The notes under the pieces: model-generated
What the model was told of the DNA's origin: nothing
The model's database searches: none
What the model saw: the letters and a program-made list of their open reading frames with translations, nothing else
From: Clostridia bacterium
Lineage (GTDB): Bacteria > Bacillota > Clostridia > Christensenellales > UBA1242
Length of the DNA stretch: 64,000 bases
Assembly: GCA_045538455.1 (NCBI GenBank)
Contig: JAZSRL010000010.1
Coordinates: forward strand, 29,244 to 93,243
Reading direction: 5' to 3'
Part shown: one piece after another, positions 1-64,000 of the stretch
Position numbering within the stretch: position 1 is the first letter of the stretch
Layout of the letters: every line of letters starts with the position of its first letter
Translations under genes and position numbers: made by a program

Positions 1-1
1 T

Positions 2-2599
2 TATAATATTCGTGAAGATGCACCAAAAATTGAACTGGATTGTTACCAATCAAGTGTAAGCGAGAATGATGTGACTTTATCGGTAACAAATCTTCAAAAC
101 CTTCCAAAAATTTTATTTGATGAAGGGCTATTGTCTCTATACAAGATGACTGTTAGAATTGCAGGCAGTGATATTAAAAATGTTTATGATTTTAAAATAT
201 ATGGAACTCAAATACAAGGTTATGCAAAACAAGATTTAATCATAGAAGTAACAGATCCATTTGGGCGCGTAAGCGTTACAGAATATCATCAACAAAAACA
301 AAGTTCGATTAGTTTTATAACATATGGTAATACCGTAACTCAAAACGGCGTTATTTATATTGGTGATGAGCGTGGTGTGCAATTTAGCTATTTGCGCGAA
401 GCATACAATGTATTATTCTATAACGCTGCAACGGGTGAAGTTTTGACAAATTTACAGCCTTCATTTATATCCAACGATACCAAAACTTACACTTATACAT
501 TTGTGCCAACAAAAGGAATCAGTTCAGTTGAACAATATCGCATTGTTGCCACTGGTCGTGCTAGTGGAGCACGATTGTTTGATAAGACCTTTGTTTTTGA
601 TACTCGTTTACCCAATGTGGATTGGAAGAATGCGAGTGAACAAAAAATTCAGGTACAAAATCAAACTTTAGTTAGTGAAGTAACGCTTGATATTACAAAC
701 AGTTTGGTTCCGACAACTTTCCCTGTTACTATTTCCTATACAAGAACATATAACCAACAAGTAGAACGAGTTACATTAAAAGCTGGAACTCAAAAACATA
801 CTTTTAAGCTTGCGGGTAAGTATAAAGTTACATTGCGTAATGTCGTTTGGGCAGAAAAAACTTATGAATTTGAAATTGCTGAAACCAGTGATGATATTGT
901 CTTGGTTTATGATGATGAAAAAAAGTTAGAGCCATGTGCAACTAATTATAAATTTAGGTATAATAAAAATAATCCCGAAGAATATATAATGATTCCACAA
1001 TATATTTTTACGGTCGGTGCAGGAGATTTAGCTAACTACAAATCACATGGATTAGCAGTGAAGGTTGGACAAAGCGATCGTGTTTTAGTTGGTAACACAG
1101 AAAAGCGTACAGATTTTTATGCTTCTGATGCTGCGACATTAATTTGGAAGATTGCGGACGAAATGGGCAATAATCCAATCTACATTGCAACGACTGGTGT
1201 CGCGAAAGGAAGTTTAAATGAATCAACAAGTCCAATCACATTAAAATTAAGTGCTAACCCAAGTGTTGAATCGTTTAATGGAAGTTTTGAAATTAACCCA
1301 TTAACGACTACATATCATGAAATTGATGATGACTTTATGGAAGCACATGATAATAAAATTGAGATTAGTTTATCAAGCGCAGTTCCTTATTATATCGTAG
1401 AAGGGAATACAATTGTTGTAAAATGTTATTTTAATGGTCAATTGGTAAAGACTTTGCAAGGAAATTCTCCAGATCAGGTTTATGTAATTAACCGATATGA
1501 TGCTGGTTTTTATGAATTTGAAGTGCATGATATGGTAGGTAATTATTTGCGTTTTGGTGATCCGAACGAAACGAATAAAGATAGTATTAATTATCAACAA
1601 AAGCGTTATACATTGTGGGTAAGAACAAAGCCAACGGTTTTGATTAATGACAAAATGCCAATTAATGGAATGATATATAATGATCGTGTTGAAATCAAAC
1701 TGGTTGACTATGGTAATAATTTCTTGAAAAAAAGATTTGCTAATGAAATTGAAGCAGACGAAAACTATTTGAGCAAGTATTATTGCATTAGCGAAGTACA
1801 AGTAACACATACAGGTTCTAATGGAAAAGAAGAGACAATTATTACCGAGCAAAAACCATCTTATGTATGGACAGAGACCGGAACTTATCAAATTAAAGTG
1901 ACTTATCGAATTGACGATTCTTCTTTGAATAATGTGTATTCAGAATTTACATTCCAAATTATTCCTTCTTATACCGTGAGAGAAACTTTAAGTATGTCGA
2001 TTTATCCAGATGTTCAAGTTGCATCGGTTAAGCGCAATGGTTCTATAATTCATGATTTTGATAATATTAAGGTTAATGAATATATGGTGTTTGATGCAGA
2101 TATTAATCCTGGCACTTATGTTGTAACATTAAAAACTTTCAACCATATTTTAAAAGAGTTCGTTTTCCACGATGTTAAGTTTAATATACAACATAAAACT
2201 AACAGCGCTAGTGATTATTTTATTTTAAGTGGTAGCAGTGGTGATGGCATAACAGGTTCTGTAATTTTAAAGTATAATCCTTATTGGTTATTTTTAGCCC
2301 AAGGTGATGTGACAATTTATGTCTACAAAAATGAAGTGGAACAACTCAATTTGACTATCGATAGTTCTATTTTAGAAACTGAGAACTATAATTTACAGGA
2401 ACTCTTCACGGCTTCTGATGCTGGAATGTATTCAGTTATTGTCCGAGATGTTGACGGAGACCCTGTGTTTATGGATAGTTGGACTGTAAACGCAAAACAA
2501 AGTACTTTTGGTTATGTGATTTTGGTTGTTGTTTTGTGTATATTTGGTATTGGTTTGTTGATCTTTGTCCGTATGCGTAATAAGATGTCAACAAAATAA
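2..2599 (+). CDS. C-terminal part of a large surface protein with beta-rich (Ig/PKD-like) domains and a C-terminal TM anchor; 5'-partial
   Basis: The frame is open from position 2, so the gene starts outside the window. Repeated G.Y.(V/I) beta motifs (AGKYKVT, AGFYEFE, TGTYQIK, PGTYVVT, AGMYSVI). Ends in a hydrophobic helix plus basic tail (VILVVVLCIFGIGLLIFVRMRNK). Confidence 0.75.
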   Translation, partial: YNIREDAPKIELDCYQSSVSENDVTLSVTNLQNLPKILFDEGLLSLYKMTVRIAGSDIKNVYDFKIYGTQIQGYAKQDLIIEVTDPFGRVSVTEYHQQKQSSISFITYGNTVTQNGVIYIGDERGVQFSYLREAYNVLFYNAATGEVLTNLQPSFISNDTKTYTYTFVPTKGISSVEQYRIVATGRASGARLFDKTFVFDTRLPNVDWKNASEQKIQVQNQTLVSEVTLDITNSLVPTTFPVTISYTRTYNQQVERVTLKAGTQKHTFKLAGKYKVTLRNVVWAEKTYEFEIAETSDDIVLVYDDEKKLEPCATNYKFRYNKNNPEEYIMIPQYIFTVGAGDLANYKSHGLAVKVGQSDRVLVGNTEKRTDFYASDAATLIWKIADEMGNNPIYIATTGVAKGSLNESTSPITLKLSANPSVESFNGSFEINPLTTTYHEIDDDFMEAHDNKIEISLSSAVPYYIVEGNTIVVKCYFNGQLVKTLQGNSPDQVYVINRYDAGFYEFEVHDMVGNYLRFGDPNETNKDSINYQQKRYTLWVRTKPTVLINDKMPINGMIYNDRVEIKLVDYGNNFLKKRFANEIEADENYLSKYYCISEVQVTHTGSNGKEETIITEQKPSYVWTETGTYQIKVTYRIDDSSLNNVYSEFTFQIIPSYTVRETLSMSIYPDVQVASVKRNGSIIHDFDNIKVNEYMVFDADINPGTYVVTLKTFNHILKEFVFHDVKFNIQHKTNSASDYFILSGSSGDGITGSVILKYNPYWLFLAQGDVTIYVYKNEVEQLNLTIDSSILETENYNLQELFTASDAGMYSVIVRDVDGDPVFMDSWTVNAKQSTFGYVILVVVLCIFGIGLLIFVRMRNKMSTK

Positions 2600-2601
2600 A
2601 T

Positions 2602-3390
2602 TTATTCAATACAATAGCAATTACCGATTTGGCTTTGTAAGGCAACATCAATAAATATGTCTTTGCCTTCGATGATGTTTTGTGTTTGTAAATATTGTCT
2701 TACAGTTTGATAGGCTAGTGTTGGTGTGTTGTTTTTTTCGCTTAGGTGCGCCAAGATGACTTGTGATACATTGGCTTGATAAAGCTTAGCGATTGCGCGT
2801 CCGCAATCAATATTAGATAAATGACCACGATTACCAAGAATGCGGCGCTTGAGCCAATCTGGATATTTAGGATTAGCAGTAAGTTTTTGGATATCATGAT
2901 TGCTTTCAATCACAACGATTTGGCAGGTAGCAAGGTTACTTAAAATGGTGTCAGTCATTTGTCCGATGTCGGTTGCAATACCCACAGTGGCGTTATTTTG
3001 TTGGAATGTATAGCCAAGACAAAATTGACTGTCGTGTGGGACCGTAAAGCTGTTGACTGTAATGTCACCGATTTCAAATGTGCTTTCTGTTTCGATAAAA
3101 TAGTGGGGTGGTAATTTTAAACTGCGTTTTAAAATTTTGACACTTTGTTGGTGGCAATAGATGGGGATATTATAATGAGTTACAAAATCCGCTACACCTT
3201 TCAAGTGGTCGCTGTGTTCATGTGTAATAACAATTGCATTGATACTATGCGGATCAATATGGGCTTGGTTCATAAGTTTTAATATCATCGATAGCGGCAA
3301 ACCAGCGTCAACTAAAATATGGGTAGTGGAACTACCTACATATGTAACATTTCCGGCACTGCCGCTACTTAATGTTTGGATTTTCAGCAT
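2602..3390 (-). CDS. MBL-fold metallo-hydrolase, YycJ/WalJ-like
   Basis: Motifs SSGSAGN, THEHSDH, VPHD, ATDIG, ESNHD, GHLSN, LAHLS..NN. Confidence 0.9.
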   Translation of the reverse strand: MLKIQTLSSGSAGNVTYVGSSTTHILVDAGLPLSMILKLMNQAHIDPHSINAIVITHEHSDHLKGVADFVTHYNIPIYCHQQSVKILKRSLKLPPHYFIETESTFEIGDITVNSFTVPHDSQFCLGYTFQQNNATVGIATDIGQMTDTILSNLATCQIVVIESNHDIQKLTANPKYPDWLKRRILGNRGHLSNIDCGRAIAKLYQANVSQVILAHLSEKNNTPTLAYQTVRQYLQTQNIIEGKDIFIDVALQSQIGNCYCIE

Positions 3391-3411
3391 TTTAATAATA
3401 TACTAGAAAAT

Positions 3412-3990
3412 ATGTTAAAAGTTAAGAGCAATTTACGAGTTTTTTTGTGTTGCGTTGCAATAGCTTTTGTTTGTTTATTTGGATATTTAATGTTTCAAAA
3501 TTTTTGTGCCGAAGTTTTTATTCGCTGGGGGTGGGAGACACGGAATACGGTGGATACTTTGTTTGTTAATGGTTTTTGGAATGCCTTCATGATTGTTGCA
3601 ATTGCATATCCGGTTTTGGAAGAATTAATCTTTCGCTTGTTACTGTGCAAATTATTGAAAGCTACAAAAATGGCTGATTGGTATGTTATTGTTATTAGCG
3701 CTGTTATTTTTATGGTTTATCATTGGTCATGGTCACAGGTTGCATATCAACTATTAATGGGGATTTGGTTGGCGTGGATTTTTATCAAAACACATCAAAT
3801 CGGTTGGACGGTATTAATTCATTTCATTAATAATGCCTTTATTATTACATATACATATTTAACAGGTGCTGGCAATAGCGTCTTTGCGTTAAGTGCGTTG
3901 AATATAATTCTTTCAATAAGTTTGGCTGCTGTTACCACTGTGGCAGTGATTTTATTAATCAAAAAAGGAATTCCGAAATATGAAAAATAA
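3412..3990 (+). CDS. CPBP (CAAX/Abi) family intramembrane metalloprotease
   Basis: Motifs EELIFR, F..YH, HFINN. Start moved to ATG 3412 to avoid overlap with the divergent gene. Confidence 0.85.
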   Translation: MLKVKSNLRVFLCCVAIAFVCLFGYLMFQNFCAEVFIRWGWETRNTVDTLFVNGFWNAFMIVAIAYPVLEELIFRLLLCKLLKATKMADWYVIVISAVIFMVYHWSWSQVAYQLLMGIWLAWIFIKTHQIGWTVLIHFINNAFIITYTYLTGAGNSVFALSALNIILSISLAAVTTVAVILLIKKGIPKYEK

Positions 3991-5056
3991 TCATTATTTA
4001 GCAACTTTAATTATCTATACAACAGCCATTGTATTGTTGATGATGGTACATATATCAGCATCAGTAGGATGTTTTAGTGGTTTGTCTGACAAGTCAGCAG
4101 AGGTCGTAGGCAGCGTTTTACCGCAAATTGTTATAATGTTTGCCATACCACTTGTGTTGTTAATCCTGGTGCGAAAAAAAAGCAAAGAACCGATTATATT
4201 GGGGCAGGTTTGTAATAATATTGGCTGGAATAAAATTTCATTTAAAAATGTCTGTTTGTGCTTTGTGTTAGGGATTTGCTTATATATTCTAAACATTTTT
4301 ATTGCTACTTTATTTGCAACTTTGTTGCGCTCTTTTGGTTATCAATTTAGTTCAAGTGATAATGCTTTTACTGGGTATGATGGCTTAGTTATTTCGATTA
4401 TTTTATCCGCTGTATTGCCAGGAATATGTGAAGAATTTTTACATCGTGGTATTTTATTAAATGGCATGATGCATCAAATGGGCGTTAAGAAGGCAATTTT
4501 GTGGAGTAGTTTATTGTTTGGATTAATGCACATGAATGTTGGACAGTTCTTTTATGCGACAATTCTTGGTTGGTTTATGGCGGTGACAGTTTTATCTTCT
4601 GGATCGTTGTGGGGAAGTATTATTGTGCATTTTACAAATAATGCGTTGGCGACATATATGAGTTTTGCGGAAGATTTAAAACTGCCTGGTGCTAATTTAT
4701 TCTCTTATTTATTTAGCAATAGCTTGACTTTAATTGTCACATTAGTTGTGGTTTTTGTGATTATTGGAGAAATTATGCGTCATATGGCTCGTGATAAATT
4801 TAACCGCAATTTAGACCGTTATACAGTGCGTTATTTAGCTGCCGAAAAACAATTTACAACAGATGACTTTGAAAGAGTAAAGGAAGTTTTGCCGCGCATA
4901 ATACAGGGCTTACCGACTTGGAAAGCAACTGCCGCTTACATTGAAACATTTGAGCAACCCAAGCAGGCACGACCGTTGGAAAAGGCGTTCTTAGTAGTTG
5001 TTTGTTTTATGGGTATTGCTTTGACTGTGTTATCGTTTGTATGGGGGACTTGGTAA
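3980..5056 (+). CDS. CPBP (CAAX/Abi) family intramembrane metalloprotease
   Basis: Motifs EEFLHRG, FGLMH, HFTNN; multiple TM segments. Confidence 0.88.
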   Translation: MKNNHYLATLIIYTTAIVLLMMVHISASVGCFSGLSDKSAEVVGSVLPQIVIMFAIPLVLLILVRKKSKEPIILGQVCNNIGWNKISFKNVCLCFVLGICLYILNIFIATLFATLLRSFGYQFSSSDNAFTGYDGLVISIILSAVLPGICEEFLHRGILLNGMMHQMGVKKAILWSSLLFGLMHMNVGQFFYATILGWFMAVTVLSSGSLWGSIIVHFTNNALATYMSFAEDLKLPGANLFSYLFSNSLTLIVTLVVVFVIIGEIMRHMARDKFNRNLDRYTVRYLAAEKQFTTDDFERVKEVLPRIIQGLPTWKATAAYIETFEQPKQARPLEKAFLVVVCFMGIALTVLSFVWGTW

Positions 5057-5449
5057 ATGGACTTTATGCAGGAGGCTGTCAAGCAAGCACAGATTGCAAA
5101 GCGTCATGGCGAAGTTCCGATTGGCTGCGTGATTGTGAAAGATGGAAAAATAATTGCCAAAGGATATAATCAACGCGAACATAAGCGTAACTGTTTGTGG
5201 CATGCAGAGGTCGTGGCTTTGAATCGTGCTTGTCGTAAATTAAAATCGTGGCGGTTAAGTGATTGCGAAATGTATGTGACTTTAGAACCATGTCAAATGT
5301 GTATGGGAGCAATTCTAAATGCGCGCTTGAAAAAGGTTTATTATGGCGCTCAATCGACTACTAATTTAAATTGGCAAACTCCGGCTGAGTTTTTACCTAA
5401 TCAAGAAGCACAAAACATTTTAGTGGCTTTTTTTAAAGAGAAACGCTAA
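5057..5449 (+). CDS. tadA: tRNA-specific adenosine deaminase
   Basis: Motifs EVPIG, HAE, TLEPCQMC, C-terminal FF. Confidence 0.85.
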   Translation: MDFMQEAVKQAQIAKRHGEVPIGCVIVKDGKIIAKGYNQREHKRNCLWHAEVVALNRACRKLKSWRLSDCEMYVTLEPCQMCMGAILNARLKKVYYGAQSTTNLNWQTPAEFLPNQEAQNILVAFFKEKR

Positions 5450-5458
5450 AATAAGAAT

Positions 5459-7030
5459 GTGAAAAATGATTTAGTTAGTTTTGTATCAATTATTGGGTTG
5501 GTTTTACTGGCAACTCTTGTTACAGCAGGGGCGACGACGGGAGTGTTATTCATGTTCCCAAATATATCAATCTTTGGAGCAAAAGCGGTTATGGAGCGGG
5601 AGACACAAATTGTCTATCGTGATGATGAGTTAACACAAGCTTTTGCCCAAGGTCGTTTCATTATTGAAAGTACTGGGACACAAATCGAAGTTAAAATGTC
5701 TAATGATGGTTATCAAGGGGAAGGAACAATTGTTGTTAATGAGTCTGCTACGGGCATTGCATTTAACAGTCTGAATCGTACTCTAGTTCAATGGACGCAA
5801 ACTATTTATAATAATCTACCTTATTATCGCATTAAAATATTAGAGCCTTCTGGTGTGGTGTTTAAAGATAAACCGACAACTGTTTATATTAATTTACCGC
5901 ATCGTTCTAAAAGTAGTAGTTTTACACATGACTTCGTTTTACAAAATCAATACAGTGATGTAAATTTTTCCTATGTTGATAATTCTGTAAGTGCTTCAGA
6001 TGCGTTAAAGATTGGAAGTTTGATAGTTGAAAGTGCTGCTAGTGTCAATATCCTTACTTCACAAAACTCAAGTATTGAAACGATTGATATTAAGGGTAAT
6101 AAAATAAAATTAAATTGCCAAGCGGAAGTAATCGGTAATGTAACCGTGGAAGGTGCCGAAGGGACGCAAACCTTTCACGGTGAAATTGGCGGGGCTTTAA
6201 AAATAAAAGGCAAGAAAAACAACTTTAACGGTAATACAGCGGGGGCAGTTGAAGTAATTAGTCCTAATGGAAATTTAAAATTAAATACTGCAAAAAGCTT
6301 AAAGGTTAATTCAAATGCAAATGTGAGTGTTGAAACCGTGGAAAATGGAATTGAGATGTTGACCGAAAGTGGTAAATTGGATGTAAATGAAGTTCTTGCT
6401 GGTGGCATTAAATTCACTGCTGGATTTGAAGACAAACGAAATGCTACCGCGTCTTTGAAAGTTGATAATGTTATTGGATCGGTCAATGTAATTAATTACG
6501 GAACGGGAAGTATTAATTTAGCCAATGTTATCGGCGATGTTTACATTAAAAGCTCAGAAGAACAAGGTGGTGACATTAATGTGCATTTTAGAACAAGTGA
6601 TAAAAAAAGTAATATTACAATTCGTGGTTATGATGGTGACATTAATGTATCAGGGATTAATGGTTTAGTTGATATTGAAATTCGAAATTGGGAAAATGGG
6701 GCAGGGGCGGCCAATGTCACGGCGCAATTTGATCAAGTTGTTGGTACAGGGAATGTAATTAAAGTTGGTGGTTATATGAGTGGGCATCATGATTGGGGTA
6801 ATGTCAATTTGAAATTGAACAGTGAAAAATGTAATAGTTTTAATATGTATGTATACGGTGCTAGTTCAGCGAACAGCAGCAGTAAGTATGGTTACGATGA
6901 AAATAACATGATTATTGAAACGGACCTTACAAAAGAAGCTAAGGCGAATAAAATTCGTGTTCCGGAATACTTGGGATTCATATCGGGTGCATTAACAGTT
7001 TATTGCAAACAAAGTGTTTATCTTGAGTAA
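5459..7030 (+). CDS. N-terminally anchored protein with Gly/Asn/Val-rich beta-solenoid repeats (DUF4097/adhesin-like)
   Basis: N-terminal hydrophobic helix followed by repeats such as GSINLANVIGDVYI, GGDINVH, DGDINVSGINGLVDI. Confidence 0.6.
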   Translation: MKNDLVSFVSIIGLVLLATLVTAGATTGVLFMFPNISIFGAKAVMERETQIVYRDDELTQAFAQGRFIIESTGTQIEVKMSNDGYQGEGTIVVNESATGIAFNSLNRTLVQWTQTIYNNLPYYRIKILEPSGVVFKDKPTTVYINLPHRSKSSSFTHDFVLQNQYSDVNFSYVDNSVSASDALKIGSLIVESAASVNILTSQNSSIETIDIKGNKIKLNCQAEVIGNVTVEGAEGTQTFHGEIGGALKIKGKKNNFNGNTAGAVEVISPNGNLKLNTAKSLKVNSNANVSVETVENGIEMLTESGKLDVNEVLAGGIKFTAGFEDKRNATASLKVDNVIGSVNVINYGTGSINLANVIGDVYIKSSEEQGGDINVHFRTSDKKSNITIRGYDGDINVSGINGLVDIEIRNWENGAGAANVTAQFDQVVGTGNVIKVGGYMSGHHDWGNVNLKLNSEKCNSFNMYVYGASSANSSSKYGYDENNMIIETDLTKEAKANKIRVPEYLGFISGALTVYCKQSVYLE

Positions 7031-7042
7031 GGTGTTTTTTAC

Positions 7043-7071
7043 TTGACTGTTATTCATATAAAAAATATAAT
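7043..7071 (+). promoter_or_regulatory. sigma-A-type promoter of the giant gene
   Basis: TTGACT (7043) - 17 bp - TATAAT (7066); SD-like GGGGG at 7101 before TTG 7112. Confidence 0.75.
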
Positions 7072-7111
7072 TTAGGCATACTAGGTTAGAGAAAAACATT
7101 GGGGGAAACAC

Positions 7112-10100
7112 TTGAAAAAACGCAGTCTTGCCAGTTTATTAATAGTTAGCATTGTTGCTGTTGCTGCTGTTTTTGGTGTGGTTTTCGCTTTTAAAAATTC
7201 TGGTCGTCAACAAGATGTATATGGTAGTGTAACGGTAACGGTTGATAAGCCGAAGATTGATTTAGAAATTGAGCTTGTTAAAGATGAGACAACAGATAAT
7301 GGATTCCGAATTGTCGACAAGCCAGAATCATCTGCTTACTTTACGATTACGGTTGGTGGTTTGCCAAAAACTGCTAGTCGTCGTGTCGAGTTGAATAAAA
7401 GCTCAATAAGTAATGGTACTGTTAAGGTTGAATCTGTATCTTCTTTAGAAGAAGCTGCAAGAACCGGTATTAACAATTTTAAAGTGACCGGTATAAATGG
7501 TGGGGCGCCAGTAAAAATGGTTTTTACGACCGTTTCTGGGGCTCAAACGATAGCTGTTACTGTTAATGTTCATATGACTGCGAAAGATATGAAGATTGCA
7601 GAAGAATCTCGTTTTGCTTTGCGTCAAGGAGAAGCTCCTTTAAATTTGATGTCTAATGCTATTTTAAATAAATTTACATTCTTTGCTCATCCAGAAGACA
7701 GTGGTCGTGTTTATACAGCAAATAAATTTCCAGTTACATATCGTTTAAAAGAAGAATATCCAGGCGTTATTTTGCAACAAGGTGCAATTGCAGTTAGTGA
7801 TGCTGCAACTTGTGTTGATCAGTATATTATTTTACAGGCGAAATTGCCGGCAATGACGGAGTGGTTAGACATTCCGTTTTATGTGTTTCCAGCGGCAAAA
7901 GACATTAACATAAAAACAGCAGACGCTTATAAATCTGAAACAACGCAAGAGTATGTTTGGGATTTGATTAAAAATCGTTCTAAATATGCAAACGCAAGTT
8001 TTGAATTTGCTTTGGATTATGGAAAATCTGCAAATTCAGATTATGGGTTTAAAGTTGTTAGTGCTGATAAGTCCGTAGCTAGCGTAGAATATATAGACCA
8101 ATATACTCGTAAGTTGTCTGCTGGACAAAATCTTGGTGAAGTTGCGATTGATGTTGTTTGTTATCCTATTATTAATGTAGATGGTAAATCAATAGCGTTT
8201 GACGGTGCTGAAAATGAAAATGTGCAAATCAATAAAACTTTTTATATCCGTGTTCGTAATGAATTTAATGCAGCGGGGGAGAATTTTGGATCTTTATCTT
8301 ATGCTTTAATCGCAAATAAAAATACAGTAAATACCTATTATTATGAGGGTAAAGATAGTCAAAGTGATTATTTTGATACCTTTTCTTTAAATACTGAAAA
8401 TAGTAAAATTGTTAATTTTGAGTCTGAAATTGAATTTATTTTAGATGTTGAATATCCAAATGGACAAAAGGTTTCGTATGGTTGGGATGCATCTAAAAAC
8501 CCAAATCCGGAAATTGGTTTGTTTAATGTTTTACAAATTGGATACTGGTCTAGTGAAACAAATAGCTGGGTCATGCTGTCTGAAAAAAATCATACAGTAA
8601 ATTATTTAAATACTTTCCGTATTTCATTTGTTAAATCTGCGTACGCAAAAGAAGAGTTTATGTATGACGATTTAAAATTGACATTACGCGCAAAAAGTGT
8701 GCATCAATTAACAAATGGTTCATATGCTTCTTATGCACTTAATCTTGATTCAATTTATGCAATTGACGGTTTTGATGTTAAAAATTTAACGGAATTTGAT
8801 GATGGTAGTAAGGGCATTGCTTTGGTTTATGACGAAGAAAACGGTTTCAGTAGTGCTACTTTAGAAGTTTGTGGTTTAATTACTGGCGTTAGTGGCGTGG
8901 TTGATACTTATAGTAAAAACTGGAATCCGAATAAGGTTACAGATAACCGTAATGAATTACAGGCTTTTAAGATCGAGTCAAGTGTGGATTTATCAGGGGA
9001 TATTCCTTATTTGCGTTACGAAATTTCGGGAAGTGATAAGGCTGAAATTGAATATTACAGGGATTATCCATTGACTTTGGTATATGCCAATGGAAAGTCT
9101 TTAACTGTAAATGTTCGTATTTATCCGACAGTTGAAAAATTGTCAATGCTGGCTGTAAGTAACAATAGAGGGGAAATTTATAAAACCAGTCAATTTAACA
9201 ATGGTGATTTTGATTTGGTGCGTACTGCATATGTTCGTAAGGGGCACACATATGAATTTATAATTGATACGGCGAAAGTGAATGTGGGCGCGTATGCAAT
9301 GTTTGATGAAGTACGCAGATCTAGTTGTGATATTGTTACCAATACCACAAGTAAAGTGTTTGATGCGCGTGAATTAGATGAAGGTATATACGAATGTCAA
9401 GTTAGTTTACATGCTTATAGTGATTCTGTTTATGCCAATAAAAAAACTAAATTAACAGTTTATATGGTTGTTGTTGATCCTGTTGTGAATGTAGCAATGC
9501 CGGAAGTTATTCGCTTGAATGGTATAAATGATAGTGCGGAATTAACAATTAGTTTATCTACAATAGAAGGAACTAAAATAACTGATGATAAATTTTTGAA
9601 AATTGATATTGTAGAGCCGATTAATAATAGTATATTGGTTGAAACTGGGGCTGAAATTAATAAATTTAAAGTAACAGCTAAATATATCTCGCGTGAGGCT
9701 ATTAATCTTGGCTTTAAAATTTTCAAAAGTTATAATTTTGTTAATTATGATTTAGATGGTGACGGTCGGGATGGAAACGAAATATTTGAGTTGGATTATA
9801 TTGGTGGCAACTCAGTTACCACACAAGTTGTGGTTGTTAATGAAGCCCCGAACAAAATTGAAAAAATTGATGGTGTTAACCATAACCCTAAATTAGGTAA
9901 CTATTTGGGAATTATTACAAAGCCAGAAAGTGAAGAAAAAACTTTGATGATTGATGTTGCCGATCAGGCAAAGAACAATGCAATTGGTATTGCATATGCA
10001 GAATGGAAAAATGGTAAATATGAATTGTCTCCGTTTGTGGCTTTTGAAAATGATTTAATCATCCCAAATGTTGTAACTATTAACATTGATCATAATGAAA

Positions 10101-13100
10101 TTAAATTAACCCCTGTTAATGGTGTAACGAGTTTAGGTAATTATGCCTTGGTTGTTTATACTTGTGATAGCTTATATTTAGCCGAAGTTGTTGACAGTGA
10201 AGAATTGGTTTTGCCGCAAGTATATGAATTTGTTTCACTTTATTTAGGTAGCGAAGATGAAGTTAATGATAAAATAAAAGAAATAGCGAGTGGTGTAGTT
10301 CATGATGCAAACAGTGGTCAACGCAATGATCGCGGTGGGTATAACTGGGTTTTACAAACGAAAAATAGTGATAATACAGCTGCGCTGTTTTATACACCAG
10401 AAGGCGTAACAAATAACTCGGAAATTGAAGCGAATGTTTACTATTTTGATGATTTATACACAGTTCTTAATTGGGAAATTTTAAATAAGCCACAAGTAGT
10501 AGAAATAAGCAAACTTGTTAATGGTGAGACAGTATCAACTGATACATATCGATATGAAAATGATCGTTTATCGATAAATTTAAATAATTTTGTTAGTGAC
10601 ACCTTGAATGACACCATTTGTTTAAAAATATCAGCTGGTGCTCGTAGCGCGTATTTTTATATAGTAAATGCTATTGATGTTTTTGAACTTAAAATTGTTC
10701 CAATGGTTGGAAATGGTGAAAATTCAACAGAATTTGGTGTCGGTTTAGCGTCTCGTAAAAATTTGTCGCCTGATGAAAATAATAATTTAATTGATACAGT
10801 TCCAGTACAACGCGGAAAAGGCTTTGATTTCGAATCGGATTTACCAAATGGTTGGAGTCTTTATAGCTCAAACTTTACACGGGAAGAACAAAGAAAGACT
10901 AGTGATGTTTCATATTCAGGTGGAGTATATACCTTCTTCCCGAAAATTTCCTTAGGAAACTGTGATTTCGAGTTAGATGCTTTGAAATCTACGGTTAAAG
11001 TTAATGTACGCGGTGGAATTAAATATTTAAACATTACTGATTCGTTTACATTAGATAGTATTACAGCTGCTACTTATGATTTAACTGTGCGTACGGATGA
11101 ATTGTTGACTACTGATTCTGACTGGACAAACGGGGTGTTAGATTACACATTCTTGTATCAAGATGTATATTATAAGATTTTTGATGATGAAACTGTTTCT
11201 TACATTAACATGGAAGGTGGTAAGGCTCAATTAGAATTCAAGTTAACCTATTTAGACGTTTCTGAACCAGTTAATGGATACTATACTTATTGGTTAAAGA
11301 TTACTGTTGCAATTGTTATTAAAGTTCCAGATGTTGATCCTTTTTATGAATTCTCTGGTGCGCGTTTATATGTAACTGAGGATTTAACAGGTTCGGCATT
11401 AGTCAAGACACCTATGTCGGATTCGGCTGAGTTGAATTTGATAAAAGATGGTGTATCTAATATAACGCTTTCACATTTTGCAGAAACTAATGCTGTTGCT
11501 GCGAATAAAAATGCCGTTTCATTAACCGATGGGCAAACAAATTCGGGTATTATTTATCTTGATGAAAATTCTCTTGGTGGTATTTTGGTGGTTCATCCAA
11601 CACCAAATTTCGCTAATGTTACTAATATAGTATTATCTACTAAAAAAGCATATGAACAAGAAGTTGTTTTAGGGTATGATTTATCGGGTAAGCCAATTAA
11701 AGATAAAGTTAAATATTCAATTGGATTTACACAAATGGTGTACAATGAAGACCAAAAGTTTTATCAACCATATATTTCTGGCAGTTCAATACCGAAAATG
11801 ATTTCAACTTGGTCTAGTGCTGATGGATACAAGTGGAATGGTAAATATTATTTTAAAACTTTTGTTGTTTGTGATTCAAATACAAGTCAACGCTTAGATG
11901 ATGGGGCTGAATTTACTGTTGAAGTTACCATCAAGGGGGAAAATAATACAGACAAAATTAGCGAAGAGATGATCTTAGTTGCTAAATATAAAAACAGTTT
12001 TATAATTACTCCAGATGACGATGTAGAAGATTATGCTGTTTGTACTATGCAACAAACTCAATATCAAGCTTTGGGAACAACCGCTATTTATGATATCGCC
12101 TTGCCGCTTGATTGCATTCCTAATTATGCAGGTTTTACATTTAATGGTATTTCATCTGCTTCTAAAACTGTTGAAACCAGTCAAGCAATTGTAACACTCG
12201 ATAGTGTTGCACAAACTATTTCTGTATATTTGAAAGCTGATTCAAAAAATATAAATCAAGTTTTGGAAGTTCGTATTCCTTATAAACGCCAAGGCGATTA
12301 TGTAAATCCTTATTTGAGTGTTGTGATTGTTCCTGTGTATTTTGAGTTTGAATCATTAGAAGTTATAGATCACTATGAATCTCGTTTGCAATTAAAATAT
12401 GGCGAAGTAAACAAATTAAAATATAAAGGCTTGTTTAAATATGATATAAGCATGCTAAATAGCATTTTGTCGGAAAAAATTAAAGCATTTAATTACAATT
12501 TACAAACAAGCAGTTTGGTTTATTTTGATTATGAAACTCCTAATGAAATAAGTGTTGAGTTCTGTTACAATTATGAAAATGGAGTTCCTGTTTTAGCCAA
12601 AAATGGTATTTGTCGTTATGTTCAAGTATTTGAATATGATGTGGTTTCAGAGAATGTTGTAACCGATAAGCGTACAGAATATTTAGCTGTCGGTACTGCT
12701 AAGACCTTTACTTTTGAAAATTGGGATTCATTGTATGCAAATAAATTATACTCGAAAGTGGATGGGGATTATGACGCAATCTCTGATTATTTAGAAATAA
12801 TTGAACCTGTAGTAGTGCGTAACAATGTTGAAATTACAGTAAGTCTTATTAATAAAAGTAAAAAAACAAATTCGGAAGCTTATGCAGCTTTGATTAATCA
12901 AAAAGAAATTGTCATTAATGTATTTTCGACAGCCAACACAAATACTCCATTGTTAGAGTTGACCATTGTTCCTGTTTACTTTACCTTAAATGAATTTAAA
13001 TTACAAAATAATCCCGTTAATCCAATTGTTGCTTTAACAAAACCTGTTACAGTTACGGTACAAGCAAGCGGTATTGAAGCTGCAAATGATGCTGAAATAT

Positions 13101-16100
13101 CTAATAAAATTAATGCGTTTAATGCGGATTTGCTAAGTTTGCAAAATAATTTGGCGGATACTAATACTTTAACATTTAGTCCCGTAGCTAATGACAATGG
13201 TTTCTTGAATTTTAATTTTGATTCAAGTACGCGTGAGATTACGCGCGCAGATACACAAAACCCAACTTCTGCAATTAGTTATTTGTTAGTGTCGACATCA
13301 ATAAAGTATGTAAATGGTTTACCTACAATAGTGTCAAACGGTAAAAAGATTTCTACATATTTCACTGTGCGTACTTTTGGGGAAGATAGCGAAGACGAAA
13401 ATGAAGAAGAATTAGAACTTGCACCTGAAGGTCGTGCTCGCACAGTAGCACAAGCAATTGGTACTACTGTAAGATATGATGTTTCCTTGCCAGGAGTTGT
13501 TTATGACAGTCTTTTAGTTCAAAGTGAAGTCGATGCAAATAATCGTATTATTGAGACTTCGGAATACAATTGGAAAGCGCATTTTGATTTGAAGGACGGA
13601 GTTATTACTGTAGTTCTTAATAAAGATACAGAATTATTTAATAAAACATTACGCGTAATGGCTTATAGCCGTAGTGGTCGTTTGGTTTATGTTTTAAATA
13701 TTATTCCAGCTTATTTCACTGTTGAACAAGTTTTGTTAGTAAATCATTTAGGTGAAGATCCAATTTTGGTAAAATCTGGTACTGTTAATTGGGTAGAAAA
13801 TCTTGAATTAGATTTTGCATCTAATTATGATAAATACTTGGAAAATTTTGACTTTAAGTCTGCAATTGATAATTTCCGTGATTCATTAAAGGATTCATCT
13901 ATGGTTTCGCGCATTGAAAATAAAAGCAGTGTGCTTATTTCGGCTGGTATTAACTATATCAACGGTATTCCTACATTAGTGAACTGGTACAATGCGAAAA
14001 TAAAATTACAAAATTCTTATTCCTATTTAATTTATGACGGAGTGCCGGAAATAACTAAAGTTCAATTTTTAGGTCAAACAACTACATACAACATAAATAG
14101 AGTATTTGAATCAATTAAAATTTTTGATGAAAGCGTTAATAAATGGATGGACTTAGATTTAGATGCAGACGATCCTTATTGGACAATAATAAAGTCTGAT
14201 GAAAAATCAATTAAAGTTGTTTTAACCGACGATTCTTCAAGTGTCATTGGTAAAATTAATCGTGTTGGTATTTTTGAAAATTATAATGATGCTGACCCAA
14301 TTTATGTATTAAATATTATTCCAGCATATTTCGTTGTTGAAGATATTACAGTTAAAGGTCAAACCATTGAAGATCGTTATGTCGAATTATATTTTGGCGA
14401 AGCTGTGGATTCACCGGCAAAATTAGTCTTTGATACAATTATTGATGAAGCTTACTCAAGGAAAGCAGAATATAATATTCCTTCATTAGTAAATAATTTT
14501 AAAAATGAATTCCAAAACACCAAAGCTAACTTAATTGGTCGCTATTATGATTCAGATGCAACAGCAGGGGATTTGTTGGTAACATTATATTTAAACTATA
14601 AAAATGGTTATCCTGTTTTAGTTGATGCATCAGAAAGTGGTAATGATTTTGTTGTTCGCTTAGATGCTAATTTTACATATAAAATCTATAAGAAAGGTGA
14701 CGGCAATAATGATTTCCCATTGATGCCTGCTGGTCCACGCACAAGAACGGAAGTACAAGCAGTTGGTACAACAAGTAACTATGTAATTGATCTAGATAAA
14801 GAATTACTTTTAGATGATTCGATTTTGCCAAATGGTGTTTTGGTTAGTTTGAGTAATAATGTATTAACTGTGGAATTGTCAGAAGCAGCTGATACATTGT
14901 TAAAACAAACAGATATTGAGATTAATTTATATGCAGAAAGCGTTTTGGTTTTTGTTTTAGAAATTCAACCAGTTTTATATGAAGTAGTGGGCGTAAAAAC
15001 CAATAATTTGGCACAACCAATTTATTTGCCAGATTTAGATGTTGCAAATCTAAGCTATTGTGCGATTGCAAAATATAATAATGAAGTTACTTACGAAGGT
15101 AAAAATGTTCAATATTATATTGAACAATTTAACGGAACATTAAATTCGGATTTAGTTGTTGTTGAATTAAATAATGAATATTTGAAAATTAATTTAGCTG
15201 TTGATTATGGAACTTCTGGTTCAAAGTTGCGCAGTATTCCAGCGTTATTGAATGTTAATAAATATCCACTTAATGTGATCGAAAGTTATGTGGAGTTTAC
15301 CGATAGCCCACTAGAGCAGGGTACAACATCTGCTTATTATCAAGCTGTTGGTACAACTGAAGTTTATTATTTGGGTGGTTCAAATTTCGAAAATGCACAA
15401 ATTACTAATATTGACAGTTCTTCTGTTACAGCGAATATTAAACGCAATAGTAATTCATATATTCTTGAAGTAAATGTCGCGGCAGATGCAAATTTGGTTG
15501 GCGATAGTGTTGCAATTAAGATAAAAGCTGGGGATAAAGAATATACACTTAATATTAACTTAGTATGGTTTGTTGTTGAAGGATTTGAAGTTGTTAATCA
15601 CCCAGAACGCCATATGTGGTTAATTAACATGAATGAAGCAGATGAAATTGATAATCTGTTGTTCCATGTCCGTTCTCGTCACGCGATTGCCGGTAATGAT
15701 GCTTTTAAAGCTCAATTACAAGAACAAATTTCGTTATTTAATCAAAAATTAACAAATGAATGGACCCAAAAAATTGAGAGATACACAATCGGAAGTTCTT
15801 ATTTAGTAGTGCGCGCAGCTGTTGATTATGTTGACGGTGTTGGTTCATTGATTAACATTGATGATGCAAAAGCAACACAATTTGTGCGTGATGTATTTGA
15901 ATATGTAATCTACTCTGATGCTAATCATGATATCGGCGAAATTCGTCCTGTTCCTGCACATCCGTCTGTGATGGGTTCCAGCCAAGTAAGACAAGTTATT
16001 GGTAACAAGAAAAACTATTCTATTAATGTTAATGGTGAAGTTTCATATAAATATTTATGGGTTGAAAATGCTGGGGATTTGAAAAATACTTATAATGACA

Positions 16101-19100
16101 GCAACACAGGCTTATTACATATTGAATATGAAGATCTGATTGTTTATGTTGATAACAAAAATGATAAGATTCAAGTTGAGTTGGCTGCTAATTATTCGGA
16201 AATTTTAACAAAAAATATTCGTATCTATGTGCCTTATTTAGCATCTTATAGTAAAGGAATTTGGTATAGCCATTGCATTGAAATAACACCAGTATTGTTT
16301 GAGTTGGAAGGTTGGACTATTGCCGCAAAAGAATCTAGTCTTAACGATTTAATTACCGATAAAAATAATAGCGATTATTTATTGTTAATATCTGGAAATG
16401 CGGAATTTAATTATGTTGCAAAAATTAATAAGGGTAATATAACTAACGATATTTTAAATGCGTTGTTTGAACAATCAAAAGCAGATCTTGAAAGAAATGC
16501 GGTTTCTAATATAGAAGCAACAGTAGAGCAAGGTAATAATATTTCGTTTGATGGACTTAGGTTGTCTACCAATTTCACTGATGTAGCTTTGGAAAACATT
16601 GTCGGATTGTCTTGTTATGTGACATATGAAAATGGTATCCCAGTATTTGATAAAAATAAATTTACTGTAAACGAAATTTATAACCAAATTTCTATTTCAA
16701 CAGGGTACACTGTTGAAGAATGGGAAGAAATAGAGAAAGGATTATTAGCTAATGGTGTTGCTTATGCAACCCAAGCGATTGGTACAGTTAAGTCAAATAT
16801 CTTGGAAATATCAACCGCAGCAAAAATCTTTACAAAAGACATCAAAGTTGTAAATAGATTCACTAAAGAACCAATTAAAATTCCCGGTGAACGCGAAAAT
16901 TTAGTTTCTGTAAAATGCGAAAATTTTGATAAAATCACCAAGAGCGTAGTAATTAAAGTAGCTTTAGCTCCAGTGGAAGCGTTGCGTTATGAAAATATCG
17001 AAATTTTAATTCCTTTTGCTAAAGAAGCAGATGCAGAAAAAGCAAAATATGTATTCTCGTACCGTATAACACCCGCCTTGTATATTGTAAATGGGGTATA
17101 CCTTGCTGCCGCAGAAAATAATTTCGTTGAATTAAAAGATAAAGATGTTCAATTGGAATTGAAGATTAATATTGATGCATGTTATGATTATAATTTAAAG
17201 AGTAACATTGCCTTTAGATCACAAAATTTAGAAGCAGATATCAATGATGCTATAAATAATAACACTTTAAACTTTGTGGTTAGTGATGGTATCGATGATG
17301 ATAATATTAATGTGGCAATTAAATCACATAATGGTTTGAGTTGGATTAGTCGCATTAATAATATTGAAGTTCTAAATTACATTAAAGCATCGTTAAATAT
17401 TAATTATCAAGATGGATTGCCACAATTAAGTAATAACAATTCAATTGCGACCAATTCAGTTCCTTTTGAAATACAAGTACAAACAAAAATGGTTGAGAGT
17501 TCGGATGATGATCTAATTTTCCCGGATCCAGATCCGAAACCCGATCCAAATCCAGAACCTACTCCAAATCCAGGTGATGATGGAGATATATATAAAAAAC
17601 CAATTCCTTTGGGAAGAACCGAAATTACTCAATTGATTGGTAGTACAAATGAATATACCTTGAGCGATATTAACGGAACAGTGGCATACCAGTATTTGTG
17701 GGTTTCTAATGCGGGTAGTGTTGTTGCTCCTTTCGAAAATGCATCAATGGAAATGACGAAAATTAATGAATTCTTAAGCATTTCAGTTGATCCTGTAAAT
17801 AATACTTTAAGTGTTAAATTAGAACCAAATTCTACATATTTATTAGAGCCAATCGATATCTATGTGCCGTATGTTGACGATATTGATGGCGAGGATGTTT
17901 GGTATAGTTACTGTGTTCATATTACGCCGGCGTTGTTTAAATTAAATGGCTGGAAAATTCAAGGTATTGGTGAAAATGCAGACAGTCTCATTAATCAAGA
18001 TGAACATTATTTATTAACAGCAGAAGAAGTTGACATTAAATATGTAGCTGATATTGAACATTGTATTCAAGATAATCAATCCACATTATTAAATAAAATT
18101 AATAATGAAAAAATCAAGTTAGAAATGGATGCTGCTGAATACATGATTGCAAACACAATAAATAGTACTAATATTGTTATTAGTAACACAATTTTAACTT
18201 GTAATGATTTGTCGGTAGCCGATCTTTACCATATTAGTTTAGTAACTTATTTAGTATATGAAAATGGTATTCCAAAGTTAGTACAAAATAGTAAGCAAAT
18301 TGCGTACAGTGAAATTACGGTTTCAACAAACTTTACTCCGGAACAATGGAATGGCATCATTCTTGATGAAAAATTAAGGACAGATGTTGTTTATGGTGTA
18401 CAAGCTGTCGGTACTTCTAAAGTTTATGATGTGAAGATTGATGAAGCGTTTATTATTAGTGCTAATGAAATAGAAGTTTTAAATGCTGATACACAAAAAC
18501 CAATTTCTGCTAATTGGGTTACAGTTGATTATATAATGACAGATTTGAATAACGAGTTAAAATTGCGTGTATATTTAGAAGCTGACGCAAGCTTATTTGA
18601 TACAACTGTTGAAATTAAAATTCCTTATATAAAAAATGAAGAAGCTTTGTATTATTTTGTTTCTTACTATATAACACCAGTTGCTTTTGTAGTAGATGGT
18701 TTTTATCTATCGACAAATGCATCTAACAATATTGATGTAACGGAATATGAAGTTGCTTTGGATTTGCGTGTAAAAGCTAATTATACAAGCAGTGCAGAGC
18801 TTTATAATGGCACAATTAAAGTTTTAATCGAAAATTTTGAAAAAGAAATCAATGACGAAATATCACAAATTGCAGGTGTTTTATCGATTAAAGAATTATC
18901 CGGTGATAGAAATATTCAGTTAGTACAAAGCTCTGGAAAAGTATTAATTAAGAAATTAAATAACAAGAGTGCTGTTAATACGCTTTCTGGTGAAATAATA
19001 GTAGGGTATGAAGCGGGTATGGCGCATTTATATTCTGTTGATAGTTTGACAGATGCTTTGATTAGTTTGAATATTCAAGTTACAACACGGGAAAAAGTTT

Positions 19101-22100
19101 CCGAAGATCCAACAGACCCAGAGGATCCAACAGACCCAGAAGATCCAACAGATCCAGAAGACCCAACTGAACCAAAAGATCCAACGGATCCAGACAAAAA
19201 AGAATATAAAGTTGGACAAATTTCAAAATCGATGCAGTCAATCGGAACTTCTCGTGATTATAAAATTAGTTTTGCTAATGAAGAAAATCTAACATTCTAC
19301 TTGGATCGTCTTGAAGTCAAAAATGGTGGTCCGAAAAGAGGAGAAAACGAGTACGAAAATTTTGATATACAAGTTAAAGAAGGTGCAAACAAGCAAATTA
19401 CAGTAAGTTTCACATTAATGGCTACGGCGAAAACCGTTAATGATTGGATTGATATTTATATTCCATATACAGCTAATAAAGATGGTGTTGTTAATGATTG
19501 GTTCGTTTATATTTTGCGCGTTAAACCAGTTTTATTCGAAGTTACAGGTTGGACATTAAAAGTTGGCGATGAAATAGTTAATGATGTTGTTTTAAATAGA
19601 GATGCGGTTGAATTATATTTCACCCCGCAAATTATTCGTTGTGAAAATGATGCTTGTTATTATCCTGATGAGCTCGAATACATCAGAAATTCAATCAAAC
19701 GCTTAGAAATGGAAATTAATACTTATGATCCGGCCAAGAATGATAAGTATACTTACATGGTTATTGAAAATACTCCAGAAGTTGGCTCACAAGTTAATTA
19801 TGATATCGTTCGTGATGACGACACAAATACTTCTTATTTAGTAAGAACTTCAAATGATGTATCGACAACAGTGATGAATCTTTCCGTAAATATCGCATAC
19901 GGTATTAGTGATTTTGATAAATCGTATGTTGGCAGTGCACAAGCTGTTGAACATTATGATGAAACTACTGATACAACCAAAATTTGGGGACAAGTCAGTG
20001 TTCGTACTATGGATCGTTCAATTTTTGAAGATTCGACAGAAGAATTATTAATTCCAATTACACAAGAAACTGCTGCTCAATTAATGAATTTGCAATCTGG
20101 ATTTGATTATATATTAATGAGTGACATCTATTTAGAAAAAATTCCAGGTTTAATAGATGGTAAATGGAAGCCAGTTAGCTTCCCAAATGATGCTACTTTA
20201 GACGGTAATAATTTTAAGATTTATTTCGGTGATGCTGGCTTTGATTTAAGCAGTAAAACGCCAAACATCGGTTTATTTACACAAATCCCTGAAGGTTCTG
20301 TTGTAAAAAATGTTCAAATTGTTATTGAGCGTGGAACAGTCAATAACCCATACTCAACTTTAACCGTAAACTTACAAGATTATGGTTCTGGTTCCGTTAA
20401 TATTGGCTTGTTAGCTGGGGTCAATAATGGTATTGTTACGAACTGTGCTGTTTTATCTGAATGGCAATTTGAAATGCGAAACTTGACGGAAGTTATTAAC
20501 CCAGTAACAGAAACTTATTTTGAAGATGTTTTACCATTCAATAAAGATGGTATAGTATTTGATGAAAATTATTTCTACGAACTTGGTACGACCATTTGGG
20601 GTGATGTAGTTGTTACTAATGTTTATAATAACCTTGGTTATCGTGTTGAAAAGAATTATGAAACTGGCAAATATGATAAAGTTCTTTATGATGTTTACCA
20701 CAATGTGGCAAAATGGATCGAACCAGATCGAACCAATGTTGCGTGTTACGATGATTATACAACAATTGAATTAGATCCTAACAGTAGTAAAACACATTTA
20801 AGTAAATCATTGGCTAAGTTCTATGTTCAAGTAAACAATAGGGAGCTTGATGTTACTCTTGGTGGATTAGTGGGGGTAAACGCATACATGGTTACAAATA
20901 GCCGTGTATTGGTTGATGTTGAACTCTATGGTCCAGAAGTTATCACTGAAACAGGTTTAGTTGATGAAAAAAATGTGGCGTCATCAATAGTTGGTGGCTT
21001 TGTTGGAGTAAATGATGGAACAATTACTTCAAGTTTCTTCCGTGATGGTAGTGTTATTAATAATGCAAATGCGGCAAACGAAGCAAAAGGTAGTTTATTG
21101 GGCGGTTTTGTTGGTCAAAACAACGGCAATATTATGCAATCTTATGCTATGGGTTGTTCAACCAATCGCGATGAAAAATTAAACAACATTTCGGCAGCTG
21201 GTATCGTTAAAACTGTTCGAAACTCTTTGGGTGGATTTGTTCATGTAAATAGTGGTCATATATCAGATTGTTTAGTAAATATGGTTATTGAGAAAACTGG
21301 TCCTGACGGATCTGCTGGTGGTTTTGTATATAGAAATAAAGCAGGGGCGACAATCACTAATTGTGTTGAAAATAATAATGTAATTGTTGTTGGTACTGGT
21401 TTAACGACAAAATATTACGCTCCGTTTATCCAAGTTAATGGTGATGGTGAAGTTGATAAGAATTTCGAAAAAGTTGACAAGACAGGGTTAAATAACTTGA
21501 TTTATGCAGGTAATGTTAGTCCGACAACAGTTTGGGGCGATACGATTAAACATTTAACTAACAATAATGCAGATAAAGCTTTTAATGATATTAAAAATTA
21601 TAGTGGGTTCTCAATTGGATATGGCGAACTTAATGTAACAGACAAAAATACAATTTGGAAAATGACCGGTTTGGGACCAATGCTGCGTGCTGCAAATGAA
21701 ATCGCGGTAAGTTCACGAAAATATAGTTATGATGCGTCAATGTACTTATACAAACCTGGCTCGGCAAAAAACCCATACTTAGTATGGAACGAAGATCAAT
21801 TTGATGAATATGTTTACAAAGCAACAGCGTATGCCGTGCAATCAGATAAAGATACTGAAGAAAAAGGTGTAAGTGACATCGAAAGAAACAGACAAAATAA
21901 TCATTTGCGTTTAGTTGATAATTTTGCATTAACCAAAGGAATCCAAGGATCACAAAAAATTATTTATACTGGTACGCTAGAAGGTAACGGTTTAACCATG
22001 AGTGGCATTAATTCAACGACAAATGTAAACCGTTTATCAACAATGGGATTGTTCGGTAAGACTGAATATGCAACTATCCGCAATATTAATTTAAAAGTTG

Positions 22101-25100
22101 GATCAATTATTTCTGAAGCACGCTATGTCGGTGCAATTGCGGGTATTGCGATTAATACTAACTTTGTCGATGTAAAGGTTTTAAGTGAATCGAATTCTGG
22201 TCTCGTTAGTGGTAAAAATATTGTTGGTGGATTTGTTGGTTTAAATATTATCAATGATCCATTCGTTGAAAACTATAATATCCACAGTTCTTTGTCAGTA
22301 GAAGCTACATTTGGAACTGCTGAATATTATGATGAAAATACAAATTTATTTACATCAGGTGAAGAATATGTTCGTCAAACCTTATATTCGCAAGTTTCTG
22401 CTCTTGAGCAAACAGCTGACCAAAGTTTCAATACTGCGGGATCAGTTTTCGGATTTGTAACATCTAATCCTAATAATTATCGAGTAATTGATGAAAATGG
22501 AAACGAAACCATTATTGAGCGTAGATTTGATCATACATTCACTCGTAATGGTAGAGATGAAGCTTATCGTTCTGCTAATAACTCGGAAAAGGGTTGGTTC
22601 TCGAAAGATAAATTCGGTAACTCTTTTGATGACGCGAATTTGTACTATGGTGAACAAATTACATTGTATAATGTAAGTGGTGAACCAACTTCTGTTACTG
22701 CTAGTGTTGCTGGTGGTTTGATTGGTATCATTGATGAAACAATTGAGATAAACAAACCAAGTTTGGAAAATTTAAAATCTTTAACAGGTAAATATTACTT
22801 AGGTGGTATAGCTGGTATTAACTTAGGTAAAATTTCTGGTGGTATTAGTACTAATGAAGAAAACAAAACTACAACATATAGTACTGCAAACCTTAACAAT
22901 TTAACTATTTCAAGTTCTGCGAAAAAATATGTTTTCAGTAATGCGGAAATTAATGGTAATATTACTCATTATTGGGGTATGACTGTTGGTGGAATTGCTG
23001 GTTATAACAATGGTGTTATAGAAAATATTAACATTAAAGCAAAAATGTTGGGCACAAATTCTGATGCGATATATGTTCTTGGTGGAATTGTTGGTGTCAA
23101 TAGTGAAGATGGTTACTTGGTAAATGTGGTTAATAATCACAATGATATTCAGGGCCAATCTACATATAAAACAGTTCAAGTTGATAATACTCAAGCTGGA
23201 AAGATTGGATATTATTTTGGTAAAGTTGTCGGTCGCGGTGCTTCTTCAGATTTAATTATGATTCCATTCAATAGTTTCCCGAATTCTTCTATTTCAAGCT
23301 TTAACCGTTTTGTTAATAAAGATAAATTTGTTCCAAATGAGTACTTTAATGTTGTTGCAAATGAAACAAATAAAGTACAAACCATGACGATTGAAGAATA
23401 TCGTGCGTATTTAGTAAATATCATTAATACTCAACCAAACTTAAGTATTATTGAGCGTGTTAATTTATTAGAACCATGGTTGCATAGTTTAGCGACAGAA
23501 GTGATAACAATTCCTGCAAATACGATTCAATCTGGCGATGTTGTCTTTGCAGAAATTTATGAATCCAACGCAAAAGAAGAATTCTTGAATTGGGTTAAAA
23601 CAAACAATATTTTTGAAATTTGGACAGATGGCTATGATGGTTTAAAAAATAATGTAATTTATGATTACGGAGATTATTATCTTGCGTATAGAGCGATTAG
23701 TACAAAATTAGCACATACAGCAGAATCAGAAACTGATTTTGTTAATAATATTGAAACTTACCGCGATAATCGTCACCAAATGGCGACTGAGTTCTTTACC
23801 TATAAATATAATATTTCAAGTTCTAATAAAATTTCAGGTGTTCAAAACTTAAAATTTAAATGGTGGGATTATGAAGAATATTTAATCTTAAAAGAATATA
23901 GTCGTGATTATCAGGTTTTGTCCACCAGTAATGAATATGAATTATTTGAAGACCGTTTTGGTGAGGAACTTGTAAAAATGGTATATCCGTATGCTACGAT
24001 GGTAGAATATACCGATGGCTACAAAGTTATGACATACAGTAATGAACACTTACGCAAATTGTTGGCTTTGACCCAAGAAGAAGATTGGCAAGCTCAATAT
24101 CAGTTTACGAATAAAGATCCGCTCCAAGTTTATATTAATTATGTTGTCCAATTAGAACCTAACGAAAGCGTGTTAAAAATTGATAATTTTGAAATGCCGC
24201 TGGTTCATTATTATTACTATATGTCTGAATTGTATGGTAAAAACTATACAAGTACACATGGATCATCCTCCTATAACTACTCAATTCCAACAGATTTGCC
24301 AATAGTTAATAGTAATGGCTATGCATCATATTTGTATTTAAACTTCTTGCTTGATGAATCCGGCACCAATATGTTGACAATCCCTGAATATATTGACGCG
24401 GTAAAACACGAAAGACCCATTGTCCGCGAAAACGAGGAAATTTGGTTGAAGACTGGACACCAAGCTGGTGGTGCGCGTATCAGTGATGTTGGTGTGGTAA
24501 GATTGGGTTGGGCGGATAGAGATAATATTGCAAGCGTCGTAAAAGAGATAACAGTTAACCAAGATAAAAGTATCTTTACTTATGGGGAAAATTCGTGGAA
24601 TGTAGATGTTGAATATGATAAAGCAAAAGGTTACGGCTTAGATATTAATAAATATAAAGAAATTATTACATTGGGCGGTAGCTTGTATGAATTCATTGAT
24701 AAATATGAAAAACACGATGTAGATTCTGTGGATAAATATATCTTTGGTTTAAAGACCCAACAATTTGGTTGGAGTGCTCCACAGGTTGCATTTATTGAAG
24801 AATATTTCAAAACCCAAAACAACAATTACGATTTAAAATATGCTATTGTTGCAACAACCTATGGCAATATTTTAGATGCTGATGGTGTAATCCGTTCGGT
24901 ATATGAATCCAGCAATCAGACAGTTGATGAAAAAAATGGTTGGTGGTATGTAGACAACGATTTGAATGGTAACCCATCGGAAGGTGAACCAAAAGGTGTT
25001 TGGTATTTCCCAGCGAACTATGACGCACAATTTGTTAATGGTGACGGTTCTGCATATTATGTTAATACATATGCACAAATCAATTTGGCTGCAACAGGAA

Positions 25101-27385
25101 ACCAAGGCGCAGCAATGTATATTGATGGTGATGGCAATAAGATTTTTGGTAAAACTGGTATTGCTAGTGGTGAAAGTTCGGATTCGCGTCAAGCCGGCAA
25201 TGATGTCTTGTTAATGTACCAAGTAGAAAATGGTGAAGATGCGGAATTCTATCAAGTTGACACAAATGGCAACAAAACATATTTCAAAATTATTCGTCAA
25301 ATTGTTCAAAATGAAAGCGTTAATATTACCAGTGGTGTGGAAAAAGATCCATCGGGCAATTATTCTGATTTCTTGGAAGAGGCGTTGTGGTGGCGTAACC
25401 AAGGATTCACGGCGTATGAATTTGCAGAAATCAAAACACATGCGATGACAGAATCATTACCAGACGGCAGCAGTCCGGCAGCGTTTGAGTATGCTACTGA
25501 GTATACAGAGCGTAACACGGGCTATACATTGGCCGATGACTGGCACAATAATGAAAAAGCATCTTTCAAATCCGCAGGATTTACCCCCAGCGATTATACG
25601 GCTATCGTTTTGGGTGCGTCATATAAAGATGGTAAATGGTACAGTATTTACGCCGATTACTTGTTGTTTACAAAATTAAATGATGTTGGTTATATGAATG
25701 ATGTGTCGGTTGACCCAGACGCAATTACCGACATGTTGCCGTTAACTTCGGAATTTAACGACCCGTTTGGTTATGATCATAAGGGAAACCATCTTTCAGA
25801 AATGTTTATTGCAAAAGTTGCACATGAAACCGAATTGTCTGATGCCATGGTCTTCAGTTCGGACCGCGTAGCATTCATGCAAATGTTCCAATTGGGTTGC
25901 TCCAGTGCGGATTACATCGCATGGGCGGAAGAATTTGCTTACAATGTAGATCAAACCGAAAAAAAATATTTCCGTATCAACCATTACATTTATTACATAC
26001 AAGAAGATTTGGCTAGTGATTCTAACTTCCATACTGACGATTTGAAATGGGTCTTGACACCCGAAGTTACCAAAGAAATTTTCTATACCACGGTAACACC
26101 AGAAGCGCGTACCACCGATTTAGTGGAATACCGTCGCGATTGGTTCAATAAAGGCGGTAAACCGTACATTACTTTCCGTGATTATTGTGAATGGATTAAT
26201 ATTTATAAGTACAGTGATAAATATCGTATGGACCGTGGTGATATTGGTATGGAAAATGAAGAAATTGACCAAGGCGACTTAACTGCGACCGATGGTTGGT
26301 TATCACTGGAATCCTTTGCGGTTTGGAAGCGTATGGAAAAATACGAAAACAATATTGAATATTTAAAAAATATTACCGATACAACGCCAGAATACGAAAT
26401 CACGGCACCGATTTTAAAACGCCAAATTAGTACCACAGTCTTCCCAAGATTAGACAGCAGTGGTGAATATAAAAAAGATGAAAGTGGACTGACCAGTTAT
26501 GAACGCCGTTACCTACCACAAGCAACAACGGACTCAAGTAAAATTGATGATGTTAATGATGATATTATCAAATATTACGGCTGGGATAAAACCAATAATG
26601 GTGAATATATCTTCAAAGATAACTTAATGTCGCTTGAAGCGCAACGCCATGTCAACGACCGTTATGAATATAATGAATATTATATAATTAGAAGTGATCT
26701 TGAAAGAACATTGGGTAATGATGAAAAATTAGCTTCCAGAGAAGTTTTCTATAAAATTGCAAATGAAAAAATTATACACGATACAAAATATGCAAAAAAA
26801 TGTGACATTCTGTGTGGTGGATTGGAAAATCCTTGTGAATGTCAAGATCATACCCACGCCGCCTATCATGTACGCCGATGGGAAGAACGCTATGGATTGG
26901 CGTATTATGAAGGGAAATTAGATTCTTATAGCAAAGATTATAAGGGCGATGCTATGTACGCGTTGAAACTAGATGAATTTAAAATAAAAAAATATTATCT
27001 TGGATTTATTTATGAAAATGTTCAGAATGGTTTTGACCCGTATGGAAATCCTACTTATGCACGGATACCTAGAGATCAATATTGTATCATCCCTGATGAT
27101 AGGTCATACGCCCAATTGTATGTACCGTACGATGTATTTAAATGGGCGTGCCAAACCATTAAATCACAATTCCCAGATTCAAAAGGTTATAAAAATTATA
27201 TGAAATTCTGGGCAAGGAATGGGGAATACAACTGGATTTGTGATACCAGTGAATATGATGGTCCGATGGGTGATGAGTTTGTTAAGGTACAATACACTTA
27301 TCGAGCACACAATTTCTGGACGAATTATGATGGAACCTTATCGCCAGTAGATGGTAGCTTTATGAAAGCCGTTGGCTGGGAATAA
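7112..27385 (+). CDS. Giant 6757-aa predicted cell-surface protein: N-terminal signal/anchor, beta-rich stalk, 11 repeats, GLUG-type beta-helix modules, unknown C-terminal region
   Basis: Uninterrupted 20.3-kb ORF with its own promoter, SD and terminator. Starts MKKR plus hydrophobic helix. GG(L/F/I)(V/A)G.N motifs and GSAKNPYL..YTGTLEGNG..GLFG at about 20050-23250. Confidence 0.9.
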   Translation: MKKRSLASLLIVSIVAVAAVFGVVFAFKNSGRQQDVYGSVTVTVDKPKIDLEIELVKDETTDNGFRIVDKPESSAYFTITVGGLPKTASRRVELNKSSISNGTVKVESVSSLEEAARTGINNFKVTGINGGAPVKMVFTTVSGAQTIAVTVNVHMTAKDMKIAEESRFALRQGEAPLNLMSNAILNKFTFFAHPEDSGRVYTANKFPVTYRLKEEYPGVILQQGAIAVSDAATCVDQYIILQAKLPAMTEWLDIPFYVFPAAKDINIKTADAYKSETTQEYVWDLIKNRSKYANASFEFALDYGKSANSDYGFKVVSADKSVASVEYIDQYTRKLSAGQNLGEVAIDVVCYPIINVDGKSIAFDGAENENVQINKTFYIRVRNEFNAAGENFGSLSYALIANKNTVNTYYYEGKDSQSDYFDTFSLNTENSKIVNFESEIEFILDVEYPNGQKVSYGWDASKNPNPEIGLFNVLQIGYWSSETNSWVMLSEKNHTVNYLNTFRISFVKSAYAKEEFMYDDLKLTLRAKSVHQLTNGSYASYALNLDSIYAIDGFDVKNLTEFDDGSKGIALVYDEENGFSSATLEVCGLITGVSGVVDTYSKNWNPNKVTDNRNELQAFKIESSVDLSGDIPYLRYEISGSDKAEIEYYRDYPLTLVYANGKSLTVNVRIYPTVEKLSMLAVSNNRGEIYKTSQFNNGDFDLVRTAYVRKGHTYEFIIDTAKVNVGAYAMFDEVRRSSCDIVTNTTSKVFDARELDEGIYECQVSLHAYSDSVYANKKTKLTVYMVVVDPVVNVAMPEVIRLNGINDSAELTISLSTIEGTKITDDKFLKIDIVEPINNSILVETGAEINKFKVTAKYISREAINLGFKIFKSYNFVNYDLDGDGRDGNEIFELDYIGGNSVTTQVVVVNEAPNKIEKIDGVNHNPKLGNYLGIITKPESEEKTLMIDVADQAKNNAIGIAYAEWKNGKYELSPFVAFENDLIIPNVVTINIDHNEIKLTPVNGVTSLGNYALVVYTCDSLYLAEVVDSEELVLPQVYEFVSLYLGSEDEVNDKIKEIASGVVHDANSGQRNDRGGYNWVLQTKNSDNTAALFYTPEGVTNNSEIEANVYYFDDLYTVLNWEILNKPQVVEISKLVNGETVSTDTYRYENDRLSINLNNFVSDTLNDTICLKISAGARSAYFYIVNAIDVFELKIVPMVGNGENSTEFGVGLASRKNLSPDENNNLIDTVPVQRGKGFDFESDLPNGWSLYSSNFTREEQRKTSDVSYSGGVYTFFPKISLGNCDFELDALKSTVKVNVRGGIKYLNITDSFTLDSITAATYDLTVRTDELLTTDSDWTNGVLDYTFLYQDVYYKIFDDETVSYINMEGGKAQLEFKLTYLDVSEPVNGYYTYWLKITVAIVIKVPDVDPFYEFSGARLYVTEDLTGSALVKTPMSDSAELNLIKDGVSNITLSHFAETNAVAANKNAVSLTDGQTNSGIIYLDENSLGGILVVHPTPNFANVTNIVLSTKKAYEQEVVLGYDLSGKPIKDKVKYSIGFTQMVYNEDQKFYQPYISGSSIPKMISTWSSADGYKWNGKYYFKTFVVCDSNTSQRLDDGAEFTVEVTIKGENNTDKISEEMILVAKYKNSFIITPDDDVEDYAVCTMQQTQYQALGTTAIYDIALPLDCIPNYAGFTFNGISSASKTVETSQAIVTLDSVAQTISVYLKADSKNINQVLEVRIPYKRQGDYVNPYLSVVIVPVYFEFESLEVIDHYESRLQLKYGEVNKLKYKGLFKYDISMLNSILSEKIKAFNYNLQTSSLVYFDYETPNEISVEFCYNYENGVPVLAKNGICRYVQVFEYDVVSENVVTDKRTEYLAVGTAKTFTFENWDSLYANKLYSKVDGDYDAISDYLEIIEPVVVRNNVEITVSLINKSKKTNSEAYAALINQKEIVINVFSTANTNTPLLELTIVPVYFTLNEFKLQNNPVNPIVALTKPVTVTVQASGIEAANDAEISNKINAFNADLLSLQNNLADTNTLTFSPVANDNGFLNFNFDSSTREITRADTQNPTSAISYLLVSTSIKYVNGLPTIVSNGKKISTYFTVRTFGEDSEDENEEELELAPEGRARTVAQAIGTTVRYDVSLPGVVYDSLLVQSEVDANNRIIETSEYNWKAHFDLKDGVITVVLNKDTELFNKTLRVMAYSRSGRLVYVLNIIPAYFTVEQVLLVNHLGEDPILVKSGTVNWVENLELDFASNYDKYLENFDFKSAIDNFRDSLKDSSMVSRIENKSSVLISAGINYINGIPTLVNWYNAKIKLQNSYSYLIYDGVPEITKVQFLGQTTTYNINRVFESIKIFDESVNKWMDLDLDADDPYWTIIKSDEKSIKVVLTDDSSSVIGKINRVGIFENYNDADPIYVLNIIPAYFVVEDITVKGQTIEDRYVELYFGEAVDSPAKLVFDTIIDEAYSRKAEYNIPSLVNNFKNEFQNTKANLIGRYYDSDATAGDLLVTLYLNYKNGYPVLVDASESGNDFVVRLDANFTYKIYKKGDGNNDFPLMPAGPRTRTEVQAVGTTSNYVIDLDKELLLDDSILPNGVLVSLSNNVLTVELSEAADTLLKQTDIEINLYAESVLVFVLEIQPVLYEVVGVKTNNLAQPIYLPDLDVANLSYCAIAKYNNEVTYEGKNVQYYIEQFNGTLNSDLVVVELNNEYLKINLAVDYGTSGSKLRSIPALLNVNKYPLNVIESYVEFTDSPLEQGTTSAYYQAVGTTEVYYLGGSNFENAQITNIDSSSVTANIKRNSNSYILEVNVAADANLVGDSVAIKIKAGDKEYTLNINLVWFVVEGFEVVNHPERHMWLINMNEADEIDNLLFHVRSRHAIAGNDAFKAQLQEQISLFNQKLTNEWTQKIERYTIGSSYLVVRAAVDYVDGVGSLINIDDAKATQFVRDVFEYVIYSDANHDIGEIRPVPAHPSVMGSSQVRQVIGNKKNYSINVNGEVSYKYLWVENAGDLKNTYNDSNTGLLHIEYEDLIVYVDNKNDKIQVELAANYSEILTKNIRIYVPYLASYSKGIWYSHCIEITPVLFELEGWTIAAKESSLNDLITDKNNSDYLLLISGNAEFNYVAKINKGNITNDILNALFEQSKADLERNAVSNIEATVEQGNNISFDGLRLSTNFTDVALENIVGLSCYVTYENGIPVFDKNKFTVNEIYNQISISTGYTVEEWEEIEKGLLANGVAYATQAIGTVKSNILEISTAAKIFTKDIKVVNRFTKEPIKIPGERENLVSVKCENFDKITKSVVIKVALAPVEALRYENIEILIPFAKEADAEKAKYVFSYRITPALYIVNGVYLAAAENNFVELKDKDVQLELKINIDACYDYNLKSNIAFRSQNLEADINDAINNNTLNFVVSDGIDDDNINVAIKSHNGLSWISRINNIEVLNYIKASLNINYQDGLPQLSNNNSIATNSVPFEIQVQTKMVESSDDDLIFPDPDPKPDPNPEPTPNPGDDGDIYKKPIPLGRTEITQLIGSTNEYTLSDINGTVAYQYLWVSNAGSVVAPFENASMEMTKINEFLSISVDPVNNTLSVKLEPNSTYLLEPIDIYVPYVDDIDGEDVWYSYCVHITPALFKLNGWKIQGIGENADSLINQDEHYLLTAEEVDIKYVADIEHCIQDNQSTLLNKINNEKIKLEMDAAEYMIANTINSTNIVISNTILTCNDLSVADLYHISLVTYLVYENGIPKLVQNSKQIAYSEITVSTNFTPEQWNGIILDEKLRTDVVYGVQAVGTSKVYDVKIDEAFIISANEIEVLNADTQKPISANWVTVDYIMTDLNNELKLRVYLEADASLFDTTVEIKIPYIKNEEALYYFVSYYITPVAFVVDGFYLSTNASNNIDVTEYEVALDLRVKANYTSSAELYNGTIKVLIENFEKEINDEISQIAGVLSIKELSGDRNIQLVQSSGKVLIKKLNNKSAVNTLSGEIIVGYEAGMAHLYSVDSLTDALISLNIQVTTREKVSEDPTDPEDPTDPEDPTDPEDPTEPKDPTDPDKKEYKVGQISKSMQSIGTSRDYKISFANEENLTFYLDRLEVKNGGPKRGENEYENFDIQVKEGANKQITVSFTLMATAKTVNDWIDIYIPYTANKDGVVNDWFVYILRVKPVLFEVTGWTLKVGDEIVNDVVLNRDAVELYFTPQIIRCENDACYYPDELEYIRNSIKRLEMEINTYDPAKNDKYTYMVIENTPEVGSQVNYDIVRDDDTNTSYLVRTSNDVSTTVMNLSVNIAYGISDFDKSYVGSAQAVEHYDETTDTTKIWGQVSVRTMDRSIFEDSTEELLIPITQETAAQLMNLQSGFDYILMSDIYLEKIPGLIDGKWKPVSFPNDATLDGNNFKIYFGDAGFDLSSKTPNIGLFTQIPEGSVVKNVQIVIERGTVNNPYSTLTVNLQDYGSGSVNIGLLAGVNNGIVTNCAVLSEWQFEMRNLTEVINPVTETYFEDVLPFNKDGIVFDENYFYELGTTIWGDVVVTNVYNNLGYRVEKNYETGKYDKVLYDVYHNVAKWIEPDRTNVACYDDYTTIELDPNSSKTHLSKSLAKFYVQVNNRELDVTLGGLVGVNAYMVTNSRVLVDVELYGPEVITETGLVDEKNVASSIVGGFVGVNDGTITSSFFRDGSVINNANAANEAKGSLLGGFVGQNNGNIMQSYAMGCSTNRDEKLNNISAAGIVKTVRNSLGGFVHVNSGHISDCLVNMVIEKTGPDGSAGGFVYRNKAGATITNCVENNNVIVVGTGLTTKYYAPFIQVNGDGEVDKNFEKVDKTGLNNLIYAGNVSPTTVWGDTIKHLTNNNADKAFNDIKNYSGFSIGYGELNVTDKNTIWKMTGLGPMLRAANEIAVSSRKYSYDASMYLYKPGSAKNPYLVWNEDQFDEYVYKATAYAVQSDKDTEEKGVSDIERNRQNNHLRLVDNFALTKGIQGSQKIIYTGTLEGNGLTMSGINSTTNVNRLSTMGLFGKTEYATIRNINLKVGSIISEARYVGAIAGIAINTNFVDVKVLSESNSGLVSGKNIVGGFVGLNIINDPFVENYNIHSSLSVEATFGTAEYYDENTNLFTSGEEYVRQTLYSQVSALEQTADQSFNTAGSVFGFVTSNPNNYRVIDENGNETIIERRFDHTFTRNGRDEAYRSANNSEKGWFSKDKFGNSFDDANLYYGEQITLYNVSGEPTSVTASVAGGLIGIIDETIEINKPSLENLKSLTGKYYLGGIAGINLGKISGGISTNEENKTTTYSTANLNNLTISSSAKKYVFSNAEINGNITHYWGMTVGGIAGYNNGVIENINIKAKMLGTNSDAIYVLGGIVGVNSEDGYLVNVVNNHNDIQGQSTYKTVQVDNTQAGKIGYYFGKVVGRGASSDLIMIPFNSFPNSSISSFNRFVNKDKFVPNEYFNVVANETNKVQTMTIEEYRAYLVNIINTQPNLSIIERVNLLEPWLHSLATEVITIPANTIQSGDVVFAEIYESNAKEEFLNWVKTNNIFEIWTDGYDGLKNNVIYDYGDYYLAYRAISTKLAHTAESETDFVNNIETYRDNRHQMATEFFTYKYNISSSNKISGVQNLKFKWWDYEEYLILKEYSRDYQVLSTSNEYELFEDRFGEELVKMVYPYATMVEYTDGYKVMTYSNEHLRKLLALTQEEDWQAQYQFTNKDPLQVYINYVVQLEPNESVLKIDNFEMPLVHYYYYMSELYGKNYTSTHGSSSYNYSIPTDLPIVNSNGYASYLYLNFLLDESGTNMLTIPEYIDAVKHERPIVRENEEIWLKTGHQAGGARISDVGVVRLGWADRDNIASVVKEITVNQDKSIFTYGENSWNVDVEYDKAKGYGLDINKYKEIITLGGSLYEFIDKYEKHDVDSVDKYIFGLKTQQFGWSAPQVAFIEEYFKTQNNNYDLKYAIVATTYGNILDADGVIRSVYESSNQTVDEKNGWWYVDNDLNGNPSEGEPKGVWYFPANYDAQFVNGDGSAYYVNTYAQINLAATGNQGAAMYIDGDGNKIFGKTGIASGESSDSRQAGNDVLLMYQVENGEDAEFYQVDTNGNKTYFKIIRQIVQNESVNITSGVEKDPSGNYSDFLEEALWWRNQGFTAYEFAEIKTHAMTESLPDGSSPAAFEYATEYTERNTGYTLADDWHNNEKASFKSAGFTPSDYTAIVLGASYKDGKWYSIYADYLLFTKLNDVGYMNDVSVDPDAITDMLPLTSEFNDPFGYDHKGNHLSEMFIAKVAHETELSDAMVFSSDRVAFMQMFQLGCSSADYIAWAEEFAYNVDQTEKKYFRINHYIYYIQEDLASDSNFHTDDLKWVLTPEVTKEIFYTTVTPEARTTDLVEYRRDWFNKGGKPYITFRDYCEWINIYKYSDKYRMDRGDIGMENEEIDQGDLTATDGWLSLESFAVWKRMEKYENNIEYLKNITDTTPEYEITAPILKRQISTTVFPRLDSSGEYKKDESGLTSYERRYLPQATTDSSKIDDVNDDIIKYYGWDKTNNGEYIFKDNLMSLEAQRHVNDRYEYNEYYIIRSDLERTLGNDEKLASREVFYKIANEKIIHDTKYAKKCDILCGGLENPCECQDHTHAAYHVRRWEERYGLAYYEGKLDSYSKDYKGDAMYALKLDEFKIKKYYLGFIYENVQNGFDPYGNPTYARIPRDQYCIIPDDRSYAQLYVPYDVFKWACQTIKSQFPDSKGYKNYMKFWARNGEYNWICDTSEYDGPMGDEFVKVQYTYRAHNFWTNYDGTLSPVDGSFMKAVGWE
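17522..17575 (+). repeat. Pro-rich linker PDPDPKPDPNPEPTPNPG
   Basis: Direct translation; xP dipeptide periodicity. Confidence 0.9.
19103..19192 (+). repeat. Five copies of an 18-bp tandem repeat encoding an (EDPTDP)-type linker
   Basis: gaagatccaacagaccca-like units at 19103, 19121, 19139, 19157, 19175. Confidence 0.95.
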
Positions 27386-27410
27386 AAAAAGGCGTTTACG
27401 CCTTTTTTTG
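27384..27410. terminator. Bidirectional intrinsic terminator
   Basis: A-tract, ggcgt-tt-acgcc hairpin and T-tract between convergent genes. Confidence 0.85.
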
Positions 27411-27428
27411 TTTATCAATGAAGTTTGA

Positions 27429-28436
27429 TTATTTCCCCATCGTATTATCGTATGTTTGTGCTTGTTGTTCGGCTTTATATAATTCATACGCAACAGAATC
27501 CATTTTTTCAATGATTAATCTTGCTGCGCTGTTGCAGGTATTATGTTTTAAATCACCCGCAGCACGGTCATCCATCGCTTCTAATGAATAAGTGGTTGCC
27601 GCAAGATTAACCATTAAAAGAATGGATTCTTTTTTTATTCCTTTCTTGGCTGCGATTGCGGATGCAATGCGTGATAATTCTTGGGTGGTTTGTTGACAAT
27701 TTTTTTCATCAATGTCGATGTCAATGTCGTACGGGGCATTGATGGTTTTTGCATTCCAAGATTTACGAATTGTTTGACGCGTCGCGTCATATTTTTCGTC
27801 CAGTGGTGTTTCTTTGTCACGGTATGCACCCAAACCATATTTATAACTTTCATTAAAGATTGCTTGACATGCTTCTATAAAAATACAACGGTCACGGTTA
27901 TTATCGATATTACGAATAAAGTCTTCAAAAATAGGGAAACATGGTTTGGCGATGTCGTTAATTGTTTCATCGATGCCATAAGCTTTGGAAGTATCTATGC
28001 CAAGACGATCAAAATTGTTGCTTCTTTGTGCGGCAATAAAATTTTGGAAATAATTTTGGGTGTAAGCATCACCTTTTATTGATTTTTCAAAATCATCAAT
28101 TTTATCTTGCATATAGGTTTCGGCTTTGCCTAAATAATAATTAACATCTTCTGCCATTGTTGCGTGTTGCATGTTTCCACTTTTTTCGCCAACAAAGTTA
28201 TGAATCACAAATTCGCCGTTACCCAAAACTTTGTCGCATGGGGTACCATATTTTTCATTGTAATCTTTTTCTGTACCTGGTTTTTTGTTTGGATCTTTAT
28301 TTGGATCACTGGGGCCATTTGGGTTTGGGCAACCAGTAAATAATGCGGTGTTAGCGCCAATGCCCGCCACAGTAGCGGCAACCAAAAGTCCTTTTTTAAA
28401 ATTGTTTTTTGCTTTTGTAAATTTATTTTTTTCCAT
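27429..28436 (-). CDS. Hypothetical lipoprotein
   Basis: Basic N-terminus, hydrophobic stretch, lipobox-like LFTG-C, Pro/Asn/Asp linker, then a helical domain. Promoter TTGACT-18-TATAAT lies just upstream. Confidence 0.7.
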   Translation of the reverse strand: MEKNKFTKAKNNFKKGLLVAATVAGIGANTALFTGCPNPNGPSDPNKDPNKKPGTEKDYNEKYGTPCDKVLGNGEFVIHNFVGEKSGNMQHATMAEDVNYYLGKAETYMQDKIDDFEKSIKGDAYTQNYFQNFIAAQRSNNFDRLGIDTSKAYGIDETINDIAKPCFPIFEDFIRNIDNNRDRCIFIEACQAIFNESYKYGLGAYRDKETPLDEKYDATRQTIRKSWNAKTINAPYDIDIDIDEKNCQQTTQELSRIASAIAAKKGIKKESILLMVNLAATTYSLEAMDDRAAGDLKHNTCNSAARLIIEKMDSVAYELYKAEQQAQTYDNTMGK

Positions 28437-28520
28437 ATAATATTATAAAAAATTTTTGCCATATAAGTCAATATTTTCTTAGAAATAAATTCAAAAATTT
28501 TCCAACTAAAAAATCATCAT

Positions 28521-28549
28521 TTGCCAAGGAATAGCCAGGTCGATATAAT
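28521..28549 (+). promoter_or_regulatory. sigma-A-type promoter of recD2-pheS-pheT operon (leaderless geometry)
   Basis: TTGCCA-17-TATAAT, with the ATG 7 nt downstream of the -10 box. Confidence 0.7.
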
Positions 28550-28556
28550 ATGAAAG

Positions 28557-30731
28557 ATGGAAATTCAAGGGACGGTTTCGGCGATAGTTTTTGAAAATGA
28601 AGAAACCGGGTATCGTGTTTTACGGTTAGATAATAACTTGACCGCAGTCGGGGTTGCACCCATGGTTTCGGTTGGGGCAGAGTATAAATTTATCGGCGAA
28701 TTTGTGAATAATGCCAAGCACGGCAAACAATTTGCTTTCACGGAAATTGTGTTAATGCCACCCGATAACGAAGAAAAACTTTTGGCATTTTTAGGTGGTG
28801 GTTTGTTGCCTGGGGTCGGGCCGGCAACGGCGCGTAAAATTGTTAAAAAATTTGGCATGGATACGATTGCTGTGATTGAGTCGCGACCTTCGGAATTAAC
28901 TCAGGTTAAGGGAATTTCGCCGCAGCGTGCACAAAGTATCGCTGCCAATTATATGGCTGTGCGCGAAATGCAGTCCGTAATGATGTGGTTATATCGTTTT
29001 GAAATTAGTTTGAATTTGTCTTTGAAAATTTATCAGCAGTATGGTAAGGATACGATTGCAACTGTGGCGAAGAATCCGTACATTTTAATTGAAACAATTG
29101 ATGGTGTTGGGTTTACGACTGCGGATAATATGGCAAAGAAGTTGGGTGTAAGTTATAATGGGACTTTCCGCGTGCGCGCTGGGGTGGTTCATGTTTTAAA
29201 AGTTAGTGCGGAAACTGATGGTCACACTTATGTGACTTTGCCTGATTTGATTGGTAAGGTTTGTCGTTTGTTGCGAATTAAAATGGAACAATTAACACCA
29301 ACTTTTAACAGCATTATTAATGAACTATGTATTGATCGCGTTGTTGTGGCTGTTGATGTTGATGGTGTACAGGGAATCCAGCTCATTCGATTTTTTAATG
29401 CTGAAAAAGCTATTGCTCAAAAATTATTGTTATTAATGCAAGAAACAAAACCACTAGATAATGTGGATGGGTTAATTAATCATTATGAAAAATTGCAAGG
29501 TATTACATTTCACGAAACGCAAAAGCAAGCAATTAGGCAAGCTGTGACGGGTGGTGTGACTGTAATTACCGGTGGACCGGGAACGGGGAAGACGACTATT
29601 ATTAAGGCAATTTTGTATATCAATAATGCGAATGAAATTACGACACAGATGCTGGCTCCGACTGGGCGGGCGGCTAAACGCATTGAGGAAACGACTGGGC
29701 AGTCCGCGATGACGATTCATCGTTGTCTTGAAAAATTTTCGCACGACCCGCAAAATAGTTTTATTACGCAAGATATGGTGATTGTAGATGAAGTTTCAAT
29801 GTGTGATTGTTTATTGACTGCATCATTATTGCGCAAGGTTTTATCAGGAACAAAGTTGGTTTTTATTGGCGATAGTGACCAGTTGCCATCGGTGGGGGCG
29901 GGTAATGTTTTGGCGGATATCATTGAATCTGGAGTGGTGCCGACAATTCGATTGACTCAGATATATCGTACGGGTGACAAAGCCACAATTGCGATTAATG
30001 CGCACCGCATTAACAATGGTGAAATGCCTTTGTTAGATAATCAAAGCACGGATTTCTTTTATAGTGGTGTAGAAACACCGGAATTAATAAAAAACAATAT
30101 ATTGGGGTTATGTATGACAAGAATACCACAATATCTTGGGGTTGATACTAGTAAGGTGCAAGTTTTAGCACCAATGAAGTTAGGTGCGGCAGGTGTTATT
30201 AATTTGAATAAGTGTTTACAAGAAGTGATTAATCCGGCTGATGAAAACAAAGATGAATTTTTGTATGGTGAAACTATTTTCCGTGTTGGTGATCGTGTGA
30301 TGCATACAGTTAATAACTATAAGCAAGAATGGGTAAAAAATCACGAAGAAGGTAAGGGTATTTTTAACGGTGATATCGGGAAAATTGTTGCCATTAACAA
30401 GGGTAGTAAAGAAATTACTGTAGAATTAGAAGATGGGCGTGTAACTATTTATCCGTCTTCCGAATTGGCATCATTGACTTTGTCTTATGCGATTACCGTT
30501 CACAAAAGTCAAGGTTGTGAGTTTGATGCAGTTGTGATTCCTGTGGTTTCGGGTGCTTATATGATTATGACTCGAAATCTTTTGTATACGGCTGTAACAC
30601 GGGCTAAGCGACTGGTTATACTGGTTGGAAAACAGGAAAATATTCAAAAAATGGTTAATAATACTTTTACAAAGAAGCGTAATTCGTGCTTGAATAAATA
30701 TTTACAATATTTTAAAGATATGGCATACTGA
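28557..30731 (+). CDS. recD2: ATP-dependent RecD2-like DNA helicase
   Basis: N-terminal OB/HhH region (LPGVGPATA), Walker A GGPGTGKT, APTGRAA, DEVSM, GDSDQLPSVG, YAITVHKSQG. Confidence 0.95.
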   Translation: MEIQGTVSAIVFENEETGYRVLRLDNNLTAVGVAPMVSVGAEYKFIGEFVNNAKHGKQFAFTEIVLMPPDNEEKLLAFLGGGLLPGVGPATARKIVKKFGMDTIAVIESRPSELTQVKGISPQRAQSIAANYMAVREMQSVMMWLYRFEISLNLSLKIYQQYGKDTIATVAKNPYILIETIDGVGFTTADNMAKKLGVSYNGTFRVRAGVVHVLKVSAETDGHTYVTLPDLIGKVCRLLRIKMEQLTPTFNSIINELCIDRVVVAVDVDGVQGIQLIRFFNAEKAIAQKLLLLMQETKPLDNVDGLINHYEKLQGITFHETQKQAIRQAVTGGVTVITGGPGTGKTTIIKAILYINNANEITTQMLAPTGRAAKRIEETTGQSAMTIHRCLEKFSHDPQNSFITQDMVIVDEVSMCDCLLTASLLRKVLSGTKLVFIGDSDQLPSVGAGNVLADIIESGVVPTIRLTQIYRTGDKATIAINAHRINNGEMPLLDNQSTDFFYSGVETPELIKNNILGLCMTRIPQYLGVDTSKVQVLAPMKLGAAGVINLNKCLQEVINPADENKDEFLYGETIFRVGDRVMHTVNNYKQEWVKNHEEGKGIFNGDIGKIVAINKGSKEITVELEDGRVTIYPSSELASLTLSYAITVHKSQGCEFDAVVIPVVSGAYMIMTRNLLYTAVTRAKRLVILVGKQENIQKMVNNTFTKKRNSCLNKYLQYFKDMAY

Positions 30732-30738
30732 AAATCGT

Positions 30739-31755
30739 ATGATAGAGGATATTGATGCTATTTTAAAAGAATTGGAACAAATTCAAAACGAAGCCGAATT
30801 GTCAGAGTTCCATAAGAATTATCTTTCCAAAACGGGTAAATTAACTATGTTAATGGCTGGTTTAAAGGATTTGTTGCCGGAACAGCGCGCGGAAGCTGGA
30901 AAGCGATTTAATGAATTAAAACGCGCAGTTGAAGTGCAGTTTTTTCAAAAACAAGCGATTCTACGCGCTCGAGCGGTTAATGAAAAATTAAAAAATGACC
31001 CCTTAATTGATATTACAGTGCCGGAAATTAAAAAAATGGAAGGTAGTTTGCATCCGATTACGCATTTAACGCGTCGTATTGCGGAAATTTGCAGTTCGAT
31101 GGGTTTCATTGTTGTTGATGGAAATGAGGTTGTGACTGAATTCGAAAATTTCGATGCGGTAAACATTCCGTTTGATCATCCAGCACGCGATATGCAAGAT
31201 ACATTTTGGCTAACGAATGGTAAATTATTGAAGACACAGACTTCGGCCATGCAAAATGAAATTTTGAAAAAATATGGGCCCGTTGTATCGGCAATTTTTC
31301 CTGGTCGTTGTTATCGTAACGAAGCAACAGACGCTAGCCATGAATTTTCATTTTTCCAATGTGAAGGCATGATGGTGGGGAAGGATATATCAATCGCTAA
31401 TTTGATTTATGTTATGAAAACACTTTTGACCGAAGTTTATGGTCGTGAAATTGAAGTCCGTTTGCGCCCCGGTTTTTTCCCATTTGTTGAACCTGGTTTT
31501 GAGTTAGATGCTAGCTGCCCGTTCTGTCATGGAAATGGTTGTAGCGTTTGTAAACATTCGGGGTGGATTGAATTTGGGGGATGCGGTATGATTCATTCGA
31601 ATGTTTTAAGCAAGGCAGATATTGATCCGAATGAATACCAAGGTTTTGCTTTTGGTTTTGGTTTAACGCGTATGGCAATGACACAGTATGCCGTAAATGA
31701 TGTCCGTTTGTTTAATTCGGGGAATTTAGAATTTTTGAGAGGGATAAAACGATGA
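30739..31755 (+). CDS. pheS: Phenylalanine-tRNA ligase alpha subunit
   Basis: Motifs HPARDMQDTF, GRCYRNE, FPFVEP, GFAFGFG. Confidence 0.97.
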   Translation: MIEDIDAILKELEQIQNEAELSEFHKNYLSKTGKLTMLMAGLKDLLPEQRAEAGKRFNELKRAVEVQFFQKQAILRARAVNEKLKNDPLIDITVPEIKKMEGSLHPITHLTRRIAEICSSMGFIVVDGNEVVTEFENFDAVNIPFDHPARDMQDTFWLTNGKLLKTQTSAMQNEILKKYGPVVSAIFPGRCYRNEATDASHEFSFFQCEGMMVGKDISIANLIYVMKTLLTEVYGREIEVRLRPGFFPFVEPGFELDASCPFCHGNGCSVCKHSGWIEFGGCGMIHSNVLSKADIDPNEYQGFAFGFGLTRMAMTQYAVNDVRLFNSGNLEFLRGIKR

Positions 31756-34058
31756 AAATTTCTGTTGATTGGTTAAAAGAATATGTGGATTTGCAGGGGG
31801 TTACTGCGCAAGAAATTGCCGATAAATTGACGCAAATTACTTGTGAAGTTGAAGAAGTTGTTTCTGTCGGTCGTGGATTGGAAACTGTTTTGGTGGGCAA
31901 AATTTTAACTTGTGAAGCCCATCCGCAAAGTGATCATTTGCATTTGTTAACTGTTGATATTGGTCAAAAAGAACCTTTGAAAATTGTTTGCGGTGCGCCT
32001 AATGCAAGGGCCGGAATTGTTGTTGCGGTGGCAACGGTGGGAACAGTTATGCCAAATGGTATGGAAATTGTGCCCGCGAAAATTCGTGGTGCGGAAAGCT
32101 TTGGTATGTGTTGTTCTTATGCGGAATTAGGTTATAAAGCGGAAGATGAAGGTATTATTGAGTTACCGGAAAATACAAAATTAGGGACACCGATTACTGA
32201 AGTTTTGGTTGGTTTGCAGGATGATATTATTGATATTGACAATAAAAGTATTACTAATCGACCAGATTTATGGGGACATTACGGAATTGCGCGTGAGTTA
32301 AGTGTGATTTTTGATCGTGTATTAAAACCGATAGATGTGGCCATTGTTCACGAATATGACAATTTGGAAACTTTGCCAATTAAAATTGAAAACCAAAATT
32401 GTATTTCTTATGGTGCCATAAAAGTTGCTAATTTGGGTGGGGTAGTTTCGCCAGATGTTATGCAAAATCGCTTATATAAATTAGGGCACAATAGTCATGG
32501 CTTCTTGGTTGATTTAACTAATTATGTGATGTTTGCTTTTGGTAATCCTTTGCATGCTTTTGACGCGGGAAAAGTTGGAAAAATTAGTATTGGTACAGTA
32601 GAGGAAGGTACACAATTTACTACTTTAAAAGATAACGAAATTGTTGCAACGAAAGATATGTTGTTTATTAAAAGCAATGGTCAACCGGTGGCATTGGCTG
32701 GTGTAATGGGTGGTAAGAATAGTGAAATAACGAATGAAACCACTGACATGATTTTGGAGGTAGCGACATTCAATGCGTCAAATATTCGTCGCACATCGGT
32801 TGCTGTTGGTATTCGTAGTGATGCAAGCATGCGTTACGAAAAGTCATTGGATCCCGAATTGAATTGGTTAGCTGTGGCAGAAGTTTTGCGTTTAGTGCGT
32901 CAATATGCACCGCAAGCGCAAGTAAAGTCTGCTTTTACTCGTGTGGTAAGTAAGGCCGCAGAACAGAAAGTTCGTGAAATTACAGTAACGAAAAAAATGC
33001 TAAGCAGCTATACAGGGGTTGATTTTAGTCAATTAGATGAATTGGTGTCAAAGAAATTAACTGCTTTGGGATTTGCCCCGAGAATGGATACTGATAAAAT
33101 AATTGTAACTGTACCTTCGTGGCGTAGTTGGAAGGATGTGACAACGCCTGCTGATGTGGTGGAAGAAATTATTCGTAATTATGGTTATCAAAATATTCAA
33201 CCAATCGCTCCTAAGGTGAATATAGCGCCTGTGCCAATTATGAAAATATTGAAGGTGCAAAATGAATTAAAAGACTTGTTGGCTTGGAAATACGCCTTTA
33301 GTGAAGTACATACGAATATTTGGTATGATACCAAAGCTTTGAAACAACTTAAGATTACGGCTGCTTCGTATGCAACTGTGGCAAATCCATTTAACAAAGA
33401 AGATAATCAAATTCGCAGTACAATGCTACCAAGTATGTTGACTGTTGCCGCAAATAATAAAACGCAATCAAATGTGCGTGTATTTGAAATTGGCCGTGTC
33501 ATTAATCAAGACGGTAGTGAAACAGTGAATTTGGCAGGTGTAGCAGTTGGTATGAATTACAAGGTTGCTAGTGAGATGGTAAGTGATTTGTTTAATCACT
33601 TAGGTACACCAATTGAATACAAATTGCAAGGTAATGATTGGGCTATATGGCACCCAAAAAACCAAGCACAAATTATCTGTAGTGGTAAAGTAGTTGGTTC
33701 GATTGGAATTATTCATCCACAAGTGATGGTGGACGCGATTGGCTTTGAAGTTAATTTGAGTGCGATTGATTTTGAAAAAGTGGAATCATCGGTAGCTCCA
33801 GTGTTGTCAAAATTTCCAAAAACAGAGCTTGATTTTACATTTGTTTGGGACGGGGTTTTTGCTGATTTGGATGCAATTTGGTGTAAGTTTCATCATCCGC
33901 TAGTGACGAGGTATTGTTTGTCTGGTGTATATGAAAATAAGTTTACTTTGACATTTACTGTTTCTAGTACGGAGAAAACACTTGATAAAGCGGAAATTAA
34001 CAAAATTCATCAAGAAATTCTTGACTTTGCAGCGCGAAATAGTGTACATCTAGGATAG
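31752..34058 (+). CDS. pheT: Phenylalanine-tRNA ligase beta subunit
   Basis: Motifs IVCGAPN, NRPDLWGHYGIARE, PLHAFD, SDASMRYEK; ATGA overlap with pheS. Confidence 0.95.
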   Translation: MKISVDWLKEYVDLQGVTAQEIADKLTQITCEVEEVVSVGRGLETVLVGKILTCEAHPQSDHLHLLTVDIGQKEPLKIVCGAPNARAGIVVAVATVGTVMPNGMEIVPAKIRGAESFGMCCSYAELGYKAEDEGIIELPENTKLGTPITEVLVGLQDDIIDIDNKSITNRPDLWGHYGIARELSVIFDRVLKPIDVAIVHEYDNLETLPIKIENQNCISYGAIKVANLGGVVSPDVMQNRLYKLGHNSHGFLVDLTNYVMFAFGNPLHAFDAGKVGKISIGTVEEGTQFTTLKDNEIVATKDMLFIKSNGQPVALAGVMGGKNSEITNETTDMILEVATFNASNIRRTSVAVGIRSDASMRYEKSLDPELNWLAVAEVLRLVRQYAPQAQVKSAFTRVVSKAAEQKVREITVTKKMLSSYTGVDFSQLDELVSKKLTALGFAPRMDTDKIIVTVPSWRSWKDVTTPADVVEEIIRNYGYQNIQPIAPKVNIAPVPIMKILKVQNELKDLLAWKYAFSEVHTNIWYDTKALKQLKITAASYATVANPFNKEDNQIRSTMLPSMLTVAANNKTQSNVRVFEIGRVINQDGSETVNLAGVAVGMNYKVASEMVSDLFNHLGTPIEYKLQGNDWAIWHPKNQAQIICSGKVVGSIGIIHPQVMVDAIGFEVNLSAIDFEKVESSVAPVLSKFPKTELDFTFVWDGVFADLDAIWCKFHHPLVTRYCLSGVYENKFTLTFTVSSTEKTLDKAEINKIHQEILDFAARNSVHLG

Positions 34059-35101
34059 TGAACGAGAACATATTTTACATTGACGCTAAAACGAAAATTG
34101 TTGATTTCTTAACAACAGAGTTTTCGGGCACTTTTCCTTTGAAACTGCAAAATCGTTTTTTAAATTTCTTTCCGCAAATTGCAAATTATGAAGAAGAAGG
34201 GCACAAATACAAACCAGCAATCTTCTTTACGAATAACATTGATGCAGTAGTTAAAAATGTTCCAAATGCAACGAAAATTGTTTTGTTTAATGATGACAAT
34301 GAAAATATGTTTGCATCGCGTTTGAAGAGCTTGGTGCCATTTTGTAATCATAATTGGTGTGTTTATATTTCGATATCCGAAGAAAATATTGAATATGGTA
34401 TTTTCCGTATTATCAATAGTATTAAAGACGAAAGTTTGGAAACCGTACTATTTAAATCGGAAGTTTTACAAGAAAAGAGTAATAAATTGTTTGGAATCTA
34501 TGTCTATGCGGAAAATACATGGACAATCACTATGCGTAGTTTTAAAGGCCGTGTGGTAAATGTAAACTTTGCCTTGGATATTAGGGTGGTTAATAACTGG
34601 GAAGAAGAAATTAAAGAATTTGTTGATGCAAGTTTTTCGAAATTGCGTACCAGTGCGAAAAAGTTACAAGAAATTAAAAATATGTATCGTAATATATTCC
34701 GTAATGTATCGCGTTCGGTTGATGGCACGATTTGTGTTGTTGTTGATTCGGAATACGAACCCGATGCTTTCTTTGAAGATGGTATATGGTTGACGGAGCC
34801 GATTAGCTTTTCAAAATTATTTGCACAAACCAATCAATATAATGAGCAAAAACTAGCAACGATTTCTAATGTGTTTGTAACAATGCTAAACTTCGATGGG
34901 ATTACTGTTGTGGATAACAAAGGTCAAATCCGCGCTTATAATGTCTTTATTGAAACAAACATGAAAGTAGCGGGGAATATTATTGGTGGTGCGCGCAAGC
35001 GTGCGGCATATACAATTATTAACAGTAAGCGTCCGCACATTATTGGTGTTTATTTCCAAAGCCATGAAGGTGAAATTTTCTATTCGCCGGTTAAAAAATA
35101 A
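34058..35101 (+). CDS. Divergent soluble DAC/DisA_N-like (diadenylate cyclase-fold) protein with an uncharacterised N-terminal domain
   Basis: C-terminal FDGITVVD..G.I, GGARKRAA and QSHEG resemble the DAC DGA / G.RHRAA / SE.G motifs. No TM helix. Confidence 0.6.
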   Translation: MNENIFYIDAKTKIVDFLTTEFSGTFPLKLQNRFLNFFPQIANYEEEGHKYKPAIFFTNNIDAVVKNVPNATKIVLFNDDNENMFASRLKSLVPFCNHNWCVYISISEENIEYGIFRIINSIKDESLETVLFKSEVLQEKSNKLFGIYVYAENTWTITMRSFKGRVVNVNFALDIRVVNNWEEEIKEFVDASFSKLRTSAKKLQEIKNMYRNIFRNVSRSVDGTICVVVDSEYEPDAFFEDGIWLTEPISFSKLFAQTNQYNEQKLATISNVFVTMLNFDGITVVDNKGQIRAYNVFIETNMKVAGNIIGGARKRAAYTIINSKRPHIIGVYFQSHEGEIFYSPVKK

Positions 35102-36576
35102 TCGATAATTTGGGTTAGTTTGGGTGTGATGTGTGGTAAATGTTTTCTTGTAATGGGGTGATTTAATTTGTCGTCACCAAGCTCAATAGTGAACGAAGGT
35201 ATTTTGAGACACAAGGCGAGGTAGTCTGTTAATCCGCCAAAAGAGCCTACAGATAGTATGGCTGGAAATTCGGTCTTGTGAGAAAGTGCGGTGGCGATAA
35301 TTTCGTCTTCTTGACGACTGTAATAAATAAGGTTGCCTTTGCTGTGTAGGGCTAAGCTAACAGTGGGTTGAAATTTTTTGATAAAGCGTAGTAGGGCACG
35401 GTTTTCGGGTTCGCTGTGGGGCTTGGGGCCGATGTAGTTGGCAGGCGCGGGGGTTGTGATGTTGGCTTTGCCTTGTCCCCAACCCACATCAAAGTTGACA
35501 TTTAAGTCTACAGCGCGGATATTAGCTTTCCATAAACTAAAATCGGTAGATTGATTGATGCGATTCAGAAATTTCCGGCGGTGGTGTGGTAAATGCTGGT
35601 TGCCGCGGGTGGCAAGTGTGGTTCCGTCGGGGTTGCAATAAGGAATTGCTGTGATGCACCAATTATTGGGGGTGGTTTTATGATTTTGGAGCCATTTTTG
35701 TAATGCTAGCGATGTAATCCATTCGCGTGCATGCATGCCGGCCGTGATTAGAAGGCGGTTTTTGGCATTTGGGTTCCCCATTTGATATGCAATAATGGGA
35801 TGTTTTAGTACTGAGTATCCAAGAATTTGGCTGTCAAGTAAATGGGCGATATCAGTGTAATTTTGAACACCGGCAGGCAAGTTTTCTGTGCCGAAAAAGT
35901 CACTCCCAAAGTGTAGAGGTGTGGCGGAGAAGTGTCGTTGATAATAAATAATATGGTTTATTATGTCATAACAACCACAATATATAGTATTATGCGTTAA
36001 AAACTGAGGAACTAGCGCTAAACCCATAAAACCACCCGATTGAATAATTGTGCGAATTTGGCGGTTGGTTAAATTGCGTGGGTGTCGGCAAACTGCATTT
36101 ATAGCGGTATGTGTACAAATTATGGGGCGTTTAGTTACGCGCGTAAATTGCCAGAAACTGCGGCGATTAAGATGAGCTGTGTCAATTTGAATATCAGCAT
36201 TTTCCAGATATTCAATAATTTGGTACCCTAACGAGGTAATGCCGGCGCGACTATGGGCTCCGCCAGCTAATTCATTGGCGTGATTCCAAGTTAGTCCGAC
36301 ACTGTGTGGGTGTAAAGCTACCAAGTGCTCAATGTTTTCCATAGTTAAAAACCAGGCGTCTTCAATATGCAGGCGGCAAAGCGGATATCTGGGGTTGTTG
36401 CGGATTTTATCTAGAATTGCTTTTTTTGCGGCAATTACCGCTAATGGGTCGTCGAGTTCGGTGGTCCACACGGAAAGCCAGACTTCGTCAACACCTTGCT
36501 TTTTAATTTGTCGTAAGTAAGGTAACAGTTTTTTGGGTGGTAATTCCAAAAGAGCGTCATTGTGTAAATCAATCAT
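35080..36576 (-). CDS. Fusion of an M19 membrane-dipeptidase-like domain and an M14 zinc peptidase (gamma-D-Glu-mDAP peptidase-like)
   Basis: N-terminal half: DLHND, LTWN..N.LAGG, IDTAH, THT, RNLT, GSDF. C-terminal half: HAREW, NPDG, WKAN..AVDLN.NF, SEPE, LHSKG, TIELG. Confidence 0.85.
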   Translation of the reverse strand: MIDLHNDALLELPPKKLLPYLRQIKKQGVDEVWLSVWTTELDDPLAVIAAKKAILDKIRNNPRYPLCRLHIEDAWFLTMENIEHLVALHPHSVGLTWNHANELAGGAHSRAGITSLGYQIIEYLENADIQIDTAHLNRRSFWQFTRVTKRPIICTHTAINAVCRHPRNLTNRQIRTIIQSGGFMGLALVPQFLTHNTIYCGCYDIINHIIYYQRHFSATPLHFGSDFFGTENLPAGVQNYTDIAHLLDSQILGYSVLKHPIIAYQMGNPNAKNRLLITAGMHAREWITSLALQKWLQNHKTTPNNWCITAIPYCNPDGTTLATRGNQHLPHHRRKFLNRINQSTDFSLWKANIRAVDLNVNFDVGWGQGKANITTPAPANYIGPKPHSEPENRALLRFIKKFQPTVSLALHSKGNLIYYSRQEDEIIATALSHKTEFPAILSVGSFGGLTDYLALCLKIPSFTIELGDDKLNHPITRKHLPHITPKLTQIIDYFLTGE

Positions 36577-36655
36577 TACTATGTTTATGCAGTGTTTGAT
36601 TGCAAATTTGTATCAATTTGTGCTATAATATAGTAGGACAGTTTTGTCAATTCGT

Positions 36656-37022
36656 GGGGGCGATTGGCTTCGACGGTTGGCGGGCGGTTCGTTAAGCATA
36701 CCGGCGGGGTAACCATACGATAGTTGGTTACAAAAGTCTAAATGCAGACAATAAAGCATCTTCTTTTGCTTTAGCTGCTTAATGCGCTAAATCGCAAAGG
36801 CGGACGACGCGTTTTCACTCTTTACAATGGTCGTCGGCAAACAAAGGGTCAACGGTTTACCACAACCATGGCATGACGGTGGTGGTACGCGGCTTTGAAA
36901 GTCGGCCTTGGTCGCCGCAACCTGTCGTTAGGTTAGCGGCCAATCTTAAATAACGACTGTGTATGGAGAAGTACGAACAAGATTCCAATCGGACCCGGGT
37001 TCAATCCCCGGCGTCTCCACCA
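36656..37022 (+). ncRNA. ssrA: tmRNA; tag peptide (A)ADNKASSFALAA
   Basis: 5' GGGGGCG pairs with 3' CGTCTCC-ACCA with a G3-U wobble; T-arm ccggg-ttcaatc-cccgg; tag ORF 36744-36782 ends ALAA-stop; extended -10 tgcTATAAT upstream. Confidence 0.97.
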
Positions 37023-37025
37023 TTT

Positions 37026-37056
37026 AAAAAAAAGACCGCGGTGGTGCGGTCTTTTT
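37026..37056 (+). terminator. ssrA terminator
   Basis: aaaagaccgc-ggtggt-gcggtctttt hairpin plus T-tract. Confidence 0.85.
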
Positions 37057-37096
37057 CTTTGTTATTTATGTTTATAATGTGTTATTCTCAATTTAG

Positions 37097-38170
37097 ATGT
37101 TTGAATTAACAAATGATCAAAGAAAATGTTTTGCACTTGTGCCGATTAACGAAAAGTGGGAATGTGTGGAAGCAAAGCTAAGTCCATATGATGATTTTAA
37201 AACCTATGTTTTTATACAAGAGAATACAATTGTAAAATGCGTTCTGTCGGGAGATAATTATTATTCCGAGTATGAAATGAATGAACAGGTTAGTCCTGAC
37301 CGTAAGTTTTTGTTGCCAAAAACTGCAAAGGGTAAACCTGTTTTATTGTCATCGGCTAATATTTTAAAGCGTAAAGGTCTTGGAATGTGTTTAACTTATA
37401 AGCAAAAACATATTGGAATTTTTAATTTAAACACTGAATGTTATTATTTTTCAAATGAATACTTGGAAGATGAAATTTGTAGTATCAGTGATTTTTCTGA
37501 TTGGGTTAAAAAGTGGTGCATCGAAACAACCGATGCGGATATGTTGGATGTGCTGCATTTTTCTCAACAAAAGCGTAAACATGTTAAGTTTTGTGATGGT
37601 GATGTCTTTCGGTTTAAAATTGGGCGTCGATTGTATGGGTACGGAAGAATTATTCTTGATTTTGTTAAGATGAGCAAACAAAAAGAACCGTTTTGGAATA
37701 TTTTGATGTGCAGACCTTTGATTTGTAGTGTGTATCATATCGTTACGGAACGCGCAGATGTTTCTATTGATGAAATCAAAAACTTAAAATCACTTCCTTC
37801 CACAGTAATCGCCGATAATTCAATCTACTATGGTGAATACGAAATTATTGGGAATATACCAGTTTCCAGCGATGAAGATTATCCCGTCATGTACGGCAAA
37901 AGTATTTGTATGGGGGATAATGCGGTTTGTTATCAGTGCGGAAAAGTTTATCGTAGAATTGAAAATGGTAATGAGTTATATGCAGGTTTTAGAAACAATG
38001 CAACTCATTTTGAGTTAAATTTTAACTTGCCGATTCTTAAACAATGTATAATTGATGGTTCAAATCAGGCTTATTGGGAAAATTATCATAGTCGTTTTGT
38101 AGAAAAAGATTTGCGGAATCCTAAACATATAAAAAAATTGCAAGAAATAAAGATGCAGTTTCAATTATAA
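37097..38170 (+). CDS. Immunity protein Imm26-like domain protein
   Basis: GDVFRFKIGRRLYGYGRII and G.YEIIGNIP resemble Imm26-family motifs (recognised from memory, not searched). Confidence 0.6.
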   Translation: MFELTNDQRKCFALVPINEKWECVEAKLSPYDDFKTYVFIQENTIVKCVLSGDNYYSEYEMNEQVSPDRKFLLPKTAKGKPVLLSSANILKRKGLGMCLTYKQKHIGIFNLNTECYYFSNEYLEDEICSISDFSDWVKKWCIETTDADMLDVLHFSQQKRKHVKFCDGDVFRFKIGRRLYGYGRIILDFVKMSKQKEPFWNILMCRPLICSVYHIVTERADVSIDEIKNLKSLPSTVIADNSIYYGEYEIIGNIPVSSDEDYPVMYGKSICMGDNAVCYQCGKVYRRIENGNELYAGFRNNATHFELNFNLPILKQCIIDGSNQAYWENYHSRFVEKDLRNPKHIKKLQEIKMQFQL

Positions 38171-38222
38171 ATTTAAGTACATAACTTTGGATAAAAATGC
38201 AAAAAAGACAAAGAATAAAGTT

Positions 38223-38729
38223 ATGGCTAATATTAAAGATAAAAATTTAAAAGAAGAAAAAAACAAGCAAATAGAAGAACAAGAGACCGCACTGTGTACC
38301 GATTGTGTGGATTGTGATTGTGGCAGCGGATACGATACCGGTTTTTTGTACCCGTTTTGGAGTGATTTATTTTGGGAAAGACCTTTGCGTCGCGAAATGG
38401 GGAATTTACAAAATTTGATGAGAACTGATATTGAAGAAACGCCAAATGGCTATGAATTTAAAGTCGAAGTACCGGGTACGGAACGCAAAGATTTGAATAT
38501 CGGTTTTGAAAGTGGCTATTTAACCATTGCGGTGAATAAAATTGGTAGTGGGGCGCAAAGTCAAAACAAATATCTCCGTCGTGAAAGGGTGGCAAGTGCT
38601 TCATCGCGGAGTTTTTATGTAGGGGATATTGACCAAACGCAAATTAAAGCGATTTTGCAAGATGGAATTTTGACGGTAACGGTACCGAAAGAAATTAAAA
38701 GTCAACGGCATCAAATCGAAATCAAATAA
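38223..38729 (+). CDS. Hsp20/alpha-crystallin small heat-shock protein
   Basis: Motifs MRTDIEE, EVPG, YLRRER, RSFYVG, DGILTVTVPK. ATG 38223 preferred over TTG 38187. Confidence 0.92.
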   Translation: MANIKDKNLKEEKNKQIEEQETALCTDCVDCDCGSGYDTGFLYPFWSDLFWERPLRREMGNLQNLMRTDIEETPNGYEFKVEVPGTERKDLNIGFESGYLTIAVNKIGSGAQSQNKYLRRERVASASSRSFYVGDIDQTQIKAILQDGILTVTVPKEIKSQRHQIEIK

Positions 38730-38736
38730 AAACAAT

Positions 38737-38767
38737 AAAAAAAGCCTGTCATTTTGGCAGGTTTTTT
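38737..38767. terminator. Bidirectional terminator between hsp20 and the tRNA
   Basis: A-tract, gcctgtca-ttt-tggcaggt hairpin, T-tract. Confidence 0.75.
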
Positions 38768-38770
38768 GTT

Positions 38771-38847
38771 TGGTGGGAGTTCACGGACTTGAACCGCGGA
38801 CCGACCGGTTATGAGCCGGTTGCTCTAACCAACTGAGCTAAACTCCC
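38771..38847 (-). tRNA. tRNA with CAT anticodon, most likely tRNA-Ile2 (lysidine-modified)
   Basis: Reverse complement is GGGAGTTTAGCTCAGTTGGTTAGAGCAACCGGCTCATAACCGG...TTCAAG...ACTCCCACCA; resembles Firmicute Ile2 and lacks initiator features. Confidence 0.9.
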
Positions 38848-38937
38848 GTAATGTAAATGTAACAACAATATAGATGATTGTCAAATAATTTGCTTTTGAC
38901 AAATACTTTTTTATAGTATATAATAATTTTTGTAATT

Positions 38938-39024
38938 GGCCGGGTGGTGAAATTGGCAGACGTGTCGGACTCAAAATCCGATATCGGCAACGATGTGTGG
39001 GTTCAAGTCCCACCCCGGCCACCA
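38938..39024 (+). tRNA. tRNA-Leu(CAA)
   Basis: GGCCGGG/CCCGGCC acceptor stem, anticodon arm TCGGA-CTCAAAA-TCCGA, long variable arm, encoded CCA. Confidence 0.95.
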
Positions 39025-39027
39025 CAT

Positions 39028-39055
39028 AAAAGCGGGAATTTATCCCGCTTTTTTT
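39028..39055 (+). terminator. Terminator after tRNA-Leu
   Basis: aaaagcggga-attta-tcccgctttt hairpin plus T-tract. Confidence 0.85.
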
Positions 39056-39089
39056 GTATAAATGTGGTTTTATTGGTAATAATCGAAGC

Positions 39090-40346
39090 ATGAACCCATT
39101 AGAAATTAAAACTAAACAAATAGAAGATTACTTCATGAGTTTTCAAAAGATGTATCCAAAAGCTTATGATAAAAAAACAACAAATCCATACACTAAAACG
39201 CGTGTCATTTTGATGAATGGGACAGAATACGAAAGTGTTTGGTTTTTACACCAATTTGCGCGCCATTGTGATGTGCAAGAAATCAAAGAAGCTTTATCGC
39301 TGGTGCGTAGTCAAGAACAGCAACAACAAAAAATGATCGCTTGTTTAAAACCATTGGATGAAAGTATTTTGGAAACCACCTTGGCTTATGAGCAATTGGC
39401 AATTGATTTAACTGCGGTTTTGGCGCAAACCGATGTCAATAAAAACAACATTGAAGCATTAGATTTTGCTTTGTTAGAAGATTTTGACCACTTATATCGT
39501 TTTAGCAATTTAATGATGTTAGATATGCCAAAAGCTGATCCAGCTGATTTAGTAGGTAAGTTTACCGAAATTATGCCGGGGCGTCCGACCTTGGCGCATC
39601 ATCGTTTTCCAAAAGATAATTTACGCAAAGCCATGAATGCGGATAAAAGTGACCTTTATTCTAAGTTAGTGGCAGGAATTATTACAGCGGCGGAACAACA
39701 AACCATGAATTACTACATGAATATCGCGCAATGGTATAAAAACGATTTGGGTCGCCAATTATATTCCGAAATTGGTATGGTTGAAGAAGAACATGTAACT
39801 CAGTATGAAAGTTTGAAAGATCCAACTTGTACTTGGTTAGAGCAGTGGGTGTTACATGAATATACCGAAGCTTATTTGTACTACAGTATGGCGGAACAAG
39901 AAGTGGTGCCACATATTAAACAAATCTGGGAACATTTCTTTGAAATGGAGTGTGCGCATTTGCAATTAGCATGTCAAATGTTGGAAAAATATGAAAAAAC
40001 TGCTCCTAATAAAGTCATTGGGAAGGGTGAATTTCCGCAACTATTGCAGCTGGGAACTAATAAAGATTATGTGCGTGATGTTTTGGAGCGTACTGTTATG
40101 TTAACCAGTAATCGTCAACGCTATGTTGATGTGATGAATTTACCGGCCAATGCAGACTTTTTCCAATATCAAGAAAAAGTAATTGCTGATGTTAATTCGA
40201 CACCAAGTCATGCTGTTGTGGCGGAAGCGATTGCAAAAACAGGACAGGATTATCGTTACCAAGATAAAGCTCATCCGATTAAAGAGTTGCAAAATCGCAA
40301 GAAAGATAATACTGAATTGGCGCGCAGTCGCACCGAAGTGAAATAA
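39090..40346 (+). CDS. Ferritin-like (tandem di-metal four-helix) hypothetical protein
   Basis: ExxH motifs (EDFDH, EEEH, ECAH) in a helical protein. ATG 39090 preferred over TTG 39054. Confidence 0.65.
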   Translation: MNPLEIKTKQIEDYFMSFQKMYPKAYDKKTTNPYTKTRVILMNGTEYESVWFLHQFARHCDVQEIKEALSLVRSQEQQQQKMIACLKPLDESILETTLAYEQLAIDLTAVLAQTDVNKNNIEALDFALLEDFDHLYRFSNLMMLDMPKADPADLVGKFTEIMPGRPTLAHHRFPKDNLRKAMNADKSDLYSKLVAGIITAAEQQTMNYYMNIAQWYKNDLGRQLYSEIGMVEEEHVTQYESLKDPTCTWLEQWVLHEYTEAYLYYSMAEQEVVPHIKQIWEHFFEMECAHLQLACQMLEKYEKTAPNKVIGKGEFPQLLQLGTNKDYVRDVLERTVMLTSNRQRYVDVMNLPANADFFQYQEKVIADVNSTPSHAVVAEAIAKTGQDYRYQDKAHPIKELQNRKKDNTELARSRTEVK

Positions 40347-40360
40347 GTTTGATAAAACAG

Positions 40361-40419
40361 TTGCATTTTTGTAAATCTGGTGTTAAGATAAAGAAGTGGG
40401 CCACAAGGTCCATTTTTTT
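40361..40419 (+). promoter_or_regulatory. rimP-nusA promoter plus leader hairpin/attenuator
   Basis: TTGCAT-17-TAAGAT with extended TG, followed by aagaagtgggcc-acaa-ggtccattttttt, resembling the Firmicute rimP leader hairpin. Confidence 0.65.
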
Positions 40420-40439
40420 AAACCATAAGGAGCGGCGAT

Positions 40440-40688
40440 ATGGAAAACAAATTTCAAGATTTATGCCAAAAGGTTGTTAACGAAGCAGGTTATGAACTGT
40501 TGCGTGTTACTTGGAAAAATCGTGAATTATGTTTTTATATCAATAAAGAAGGTGGAATTGACCACTCAGATTGTGAAACCGTGACCAGGTTAATAGAACC
40601 AATTGTCGATGCCAATGATCGTGAATTAGGCGAAAGCTACAGTTTATCGGTAAGCAGTGAAGGTATTGACGGAAAAGATTGGGAGTAA
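40440..40688 (+). CDS. rimP: RimP, N-terminal domain only (82 aa)
   Basis: GI...DC..V...I...D and YSLSVSSEG (canonical LEVSSPG); lies directly before nusA; SD AGGAG. Confidence 0.8.
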   Translation: MENKFQDLCQKVVNEAGYELLRVTWKNRELCFYINKEGGIDHSDCETVTRLIEPIVDANDRELGESYSLSVSSEGIDGKDWE

Positions 40689-40700
40689 AAGGAGATTATA

Positions 40701-41828
40701 ATGACATCAAAAGATTTTTTCGTTGCTTTAAACATGATGGCCACAGAGCGTGGTATGGAAATTAGCGAAATTATTAAGGATTTAGAAGAAGCATTATCTG
40801 TTGCTTTCCGCAAAGCGCATGGGGAAGCGATGAATGCGCGTGTGGCTTTGAATCCAGAGCGTAACACAATTCGCGTTTATAGTTATAAGACTGTTGTTGC
40901 TGATGAAGATGAAAAATTGGATTCGGACGAAGAAGGTTTCGTGCCTTTCGACTACGATAAGTTTATTACTTTGAGCGAAGCTCGCGAAATTAAGAAGTCA
41001 ATCAAAGTTGGTGATGTTTTAGAACAAGAAGAAAACCCAAAAGATTTTGGTCGTGTTGCTGCCGTAGCTGTAAAACAAGTTTTGAATCAAAAAATTAAAG
41101 AACGCAATCGTAATGCAGCTTTGGAAGAAATGTCAACCCGCGAAGATAAAATTGTTACTGCAAAGGTAAATCGTTACGAAGGTGGTAAATATTTCTTGGA
41201 AATTCCTGGCAGTTCTTTGGAAGGTATTTTGGACGAACGCAACAATTTCCCAGGTCAAACTTTCAAGATTGGCGACTTTGTTAAAGTTTATGTACCAAAG
41301 ATAAAGGATATGGGTTATACAAACGATGTTTTTGTAACTCGTACGCGTCCAGAGTTTGTTAAAACTTTGTTTATGCTAGAAGTTCCAGAAATTGAAAAAG
41401 GCGAAATTGAAATTAAAGCTGTTGCTCGTGAAGCTGGTTATCGTACTAAAATTGCAGTGGCTTCAATGATTGCTAACATTGACCCTATCGGTGCTTGTGT
41501 CGGTGCGAAAGGTGCGCGTATTAATGCAATTTTGGATGAAATTCGTCCAGAAAAAGTTGATATCATTCCTTGGAGTGAAGACCCATTGGAATTTATTGCT
41601 TCGGCTTTGTCACCAGCAACTGTTTTGCGTGTTGAAGCTAATGAAGAAGAAAAACGCGCTCGTGTTGTTGTTCCAAATGACAAATTATCTTTAGCAATTG
41701 GTAAAGCTGGTATGAATGTTCGTTTGGCTGCTAAATTGACCGGTTGGAAAATTGATGTAAAGAGTGAAGAAAAAGCAAATGCAGAAGATGCTGCATACAT
41801 TGAGGAATTTACACTCGGTGGCGAATAA
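40701..41828 (+). CDS. nusA: Transcription termination factor NusA
   Basis: Motifs FGRVAA, LF.LEVPEI, AREAG.RTKIAV, GACVG..G, LSLAIGK.G.NVRLA. Confidence 0.97.
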   Translation: MTSKDFFVALNMMATERGMEISEIIKDLEEALSVAFRKAHGEAMNARVALNPERNTIRVYSYKTVVADEDEKLDSDEEGFVPFDYDKFITLSEAREIKKSIKVGDVLEQEENPKDFGRVAAVAVKQVLNQKIKERNRNAALEEMSTREDKIVTAKVNRYEGGKYFLEIPGSSLEGILDERNNFPGQTFKIGDFVKVYVPKIKDMGYTNDVFVTRTRPEFVKTLFMLEVPEIEKGEIEIKAVAREAGYRTKIAVASMIANIDPIGACVGAKGARINAILDEIRPEKVDIIPWSEDPLEFIASALSPATVLRVEANEEEKRARVVVPNDKLSLAIGKAGMNVRLAAKLTGWKIDVKSEEKANAEDAAYIEEFTLGGE

Positions 41829-42066
41829 TTCCAAGGTTGAGCGAATTTGCTGTGTGTGTCGCAAGATGCAATCAATCACCCAAATGACGCGTGTAGTGCG
41901 TGTGCAGGGTGATTTTTTGCTACAAGGAAATAAGCGTTTAAGTGGTCGTGGGGCACATGTTTGTCCGCAATGTATCCAAAGTCCAAACTTACAAAAATGT
42001 TTATCGCGTAGTTTTAAAGCACCTTTTCCAAGCGAATTGATATCGCAAATAGTTAAGAGTAATTAA
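41818..42066 (+). CDS. ylxR: YlxR/RnpM (DUF448) family protein
   Basis: R.C..CR, GRGAHVC..C, L.RSFK. GTG 41818 with SD GAGGA; directly downstream of nusA. Confidence 0.85.
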   Translation: MANNSKVERICCVCRKMQSITQMTRVVRVQGDFLLQGNKRLSGRGAHVCPQCIQSPNLQKCLSRSFKAPFPSELISQIVKSN

Positions 42067-42135
42067 AATAATGAAGGTAATTATATGGATTTATGTTTGA
42101 TATTTCCAACAAAACTGTGCTATAATGTACTAGTT

Positions 42136-42223
42136 GGAAGGGTGTCAGAGTGGTCGAATGAGCTTGTCTCGAAAACAAGTGTGCCTCACGGTACCGCAGG
42201 TTCAAATCCTGTCCCTTCCGCCA
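42136..42223 (+). tRNA. tRNA-Ser(CGA)
   Basis: GGAAGGG/CCCTTCC acceptor stem, CTTGT-CTCGAAA-ACAAG anticodon arm, long variable arm, G73 then CCA. Confidence 0.95.
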
Positions 42224-42276
42224 ATTTTGTCATAAAGTTTTAGATAATAAAATTAAACATATGAAAGAGGTATTTA

Positions 42277-42870
42277 ATGAAATATTGTGAACATTGTGGG
42301 ACTCAAGTTTTAGATGAAGCTGTAATTTGTTCGAAATGTGGTTGTGATGTGAGTGCGATGCGTCCTGTTGATATTGCTCGGACGCAAGATTACAAATATT
42401 GTAAACATTGTGGACAGCAAGTTTTGCGTGAAGCTGTAATGTGTCCGGCGTGCAAAGGGGATTTAGGTCTGCAAAAGGAAATATCAAGTGGTAAAATATT
42501 ACAAATATTAGCCAAAATATTTATGATTTTGGGTGCTGTGGCTTGTGTGATAATTGCAATTTTCTTTTTGGTATCGGGTATTGTTTTAAAAAATGTTAAT
42601 AGTATTGCTGATTTAATTTCGCAAAGTCATGTCGCATTTGATATTGCGTTGTTATATGATATCAATGTTGATTTATTATCAAATATTTGTCTAGTTTGTT
42701 CGGTTGGTGTTTTGTTGCCATTATTTTATGTAATTCCAATGATTATACATTATTTCAAATCTATAAAAAATAAAAAACCATTGAGTACAGCTTTTAAAAT
42801 TTGCACTTTATTATTTGTAAATATGATTGCGGGAATTTTAATGATTTGCGATAATGATGAGGTTAAGTAA
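42277..42870 (+). CDS. Double zinc-ribbon membrane protein
   Basis: Two KYC..CG....C..C units followed by TM helices. Confidence 0.8.
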   Translation: MKYCEHCGTQVLDEAVICSKCGCDVSAMRPVDIARTQDYKYCKHCGQQVLREAVMCPACKGDLGLQKEISSGKILQILAKIFMILGAVACVIIAIFFLVSGIVLKNVNSIADLISQSHVAFDIALLYDINVDLLSNICLVCSVGVLLPLFYVIPMIIHYFKSIKNKKPLSTAFKICTLLFVNMIAGILMICDNDEVK

Positions 42871-42893
42871 TATATTTTAAACAAAGGAGTGCT

Positions 42894-43442
42894 ATGAAAT
42901 ATTGTGAGTATTGTGGAAAACAAGTTATAGGTGAGTTGTCAGAATGTCAAAATTGCGGAGCAAGTGTTGTGCAAAAAACAGAGAAACCAAAAGAAGTAGT
43001 TGCGACTGGGAAATATTGTATTCATTGTGGTAGTCAAATTTTGCCAGAAGCTGTGATTTGTCCGAAATGCGGATGTGCAGTTGGAAAAAATAAAAGAAAT
43101 GTTTCAGAATCAGACAAAAGTCGTATTTTGCAATTAGCAACGAAAATTTTTATGATGATTGCACTCGGCAGTTGTATTGTTAACGGAATAGGGGCAATAC
43201 TAACTTCGGGGTTGTTTGTCGTTGGGTTGGGGCAGTTAGAATTTTCTTATACGATTTTTACATCTTTAATTCCATTAGTTTGGATTATTCCAATGACAAT
43301 GCACTATTTCAAAGCCACAAAAAACAAACAACCTATTACTACTGGTTTTAAGGTTTGTACATTGATTTTTGTAAGTTTTGTTGCTGGTATTTTAATGTTT
43401 TGTGAATCAAGCTTAAATAAAAGCGATGTAAATCAAAATTGA
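42894..43442 (+). CDS. Double zinc-ribbon membrane protein, paralog of the upstream gene
   Basis: Same architecture; shared C-terminus IPM..HYFK..KNK.P..T.FK.CTL.FV...AGILM.C. Confidence 0.8.
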   Translation: MKYCEYCGKQVIGELSECQNCGASVVQKTEKPKEVVATGKYCIHCGSQILPEAVICPKCGCAVGKNKRNVSESDKSRILQLATKIFMMIALGSCIVNGIGAILTSGLFVVGLGQLEFSYTIFTSLIPLVWIIPMTMHYFKATKNKQPITTGFKVCTLIFVSFVAGILMFCESSLNKSDVNQN

Positions 43443-43464
43443 GATAGGAGTTGTCTCTTTTTTA

Positions 43465-43929
43465 TTATTCAACCATGTCTAGTTTTGTGTCTAAAACATT
43501 AAAATCTGGGTCAAAAATAACAACACCGTTAAATTTTTTGCCTTTGATAATCTCGGGCAACCAAATTTTATCAGCAGCGAACATTTTATCGTAGGGGAGC
43601 TCATTAAGGTTATACCAAGTTGGTCGCATTTCTTCAGTTTCAATAATTTCGCCTTCGTAATCGTTTGCGATAAAAATTGAAGTGGTTTCTTGGGTTAGTT
43701 CTCCTGTACCGAATTGAAAGGTGATTGTTGCTAAATGTTGTGAGTTAATGGGGGTAACGCCAATTTCTTCTTGTGTTTCGCGAATCATGGCTTGTTCGAT
43801 ACTTTCGCCAGGTTCAATTTTGCCGCCTACTCCGTTGATTTTGCCAACACCAAAGCCGCGCTTCTTTTCGGCTAATAAAATTTGATTATTTTTAATAATA
43901 TAAAGTAATGTCGTTTGTTTATGGTTCAT
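43465..43929 (-). CDS. NUDIX hydrolase, MutT/MTH1-like
   Basis: KKRGFG.GK.NG.GGK, Nudix box GESIEQAMIRETQEEIG, ETEEM.P.W. Confidence 0.9.
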   Translation of the reverse strand: MNHKQTTLLYIIKNNQILLAEKKRGFGVGKINGVGGKIEPGESIEQAMIRETQEEIGVTPINSQHLATITFQFGTGELTQETTSIFIANDYEGEIIETEEMRPTWYNLNELPYDKMFAADKIWLPEIIKGKKFNGVVIFDPDFNVLDTKLDMVE

Positions 43930-43965
43930 ATCAAAATTGTAGGATAAAATTAGAAAATAATCAAA

Positions 43966-44805
43966 TTATTGATTAGATTTTTTGATTAATTGAATCGCTC
44001 TTATGCGGGCTTTGGCACGGGTAAGTTCGTTAAGCTCATTGGAATTAACCATGAGTCCATTACCTTCATAAGCGTGGGGACCATTTTCGATGATATCCAC
44101 AGCAAATAAATTGTTTTGAACGGAGATAAATTTGTGAAGTTTAGATTTATCAATCCATTTTACGGTGTGTTCATTGCTTTCTTGCGTGGAAATTTGGGTT
44201 TGTTTATCGCTGTTTAGGTGTCCGAAAACGATATGCAAGGTTGCATGGCGGTTAACCCCTTTATAATCGGCGTAAAAGTGATTTAGTAGCATAATGGGGT
44301 AAACATTGTCGATTGTGATATCTGTATAACCTGTTTCTTCTATGGTTTCACGGATTGCGGCAGCGGACGGCGTCTCATCGTTTTCGCGACCGCCAAGCAC
44401 AAATGATTTACAATCGCGATGTATAGAGTTGACACAAAGATAACTATCTTCGGTCCAGTGTTTAATAACAGCGATAACACTTTGCCTAGTTTGAATTGGT
44501 AAATCGGGGCGAATGGCTTGGTTACCTGTTCCTTGGTATAATGGTGCAACTACTTGTTTAATAGGTATGTTGTTTTGTTGTGCAATTATAAAATGTTTTT
44601 GAATGTGGGCAGGAATTAAAAAATATGCGTTTTTGATAGATGAAATTTGAAGAATAACTGGTAATTTTTCTCCTGTAAGCGGGTGAAAAATCTCACCTTG
44701 AATTGGAAAAGGGACTACCACGGCGGTAGCCCCATAAATAAGTTCAGGATAGATAATTTCACACGAAAGCTTTTCATTGCAAGATGTGTTTAAACTAATC
44801 TTCAT
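43966..44805 (-). CDS. NUDIX hydrolase embedded in a degenerate LeuRS editing (CP1)-like domain
   Basis: Nudix box GGRENDETPSAAAIRETIEETG flanked by LeuRS-like PELIYGAT, HPLTGEKLPV, IPAH, IPIKQVV and AYEGNGLMVNS. Start is 44805 or 44811. Confidence 0.7.
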   Translation of the reverse strand: MKISLNTSCNEKLSCEIIYPELIYGATAVVVPFPIQGEIFHPLTGEKLPVILQISSIKNAYFLIPAHIQKHFIIAQQNNIPIKQVVAPLYQGTGNQAIRPDLPIQTRQSVIAVIKHWTEDSYLCVNSIHRDCKSFVLGGRENDETPSAAAIRETIEETGYTDITIDNVYPIMLLNHFYADYKGVNRHATLHIVFGHLNSDKQTQISTQESNEHTVKWIDKSKLHKFISVQNNLFAVDIIENGPHAYEGNGLMVNSNELNELTRAKARIRAIQLIKKSNQ

Positions 44806-44855
44806 TATCATAATGTAACATAATACTTCAAAAAAATGAAAATACTTATTACATC

Positions 44856-45857
44856 TTAATTAAATAATGCGGCAAATGTGTTTGGGCCAGCGATTCCATC
44901 GGCAGTTAGTCCATTTGCGGCTTGAAAAGCACGCACTTGATTAGCTGTATTAGGTCCGAAAATGCTATCTAATGTAGTTGGAAATCCTTTAACATACAAT
45001 GCGGATTGTAAAATCCAAACCAAATTGCCGCGACTACCTTGAGCAATATTACGAATTGAGGATTTGGTTTTGGATCCAAAGATGCCGTCAATGGTTAATC
45101 CAGCACCGTAAGTTAAGTTTAATTCGGTTTGTAAAGCTCTGGTTAAAGCTCTTTGTGATTGTGGTCCCCAAATTCCATCGACTTTCAAGCCAGCGCCGTA
45201 GCGTGCATTGAGTGTGTTTTGAATGCTGCGAATGGTGCTGTTGCCTGTTGTTGGCGGAGTCGGGGTTGGTGGGGTATTGTTATCTGGTGGGGTATTGCCA
45301 TTATCTGTAGAGCCAGATGGGTTACAAGTAACACCCACCGATTGCCCTAGACTGCGAGCGATGGCATCGGCGTATTGGTCAAATTTTTGGTCAAATAGCT
45401 CGTTATCTTGAGCATTGTTAATAAAACCAAGTTCTAAAAGTAATGCTGGAGCCCTGGTTTCGCGTAAAACACTTAAATTGGCGCGTTTAACTCCGCGATT
45501 GCTTTGAATGCCAACACTAGCAATTGCTTGCTGTAAGGATTCGGCGGCTTGTAAGGATTTGTTAGATGCGTTAGTGTAAATGAGTGTTTCAACGCCGTTA
45601 GCGGTATTGTTTGTAGCTGAGTTACGGTGAAATGCGACAAATAAGTCGGTATTGCGGTTGTTACTTATACGGCTGCGTTCCAATAATGGAATAAATTCGT
45701 CGGTTGTTCGCGTATAAACAACATTGATGCCACAGCGTTGCAGTCTTTCACCAACGGCTTTTGCTAAGCGTAAGTTATCGTTTTTCTCTAAACGGGTGCC
45801 ATTAACTGCACCCGCATCGTATCCACCATGTCCTGCGTCAATTACAATTGTTGCCAT
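44856..45857 (-). CDS. N-acetylmuramoyl-L-alanine amidase (Amidase_3) with PG_binding_1 domains
   Basis: DAGHGG, EK, FHRN, LLELGFI; Pro/Thr linker; DGIWGP, DGIFG, DGIAGP.T motifs. Confidence 0.92.
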   Translation of the reverse strand: MATIVIDAGHGGYDAGAVNGTRLEKNDNLRLAKAVGERLQRCGINVVYTRTTDEFIPLLERSRISNNRNTDLFVAFHRNSATNNTANGVETLIYTNASNKSLQAAESLQQAIASVGIQSNRGVKRANLSVLRETRAPALLLELGFINNAQDNELFDQKFDQYADAIARSLGQSVGVTCNPSGSTDNGNTPPDNNTPPTPTPPTTGNSTIRSIQNTLNARYGAGLKVDGIWGPQSQRALTRALQTELNLTYGAGLTIDGIFGSKTKSSIRNIAQGSRGNLVWILQSALYVKGFPTTLDSIFGPNTANQVRAFQAANGLTADGIAGPNTFAALFN

Positions 45858-45926
45858 GGTTATAGTTATGGTAGAAACATTTTTTTTGTTACTGCCATAA
45901 ACTGGAAATAGTTTAAAAGGAGAAAT

Positions 45927-47690
45927 ATGGGATTAGGATATCTTAAAATCGCAGCAACAACCGGTAATGGTGTTGGACCTGTTGCAAACGCATCTTACAT
46001 AATAAAAGATAAAAATGGAGCTGTATTATATACTGGACTAACTGATGAAAATGGAGATAGTCCGGTTTATTCATTACCAGCGCCGGATAGAGAATTTTCA
46101 CAGTCGCCACAATCAAGGGTAACGCCTTATGCATTATATGATGTATCAATTCGTCAAAAGGATTTCCAAAGTGTTGATAAAATAGATGTACAGGTATATG
46201 ATCAAATAACAACAGTAGTGGAATTAAATTTAGAGCCATATATTCGTGGACAAGATGATGCTGACCAGAGTTTTGTTACGCCACCGCCAAATGTAGCTTT
46301 ACCAACTACGACACGGGGGCAAATTGGTACGAATACTTTGCCAGATGGACGAGTTTTGACTAGTGTGATTGTTCCAGATTACATTACCGTTCATTTAGCT
46401 GCACCAAATACAAGAGCGGCGAATGTAAGAGTGCGCTTTTCTGATTATATAAAAAATGTAGTTTCCAGCGAAATCTACCCAACATGGCCGACTAATGCGA
46501 TATTAGCAAATATAGCAGCGATTGTAACTTTTGCTTTGAATCGGATTTATACAGAGTGGTATCGTTCGCGTGGGTACGATTTCGATATCACAAGTTCAAC
46601 TGCTTTTGATATGGCATATGTGCCGAATCGCGAAATTTATGCCAATATTTCTGAACTTGTGGATAGTGTGTTTACTGTGTATGCACAACGCGAAGGTTTC
46701 CGTAATCCGTACTTTACCGAGTTTTGCAATGGAACGACATCAACATGTAATGGATTATCACAGTGGGGAACGGTGTCTTTGGCGAATAATGGGTTATCTG
46801 TTTTAAATATATTAAGGTATTATTATCCAAATGATTTAATTTTAAGTAATGCACCGACCGGTGTTGTACAAAATTCATATCCAGGAACTCCTTTGCGAGT
46901 AGGTTCTTCTGGTACTGATGTTCGCCGTATTCAAACTTATTTAAATCGTATTCGTCAAAATTTCCCGTTGATTCCTTTAATTAGTCCAGTTGATGGTTCT
47001 TTTGGGACTCGAACACAAGATGCGGTTAGAGTTTTTCAAAGGACATTTAATCTAACCAGTGACGGTGTAGTTGGGGTAGGAACATGGAATAAAATATCAC
47101 AAATTTATACCGCAGTGACTGGGTTAGCAGAGTTGAATGGTGAAGGTGAACGGATTGGAGTCGGTAACACTCCGCCGACAACGGTATTAAGACAAGGTAG
47201 TCGCGGTAGTGATGTGTTGCAATTACAATTTTTATTGAATTATATTGCTCAATTTTATCCTACATTATCAAGTGTTGCACAGGATAGCGTTTTCGGAGCT
47301 AATACAGCTAGTGCGGTGCGTAGTTTCCAAAGGTTGTTTGGCTTAACCGCAGATGGGGTTGTTGGACCTGCAACATGGAATAAGTTATATCAAGTGTATC
47401 TAACATTACAAAGCGGCGACTCTCCGTCGGGTGGAACTGGTAATAATCCAATCCCTTGGCCTGGTGTTTATTTGCGTCAGGGTAGTACTGGTAGTAATGT
47501 TTCTACATTGCAAAGATTGTTAAATAATGCTCGTAATACTTATGCACAATTGCCATTTTTGCGGGTTGATGGGATTTTTGGTGCTAATACCAACAATGCA
47601 GTGCGTATATTTCAGCGAGCGGCAGGGCTGACTGTTGACGGAATTGTGGGGCCAAGTACCTGGAATGCATTAGCGCGCCTATCGTCATAA
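45927..47690 (+). CDS. SleC-like spore cortex-lytic enzyme (SpoIID/LytB-type domain plus three PG_binding_1 domains)
   Basis: YIKNVVSSEIYPTW, NRIYTEWYR, FDITSSTAFD, QWGT, ILRYYY; three LR.GS.G...DG..G..TW repeats. Confidence 0.85.
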   Translation: MGLGYLKIAATTGNGVGPVANASYIIKDKNGAVLYTGLTDENGDSPVYSLPAPDREFSQSPQSRVTPYALYDVSIRQKDFQSVDKIDVQVYDQITTVVELNLEPYIRGQDDADQSFVTPPPNVALPTTTRGQIGTNTLPDGRVLTSVIVPDYITVHLAAPNTRAANVRVRFSDYIKNVVSSEIYPTWPTNAILANIAAIVTFALNRIYTEWYRSRGYDFDITSSTAFDMAYVPNREIYANISELVDSVFTVYAQREGFRNPYFTEFCNGTTSTCNGLSQWGTVSLANNGLSVLNILRYYYPNDLILSNAPTGVVQNSYPGTPLRVGSSGTDVRRIQTYLNRIRQNFPLIPLISPVDGSFGTRTQDAVRVFQRTFNLTSDGVVGVGTWNKISQIYTAVTGLAELNGEGERIGVGNTPPTTVLRQGSRGSDVLQLQFLLNYIAQFYPTLSSVAQDSVFGANTASAVRSFQRLFGLTADGVVGPATWNKLYQVYLTLQSGDSPSGGTGNNPIPWPGVYLRQGSTGSNVSTLQRLLNNARNTYAQLPFLRVDGIFGANTNNAVRIFQRAAGLTVDGIVGPSTWNALARLSS

Positions 47691-47692
47691 GT

Positions 47693-47721
47693 TTGACACT
47701 ATACCGGCAAAATGGTATAAT
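47693..47721 (+). promoter_or_regulatory. Consensus sigma-A promoter (leaderless geometry)
   Basis: TTGACA-17-TATAAT with extended TG; ATG 5 nt after the -10 box. Confidence 0.85.
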
Positions 47722-47726
47722 ATCAT

Positions 47727-48923
47727 ATGAAAAATATTTATTACATCGGATACCGTCAAGGTGATGCGGAAGCAAGTTTCTACAATCAAACCATGGACGG
47801 ATACTTCGCGGGTAGTATTACCGAATTAGGTAATAACAAACGCGGAAATGTTGCTCACAATGCGACAACGCGCGTTCAATTAAGTCAAAATGTTGAATTT
47901 GACGAACGCAATACAAAAATTATTCGCGAATTTATTAATGAAAAATGTCGTGAAATTGTGGCAAGGGTTCCAGATGCATACTTTTATCCTTATTCGCCAG
48001 TTTATGCTAGTTATGTACCAGATGAATTAAAAGATCGTATTTTATGTTGTAATGATCCAAAAGTTTTCGCAGTTTTGGATAGTAAATTTCAATTCCGTAA
48101 AATTTTCAAAGATGTTTTACCATTTGCGCCATATGAATATGTGGTTGGTTCAGAAATTATCAAACGCTTGAAGGATGGTACTTATCCAGAGAAAAAAGAA
48201 GTTGTTATTCAGCGTGATTATGGTTCTGGTGGTTTCGGTACTTTGGTTGTAAGTAAAAAATATTTCGAAGATCCCAAATTCAAAGAACGCTCAATTCAAG
48301 AAATCTATCCAAAAGAAACTTATTTGGTTAGTGATTATATTGAATCTATTTGTTCAACCAGCTTGCATTTAATCGTTTCAAATAATGAAGTGCACATTTT
48401 ACCTTCTTCGTATCATCGTTATGTTGATCACCATAAATTGGATTATGTAGAATTTAAGGCTTTTAATAAGTTGCCAAAGGAAATGTTGGAACAAGCTTAC
48501 GAATATGGGTATAAGTTTGGTGAATTTGTTCGAACCAGTAAAAAATACCGCATGCGTGGTTGGGTCCATATTGACCTGTTGTTTGGTGTCGATGGTAAAG
48601 TTTATACGATGGAAGCAAATCCGCGTTTTGGTGGAGAAATTGGCTTGGAAAACCGCGTTTTCCGTGCGGCTGGGTTAGAGTCAGTATTTGAATATAACTA
48701 TCGTGCGTTCTATGACGAAAAAACTGACTTTGCGGAAGGATTGAAAAAAATTAAACCCTTGGGAATTTATCGTCATGCCGTAGTAAAGCGCAATGCTGAT
48801 GGTGAATTAGTGAGTGTTGAAGCAGAACATGTTAATCGTGAAGGTTTTGATATGACATTAATCCGTGAAGAAGATGGTATGTATACACACTCTGTTTATG
48901 AATTACAAACAGAAGACGAATAA
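47727..48923 (+). CDS. ATP-grasp domain protein, substrate unknown
   Basis: Motifs DSK..FR, GSGGFGT, SDYI, HIDLL, MEANPRF. Confidence 0.8.
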   Translation: MKNIYYIGYRQGDAEASFYNQTMDGYFAGSITELGNNKRGNVAHNATTRVQLSQNVEFDERNTKIIREFINEKCREIVARVPDAYFYPYSPVYASYVPDELKDRILCCNDPKVFAVLDSKFQFRKIFKDVLPFAPYEYVVGSEIIKRLKDGTYPEKKEVVIQRDYGSGGFGTLVVSKKYFEDPKFKERSIQEIYPKETYLVSDYIESICSTSLHLIVSNNEVHILPSSYHRYVDHHKLDYVEFKAFNKLPKEMLEQAYEYGYKFGEFVRTSKKYRMRGWVHIDLLFGVDGKVYTMEANPRFGGEIGLENRVFRAAGLESVFEYNYRAFYDEKTDFAEGLKKIKPLGIYRHAVVKRNADGELVSVEAEHVNREGFDMTLIREEDGMYTHSVYELQTEDE

Positions 48924-48926
48924 TAA

Positions 48927-50630
48927 TTAAAGAACGGTTACGCTTTTGGCAAGATTGCGTGGCTTATCGGGGTTGATACCTTTGGTTTGTGCTAGATCGA
49001 GTGCAAAAATTTGTACTGGAATAATTTGTCCGATAAAGTTTAAGGGGTTTTTGTTTTCAATTGGTAGATTGACAATGGTACCTCCGCGGGCTTGAATTTC
49101 GGCTGCGGCGTTAGATACATTGTCTCCGATAGTAATTGCAAGGGTAGTGGTATCTACCATTGATAGGGGACCGTGTTTGAGTTCGTTAGCGGGGTAGCCT
49201 TCACAGTGGATATAGCTAACTTCTTTGATTTTGAGTGCCGATTCAAGTGCTAAGGTATGGGCGATGCCTTTGCCAATAATAAAAATCTTGCTAAAATCAT
49301 TTGTGTTGGGGAAATGTAATATTTTGCGTGCGCTTTGTAGTGTTTTGCGTGTATTTTGAATAAATTCATTATAAATTTTTGAGGGATAGTCTTTAATCAT
49401 CAAGCAACCAACTAAGATTGCGGCGCAAAAGACTTTTGTGCTGGCAACGGCAATTTCTGGTCCACATAGCAGTGGAAATGTGATTTTGCTGCGTTTGGCA
49501 ATTGTGCTGGTTGTGATATTACAAAGTGCTATAATCGGAATTTTTTGATTTTGTAAAATATCCATGCATGCCAATGTGTCAGCTGTTTCGCCGGATTGAC
49601 TGATAACGATAGCTAATGCTTCTTCATTAAGAAGGGTAGTTCGGTTAAGTTCGCTACTAACATGGGCTATTGTTCGAATTTGAAGTTCTTTCTCGAAAAC
49701 TTTTGATAAAATAAGGGCAGCGTGGTAGCTTGTGCCGCAACCGCATATATGGATACAATTATAATTTTTGATTTGTGCGCGTAATGCTTGAATTTGTTGA
49801 AGTATGGTTTTATCTGTGGAATATGAAGAAATAATGCGTTGCATGATATCCGGAATTTCGTTGATTTCTTTTTCCATGTAGGTAGAAAAGCCGTTTTTAT
49901 CGCTGGCGATAAATGATTGGTTGAATTGTTCCCAGTTTTTTTGAATAGGGTGTCCGTTATTGAAAAACGATAGTTTGTTATGAAGAATTTCGCATGTATC
50001 TAGGTTGTCCATTGTAATTATTTCAGTGGTTGTTTGGGGTAGTGCTAGTGTGTCACTTGTTACATAAATGGTGTTTTGGTCGCGTCCGATGTATAATGGT
50101 AGGTTGCCTTTTTTGGCTAAGAAAAGATTTTTGCTGTATATGTCTGTTGCGCAAAATACATACTGTCCTTGTAAATATTTATGTATATTGTGTTTGTTAT
50201 TATGTAATAAATACAATATATTGGGGATAACTTCGGTGTCGACCGGTGTTTTAAGTTTGATGTCATTTGCTTTTAATAGGTCGCAACATGCCGAATAATT
50301 TTCAATAATGCCATTATGAACTACTGCGATCTCGCCGTTAAATGATAGATGAGGGTGTGAATTGTTTGTGTTTACAACTCCGTTTGTGGCCCAGCGCGTG
50401 TGACCAATGCATAGGGTGGTCGTTGGACGGCTTTCTACTTTTTTAGTTAACTCGTCGATATCGCCAATGGATTTTATGGTGTTTAGTGCTGGTTTATTTT
50501 GTGTTTTGTTAATTCGATAAGTAATACCGGCACTGTCATAGCCGCGGTATTCTAAGATTTTTAAGCTTTGTAAGGTTTTATCAATTAAATTTTGAGGATG
50601 TTGACTGATGCAACTAAAAATTCCACACAT
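48927..50630 (-). CDS. glmS: Glutamine-fructose-6-phosphate transaminase
   Basis: True start MCGIF at 50630; LEYRGYDSAG, GHTRWAT, HNGIIEN, SQSGETAD, ELKHGP, PRNLAKSVT. Confidence 0.95.
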   Translation of the reverse strand: MCGIFSCISQHPQNLIDKTLQSLKILEYRGYDSAGITYRINKTQNKPALNTIKSIGDIDELTKKVESRPTTTLCIGHTRWATNGVVNTNNSHPHLSFNGEIAVVHNGIIENYSACCDLLKANDIKLKTPVDTEVIPNILYLLHNNKHNIHKYLQGQYVFCATDIYSKNLFLAKKGNLPLYIGRDQNTIYVTSDTLALPQTTTEIITMDNLDTCEILHNKLSFFNNGHPIQKNWEQFNQSFIASDKNGFSTYMEKEINEIPDIMQRIISSYSTDKTILQQIQALRAQIKNYNCIHICGCGTSYHAALILSKVFEKELQIRTIAHVSSELNRTTLLNEEALAIVISQSGETADTLACMDILQNQKIPIIALCNITTSTIAKRSKITFPLLCGPEIAVASTKVFCAAILVGCLMIKDYPSKIYNEFIQNTRKTLQSARKILHFPNTNDFSKIFIIGKGIAHTLALESALKIKEVSYIHCEGYPANELKHGPLSMVDTTTLAITIGDNVSNAAAEIQARGGTIVNLPIENKNPLNFIGQIIPVQIFALDLAQTKGINPDKPRNLAKSVTVL

Positions 50631-50707
50631 GATATTTTTTATGATGCAATTTATTTTATTTGTGAATTTTATTTGGTAAATTATGGCTTTTTTGTTAGAG
50701 TTGAAGT

Positions 50708-51259
50708 ATGGAATTAAATGTAAACGATTACAAGGTTGAAATTTCTGCCAGGCATGTTCATTTATCACATGCTGATTTTGTAACTTTGTTTGGTGAAGAT
50801 GCGGAATTGAAGAATATTAAAGATTTAAGTATTAAGGGTGAGTTTAAATCGGATAAATCGGTGGCTGTTGTGGGTCCAAAGCGTACTTTTGAAAGAGTTG
50901 TTGTTTTGGGACCGTGGCGCGATAAAACGCAGGTGGAAATATCTTTAACTGATAGTTATAGTTTGGGCGTTAAAAATGTGCCTGTGCGTATGAGTGGCGA
51001 TTTGGCTAATTCAGCACCTGTAACTTTGGTTGGTCCAGCGGGAACTTTGGAATTAAAAGAGGGAATGATTATTGCATTGCGCCATATTCACATTGGGAAG
51101 TCTGATATGGAAAAGCACGGATTGTTAAATGGACAAAATATTGAAATTACGATTGGTAGTGTGCGAAAAACAACATTTCACAATGTGGTTGTGCGCGAAT
51201 CGAATGTTGATTTTCCGGTTGTTCATTTGGATACAGATGAAGGTAACGCGGCTTTTTAG
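50708..51259 (+). CDS. pduL: PduL-type phosphate acyltransferase
   Basis: Motifs SARHVHL, VLGP.R..TQVEIS, R.SGDL, RHIH, HLDTDEGNAA. Confidence 0.92.
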   Translation: MELNVNDYKVEISARHVHLSHADFVTLFGEDAELKNIKDLSIKGEFKSDKSVAVVGPKRTFERVVVLGPWRDKTQVEISLTDSYSLGVKNVPVRMSGDLANSAPVTLVGPAGTLELKEGMIIALRHIHIGKSDMEKHGLLNGQNIEITIGSVRKTTFHNVVVRESNVDFPVVHLDTDEGNAAF

Positions 51260-51332
51260 TTAAGTATTGCTGGGTAATATTTATTTGCGGAATTCACATA
51301 ATTAATATATACTTTAGCTAGTTATTGGGGGA

Positions 51333-52877
51333 GTGTTGAATCAGTTACGCAAAAAAGTGTTTTTTGTTTTAATGCTTGGTTGTGTGGTATTGTTTTTTTG
51401 TGTTTTTCTACCAGCAGGATTTGATAAAAAGGTGATTGTTGGCGCTGGTGAAAGTCTTGCAACAAAAACATCATATGACATAGTAGTGCCTGATGCGGGG
51501 GCTTTTGCGGAAGGTACTCCTGGTATTTATTTAACTCGACCTGAAAAATTATCTACAAATTCTGCGTTAAATGTTTATCAAGGGTCGATTAGTACAGATC
51601 TTCTACGGCTAAATAAGTCAGATTTTTATCCTGAATTTAAAGCTATGATCATGCAAAATGATTCTTGGCGTGAATTAAATGAAGAAGAACAAGAAAATTT
51701 TTGGGTGGAAGCAACTGATCTTACTTATTGTAGCGTTAATTGGTTTTTGAGAGAATCTGCTCCGGCGGCGTTGTATGGTGTTTGCTGTGATGAAACAAGG
51801 TATGGTGTTTCGGAAATATTTCAAATTTTGTATGCTGGAGAATGGTCATTTGTTACTATAACGAATGATTCAGGTATGCGTAGTGTTAGTAATTTTGCTG
51901 GTGGTAGTGATTTAACGCTCGCTTTAAATGTTTTTTATAATGATGGGGCGGCAAAGCCAGATTTGTCAAATCAAGCGGTTAAGGAATTATCAACAGGCAT
52001 TAAATATGGGGCTCTTTCGTATGATGGTGCGATTACAAGTGATGCAATGTTTTCAAAAATAGTTGTAAAAACCATATCTGGGGAAGTTTATAATGGCAAA
52101 ATTGAGAAATTAAGGGATCGTTATAATAATAATCGCATTGAATTAAGATTTTCGAAGCCATTTCAAAACGATATATATTTAATACAATTTACTTCAAGTG
52201 TTGGAGGACAAGTTTTTGGGCAATTTATAATTGATAATTCGCATAGTAATACTGGTATAAATTTATCGCGTTTTTGGGTGATTCTTATGGTTTTTGGTGG
52301 TGTGTTGGCTTTGGGGGCTGCGTTAGCTTATCTAGTTCCGTTGATGATTGTTCGAGTTAATGAAGCTCGTGTTTATCATGAAAATGAACGCATTGCTCGT
52401 ATAAAAAATCCAGAAGCTTATGCTTCTAAGGGTAAGAAATCGTTAAAAGAAATTTTTAGTAAAATTATTTATAATATGAAAACTCCTGTTTATAAGCGTA
52501 AGCCAGAAGAAAAAGTAGAAGAACAGGAAAAAGAACAAAAAGTATATTCAAATAGATTTACGGAAATGTTGCGCGAAAGGCAAGAAAAGCGTGATTATAT
52601 GCGTAAAAACAATATAACTAGTGAAGAGATGGAGCGTCGTAAGATTGCAGAGGAGGCTGTTGCGGCAGATGAAGTGAACAGCTTTGCGTCTTTGCGTGAT
52701 GATGACGAAGATGATGAAATTGCTACTTTTCACGCAGCAGAAGACGAGGTTTCAACTTTGGAAACTGGGGCATATGTGCAAGATGGGGCTAGATTTGCTA
52801 GGTTGGATAGTCTTACCGAAGATGATCCCATAGTTAGTGCTGATAATGGAAGCGATGGTAATGGCGACAGTTTCTAA
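51333..52877 (+). CDS. Hypothetical membrane protein (signal/anchor, extracellular domain, TM helix, charged and acidic cytoplasmic tail)
   Basis: Two hydrophobic segments; D/E-rich C-terminus; SD GGGGG before GTG. Confidence 0.7.
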   Translation: MLNQLRKKVFFVLMLGCVVLFFCVFLPAGFDKKVIVGAGESLATKTSYDIVVPDAGAFAEGTPGIYLTRPEKLSTNSALNVYQGSISTDLLRLNKSDFYPEFKAMIMQNDSWRELNEEEQENFWVEATDLTYCSVNWFLRESAPAALYGVCCDETRYGVSEIFQILYAGEWSFVTITNDSGMRSVSNFAGGSDLTLALNVFYNDGAAKPDLSNQAVKELSTGIKYGALSYDGAITSDAMFSKIVVKTISGEVYNGKIEKLRDRYNNNRIELRFSKPFQNDIYLIQFTSSVGGQVFGQFIIDNSHSNTGINLSRFWVILMVFGGVLALGAALAYLVPLMIVRVNEARVYHENERIARIKNPEAYASKGKKSLKEIFSKIIYNMKTPVYKRKPEEKVEEQEKEQKVYSNRFTEMLRERQEKRDYMRKNNITSEEMERRKIAEEAVAADEVNSFASLRDDDEDDEIATFHAAEDEVSTLETGAYVQDGARFARLDSLTEDDPIVSADNGSDGNGDSF

Positions 52878-53313
52878 AAAAACAGTAAGTTTATATGAGC
52901 GTGCTGTGGCATATATTTTGACAATGCCAAAAACGGAAAAACAGGTGAGACAATGGTATGCGCGGAAAATAAATGATCAAGCGGTAATTGATGCGGATAT
53001 TAATCGTTTGAAAGAGTATAATTTGATAAATGACGAAGATTATGCGCGTATGTATGTGGAAGCTAAACGCGAAAAAATGGGTATTGGTATGATTCGTAAT
53101 AAATTGCGTTTGAATGGAATTGCGGATGTTTTTATTGAGCAAGCTGTAGGTGCGATTGAAAATCAATATGATTTTGCAATGGGTTGTGTTAATAAATATA
53201 TGCGCAATAAAGAGAAGTCCCCTGAAAATAAAAGTAAATTATTTCGATGGTTGTTAGGCAAGGGGATAGTTTATGATTTGTGTGTGGAGGTTGTAAATGA
53301 ATATTGGCATTGA
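52837..53313 (+). CDS. recX: RecX-family regulatory protein (start may be 52861)
   Basis: TEKQVR, LKEYNLINDEDYA..YV, G...IRNKL..NGI, KLFRWLLGKG. Confidence 0.75.
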   Translation: MLIMEAMVMATVSKKTVSLYERAVAYILTMPKTEKQVRQWYARKINDQAVIDADINRLKEYNLINDEDYARMYVEAKREKMGIGMIRNKLRLNGIADVFIEQAVGAIENQYDFAMGCVNKYMRNKEKSPENKSKLFRWLLGKGIVYDLCVEVVNEYWH

Positions 53314-53605
53314 TATTGTAGAATGTGATCGTGTTGCAGGTTTGTTGAATGACAAGGTTTTTAGTGAAAATGAATTGTCATATATTCATAAAAAAAAGGA
53401 TAATTTGTCGACGGTAGCGGGTTTATTTGCAGCGAAAGAAGCATATTTCAAGGCAAAAGGGACAGGAATTATAAAAAGTGAGTTGCCTCAAGTTGAGGTT
53501 GGGTACCATGAAAATGGGCAACCTTTTTATATAAACAATGAGAGTGCGGTATTATCGATTAGCCATACTGCGTCAATCGCAGTGGCTGTTTGTATTATTT
53601 TTTAG
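53297..53605 (+). CDS. acpS: Holo-ACP synthase
   Basis: Motifs IGIDIVE, FAAKEA..KA.GTG, G.P, LSISH. Confidence 0.9.
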   Translation: MNIGIDIVECDRVAGLLNDKVFSENELSYIHKKKDNLSTVAGLFAAKEAYFKAKGTGIIKSELPQVEVGYHENGQPFYINNESAVLSISHTASIAVAVCIIF

Positions 53606-53638
53606 GATTTTTGTTAGTTTTGTCGTATATATTAGCAT

Positions 53639-55429
53639 ATGCAAAACAAGGGATATACTCCAGAATTTCTTGATAAAGTGCGTAATGCAAGTAATATTGT
53701 TGAAATAGCTCGAAGCTATTTGCCTTTGCGTCAAAAAGGTCAAGACTTTTGGGCGTGTTGTCCTTTTCATAGTGAGAAAACGCCAAGTTTTGCAATTAGT
53801 GCTCCAAAACAGTTTTATTATTGCTATGGTTGTCATGAAAGTGGTAATGTGTTTAAGTTTGTTATGAAGATGGAAAACTTGTCTTGGCCGGAAGCTGTGG
53901 CAATGTTGGCGAAAAGGGCGAATATTGAAATTCCTCAAAATGAAGATAATGGTGCATGGTTGCGTGCTCGCCAAAAGCGTGAAAGACTTTATCAAACTTT
54001 GATGTTAGCTCGCGATTTTTATTGTCGTAATTTATATTTGGCAAAAAATAAAGAAGCGTTGAATTATTTGCATGATCGTGGTATCGACGATGACTTAATA
54101 AAAAAATTTCACATTGGGTATAGCGATAGTTGGCAAGGTGTTGTTGATGAGTTACGACAACACGGAATTAGTGAAGATATGATGCGTGAAGCTGGTATTG
54201 TTGCTGCTCGTGATGATTCGAAGAGGGTGTGGGATGCTCAGTTTGAAAGAATTACTTTTGCAATTCATGATGTGTATGGTAATTGTATTGGTTTTACTGG
54301 GCGTACTATGAAAAAAGACGAAAATTTGGCAAAATACAAGAATACTGCGGAAACTGCTGTTTTTAATAAAAGTAATATTGTTTATGGCGTAGATGTCATG
54401 AAAGATTTGAGTCGTGGTAAACATACAAATGGTGTGATTGTTGTTGAGGGTAATGTTGATGAAATTGCAATGATTAAACATGGATTTATTAATACTGTCG
54501 CTTGTATGGGAACTGCTTTGACGAAATTTCACGCAAGTGTGTTGAAGCGTTTTAGTCAATTAGTGTATTTATGTCTAGATGGTGATAATGCGGGGCAAAA
54601 TGCAACTTTAAAATCGATCGATACTTTGCAAGAAGCTGGTTTGACGGTTAAAGTAATAACTTTGCCTGCGGGGCAAGATCCAGATGATTTTTTGAATAAG
54701 TATGGGGCCGCTGAAATGCAAAAAATGATTGATAAAAGTATTGGTGGCTTTGAGTTTAAATTAGAATATGTTAAAAAGCATAATGATTTAACGAATAAGA
54801 TTGGTAAAACCGAGTACTTAAATCAAGTTGTTGATCTTTTGTCTCAAATTGCAAGTCCTGCGGAGCGTGAGTTATATTTAAAAGATGTGGCGGATAGTTT
54901 AGGTGTTGAGAAAGATATTGTTCGTGATACGGTCGATATGAAGATTGCAAGGTTAGGGGAGAAAAATACAAAAAACGATAAAAACACAATATATAGTAGT
55001 AGTTATGCACATAACAAGCACAAGACGAACGCAAAAAAAGTAGGCGGACTGGTTGGTGCGGAAATGGTTGTAATTAAAGGTATCTTACATGATCAACCTT
55101 ATGTCGAAAGTGGGAATACAGAAATTATCTTTTCAAATAAACTTTTCCAAAAAATTTATGAACAGAACTTGAAATTGAATGAAATTGATGATAAATTAGA
55201 TGAAACAGAATTGCAAGAAATTGCACCGTTGCGGATTGTTAATCATTCATTAACTCCGCAGGAACAGGCTATCGAATGGAAACAGTGTTTTATTGAATTG
55301 CGGATTGCTTATTTAATGCGAGAACGCGAGAAAGTAAAAGACGATATGGCAAAGTATCAGGCGATTACATTGCAAATAAAAAAATTAGAAAAAGACAAAT
55401 TGGAAAAGCAGCATTTGGAGGAAAAATAA
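53639..55429 (+). CDS. dnaG: DNA primase
   Basis: CPFH.EKTPSF, C.GC, KYKNT.ET, TOPRIM VEG..D, DGD.AG, DPD. Confidence 0.96.
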   Translation: MQNKGYTPEFLDKVRNASNIVEIARSYLPLRQKGQDFWACCPFHSEKTPSFAISAPKQFYYCYGCHESGNVFKFVMKMENLSWPEAVAMLAKRANIEIPQNEDNGAWLRARQKRERLYQTLMLARDFYCRNLYLAKNKEALNYLHDRGIDDDLIKKFHIGYSDSWQGVVDELRQHGISEDMMREAGIVAARDDSKRVWDAQFERITFAIHDVYGNCIGFTGRTMKKDENLAKYKNTAETAVFNKSNIVYGVDVMKDLSRGKHTNGVIVVEGNVDEIAMIKHGFINTVACMGTALTKFHASVLKRFSQLVYLCLDGDNAGQNATLKSIDTLQEAGLTVKVITLPAGQDPDDFLNKYGAAEMQKMIDKSIGGFEFKLEYVKKHNDLTNKIGKTEYLNQVVDLLSQIASPAERELYLKDVADSLGVEKDIVRDTVDMKIARLGEKNTKNDKNTIYSSSYAHNKHKTNAKKVGGLVGAEMVVIKGILHDQPYVESGNTEIIFSNKLFQKIYEQNLKLNEIDDKLDETELQEIAPLRIVNHSLTPQEQAIEWKQCFIELRIAYLMREREKVKDDMAKYQAITLQIKKLEKDKLEKQHLEEK

Positions 55430-55430
55430 T

Positions 55431-56969
55431 ATGGCATCAAACCAAGTAAAAGAAACTAAGAAAGTGGTAGCAGATAAAAAAACTACTGTAAAAGTGGTAG
55501 CAGATAAAAAAAGTACTGTAAAAAAAGATAAATTAACTAAATCTGTGGAAAAAAAGAATGGTAAAAGCGAAAAAAGTGCCCAAGTTACAAAAAACGAGGT
55601 AAAAACTGCGGCTGCCTCAAAGAAAACTGCGAAAAAAGACGATAAAAAAGTAGCGTCAAAAAAAGAAGTCAAACAAACAACTGTAAAAGTTGTAAAAAAG
55701 GCGAAGGAAGTTAATTTTGCTAAAGTTAAAGATGAGAAAAAAGTTGTGAAAGAACCGAAAAATGCTGCTAAGTTAGTTGTAAAACCAGTTAAAAAAGCTG
55801 AAGACAAAGTTTCTGTCAAGACAAATACTCCTACATCAAAACCTAAGCAAGTTGCTATGAATTTAGATGGCACTAATTCAAGTAGTGAATCCAGTTTAAG
55901 TGAAGCGTTGCGTCCTGAAATTAATGTTTTAATCAAGCGTTTCTTGGAGCTGGGAAAAAATCGTGAAATTAATGAAGACAATTTGACGATGGCTTTGATT
56001 GAGCATGATGCGACTGCTGTTGATGTTGAAAAGGCAAAGCAAATTTTGTCTGCAGCCGGCATAGTTATTAAGAAAGTTAATGAAGACGAGAAGATGCGTG
56101 TGGACGCGATTGAAAAATTAATTTCGGAAGCATCTGTTGATGATCCAATTAAAATTTATTTGCGTGATATAGGGCGTTATAAACTTTTAACTGCCGAAGA
56201 AGAAGTAGATATTGCAAAGCGTATGGCGGAAGGTGATCCAGAAGCAAAGCAAATTTTGAACCAAAGTAACTTGCGTTTGGTTGTGCACATTGCAAAGAGA
56301 TATGTGGATCGTACGCCTTTAAAATTACTCGATTTGATACAGGAAGGCAACTTGGGCTTAATGAAGGCGGTAGACAAGTTTGATTACAGCAAGGGGTTCC
56401 GTTTTTCGACTTATGCAACTTGGTGGATTCGTCAATCTATTACGCGTGCGATGGCTGACCAAAGTCGTATTGTGCGCTTGCCAGTACACATGGTCGAAAC
56501 GATAAACCGCTTGTTGAAGACTACAAAAGTTTTGCAACAAGAGTTGGGTCGTGAACCAAGTACTGCGGAGTTAGCGGAACGAATGGAAGTTAGTGAAGAT
56601 AAGATTGAAGAAATTCGCCGTATAAGCCAAGACACCACGAGTATTGATTCGCCGTTGGGTGATGAAGGTGATGGAACCATCATGGATACAATCGCGGATA
56701 CAACTGTGATGTTGCCAGAAGAAGAAGCTTATAAAAAAGGTTTGAAGGCTCAATTGTTATCGGTTTTGGCTTCTTTAACACCGCGTGAACAAAAGGTTAT
56801 TCGTTTGCGTTATGGCCTTGATGATGGTCGTCCGCGTACATTGGAAGAAGTTGGTCATTTGTTTAAGGTTACTCGTGAACGCATTCGCCAGATTGAAGCA
56901 AAGGCTTTACGCAAATTACGCAATCCGAGTCGTACAGTTCGTTTGAAAGATTACAATAATCACAATTAA
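55431..56969 (+). CDS. rpoD: Primary sigma factor RpoD/SigA with a Lys-rich N-terminal extension
   Basis: DPIKIYL, NLRLVV.IAKRY, DLIQEGNLGL, FSTYATWWIRQ, TRERIRQIE; follows dnaG. Confidence 0.96.
   Translation: MASNQVKETKKVVADKKTTVKVVADKKSTVKKDKLTKSVEKKNGKSEKSAQVTKNEVKTAAASKKTAKKDDKKVASKKEVKQTTVKVVKKAKEVNFAKVKDEKKVVKEPKNAAKLVVKPVKKAEDKVSVKTNTPTSKPKQVAMNLDGTNSSSESSLSEALRPEINVLIKRFLELGKNREINEDNLTMALIEHDATAVDVEKAKQILSAAGIVIKKVNEDEKMRVDAIEKLISEASVDDPIKIYLRDIGRYKLLTAEEEVDIAKRMAEGDPEAKQILNQSNLRLVVHIAKRYVDRTPLKLLDLIQEGNLGLMKAVDKFDYSKGFRFSTYATWWIRQSITRAMADQSRIVRLPVHMVETINRLLKTTKVLQQELGREPSTAELAERMEVSEDKIEEIRRISQDTTSIDSPLGDEGDGTIMDTIADTTVMLPEEEAYKKGLKAQLLSVLASLTPREQKVIRLRYGLDDGRPRTLEEVGHLFKVTRERIRQIEAKALRKLRNPSRTVRLKDYNNHN
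55461..55523 (+). repeat. 30-bp tandem duplication in the rpoD 5' region, encoding KVVADKK(T/S)TV twice
   Basis: aaagtggtagcagataaaaaaa(c/g)tactgta occurs twice in tandem. Confidence 0.9.
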
Positions 56970-56987
56970 AAATGTTTTTTTATAAAT

Positions 56988-57018
56988 TGCCATTGCTTTT
57001 GGGTGATGGCTTTTTTAT
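56988..57018 (+). terminator. Putative terminator after rpoD
   Basis: gccattgc...gtgatggc stem followed by a T-tract. Confidence 0.6.
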
Positions 57019-57066
57019 TTTAATGTAATGATTGCTAAAAAATAGGGTTTATGGTAGTATGTTTTT

Positions 57067-57759
57067 ATGAGTAATGAAAATATCGAAAAGTTGTTAGCGG
57101 CACAAAAGGTTGATAAAGAACGCTTACAATTAATTCAAAACTTAGAAAAAGGCAAAGTCAAGATGGAATTAGATAAAACGACCAAATTGATTAACGATTC
57201 TAAAGTTTGTTTATTGGGTTTAGAGGAAGAAGCTAAAATTTTAGAAGAAAAATACCAAAAAATTGCAAAAATTGTTTCAGACACTTTGGCACAAATTGAT
57301 AAGGCCAATAGTTCACAAAGTGAAGATTTAGAAAGTTACAATAGTTTTTTGTCTGAATTAACTCGTTCAGAAGGTCAATTGGCTGATATCGAGCGTTTAA
57401 TTGGTCAAAAAACTGCCACATTTAAAAAAACTGCTGCCGATGTTATGAAAGCTACGGCATTGTTAAAAAATGTGACCAAAATGTATGAAGATGCAAAGGC
57501 TGCTGCGTCTCCAAAAATTCAAGAATTAGAAAAACAATTTAGTGATATGGTCAAGGGAATCGATGAAAAATTGTTGGCTAGGTACCAAGCTGTGCGCAAA
57601 AACAAGGGCTTTGATGCTAAAGATGTGGTTGTACCTTTGACACCAGATAAACGATGCCAAGGTTGTATTATGGATGTTCCTGTCGCTATGGTGAACAAAA
57701 TTAATACTAATGGCTGGGCAACTTGTGATGAATGCGGTAGGATTATTTATCAAGCATGA
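57067..57759 (+). CDS. Coiled-coil protein with C-terminal C4 zinc ribbon (DUF164-like)
   Basis: Long heptad helix, L..Y...R, CQGC...CDECGRI. Confidence 0.85.
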   Translation: MSNENIEKLLAAQKVDKERLQLIQNLEKGKVKMELDKTTKLINDSKVCLLGLEEEAKILEEKYQKIAKIVSDTLAQIDKANSSQSEDLESYNSFLSELTRSEGQLADIERLIGQKTATFKKTAADVMKATALLKNVTKMYEDAKAAASPKIQELEKQFSDMVKGIDEKLLARYQAVRKNKGFDAKDVVVPLTPDKRCQGCIMDVPVAMVNKINTNGWATCDECGRIIYQA

Positions 57760-59060
57760 ATGAACTAAAAGAGTTTGCAAATTTTTATCAAAAAATCACG
57801 GGGACAACTTCGCGATTAGATAAAGAAGCTATTTTACTGAGTTATCAAAATAGTGATGCAGTAAAAAACATTTTACAGTTTTTGTTTAATCCATTTATTG
57901 TAACTGGTATTAGTGAACGAAAATTAACTAAGAATGTGACTTTGAAGGGACAAAGTTGTAATTCTTTGGCTGAATTATTAGAGTATTTTAAAAAGCATAA
58001 TACTGGGCGTGATGAGGACATTGCTGTTTTAAAAAACTTTACTGCGGAGTTAAGTGAAGAATTTGCTTTCTTGGTGCATGGCTTAATCAAAAAAGATTTA
58101 ACTTTAGGTGCGAGTGAAAAAACTTTGAATAAAGTTTTTGGTAGTGGCTTTATCCCGTCTTTTGATGTGATGTTAGCGGAAAAGTATGTAGAAAATACCG
58201 CTTTTGTCGAAGGCAAGAGTTTCATTATTACCGAAAAACTTGACGGAGTGCGTTGTATGTTAATTTTTAATGATGTGGGTGAACCGTCTTTTTTTTCGCG
58301 CGCGGGAAAACCTTTTCACGATATGATTGAGTTATCAGAAGAGGTAAAAAAACTAGATCCTAAAATGGTTTATGATGGTGAATTATTGTTAGCTGCTGAT
58401 GAGTCGATTAACAGTGCGGATTTATATCGTTTAACAGTGAAAGTGACAGCTAAAGATGGAAATAAGACGGGATTGATTTATAATGTGTTTGACGCCTTAC
58501 CCAAAAAAGATTTATTAAACGGCGGTTGTAGTATTCCTTGTGAAGAACGAAAAGCTCGATTACGGGAAGAGTTGAATCAATTATCATTACCACATATTAA
58601 AGAAGTTCCAATTTTGTATGCGGGTACAGATATGAAGCAAATTGATATACTTTGTGACGAATATACGGACAAAGGTCGTGAAGGTGTGATGGTGAATATT
58701 GCAGATGCACCTTATGAATGCAAGCGTACCAAAAATTTGTTAAAGGTTAAAAGGTTTAATACTGCTGATGTTCGTGTTTTAGAATGGGAAGAAGGAACGG
58801 GTGCCAACAAAGGTAAATTAGGCGCTGTTATTGTTGAATTTATCGCTCCTGATAACAAAAAATACACTTGTAAAGTTGGTAGTGGTTTTCAAAAAGAAGA
58901 ACGGGAAGATTTTTTTGCTCATCCAGAGAAGATTGTAGGTCATATTATTGAGGTGGGTTATTTTGAGCTTTCACAAAATCAAAAGGATAATGGTTATTCT
59001 TTGCGTTTTCCAACTTTTAAAGGCTTACGCAATGATAAAGACGAAATTTCGATGTATTAA
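57756..59060 (+). CDS. ATP-dependent DNA ligase with phage-like architecture
   Basis: Motif I TEKLDGVR, FSR.GK, YDGELL, VFD, EGVM, LLKVK, OB domain VGSGF, SLRFP.F. Confidence 0.92.
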   Translation: MNELKEFANFYQKITGTTSRLDKEAILLSYQNSDAVKNILQFLFNPFIVTGISERKLTKNVTLKGQSCNSLAELLEYFKKHNTGRDEDIAVLKNFTAELSEEFAFLVHGLIKKDLTLGASEKTLNKVFGSGFIPSFDVMLAEKYVENTAFVEGKSFIITEKLDGVRCMLIFNDVGEPSFFSRAGKPFHDMIELSEEVKKLDPKMVYDGELLLAADESINSADLYRLTVKVTAKDGNKTGLIYNVFDALPKKDLLNGGCSIPCEERKARLREELNQLSLPHIKEVPILYAGTDMKQIDILCDEYTDKGREGVMVNIADAPYECKRTKNLLKVKRFNTADVRVLEWEEGTGANKGKLGAVIVEFIAPDNKKYTCKVGSGFQKEEREDFFAHPEKIVGHIIEVGYFELSQNQKDNGYSLRFPTFKGLRNDKDEISMY

Positions 59061-59117
59061 GGAAAAATCGATAAAATTGGTTTGGTGGCTTTTTGATTTG
59101 ATGTTATAATAAAAATT

Positions 59118-59330
59118 ATGATATATCCTAAAATCGAAGATTGTATTTCAAGAGCCGAACAAAATAAGTATGTTTTGGCTACAATGGTTTCAAAACGCGC
59201 TAAAGATTTAGTTACTCGTAATGCTGGTCAATTTGGTGGTAAAGAAAAGCAAATTTCTTATGCTATGCGTGAAATTGTTGATGGGAAAATCGTACCGACG
59301 ACTACCGTTAACCAAAATTCGCGTGCTTAA
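59118..59330 (+). CDS. rpoZ: RNA polymerase omega subunit
   Basis: P.I, NKYVL..VSKRA, AM.EI..GK; directly precedes priA. Confidence 0.9.
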   Translation: MIYPKIEDCISRAEQNKYVLATMVSKRAKDLVTRNAGQFGGKEKQISYAMREIVDGKIVPTTTVNQNSRA

Positions 59331-59332
59331 TA

Positions 59333-61351
59333 ATGATGAAATATGCCAAAGTTATTATTGATGCGGTTCTAACCAATGATGTTGTATGGGATTATTTAAT
59401 TCCACAAGGTTTAGTTGTTGTCCGTGGTTCATGTGTTGTTGTGTCATTCGGGAAACGCGAAATCGTCGGTTTTGTTGTCGATATTTGTGACCATACGGAT
59501 GTACAGTCGGAAATGTTAAAGCCGGTTCAAGGATTAGCTACGGATTTTGTAATTAAAACTGAATTATTAGATTTGTTGCCGCAGATTTGTGAAAAATTTA
59601 AGTTGCGGGCAATAGATGTTTTAAAATTATTTGTGCCGAGTGCGGTTCGAACTGGAAAACCTAAACGCAATGGAAGTTGCCGTATACCCATGAGCATGGA
59701 TAAAGTGGATAAAAAAGTTATTTTAAACTCAGAGCAACAGCATTGTGTGGACACGGTTTTATCACAGTCGGAAAAAGTCTTTTTATTGAAAGGTGTTACA
59801 GGAAGTGGTAAAACCGAAGTTTATATGAATATTATTGAAAAAGTTTTAGCTGCGGGAAAGACTGCTTTGGTTTTGGTGCCGGAAATTGGTTTAACACCGC
59901 AAGTGTTGTCAATTTTCAAAGCTCGTTTTGGTGATATTGTAGCTATGTTGCACAGTAAATTATACGGCGGCGAGCGTTTTGATGAATGGTTGCGCGTTAA
60001 TGATGGTTCGGCGCGGATTGTCATCGGTGCGCGTTCTGCTGTGTTTGCTCCATTGGAGAATATTGGAGCAATCATTATTGATGAAGAACACGATGGCAGT
60101 TATCAAAGTGATAGTAATCCGCGTTATTTAACCCATGATATTGCTATCATGCGTGGTCAATGGAATCATTGCCCTGTGGTTTTGGGGTCGGCAACTCCAT
60201 CTGTGCAAAGTTTTTATTTAGCTCAACAAGGAAAATATGAATTATTAGAATTGCCAAAGCGCGTAAACAATGTACCATTACCTCATATTGAAATCGTAGA
60301 TATGGCGCATGAAATTCGTTCGGGTAATGGCGGAATTTTTGGGACAGAAGTTTTAAGCGAATTGCTGCAAACTTTGCGGAACGGGAATTCGGCAATGATA
60401 TTTTTAAACCGGCGTGGTTATTCGCAAACAGTTCGCTGTTTACAATGTGGATGGAATGCAAAGTGCGAAAACTGTGATGTTTCTATGGTTTATCACAAAG
60501 ATGATGAACAGTTAAAATGTCATTATTGTGCCGCGCGGCTACCTTTTCCGTCTCGGTGTCCGCAATGTGGCAGTACTTATATCAAGCACGGTGCTATGGG
60601 CACACAGAAGATTTGCTCCGAGCTGGAAAAGATGTTGAGTCAAGCTGGTTTAACCGTTCCGGTTTTGCGTATGGATACAGATAATACGCAAGCCAAAGGT
60701 GCGTTAATAAAAATTTTGGAAGAATTTGCAAATAAAACTCCATCCATTTTAGTTGGAACCCAAATGATTGCGAAAGGACATCATTTCCCCAAAGTTAGTT
60801 TTGTGGCGATTGTGAATGCAGATGGTGGTTTTGTAGCCGATTATCGCTCGGCAGAACGGACTTTTGCATTGTTGACGCAGGTTGCGGGACGGGCTGGTCG
60901 TGAAGTTGGGTGTGCTGGCAAGGTTTACTTGCAAACATATATGCCGAATCATTATGTTTATAAATTTATTAAAAATTATGATTATAACGGATTTTATCAA
61001 AGGGAAATTACCGCACGGCAAGCAACCAAATATCCACCGTACGCAACCATTGTCCGTGTATTAGTTTCGGGGACGGTTGATACCAAAATTATTGAAATTA
61101 TTAAACGCATGATGGAACCTTTACGAGCCTATGATAGTGAGCAACAAGCCTTTATTTATTTGGGAGCAATGAAGTGTCCGTATGGGCGTTTACAAAATAA
61201 ATTTCGATATCAAATCTTAGCACGCATCAAAGAAGATAAAGTTGAAGAGACGATTAATTATATGGATGATGTGATTAAAAAAATTGAGCAGCAGCCATTA
61301 GCACGCCAAGTCAAAATATTTTTTGAGATAAATCCTTCCAGTTTATCGTAA
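59333..61351 (+). CDS. priA: Primosomal protein N' (compact)
   Basis: GVTGSGKTEVY, VPEIGLTPQ, DEEHD, four CxxC pairs, GTQMIAKG, QVAGRAGR. Confidence 0.96.
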   Translation: MMKYAKVIIDAVLTNDVVWDYLIPQGLVVVRGSCVVVSFGKREIVGFVVDICDHTDVQSEMLKPVQGLATDFVIKTELLDLLPQICEKFKLRAIDVLKLFVPSAVRTGKPKRNGSCRIPMSMDKVDKKVILNSEQQHCVDTVLSQSEKVFLLKGVTGSGKTEVYMNIIEKVLAAGKTALVLVPEIGLTPQVLSIFKARFGDIVAMLHSKLYGGERFDEWLRVNDGSARIVIGARSAVFAPLENIGAIIIDEEHDGSYQSDSNPRYLTHDIAIMRGQWNHCPVVLGSATPSVQSFYLAQQGKYELLELPKRVNNVPLPHIEIVDMAHEIRSGNGGIFGTEVLSELLQTLRNGNSAMIFLNRRGYSQTVRCLQCGWNAKCENCDVSMVYHKDDEQLKCHYCAARLPFPSRCPQCGSTYIKHGAMGTQKICSELEKMLSQAGLTVPVLRMDTDNTQAKGALIKILEEFANKTPSILVGTQMIAKGHHFPKVSFVAIVNADGGFVADYRSAERTFALLTQVAGRAGREVGCAGKVYLQTYMPNHYVYKFIKNYDYNGFYQREITARQATKYPPYATIVRVLVSGTVDTKIIEIIKRMMEPLRAYDSEQQAFIYLGAMKCPYGRLQNKFRYQILARIKEDKVEETINYMDDVIKKIEQQPLARQVKIFFEINPSSLS

Positions 61352-61360
61352 ACATAGTTT

Positions 61361-62617
61361 ATGCTTACGGTTGCGGATGCACCAGTACATCATCGTCATA
61401 TTCGTCGTAAAAAATTAAAGGTGAAGAAGCAACGCTCACCGAGAAGTTTAAATGTGTCCAAAATTAATTGTATTCTGCAAAAAATTACGCCGCGTTGTTT
61501 TGATTTGAAGTTGTTAATTGCAGTTTTAGGATTAGTTATTTTTGGGATTTTAATGATATATTCTGCGTCCAATTACAATGCTCAATTTTATTATAATGAC
61601 CCTTTCTATTATACTGTAAAACAGTTGATTGGTTTTGTTTTGGGGCTTATTGGTTTGGGTATCATGTACTTTATAGATTTTCGCTGGTTACAAAAAACAG
61701 CTTTTATCATTTTTACGGTGGCAATTGTGTTATTAATTGCGGTATTTATTCCCGGAATTAGTATTTCTAAATTAGGTGCTACGCGATGGATTGGGATAGG
61801 TAGCTTTTCATTACAGCCGAGTGAAATTGCCAAGTTTGCTTTGGTAATTTTTGCGGCAAGAATATTTGCAGGAAAATTTCAAACTGGCGAAACTTTTGAA
61901 ATTAAAGAGCGGGTTAAGCAACCGCGTTGGTGGCAGATTTTGTCGGTGTTGGCTGCGGGCGGTTTGATGTGTTTGTTGATTATCTTGGAACCAAATATGT
62001 CAATTACGATTACGGTGGGTGTAATTATGCTAGTTATGCTGTTTTTAGGTGGTGTTCCATTAAAAACGATGGCGTTAATTTTGTTGCCAGCTTTGGCGGC
62101 GGCAGTTGTTATGTTGGTGGCGGAACCGTATCGTTTAAAGCGCTTATCTGCATTTATTGACCCATGGGCAAATCCCAAAGATGAAGGTTTTCAATTAATT
62201 GAAAGTTTATATGCAATTGCGAATGGTGGCTTTTGGGGTGTCGGTTACGGTAACAGTGTGCAAAAGCATATGTTCTTACCGTTTTCAGAAAGTGATTTTA
62301 TTTTTGCGATTATTGCTGAAGAATTTGGATTTGTCGGGTGTTTAGCTTTGTTTGCTGTTTTTGCTTTTATAATTTATCGTATTTTTAAAATTGGGTTGAG
62401 AAGTGTGAATTATTTCGGAAGATATTTGTGCTTCGGTATTGCAACCGTAATTATGGTGCAAACCAGTTTAAATTTTGCTGTCGCCACGGGTTGCATTCCG
62501 CCGACGGGGTTACCTCTGCCTTTTATTTCTTTTGGCGGTACAAGCCTGATGGTATTTATGATGGCGATAGGCGTTGTTCTCAATGTAGATAGGCAGAGTA
62601 GGAAGAGTAAAATTTAA
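61361..62617 (+). CDS. ftsW: FtsW/SpoVE SEDS peptidoglycan polymerase (start uncertain)
   Basis: MIYSAS, GATRWI, QPSEIAK, DPW, LPFSESDFIFA..EEFG, TGLPLPFISFGGTS. Confidence 0.92.
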   Translation: MLTVADAPVHHRHIRRKKLKVKKQRSPRSLNVSKINCILQKITPRCFDLKLLIAVLGLVIFGILMIYSASNYNAQFYYNDPFYYTVKQLIGFVLGLIGLGIMYFIDFRWLQKTAFIIFTVAIVLLIAVFIPGISISKLGATRWIGIGSFSLQPSEIAKFALVIFAARIFAGKFQTGETFEIKERVKQPRWWQILSVLAAGGLMCLLIILEPNMSITITVGVIMLVMLFLGGVPLKTMALILLPALAAAVVMLVAEPYRLKRLSAFIDPWANPKDEGFQLIESLYAIANGGFWGVGYGNSVQKHMFLPFSESDFIFAIIAEEFGFVGCLALFAVFAFIIYRIFKIGLRSVNYFGRYLCFGIATVIMVQTSLNFAVATGCIPPTGLPLPFISFGGTSLMVFMMAIGVVLNVDRQSRKSKI

Positions 62618-62700
62618 TTTTTTTAATAAGTGTATACAAAGTGCAAACATTTTGTATGCACTTTCATTTTTATGCTACAATGATTTCTGGGAGAAAAGAC

Positions 62701-63231
62701 ATGGATAAAAACATTACAATAAGACCAGTTAAACCGGAAGATGCGGAGCAGTTTGTATTGTTAGAGAATTTAATTTATAGAAAAACATATGAAAAAATCC
62801 TTTCGAGTGAAGTTATATTAAGAAAAGAAGAACAGACTTCAAATCGTGTCCTGATGTTTTCAGACACTCACAAAAATGACAAGGAAAACATATGTTATGT
62901 TGTCGAAATTGACGGGAACTTAGTAGGATATTTTTGGGGAAAACTCCATTCTTCGTATGAATATTATAATTCGAAAGGATATGCGGATTTAATTGCTTTA
63001 TATATTCATCCTGATTATCAAGGTTTAGGTATCGCTAGCAAATTAAAACAAATTTTTATAGATTGGGCAAAAATTAATGGAGTAACAAAATTTGTTATTG
63101 GCGTTTTAAAAGATAACAACAAAGCGAGAAAAGTTTATGAGAAGTGGGGTGGAGTATTAGATAATTATACTTCTGAGTATAAGGGGTGCGATGAGGTTTT
63201 TTACACTTATAATTTAGAAAAGGAACAATAA
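62701..63231 (+). CDS. GNAT family N-acetyltransferase
   Basis: LYIHPDYQGLGIA and N.KARKVYEKWG; SD GGAG before ATG 62701. Confidence 0.9.
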   Translation: MDKNITIRPVKPEDAEQFVLLENLIYRKTYEKILSSEVILRKEEQTSNRVLMFSDTHKNDKENICYVVEIDGNLVGYFWGKLHSSYEYYNSKGYADLIALYIHPDYQGLGIASKLKQIFIDWAKINGVTKFVIGVLKDNNKARKVYEKWGGVLDNYTSEYKGCDEVFYTYNLEKEQ

Positions 63232-63274
63232 AATTTGCTCTTTTTTCTTACAAAAATTTATAATACAATAACTG

Positions 63275-63415
63275 ATGTTAAGAGGTAGTATTCTGCCGAC
63301 GGGGTTACCTTTGCCATTCATTTTTTTTGGCGGTACAAGTTTAATGGTTTTTATGATGGCGATAGGCGTTGTGTTGAATGTTCAGAAGCAAAACTGTAAA
63401 AATAATAAAATTTGA
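63275..63415 (+). pseudogene. Duplicated 3' end of ftsW as a 46-aa in-frame mini-ORF (MLRGSILPTGLPLPFIFFGGTSLMVFMMAIGVVLNVQKQNCKNNKI)
   Basis: 63290-63382 matches 62495-62587 at 80/93 nt by hand alignment. Confidence 0.9.
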
Positions 63416-63483
63416 AGAATTAATGTAAGTATGATAAACTTAATGTGTTAACAGAAAAAATTCTGAAGGTGGTAAAAGCGATA

Positions 63484-63849
63484 ATGGTTTATAAAGTTGG
63501 AATGCTTTGTAAGCATTTTAAAGGAAAAAATTTGGAAGAAAAAAATATTTATCGAATTGTCGAATTGGGCGTTGACGGCAAAGATGTTTATGCAAATGAG
63601 ATAAGTTATACTGGTGATGGTCATTTAGAGACAGCTGAAAATTTGGTAGTTTATGCCAACATTTTTCAAAACAATAAATTATTTGCGCGGGAATATGAGG
63701 ATATTTCGAGTGAATTATCCCCGGAAAAACAACAGCAATATAATCAAGTATTAAAAGTTCAACCACTTAATGAAGAAGAAATATCAATTATTACTTCTCC
63801 TAAATTTATTGAATTAAAAGAAATACAAACAAGAGAAAAATTTCAATAA
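63484..63849 (+). CDS. DUF1653-like protein
   Basis: HFKG...Y.I, E.LVVY, FAR motifs; start is 63484 or 63445. Confidence 0.7.
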   Translation: MVYKVGMLCKHFKGKNLEEKNIYRIVELGVDGKDVYANEISYTGDGHLETAENLVVYANIFQNNKLFAREYEDISSELSPEKQQQYNQVLKVQPLNEEEISIITSPKFIELKEIQTREKFQ

Positions 63850-63896
63850 ATTTATATGCAATTTTTCTTTTGTGTTATAACGAAGGTGTAGGAGAA

Positions 63897-64000
63897 ATGT
63901 TAATTAAAAAAATAATATTACATAATGATAATTTAGCAACTAATTCAAAAAATGTTATAGAAATTGATTTATCTAAAAGTAAAAATGATAAAGATATTTT
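63897..64000 (+). CDS. 3'-partial ORF of unknown function (MLIKKIILHND...)
   Basis: SD AGGAG at 63890, ATG at 63897, frame open to the window end. Confidence 0.55.
   Translation, partial: MLIKKIILHNDNLATNSKNVIEIDLSKSKNDKDI

Follow-up and report, generated by a model that had tools for sequence, protein, structure and literature searches.

Family-level lineages of Clostridia with genomes below 1 Mb are common in animal guts and are thought to depend on partner cells, and neither the partner nor any contact machinery is known for them (PMC12306168). Who do they live on, and how? A locus in one such lineage, UBA1242, raises this question directly. The family is described as partner-dependent, with genomes under about 1 Mb that carry sporulation genes and lack PGI and F0F1 ATP synthase, and its members come from animal guts (PMC12306168). 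We analyzed 64,000 nucleotides from one of its genomes (hereafter the window), which encode a protein of 6757 residues. An earlier reading of these letters alone, here called the sequence-only reading, took the host for a streamlined organism, and the assembly is indeed that of a 0.90-Mb Clostridia genome (898,904 bp at 92% completeness). At this completeness we found neither PGI nor the catalytic subunits of ATP synthase (ATP-synt_ab); the gene profile matches that published for UBA1242, and the relatives are Clostridia MAGs from animal guts. The presence of PBPs and Spo0A indicates a walled and probably sporulating cell. By full-text literature search, in PMC12306168 and in the searched passages of PMC13155120, we found no description of giant proteins in UBA1242.

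The giant gene and its neighbors

The gene is the longest of the 37 window ORFs of at least 150 aa and takes up more than 2% of the DNA of this tiny genome. It lies among the following features.

3376..5056, plus strand: two overlapping genes for CAAX/Rce1-like (CPBP) membrane proteases of 204 and 358 aa (PF02517, E 5e-17 and 1e-20)
5459..7030, plus strand: orf523, membrane-anchored by an N-terminal hydrophobic segment, of no known family, directly upstream of the giant gene and co-directional with it
7043..7071, plus strand: promoter-like site TTGACT-17-TATAAT before the giant gene (consensus match only, 11 of 12 positions)
7112..27385, plus strand: giant ORF, 6757 aa, TTG start (ORF call, orthologs and public contigs)
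27380..27413, no strand assigned: hairpin (terminator) between the convergent giant and lipoprotein genes, with an A-run before it and a U-run after it
27429..28436, minus strand: orf335, a lipoprotein gene convergent with the giant gene, lipobox LFTGC
28471-28442, minus strand: promoter-like site TTGACT-18-TATAAT of orf335

One intact 20.3-kb ORF with a promoter and terminator of its own had been described here, and that description holds. A single frame runs the whole length, preceded by the near-consensus promoter-like site, which is the best of eight within 5300-7300, and followed by a strong hairpin of 15 pairs (-17.3 kcal/mol, z -4.69; none of 200 shuffles folds as well) that is absent from the output of a simple terminator scan. 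The TTG start has gggggaaacac just 5′ of it, and this start codon, the LKKRG.. that follows and the hydrophobic segment behind it are kept in all nine fetched orthologs.

These orthologs come from nine other species of the genus; they are 6735-7116 aa long, collinear and 37-50% identical to the window protein, and they stand in the same gene order. Public contigs from four runs in four studies cover all 30 bins of the gene, and gap totals are multiples of 3 in all 32 listed contig pieces, so the indels that separate strains stay in frame. The gene is thus real, intact and conserved at full length. It is true that the window derives from a metagenome-style assembly of 12 contigs and that no single public contig among the runs examined spans the whole gene; yet collinear open frames of 6.7-7.1k aa, with unchanged gene order, recur in ten independent species-level assemblies, and the strain indels keep the frame, which makes an assembly chimera or a decaying pseudogene extremely improbable. 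The host genome holds no paralog (blastp, 1e-5), and no RNA dataset carrying the gene is listed among the public runs.

The surroundings are conserved as well. The CAAX gene pair lies upstream of the giant in the nine orthologous regions with fetched flank and also in G134, a genome of another genus of the family (g6). orf523 is kept in all nine regions at 41-58% identity and in G134 at 26% (E 2e-28), and has no match in Pfam, NCBIfam, PADLOC or, by single-sequence search, PDB sequences. The housekeeping genes beside the giant, taken for truncated in the sequence-only reading, are not: RecD2, PheS and PheT match their Pfam domains end to end. Across the same regions RecD2 is 75-90% identical.

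Layout of the protein and its relatives in the family

The protein divides into the following parts.

7127..7192, plus strand: N-terminal hydrophobic segment, aa 6-27 (Kyte-Doolittle), a membrane anchor or else a signal peptide, cleaved or not
7193..12028, plus strand: proximal region, aa 28-1639, of no recognized family, mean identity to orthologs 0.47
12029..19981, plus strand: 11 divergent two-part repeat units, aa 1640-4290, with a PT-rich linker at aa 3998-4031
19982..23311, plus strand: two GLUG-motif modules, aa 4291-5400, the most conserved block (mean identity 0.53)
23312..27382, plus strand: genus-restricted tip, aa 5401-6757, aromatic-rich, of no known family
27104..27382, plus strand: terminal (CT) domain, aa 6665-6757, with the pattern Y.QLY.P.D.F..AC..IKS.Y..GY.NYMKYWARNG..WIC...FWN.YDG..SP

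This agrees in outline with the order proposed before (an N-terminal anchor, some 1600 aa, 11 repeats, two GLUG modules and a tip of roughly 1400 aa), the tip measuring 1357 aa. Apart from the N-terminal segment, Kyte-Doolittle windows above 1.6 occur at two repeat strands only. The segment would tether the protein in the membrane; it ends in V-F-A/F, a possible signal-peptidase site, so the giant might instead be released or held in some other way. The reported absence of LPXTG, SLH and RTX motifs is correct: the sole LPxTx-like string stands at aa 84, with none at the C terminus, and neither SLH nor RTX is among the Pfam matches, for which halves of the protein were scanned at E<=0.1 and aa 4230-6757, in five pieces, at E<=1. 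An HExxH motif was not found in the protein, nor a sortase (PF04203) in the host genome (92% complete).

The proximal region, previously termed a stalk, has no Pfam match at cut-off in any of ten orthologs and no PDB sequence relative in a profile search; TraT and V-set, each a single sub-threshold match among the orthologs, were rejected for the N-terminal region. The repeats are marked by 11 anchors of the ..I.P..F type at aa 1739-4136, spaced by 197-285 aa, and the units are only 16-31% identical to each other. Across species this is the most variable block, falling to 9-19% identity with gaps of up to 62% at aa 3000-3500. Compared with BACON-type clusters in a protein atlas the repeats score 0.83, which hints only weakly at an Ig-like sandwich. 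Matches of the protein halves to V-set, PhiKZ_gp35 and TonB (Pfam, NCBIfam, PHROGs) were dismissed as sub-threshold noise, that to TonB lying on the low-complexity PT linker.

Nine GG[FLIV]xG motifs form two clusters, at aa 4584-4707 and 5039-5324. The first reaches the Pfam GLUG model (PF07581) with 21.8 bits against a cut-off of 20.5, in three stretches; the second, at 16.8 bits, stays under it, and in a whole-genome scan the short GLUG model returns nothing at E<=0.001. With its two clusters of GGhhGxNxGxI-type motifs, the first over cut-off, the giant resembles GLUG-motif surface proteins. It differs from them in that GLUG accounts for a few dozen of its 6757 residues, the second module scores under the cut-off, and the peptidase, SLH and Ig-like families of known GLUG proteins were not detected. 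Beyond this motif the protein belongs to no characterized adhesin family. Profile searches of PDB sequences with the CT domain, tip, GLUG region, repeats and N-terminal region gave nothing credible; the single match of aa 4230-5400 has E 0.34, and the best hits, a phage tail terminator for the repeats (E 0.061) and an acetyltransferase (E 0.34), were rejected.

With a profile of the GLUG region, giant open frames are detected in 90 of the family's 120 other genomes and in 46 of 58 genera. These frames are about 1,300-8,400 aa long, nearly all of them above 2,400. Besides the full-length orthologs of the nine other species, related MAGs hold shorter giants. Two from genus g6, of 3708 aa (G134) and 3850 aa (G095), occupy the same locus: the order in G134 is CAAX-CAAX-orf523-giant-RecD2, and in G095 RecD2 adjoins the giant. 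Both align with aa 30-560, 1035-1587 and 4315-5362 of the window protein, thus including parts of the proximal region, and both end soon after; the repeat block has no aligned counterpart in either, and tip and lipoprotein are missing. The tip is matched in 16 of 18 other genomes of the host genus, the remaining two being 85% and 87% complete, and in none of the six other genera of the family or the 16 other families of the order examined.

From these alignments, the window giant is best explained as an enlarged, genus-specific version of a family-wide giant at the same locus. The shared core would consist of the N-terminal region and the double GLUG module, to which the genus appears to have added the spacer of 11 repeat units and the tip. 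Since the shorter syntenic relatives keep the N terminus and lack the tip, the most parsimonious topology has the protein anchored at its N terminus and the tip at the far end.

The terminal domain, the convergent lipoprotein and Treponema

The tip has no Pfam match in any of ten orthologs, no NCBIfam match and no PDB sequence match. A search among 1.84 billion representatives returned only 51 matches; the long ones are giants or fragments of giants, and most others span just the last ~90 aa. Tryptophan, tyrosine and phenylalanine make up 15.5% of the tip versus 10-11% of the rest of the protein. An AF2 model of aa 5558-6757 has a mean pLDDT of 52, with just the first ~360 residues near 75, and finds no fold match by Foldseek or VIA (best Z 5.0); a model of such low confidence, even without a match, does not demonstrate a new fold. 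The protein-atlas score of the tip, 0.80, is at noise level.

The last ~93 aa behave differently and are predicted to form a confident fold (pLDDT 83.8, pTM 0.70), for which Foldseek gives nothing at E<=0.001 and VIA a best Z of 2.3. This CT domain is the best-conserved part of the tip, with a mean identity of 0.51 versus 0.38 for the tip as a whole, and the variable stretch, aa 6500-6660, lies just upstream of it. Its invariant positions are G58, I63 and W90, and the alignment contains no invariant acidic, His or Cys residue. A lysozyme-like, GH19 endolysin or TseP identity, suggested by four of ten VIA rows at Z 2.0-2.2, was rejected, as these scores are far below a meaningful level and there is no conserved catalytic acid. 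The CT domain has no match in IMG/VR, and neither it nor the lipoprotein has one in a phage collection; like orf523, both are without a match in PADLOC and NCBIfam.

In all ten species, one or two homologous convergent lipoprotein genes follow the giant's stop codon. The lipobox Cys is invariant in 15 of 15 aligned homologs of orf335, while identity to the window's lipoprotein is 18-44%, far more divergent than the CT domain (about 50%). Among 5.8 billion proteins the lipoprotein family has 81 members, whose source names are Clostridia and Treponema only. Pfam identities suggested for it were single sub-threshold matches among the homologs and were discarded. From this gene arrangement we propose orf335 as a candidate cognate partner of the CT domain; a complex prediction for the two (lipoprotein aa 58-335), with a score of 0.00 in each run, speaks neither for nor against this. 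The lipoprotein link of the tip's last domain, which the sequence-only reading had missed, is the most informative feature of the locus.

A fragment of the CT domain together with a lipoprotein gene occurs at five loci in four Treponema genomes. One locus is a short contig of 2.9 kb (L056) that could be mis-binned; on the other four contigs (25-394 kb) the fragment lies beside an intact lipoprotein homolog. The CT fragments themselves are in varied states: two are truncated at the 5′ end, a third is interrupted by stops, and the fourth is a complete ORF of 101 aa. The cassettes are islands of lower GC (0.32-0.41) in flanks of 0.5 GC made up of ordinary chromosomal genes, and the flanks of L041 differ from those of L042. 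Between loci, L042 and L032 match over 1370 nt at 69.5%, and L043 and L039 over 326 nt at 84.7% plus 131 nt at 92.4%. Full-length lipoprotein matches are patchy, in 3 of 61 Treponema genomes. In one Treponema genome (G175, L059) no CT fragment was detected with the lipoprotein.

In the lipoprotein tree the Treponema rows are scattered, and the starred branches force at least six changes; TrepL042 is sister to G001 with support of 100/99. The second lipoprotein clade does not settle which way the transfer went. By these sequence comparisons, Treponema chromosomes have several times received a cassette of end fragment and lipoprotein. The GC content, the patchiness and the hitch-hiking CT fragment point to Treponema as the recipient. 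Several independent acquisitions speak against neutrality and for selection acting on the lipoprotein, which stays intact while the CT fragment decays.

Possible roles of the giant protein

Our preferred account, which we regard as quite possible though short of probable, is that the giant forms a contact filament and that its terminal module has as its partner a lipoprotein that masks it in an immunity-like way. This very long protein would sit on the cell surface, tethered to the membrane through its N-terminal hydrophobic segment, and the 93-aa CT domain would serve as the recognition or effector end in contacts with another cell. The convergent lipoprotein may bind or mask this domain, as an immunity-like partner that protects the producer itself, and the gut Treponema in which the lipoprotein gene persists beside a decaying remnant of the giant's 3′ end would be cells that meet the tip. 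Several observations speak against the pairing. The lipoprotein gene is convergent, unlike the co-directional genes of classic toxin-immunity pairs, and its divergence would not be expected of a tightly matched pair; the CT domain shows conservation instead of polymorphism and has no invariant, obviously catalytic residue; and the lipoprotein of G175 stands without a CT fragment.

The giant could instead be a plain adhesin or surface coat for plant fiber, mucus or host epithelium, with an unrelated lipoprotein and with cassettes that are neutral hitch-hikers. GLUG modules and long arrays of repeats are commonly seen in surface proteins, the aromatic-rich tip would suit glycan binding, and the low identity of the giant next to that of RecD2 reflects fast evolution, as is usual for exposed proteins. 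Adhesins of the Ebh, SiiE and LapA type are likewise of several thousand residues, with a spacer of divergent tandem units, and evolve fast; the giant shares their size, long divergent array and rate, and differs in lacking their Pfam repeat families, LPXTG/sortase, and RTX or T1SS signals, and in its proposed N-terminal anchor. This serious candidate nevertheless seems unlikely to us, as it leaves unexplained why a lipoprotein gene directly follows the giant in all ten species and why Treponema keeps the lipoprotein intact while the CT fragment decays, and the several independent acquisitions speak for selection. A classical polymorphic toxin or contact-dependent inhibition protein, in which an enzymatic toxin at the C terminus is matched by a cognate immunity lipoprotein, would likewise be a giant exoprotein rich in repeats that ends in a small domain and has a small gene next to it. 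The five Treponema loci, where end fragment and partner lie in unrelated genomes, resemble orphan cdiA-CT/cdiI and rhs modules as well as acquired interbacterial defense genes. We consider this identity improbable: the C-terminal domain of the giant, rather than being hypervariable, is better conserved than the rest of the tip; no demarcation motif, catalytic motif or invariant catalytic-type residue is seen; no toxin fold was matched; Pfam finds no known trafficking domain in the giant; and the partner gene is convergent.

The topology might also be inverted, with a cleaved signal peptide, the CT domain docked on the membrane lipoprotein and the N-terminal region distal. The possible signal-peptidase site, the lack of a sortase match and the genetic coupling of CT domain and lipoprotein would fit such an arrangement. 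Even so, we find it very improbable, given that the g6 giants have the same N terminus without tip or lipoprotein and would need another anchor, that a hydrophobic stretch of 22 residues is long for a cleaved signal peptide, and that Treponema would gain nothing obvious by keeping the lipoprotein. A more far-reaching possibility, which we rate as distinctly unlikely, extends the contact-filament account: a genome-reduced Clostridia parasite of gut Treponema would use the giant to attack its host or to attach to it. The CT domain, whose fold has no known relative, would engage the spirochaete envelope, and the lipoprotein would protect the producer and would have been captured repeatedly by Treponema as an acquired defense. 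If this were true, the locus would offer a first genetic hint at the host of an uncultured family, along with a new pair of the effector-immunity-like kind.

Two further systems offer parallels to the contact filament with its masking lipoprotein. In phage T5 the receptor-binding protein pb5 is encoded beside the lipoprotein Llp, which prevents unproductive binding. By analogy, the giant would combine a distal recognition module with a neighboring lipoprotein gene; in contrast to pb5 and Llp it is a cellular gene, bears no sequence relation to them, and has no homologs of its CT domain or lipoprotein in the phage collections. The second parallel is with Omnitrophota, which, according to the consulted portion of a preprint, devote a large share of a very small genome to huge envelope proteins thought to mediate contact (bioRxiv 10.1101/2023.11.21.568195). 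The giant similarly takes a large share of the genome of a small, partner-dependent microbe; on the same portion of that source, it differs in phylum and domain content and in having a single N-terminal segment in place of many transmembrane regions.

Of the sequence-only reading, the real, conserved gene and its small host of the partner-dependent type stand; the beta-rich stalk and the beta-helix modules are putative, the truncated neighbors do not stand, and "undescribed contact apparatus" overstates what one gene can be. The locus encodes a conserved, family-wide giant envelope protein. The genus-specific tip ends in a domain which, with its candidate partner lipoprotein, falls outside all Pfam, NCBIfam, PADLOC and PDB sequence families, and the trail of gene transfer singles out Treponema as being in close genetic contact with the host lineage. 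Who these Clostridia live on, and how, thereby becomes a question open to binding, imaging and co-culture experiments.

Integrity and layout of the giant gene

The gene described by the sequence-only reading is intact and is by far the longest ORF in the window, where 37 ORFs reach 150 aa or more. Its TTG start codon sits 7 bases 3′ of the sequence ggggga, and for the dedicated promoter and terminator claimed for it a promoter-like site and a strong hairpin were located. The hairpin following the stop codon has a z score of −4.69, with 0 of 200 shuffles folding equally well, and is not picked up by a simple terminator scan.

Giant gene and associated features (window coordinates)
2..2599, + strand: final 865 aa of another giant frame (2545 aa in total), which continues upstream in contig C2 of the source genome
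7043-7071: promoter-like site TTGACT-17-TATAAT, matching the consensus at 11 of 12 positions
7112-27385, + strand: giant ORF, one open frame of 6757 codons
Immediately 3′ of the giant stop codon: 15-pair hairpin with an A-run and a U-run on its sides, −17.3 kcal/mol

The giant alone occupies 2.26% of the assembly, which comprises 898,904 bp in 12 contigs at an estimated completeness of 92%. Together, the seven open frames of 1500 aa or longer make up 6.9% of it, a share that counts the two giants of contig C2 (6766 and 2545 aa) and frames of 3888, 2118, 2011, 1744 and 1622 aa on contigs C7, C8 and C12. None of the latter is a relative of the 6757-aa giant (blastp, 1e-5). The 2545-aa frame has no Pfam match and ends in a hydrophobic segment and basic tail (..FGYVILVVVLCIFGIGLLIFVRMRNKMSTK), so that it looks C-terminally anchored, opposite to the 6757-aa giant.

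The predicted layout was likewise recovered in the protein: an N-terminal anchor, a long family-less stretch, 11 repeats, two GLUG clusters and a family-less tip.

Segments of the giant protein (aa)
6-27: N-terminal anchor, the sole hydrophobic window at the N terminus
28-1639: proximal region, family-less
1640-4290: repeat block of 11 units, spaced 197-285 aa apart and 16-31% identical
3998-4031: PT-rich linker inside the repeat block
4291-5400: GLUG modules, two clusters of GLUG-type motifs
5401-6757: tip, with W+Y+F at 15.5% vs 10-11% elsewhere

In none of 10 orthologs does the proximal region reach a Pfam cut-off, and it has no match among PDB sequences. Each repeat unit is two-part, the first part ending in Y.NG.P.L and the second opening with QA.GT, and every unit terminates in an ..I.P..F strand; this block is the most variable segment between species. 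The GLUG modules, which score 21.8 bits (cut-off 20.5) and 16.8 bits against Pfam GLUG, are the most conserved (mean identity 0.53). The stalk may be β-rich, and the GLUG modules may form β-helices.

A query with the last 1200 aa of the tip matches 16 of the 18 further genomes of the genus, the remaining two being 85% and 87% complete. Nine of the matching genomes were fetched for comparison, and each holds a full-length, collinear ortholog in one open frame of 6735-7116 aa, 37-50% identical to the window protein and sharing its TTG start, LKKRG.. opening and hydrophobic N terminus. All nine share one gene order: CAAX protease, CAAX protease, orf523 (a family-less, membrane-anchored protein gene), giant, one or more lipoprotein genes on the opposite strand, and RecD2. 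RecD2 shows 75-90% identity across these regions, which means that the giant is changing far faster than this housekeeping gene beside it. The sequence-only reading had described truncated housekeeping genes nearby; instead, RecD2, PheS and PheT align with their domains from end to end.

That the giant might be an assembly chimera is countered by these nine collinear orthologs and by public data. All 30 bins of the giant are covered, at 90-99% identity, by contigs from four gut/faeces runs of four studies, and gap totals are multiples of three in 32 of the 32 contig pieces listed. There was no RNA run among the public runs listed. No single public contig spans the whole giant, which would suit an artefact, but the chance of one is negligible: the gene is real.

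A core shared by the family and a genus-restricted tip

A profile of the GLUG region has matches in 90 of 120 other family genomes (46 of 58 genera), nearly all within open frames of 2,400-8,412 aa. The giants of another genus of the family, g6, are considerably shorter, with 3708 aa in genome G134 and 3850 aa in G095. Both align to the window protein at aa 30-560, 1035-1587 and 4315-5362 and terminate soon after, without counterparts of the 11-repeat block or the tip. G134 has the order CAAX-CAAX-orf523-giant-RecD2 and the G095 giant adjoins RecD2; neither genome has a lipoprotein gene ahead of RecD2. No tip was found in the six other genera of the family and the 16 other families of the order that were searched. 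The short g6 giants and the genus-limited tip together indicate that this genus extended an ancestral anchored giant, adding a spacer and a novel distal part.

The two CAAX/Rce1-like intramembrane protease genes (window 3376..5056, + strand) adjoin and overlap, and are kept upstream of the giant even in g6. We speculate that these proteases and orf523, also kept there, could help to mature or display the giant.

Titles of the ortholog-bearing loci name MAGs of Clostridia bacterium or Eubacteriales bacterium, with cecum, rumen and gut of various animals as sources. Loci L030 and L032 carry full giant orthologs in MAGs titled Prevotella sp., which look mislabeled or derived from mixed bins. The source genome encodes Spo0A and two PBP transpeptidases, and no sortase, PGI or ATP-synthase α/β was found in it at 92% completeness. 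A matching gene combination has been reported for UBA1242, an uncultured Christensenellales family for which partner-dependence has been proposed (PMC12306168); gene content thus points to UBA1242 as the host family.

The terminal domain and its neighboring lipoprotein

The tip has no relative among families or PDB sequences, and its last 1200 aa have only 51 matches among 1.84 billion representative proteins. The long matches are giants or giant fragments; most others cover the last ∼90 aa alone. These correspond to a terminal domain of ∼93 aa, the best-conserved part of the tip (mean identity 0.51). Structure prediction, among the checks that the sequence-only reading had proposed, covered the tip and this domain: the AF2 tip model is weak (mean pLDDT 52) and gave no match in Foldseek and VIA searches, whereas the terminal domain, from a 41-row alignment, is confidently predicted as three helices and short strands (pLDDT 83.8, pTM 0.70). 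Neither yielded a known fold, the terminal domain having no Foldseek match to PDB or BFVD at E ≤ 0.001 and a best VIA Z of 2.3.

Just before the terminal domain is a C-x3-C-x6-C-x-C cluster followed by H-x-H (aa 6564-6577, nt ∼26801-26842), where the tip is most prone to indels. Roughly half of the orthologs have this cluster; in G012, G010, G006 and G013 it is replaced or deleted, and it is therefore dispensable.

One or two convergent lipoprotein genes (321-703 aa) follow the giant stop codon in 10 of 10 species. Their products are homologous, with an invariant lipobox cysteine, and 18-44% identical to the window copy. The family has no Pfam domain and counts 81 members among 5.8 billion proteins, the source names being Clostridia and Treponema only. 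The gene is in tandem duplicate in G018, G005 and G010 (loci L008, L011 and L020), and the duplication is an old one, as the two copies group in different, well-supported clades. The G006 lipoprotein has 703 aa; one G010 copy, of 470 aa, has a long PEN-rich insert.

In the genome-collection scan, four Treponema MAG contigs (25-394 kb) also matched, by the terminal domain alone. These remnants are 5′-truncated in L041 and L042 and interrupted by stops in L044, whereas that of L043 is a complete ORF of 101 aa. Intact, lipobox-bearing lipoprotein homologs adjoin those in L041, L042 and L044 (E 5e-13 to 1e-34), and L043 carries another; the convergent arrangement is that of the Clostridia.

Treponema lipoprotein homologs beside giant 3′-end remnants
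L041, 3430..4524, − strand
L042, 3312..4292, − strand
L044, 3276..4283, − strand
L057 (same locus as L043), 1453..2485, + strand

A fifth cassette locus, L056, is on a contig of just 2.9 kb that may be mis-binned. GC is 0.32-0.41 within the islands vs ∼0.5 in the flanks, whose genes are ordinary and locus-specific (a two-component system, redoxin and ferredoxin in L041; MiaA in L042). DNA matches join L042 to L032 (1370 nt, 69.5%) and L043 to L039 (326 nt at 84.7%, 131 nt at 92.4%); within each pair both titles share an isolate-name prefix. Full-length lipoprotein matches are confined to 3 genomes among the 61 in that Treponema genus. In a maximum-likelihood lipoprotein tree the Treponema rows are interspersed among Clostridia rows, the starred branches require at least six changes, and the L042 row is sister to G001 at 100/99. 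The most parsimonious reading is that a cassette of giant 3′ end and lipoprotein passed from these Clostridia to Treponema on several independent occasions, with the lipoprotein kept by selection; direction is ambiguous in the tree's second clade. No viral carrier was matched in the phage collection or IMG/VR.

A working model and its alternatives

From the integrity, conservation and layout of the giant, the pairing and the transfers, all shown above, we infer how the giant may work. The N terminus would keep it in the membrane, the proximal region and GLUG modules would form an ancestral shaft, and the 11 repeats, most variable in number and sequence, would be an adjustable spacer. The tip would extend to another surface with the terminal domain as its business end, which the producer's own surface lipoprotein may bind or mask, for self-protection or to avoid self-engagement. 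Tip-exposed cells would benefit from gaining this lipoprotein as well, an advantage that would account for the Treponema cassettes, with Treponema as partner or victim.

Polymorphic toxin systems have orphan modules of toxin end plus immunity gene, and phage T5 has a receptor-binding-protein/Llp pair; the terminal domain and lipoprotein may be analogous to either. A genuine enzymatic toxin-immunity pair is nevertheless quite improbable. Unlike in polymorphic toxins, the terminal domain is conserved instead of variable, shows no catalytic signature or toxin fold, and has a convergent partner gene, and we therefore call the pair immunity-like rather than a toxin system. An inverted topology, in which the C terminus of the giant docks on the lipoprotein, would also account for the pairing, and we consider it very unlikely, as the g6 giants retain the N terminus but lack both tip and lipoprotein. 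An ordinary adhesin with an unrelated lipoprotein as neighbor is unlikely too, if a serious contender: the tip itself would suit it, but the neighbor accompanies the terminal domain even into Treponema.

Giant envelope proteins are already known from small-genome, partner-dependent microbes, for instance from a preprint (bioRxiv 10.1101/2023.11.21.568195) whose Clostridia giants differ from the 6757-aa giant in domain content. In the UBA1242 literature searched, including PMC12306168 and PMC13155120, supplements aside, no mention of giant proteins was found, and the giant's protein family is annotated solely as hypothetical protein. What is new is a giant locus spread across a whole family, a tip restricted to one genus with a terminal domain without known fold, and a terminal-domain/lipoprotein cassette spread across phyla.

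Follow-up and report, generated by a model that had tools for sequence, protein, structure and literature searches.

The nearest described counterparts of the locus examined here are integrons and CALIN arrays, which resemble it (PMC4889954, in part) in lining up units of about 0.9 kb in tandem and in one orientation, most of them with a single gene, and in the ending of each ORF against a recombination site; the excerpted text of that source states that Firmicutes genomes yielded no complete integrons. Tandem accretion of IMEs and CIMEs offers a second parallel, in that the repeat completes a target housekeeping gene, elements stack in tandem, and some lack an integrase (parts of PMC5704250). 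In the T6SS immunity arrays of Vibrio, incoming DNA completes a conserved gene and the old end shifts downstream (PMC5361080, in part), and in the minimal mobile elements of Neisseria, variable genes are exchanged by homologous recombination at conserved genes of a competent host (PMC3787668, in part). Lastly, Xer/dif modules are integrase-less units bounded by short sites (dif shapes in an extract of PMC2731167), and the host of the present locus likewise has one XerS-like recombinase.

Here we describe cassette arrays anchored in the 3′ end of ftsW. They probably represent an integron-like means of gathering and exchanging genes that has not been described before: a literature search outside subscription journals and supplements found no published description of ftsW-end cassette arrays. 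An earlier note on this DNA had supposed that ftsW might anchor a cassette-accumulating hotspot, a guess that proved too modest, as the arrays form a system that extends across the family.

The ftsW locus in the window

The window is the whole stretch of 64,000 nucleotides that was analysed, positions 29,244–93,243 of contig C2 of genome G000 (an 899-kb assembly in 12 contigs, 92% complete). Its host belongs to UBA1242 of the Christensenellales, gut bacteria with reduced genomes according to the excerpted text of PMC12306168. All features of the locus lie on the forward strand. The anchor is an intact ftsW at 61361–62617 (TIGR02614, 360.9 bits against a cut-off of 337.5; PF01098), which closes with the working 3′ arm and the tail DRQSRKSKI (62489–62617); this arm also accompanies the same GNAT unit in other species and was likely imported with the unit. 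There follow a hairpin-forming scaffold element that runs into T-rich sequence, putatively a terminator (62628–62663) and recurring in 35 units, and an extended -10-like plus ribosome-binding-like site (62673–62693), read by eye and absent as a promoter from the promoter-scan listing, the layout of which recurs in many units. The cargo, a 176-aa GNAT acetyltransferase (62701–63231; PF00583, E 2e-17), is indeed, as the earlier note had it, the sole ORF between the two ftsW ends. Behind it stands a conserved noncoding junction motif (63257–63285, core AATACAATAAC at 63262–63272), missed in the first reading and captured here by a profile of 123 junctions, and then the displaced ftsW 3′ arm with the tail QKQNCKNNKI (63284–63415). 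Arm positions are counted from the first base of the PPTG codons (position 0), which is 62498 in the working arm and 63293 in the displaced arm.

Recounting bore out the relationship first reported between the two ends. Positions 62495–62587 recur 795 bp downstream at 63290–63382 with 80 of 93 bases matching; eleven codons differ, nine of them synonymously, the two amino-acid changes (Pro>Leu and Ser>Phe) are both C>T, and the tails differ as given above. The repeat, which matches at E 1e-27 against the G000 genome, is the only orphan gene-3′-end duplicate among same-strand repeats within 30 kb there. One supporting argument fell away: the downstream copy is not the more T-rich, third-position T being 0.39 in both copies and 0.42 in the ftsW body. 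The central proposal, that incoming DNA replaced the ftsW 3′ end, stood. Over 93 bases the working arm differs at eight and ten positions from the arms in front of the same GNAT unit in G005 and G011 and at 15 from its own displaced copy, and the nearest match of the displaced copy is the displaced copy of the sister genome G009 (seven differences in 93 bases; 94.4% identity over the arm, with a shared tail). The downstream copy is the previous end of the gene but not necessarily the ancestral one, the gene behind it being cargo of a motif-bounded unit in G108. Across 67 intact/displaced pairs, 786 codons differ silently and 156 are changed, so that intact and displaced arms alike come from working ftsW genes. 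The GC content of the GNAT cargo is 0.305, against 0.376 for ftsW.

Between the displaced arm and the contig end lie four accessory ORFs and a gene, presumably metG-like, the last two ORFs and this gene being outside the window; none of them carries a recombinase annotation, and the domain scan covered the first. That first ORF (63484–63849) shows the DUF1653 similarity noticed earlier, at 23.0 bits just under the cut-off of 23.5, and a 75%-identical protein is cargo in G108. The next, of which the window holds the start only (63897–64000) and which we take to be barstar-like, has a 52%-identical counterpart between two junction copies of locus L212. Because such genes are the cargo of bounded units elsewhere, those behind the displaced copy are likely to be older cassettes minus their junctions.

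In the genus of the window (here 59333–62617), ftsW lies 3′ of priA and usually 5′ of genes that we take to be def/fmt-like, not of murA. Since arrays also form where def/fmt-like genes follow, the target is ftsW and not the cluster. Core genes upstream include an ATP-dependent DNA ligase (PF01068; 57756–59060) between a sigma-factor cluster and rpoZ-priA-ftsW, and 7112–27385 holds an open reading frame of 6757 aa that contains short repeats. Elsewhere, short dispersed repeats, some with tRNA-like ends, lie near resolvase and methyltransferase-like genes (G000:C8:16580–31420 and locus L072), and contig C1 of G000 carries a 572-aa serine recombinase; these are ordinary islands unrelated to ftsW.

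Cassette arrays across the family

When the last 44 FtsW residues were searched against 401 family genomes, 388 matched, and 61 of these (G000 included) held at least two ftsW 3′ matches. Loci were taken for 59 of the 61, leaving aside G335 and G403, which have two long genes on separate contigs. A DNA profile of the arm returned 143 non-intact copies in these loci; the 123 with a readable left end, from 55 genomes and with as many as 22 in G298, 10 in G240 and nine in G107, were scored as junctions, and copies consisting of a distal remnant only were left out. The motif precedes 113 of these 123 copies (score of at least 24 of 36), in 47 genomes and 18 genera. Each unit has the same order: ftsW arm (starting near -9 and ending at the stop), shared tail, hairpin, its own extended -10-like and RBS-like site as read by eye, ORF, and motif. 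One ORF is present in 87 of the 114 units bounded on both sides, the median unit is 935 bp long, 165 of 178 ORFs lie on the ftsW strand, and a few units reach 3–10 kb. The hairpin spacer has one and the same length, 15 nt, in 31 of 35 units, a constancy that could suit a pair of protein-binding half-sites better than a terminator loop.

Most arrays sit between ftsW and a gene that we take from its N-terminus to be murA-like, which 20 of them reach inside the analysed DNA, and units are found 5′ of murA-like, def/fmt-like or metG-like neighbours (all three names assumed from sequence). The GNAT unit of the window ranks first in G000, G005 and G009 and second in G011. Decay does not grade with rank along the arrays (Spearman 0.05, p 0.70, n = 57), and so gives no order of cassette arrival. 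Among 185,579 species genomes, the exact motif-plus-ftsW pattern occurs in 39 stretches, 38 of them labelled Clostridia, Clostridiales, Christensenellales, Catabacter, Onthoplasma or Caccovivens. The remaining stretch, on a contig of 2.8 kb labelled as a cyanobacterium (L196:1–2786), has three junction copies and a typical scaffold and reflects either mis-binning or transfer out of the family.

Two further observations concern array structure. A repeated element of about 130–150 bp with palindromic parts, presumably MITE- or REP-like, occurs within or next to many ftsW arms, in either orientation (L074, L087, L088, L090, L094, L127, L031, L035 and L113, with displaced-arm hosts G107, G255, G271, G415, G367, G079, G030, G031 and G237); it was not found in G000. 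In G240, an assembly with 5% contamination, array pieces that start with motif-decayed copies lie away from intact ftsW (L080 and L081; C7:310–314 kb and C9:108–110 kb).

The cargo itself is varied. Of the 177 ORFs, 171 were scanned for domains (E 1e-5 and 1e-8; six left out), and 25 of these are GNATs; others belong to HAD, NUDIX, HD, ASCH, peptidase S51, methyltransferase, glycosidase and LRR families, and there are a phosphotransferase and metallo-beta-lactamase-fold proteins. Cargo of GNAT, NUDIX, HAD, HD and methyltransferase types resembles that of integron cassettes. By family assignment, the acetyltransferases, the phosphotransferase and the metallo-beta-lactamase-fold proteins may be counted among the kinds that give rise to resistance genes. 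No recombinase, integrase or transfer family appears among the 171 scanned proteins, in keeping with the integrase-less cassette first proposed. Some large units (L075:3750–11351 and L100:6796–10464) encode either a Hint-domain protein next to one with a lectin domain, or a protein of 1223 aa that weakly matches the HopA1 family.

The core of the junction motif, ARTRCAATAAC at -31 to -21, shows 77–96% agreement at fixed positions and a pairwise identity of 0.80, as against 0.33–0.38 just upstream and 0.56 in the adjoining stretch from -20 to -10; for displaced arms the corresponding value is 0.72 at codon positions 1 and 2, and third positions reach only 0.34. The motif is common to two scaffold types whose tails differ, and cargo stop codons overlap the core or fall within 15 nt of it in over half of 110 cases. 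In G000 the window junction is the only strong match to the motif profile (37 bits; the next scores 14.4). Such conservation hints that a factor acting in trans reads the motif. The motif may resemble the TnpI site, and a relaxase nick site is another candidate role. When 30 of the 45 intact junctions were folded as DNA, mean z was 0.02 and 0.03 on the two strands, with no attC-like single-strand fold; three array loci gave no Rfam matches.

A dif-like reading was also tried. The intergenic, terminus-proximal site G000:C7:82108–82131 (L271:1501–1524), 3.9 kb from the GC-skew peak, is kept in G005 and G010 and has 11 bases in common with the motif. As support for a dif origin it was rejected: at three mismatches it is kept in six of 151 genomes, it reads as a sigma-70 promoter on the opposite strand, and a looser dif-like pattern is multi-copy with many control matches. 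No family-wide dif resembling the motif was found, and the motif has no conserved inverted arms.

Movement of units and candidate mechanisms

Units move between species and genera. The window unit is 97.4–97.7% identical to those of G005 and G011, whose host ftsW genes stand at 74%, and cross-genus pairs (G271/G367, G298/G302 and G188/G298) share units at 94.9–96.4% where host ftsW, if measurable, is 58–59% identical. Not only do whole units travel, but gene ends are exchanged: G009 matches G000 at 97% up to -7, at 66.7% over -6 to +92 and again at 97% downstream; this sister swapped only its ftsW end. Its unit is 94.3–94.9% identical to that of the window, though the surroundings are at 97%. 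Across 56 array genomes the correlation of host phylogeny with local identity falls along the arm from rho 0.40–0.55 to 0.13, 0.07, 0.20 and -0.07, and predictive power is lost from about -33 to -1 onward; in 24 non-array genomes, a set weighted to one genus, rho stays at 0.36–0.65.

The breakpoints vary. Alignments of 12 like-unit pairs, read by eye, show identity starting on the left anywhere from -9 to about +100 and ending on the right between about -45 and +9, and the arm travels intact with the unit in the G005/G011 pair but not in most of the 12. Several switches in the genus of the window fall near the left arm edge (about -13 to +18), with many others elsewhere in the arm. Eight of the 67 intact/displaced pairs, from single-unit genomes, match at 86–92 of 93 bases between host-specific sequence on both sides, and others are patchy. 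Variable breakpoints and host-specific flanks are a trace of homologous recombination or gene conversion.

Assembled contigs from eight of 24 sequencing runs add to this picture. Contigs of other gut runs carry the GNAT unit of the window, and in run X9 a different arm follows from -7. No circle, back-joint or empty site was seen in the contigs of these eight runs; joints of 62616/62617 to 63231/63238 probably come from further units built on this scaffold.

A search for a linked recombinase gave no candidate. G000 has a single tyrosine recombinase (best match XerS, 161 bits, below the cut-off of 267) and two serine recombinases at loci other than ftsW. With three recombinases as tblastn queries, the analysed array loci gave one match, beyond the flanking core genes in G243, and 23 queries found none in 52 further loci. 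Among PF00589, PF07508 and PF01797 in 50 genomes no array-linked recombinase was found. PF00589 proteins occur in all 50. Neither PF07508 (17 of 26 array and 14 of 24 non-array genomes) nor PF01797 (one of 26 against four of 24, and none in G000) tracks the arrays. Long tyrosine recombinases of about 450–490 aa, seen by eye in some 13 of 26 array and three of 24 non-array genomes, were rejected; 20 of them are mostly 21–50% alike and have flanks without the motif. No phage or plasmid with motif or arm turned up in four viral scans or in BLAST searches of plasmids and phages. A peptide encoded by the displaced arm was likewise rejected, about half of the copies having disallowed residues or breaks and many no start codon.

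The reading that we prefer, and to which we would give an even chance, is that units insert through their homology arms with the help of a motif-reading factor supplied in trans, building a cassette array anchored in the ftsW 3′ end. A unit would leave an array as a circle or linear piece and enter a new cell, perhaps by uptake of free DNA, which the comEC gene of G000 makes plausible. It would then pair either with ftsW or with one of the arms that the array contains by then, and joining would keep ftsW whole and push the old end behind the motif. The motif itself would be the likely binding site of a factor encoded elsewhere, which is a candidate for excising units or starting the exchange. 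Copies would differ mostly at silent sites because only arms coding for a working FtsW end would spread. Where the displaced arm has decayed, as in the window, a cell that lost the first unit would be left with a damaged ftsW, and the cargo would thereby be locked in. A factor that reads the motif is preferred over a passive motif because the motif is conserved and unrelated ORFs stop at it.

Several points weigh against this homology-arm reading. The search gave no candidate for the factor, and the assembled contigs showed neither a circle nor an empty site. Arms of different genera are often only 70–80% identical over about 130 bp, and a MutS-family gene is present, which makes them a poor substrate for ordinary homologous recombination; the switches at the left edge (about -13 to +18) would fit a fixed-site integrase equally well. 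Such an integrase, acting in trans from a helper or as the XerS-like enzyme of the host, could insert circles near -9 to -1, the arms being scrambled later by homologous recombination. We judge this unlikely, yet it has real points in its favor: TTA at -15 and G at -11, letters specific to the junctions, are absent from the intact ftsW of 54 array genomes, foreign sequence starts precisely at -6 in the intact ftsW of G009, the motif keeps both its position and its sequence, and a PF00589 protein occurs in every one of 50 genomes. It fits poorly with the failure of the arm to stay intact in transit in most like-unit pairs, with third codon positions of the target that vary freely, and with a search that linked no integrase to the arrays and saw the dif-like candidate fail.

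Homologous recombination alone would dispense with the factor altogether, leaving the motif as a relic of a founding insertion that is kept as the longest perfect match between repeats. Patchwork arms, comEC and the absence of a recombinase from the search all agree with such an account. What makes it rather improbable is the motif: its core is better conserved than both the adjoining stretch and the coding positions of displaced arms, it is shared by scaffold types with different tails, and unrelated ORFs end against it without eroding it.

The remaining explanations fare worse. A gene-3′-end direct repeat, tandem stacks and a few units of 3–10 kb recall integrative elements (parts of PMC5704250) that would have been stacked at ftsW by site-specific accretion and decayed into CIMEs, but with no integrase or transfer family in the scanned cargo, a standard scaffold common to the units, and whole units moving between genera, we hold this very improbable. 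Sequential displacement by homology-facilitated illegitimate recombination, as for Vibrio immunity arrays, has the same outcome of new DNA completing the gene and the old end shifting downstream (PMC5361080, in part); that model has no specific integration site, 113 of 123 junctions here lie at one position behind one motif, and the fixed junction already largely refutes it, making it slighter still. The chimeric assembly of two strains that the earlier note itself raised, conceivable in a 12-contig assembly of which no run contig spans the whole stretch, is practically negligible, as arm, GNAT, motif, second arm and downstream genes follow one another in G009 just as in G000, a single contig of run X6 spans 62238–63613, and arrays occur in 47 genomes.

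Comparison with known cassette systems

Set against the described systems, the ftsW arrays agree in part with several. Homologous exchange at conserved genes recalls Neisseria, but its minimal mobile elements lie between two different flanking genes and have their content replaced, whereas each ftsW unit lies between repeats of a single gene end and content builds up (PMC3787668, in part). Vibrio T6SS arrays, as far as the extract of PMC5361080 goes, differ in having no fixed junction and in carrying cognate effector-immunity pairs. With Xer/dif modules (dif shapes in part of PMC2731167) the difference lies in the site, the ftsW motif having neither conserved inverted arms nor a matching family-wide dif. 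The XerS-like enzyme of G000 is a point of contact with this class, which includes pdif modules.

The direct repeat with the 3′ end of the target gene kept intact, a hallmark of IMEs and CIMEs, is present at ftsW, and we file the arrays as a variant of gene-end-replacing tandem elements. CIMEs, however, are decayed integrase-coding elements (parts of PMC5704250), whereas ftsW units are standardized cassettes of one gene each, numbering up to 22 in a genome, with a coding arm of about 130 bp and variable breakpoints. No integrase-coding parent or remnant was found at the loci analysed; a parent element could be unassembled, because several arrays end at contig breaks. We lean slightly against a further view, that the arrays make up a separate, integrase-less class of cassette system, in which each arm would substitute for an essential gene's end while serving its cassette for landing, and a host factor acting at the 11-bp motif would excise or capture units.

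The likeness to integrons is closest in architecture, co-oriented one-gene units that end at a site being common to both. It ends at the machinery: the ftsW arrays have no adjacent integron integrase and no attC hairpins or other stable single-strand fold at the junction, and what is repeated in them is the 3′ end of a gene for an essential protein (integrons and CALINs as in the excerpted text of PMC4889954). Each ftsW unit also brings its own promoter-like site. Integron cassettes have a promoter in common. Arrays of this ftsW kind would probably escape standard integron and island finders. To our knowledge, how genes become cassettes is still open for integrons, and the 113 natural junctions offer material for learning it; they also point to a candidate DNA-processing factor. 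In essence, gut bacteria with genomes of about 1 Mb keep a cassette pool shared across genera and anchored in a cell-division gene. If the arrays do make up a separate class, they would do for genome-reduced gut Clostridia what integrons do for Proteobacteria, and the essentiality of ftsW would lock the cargo in.
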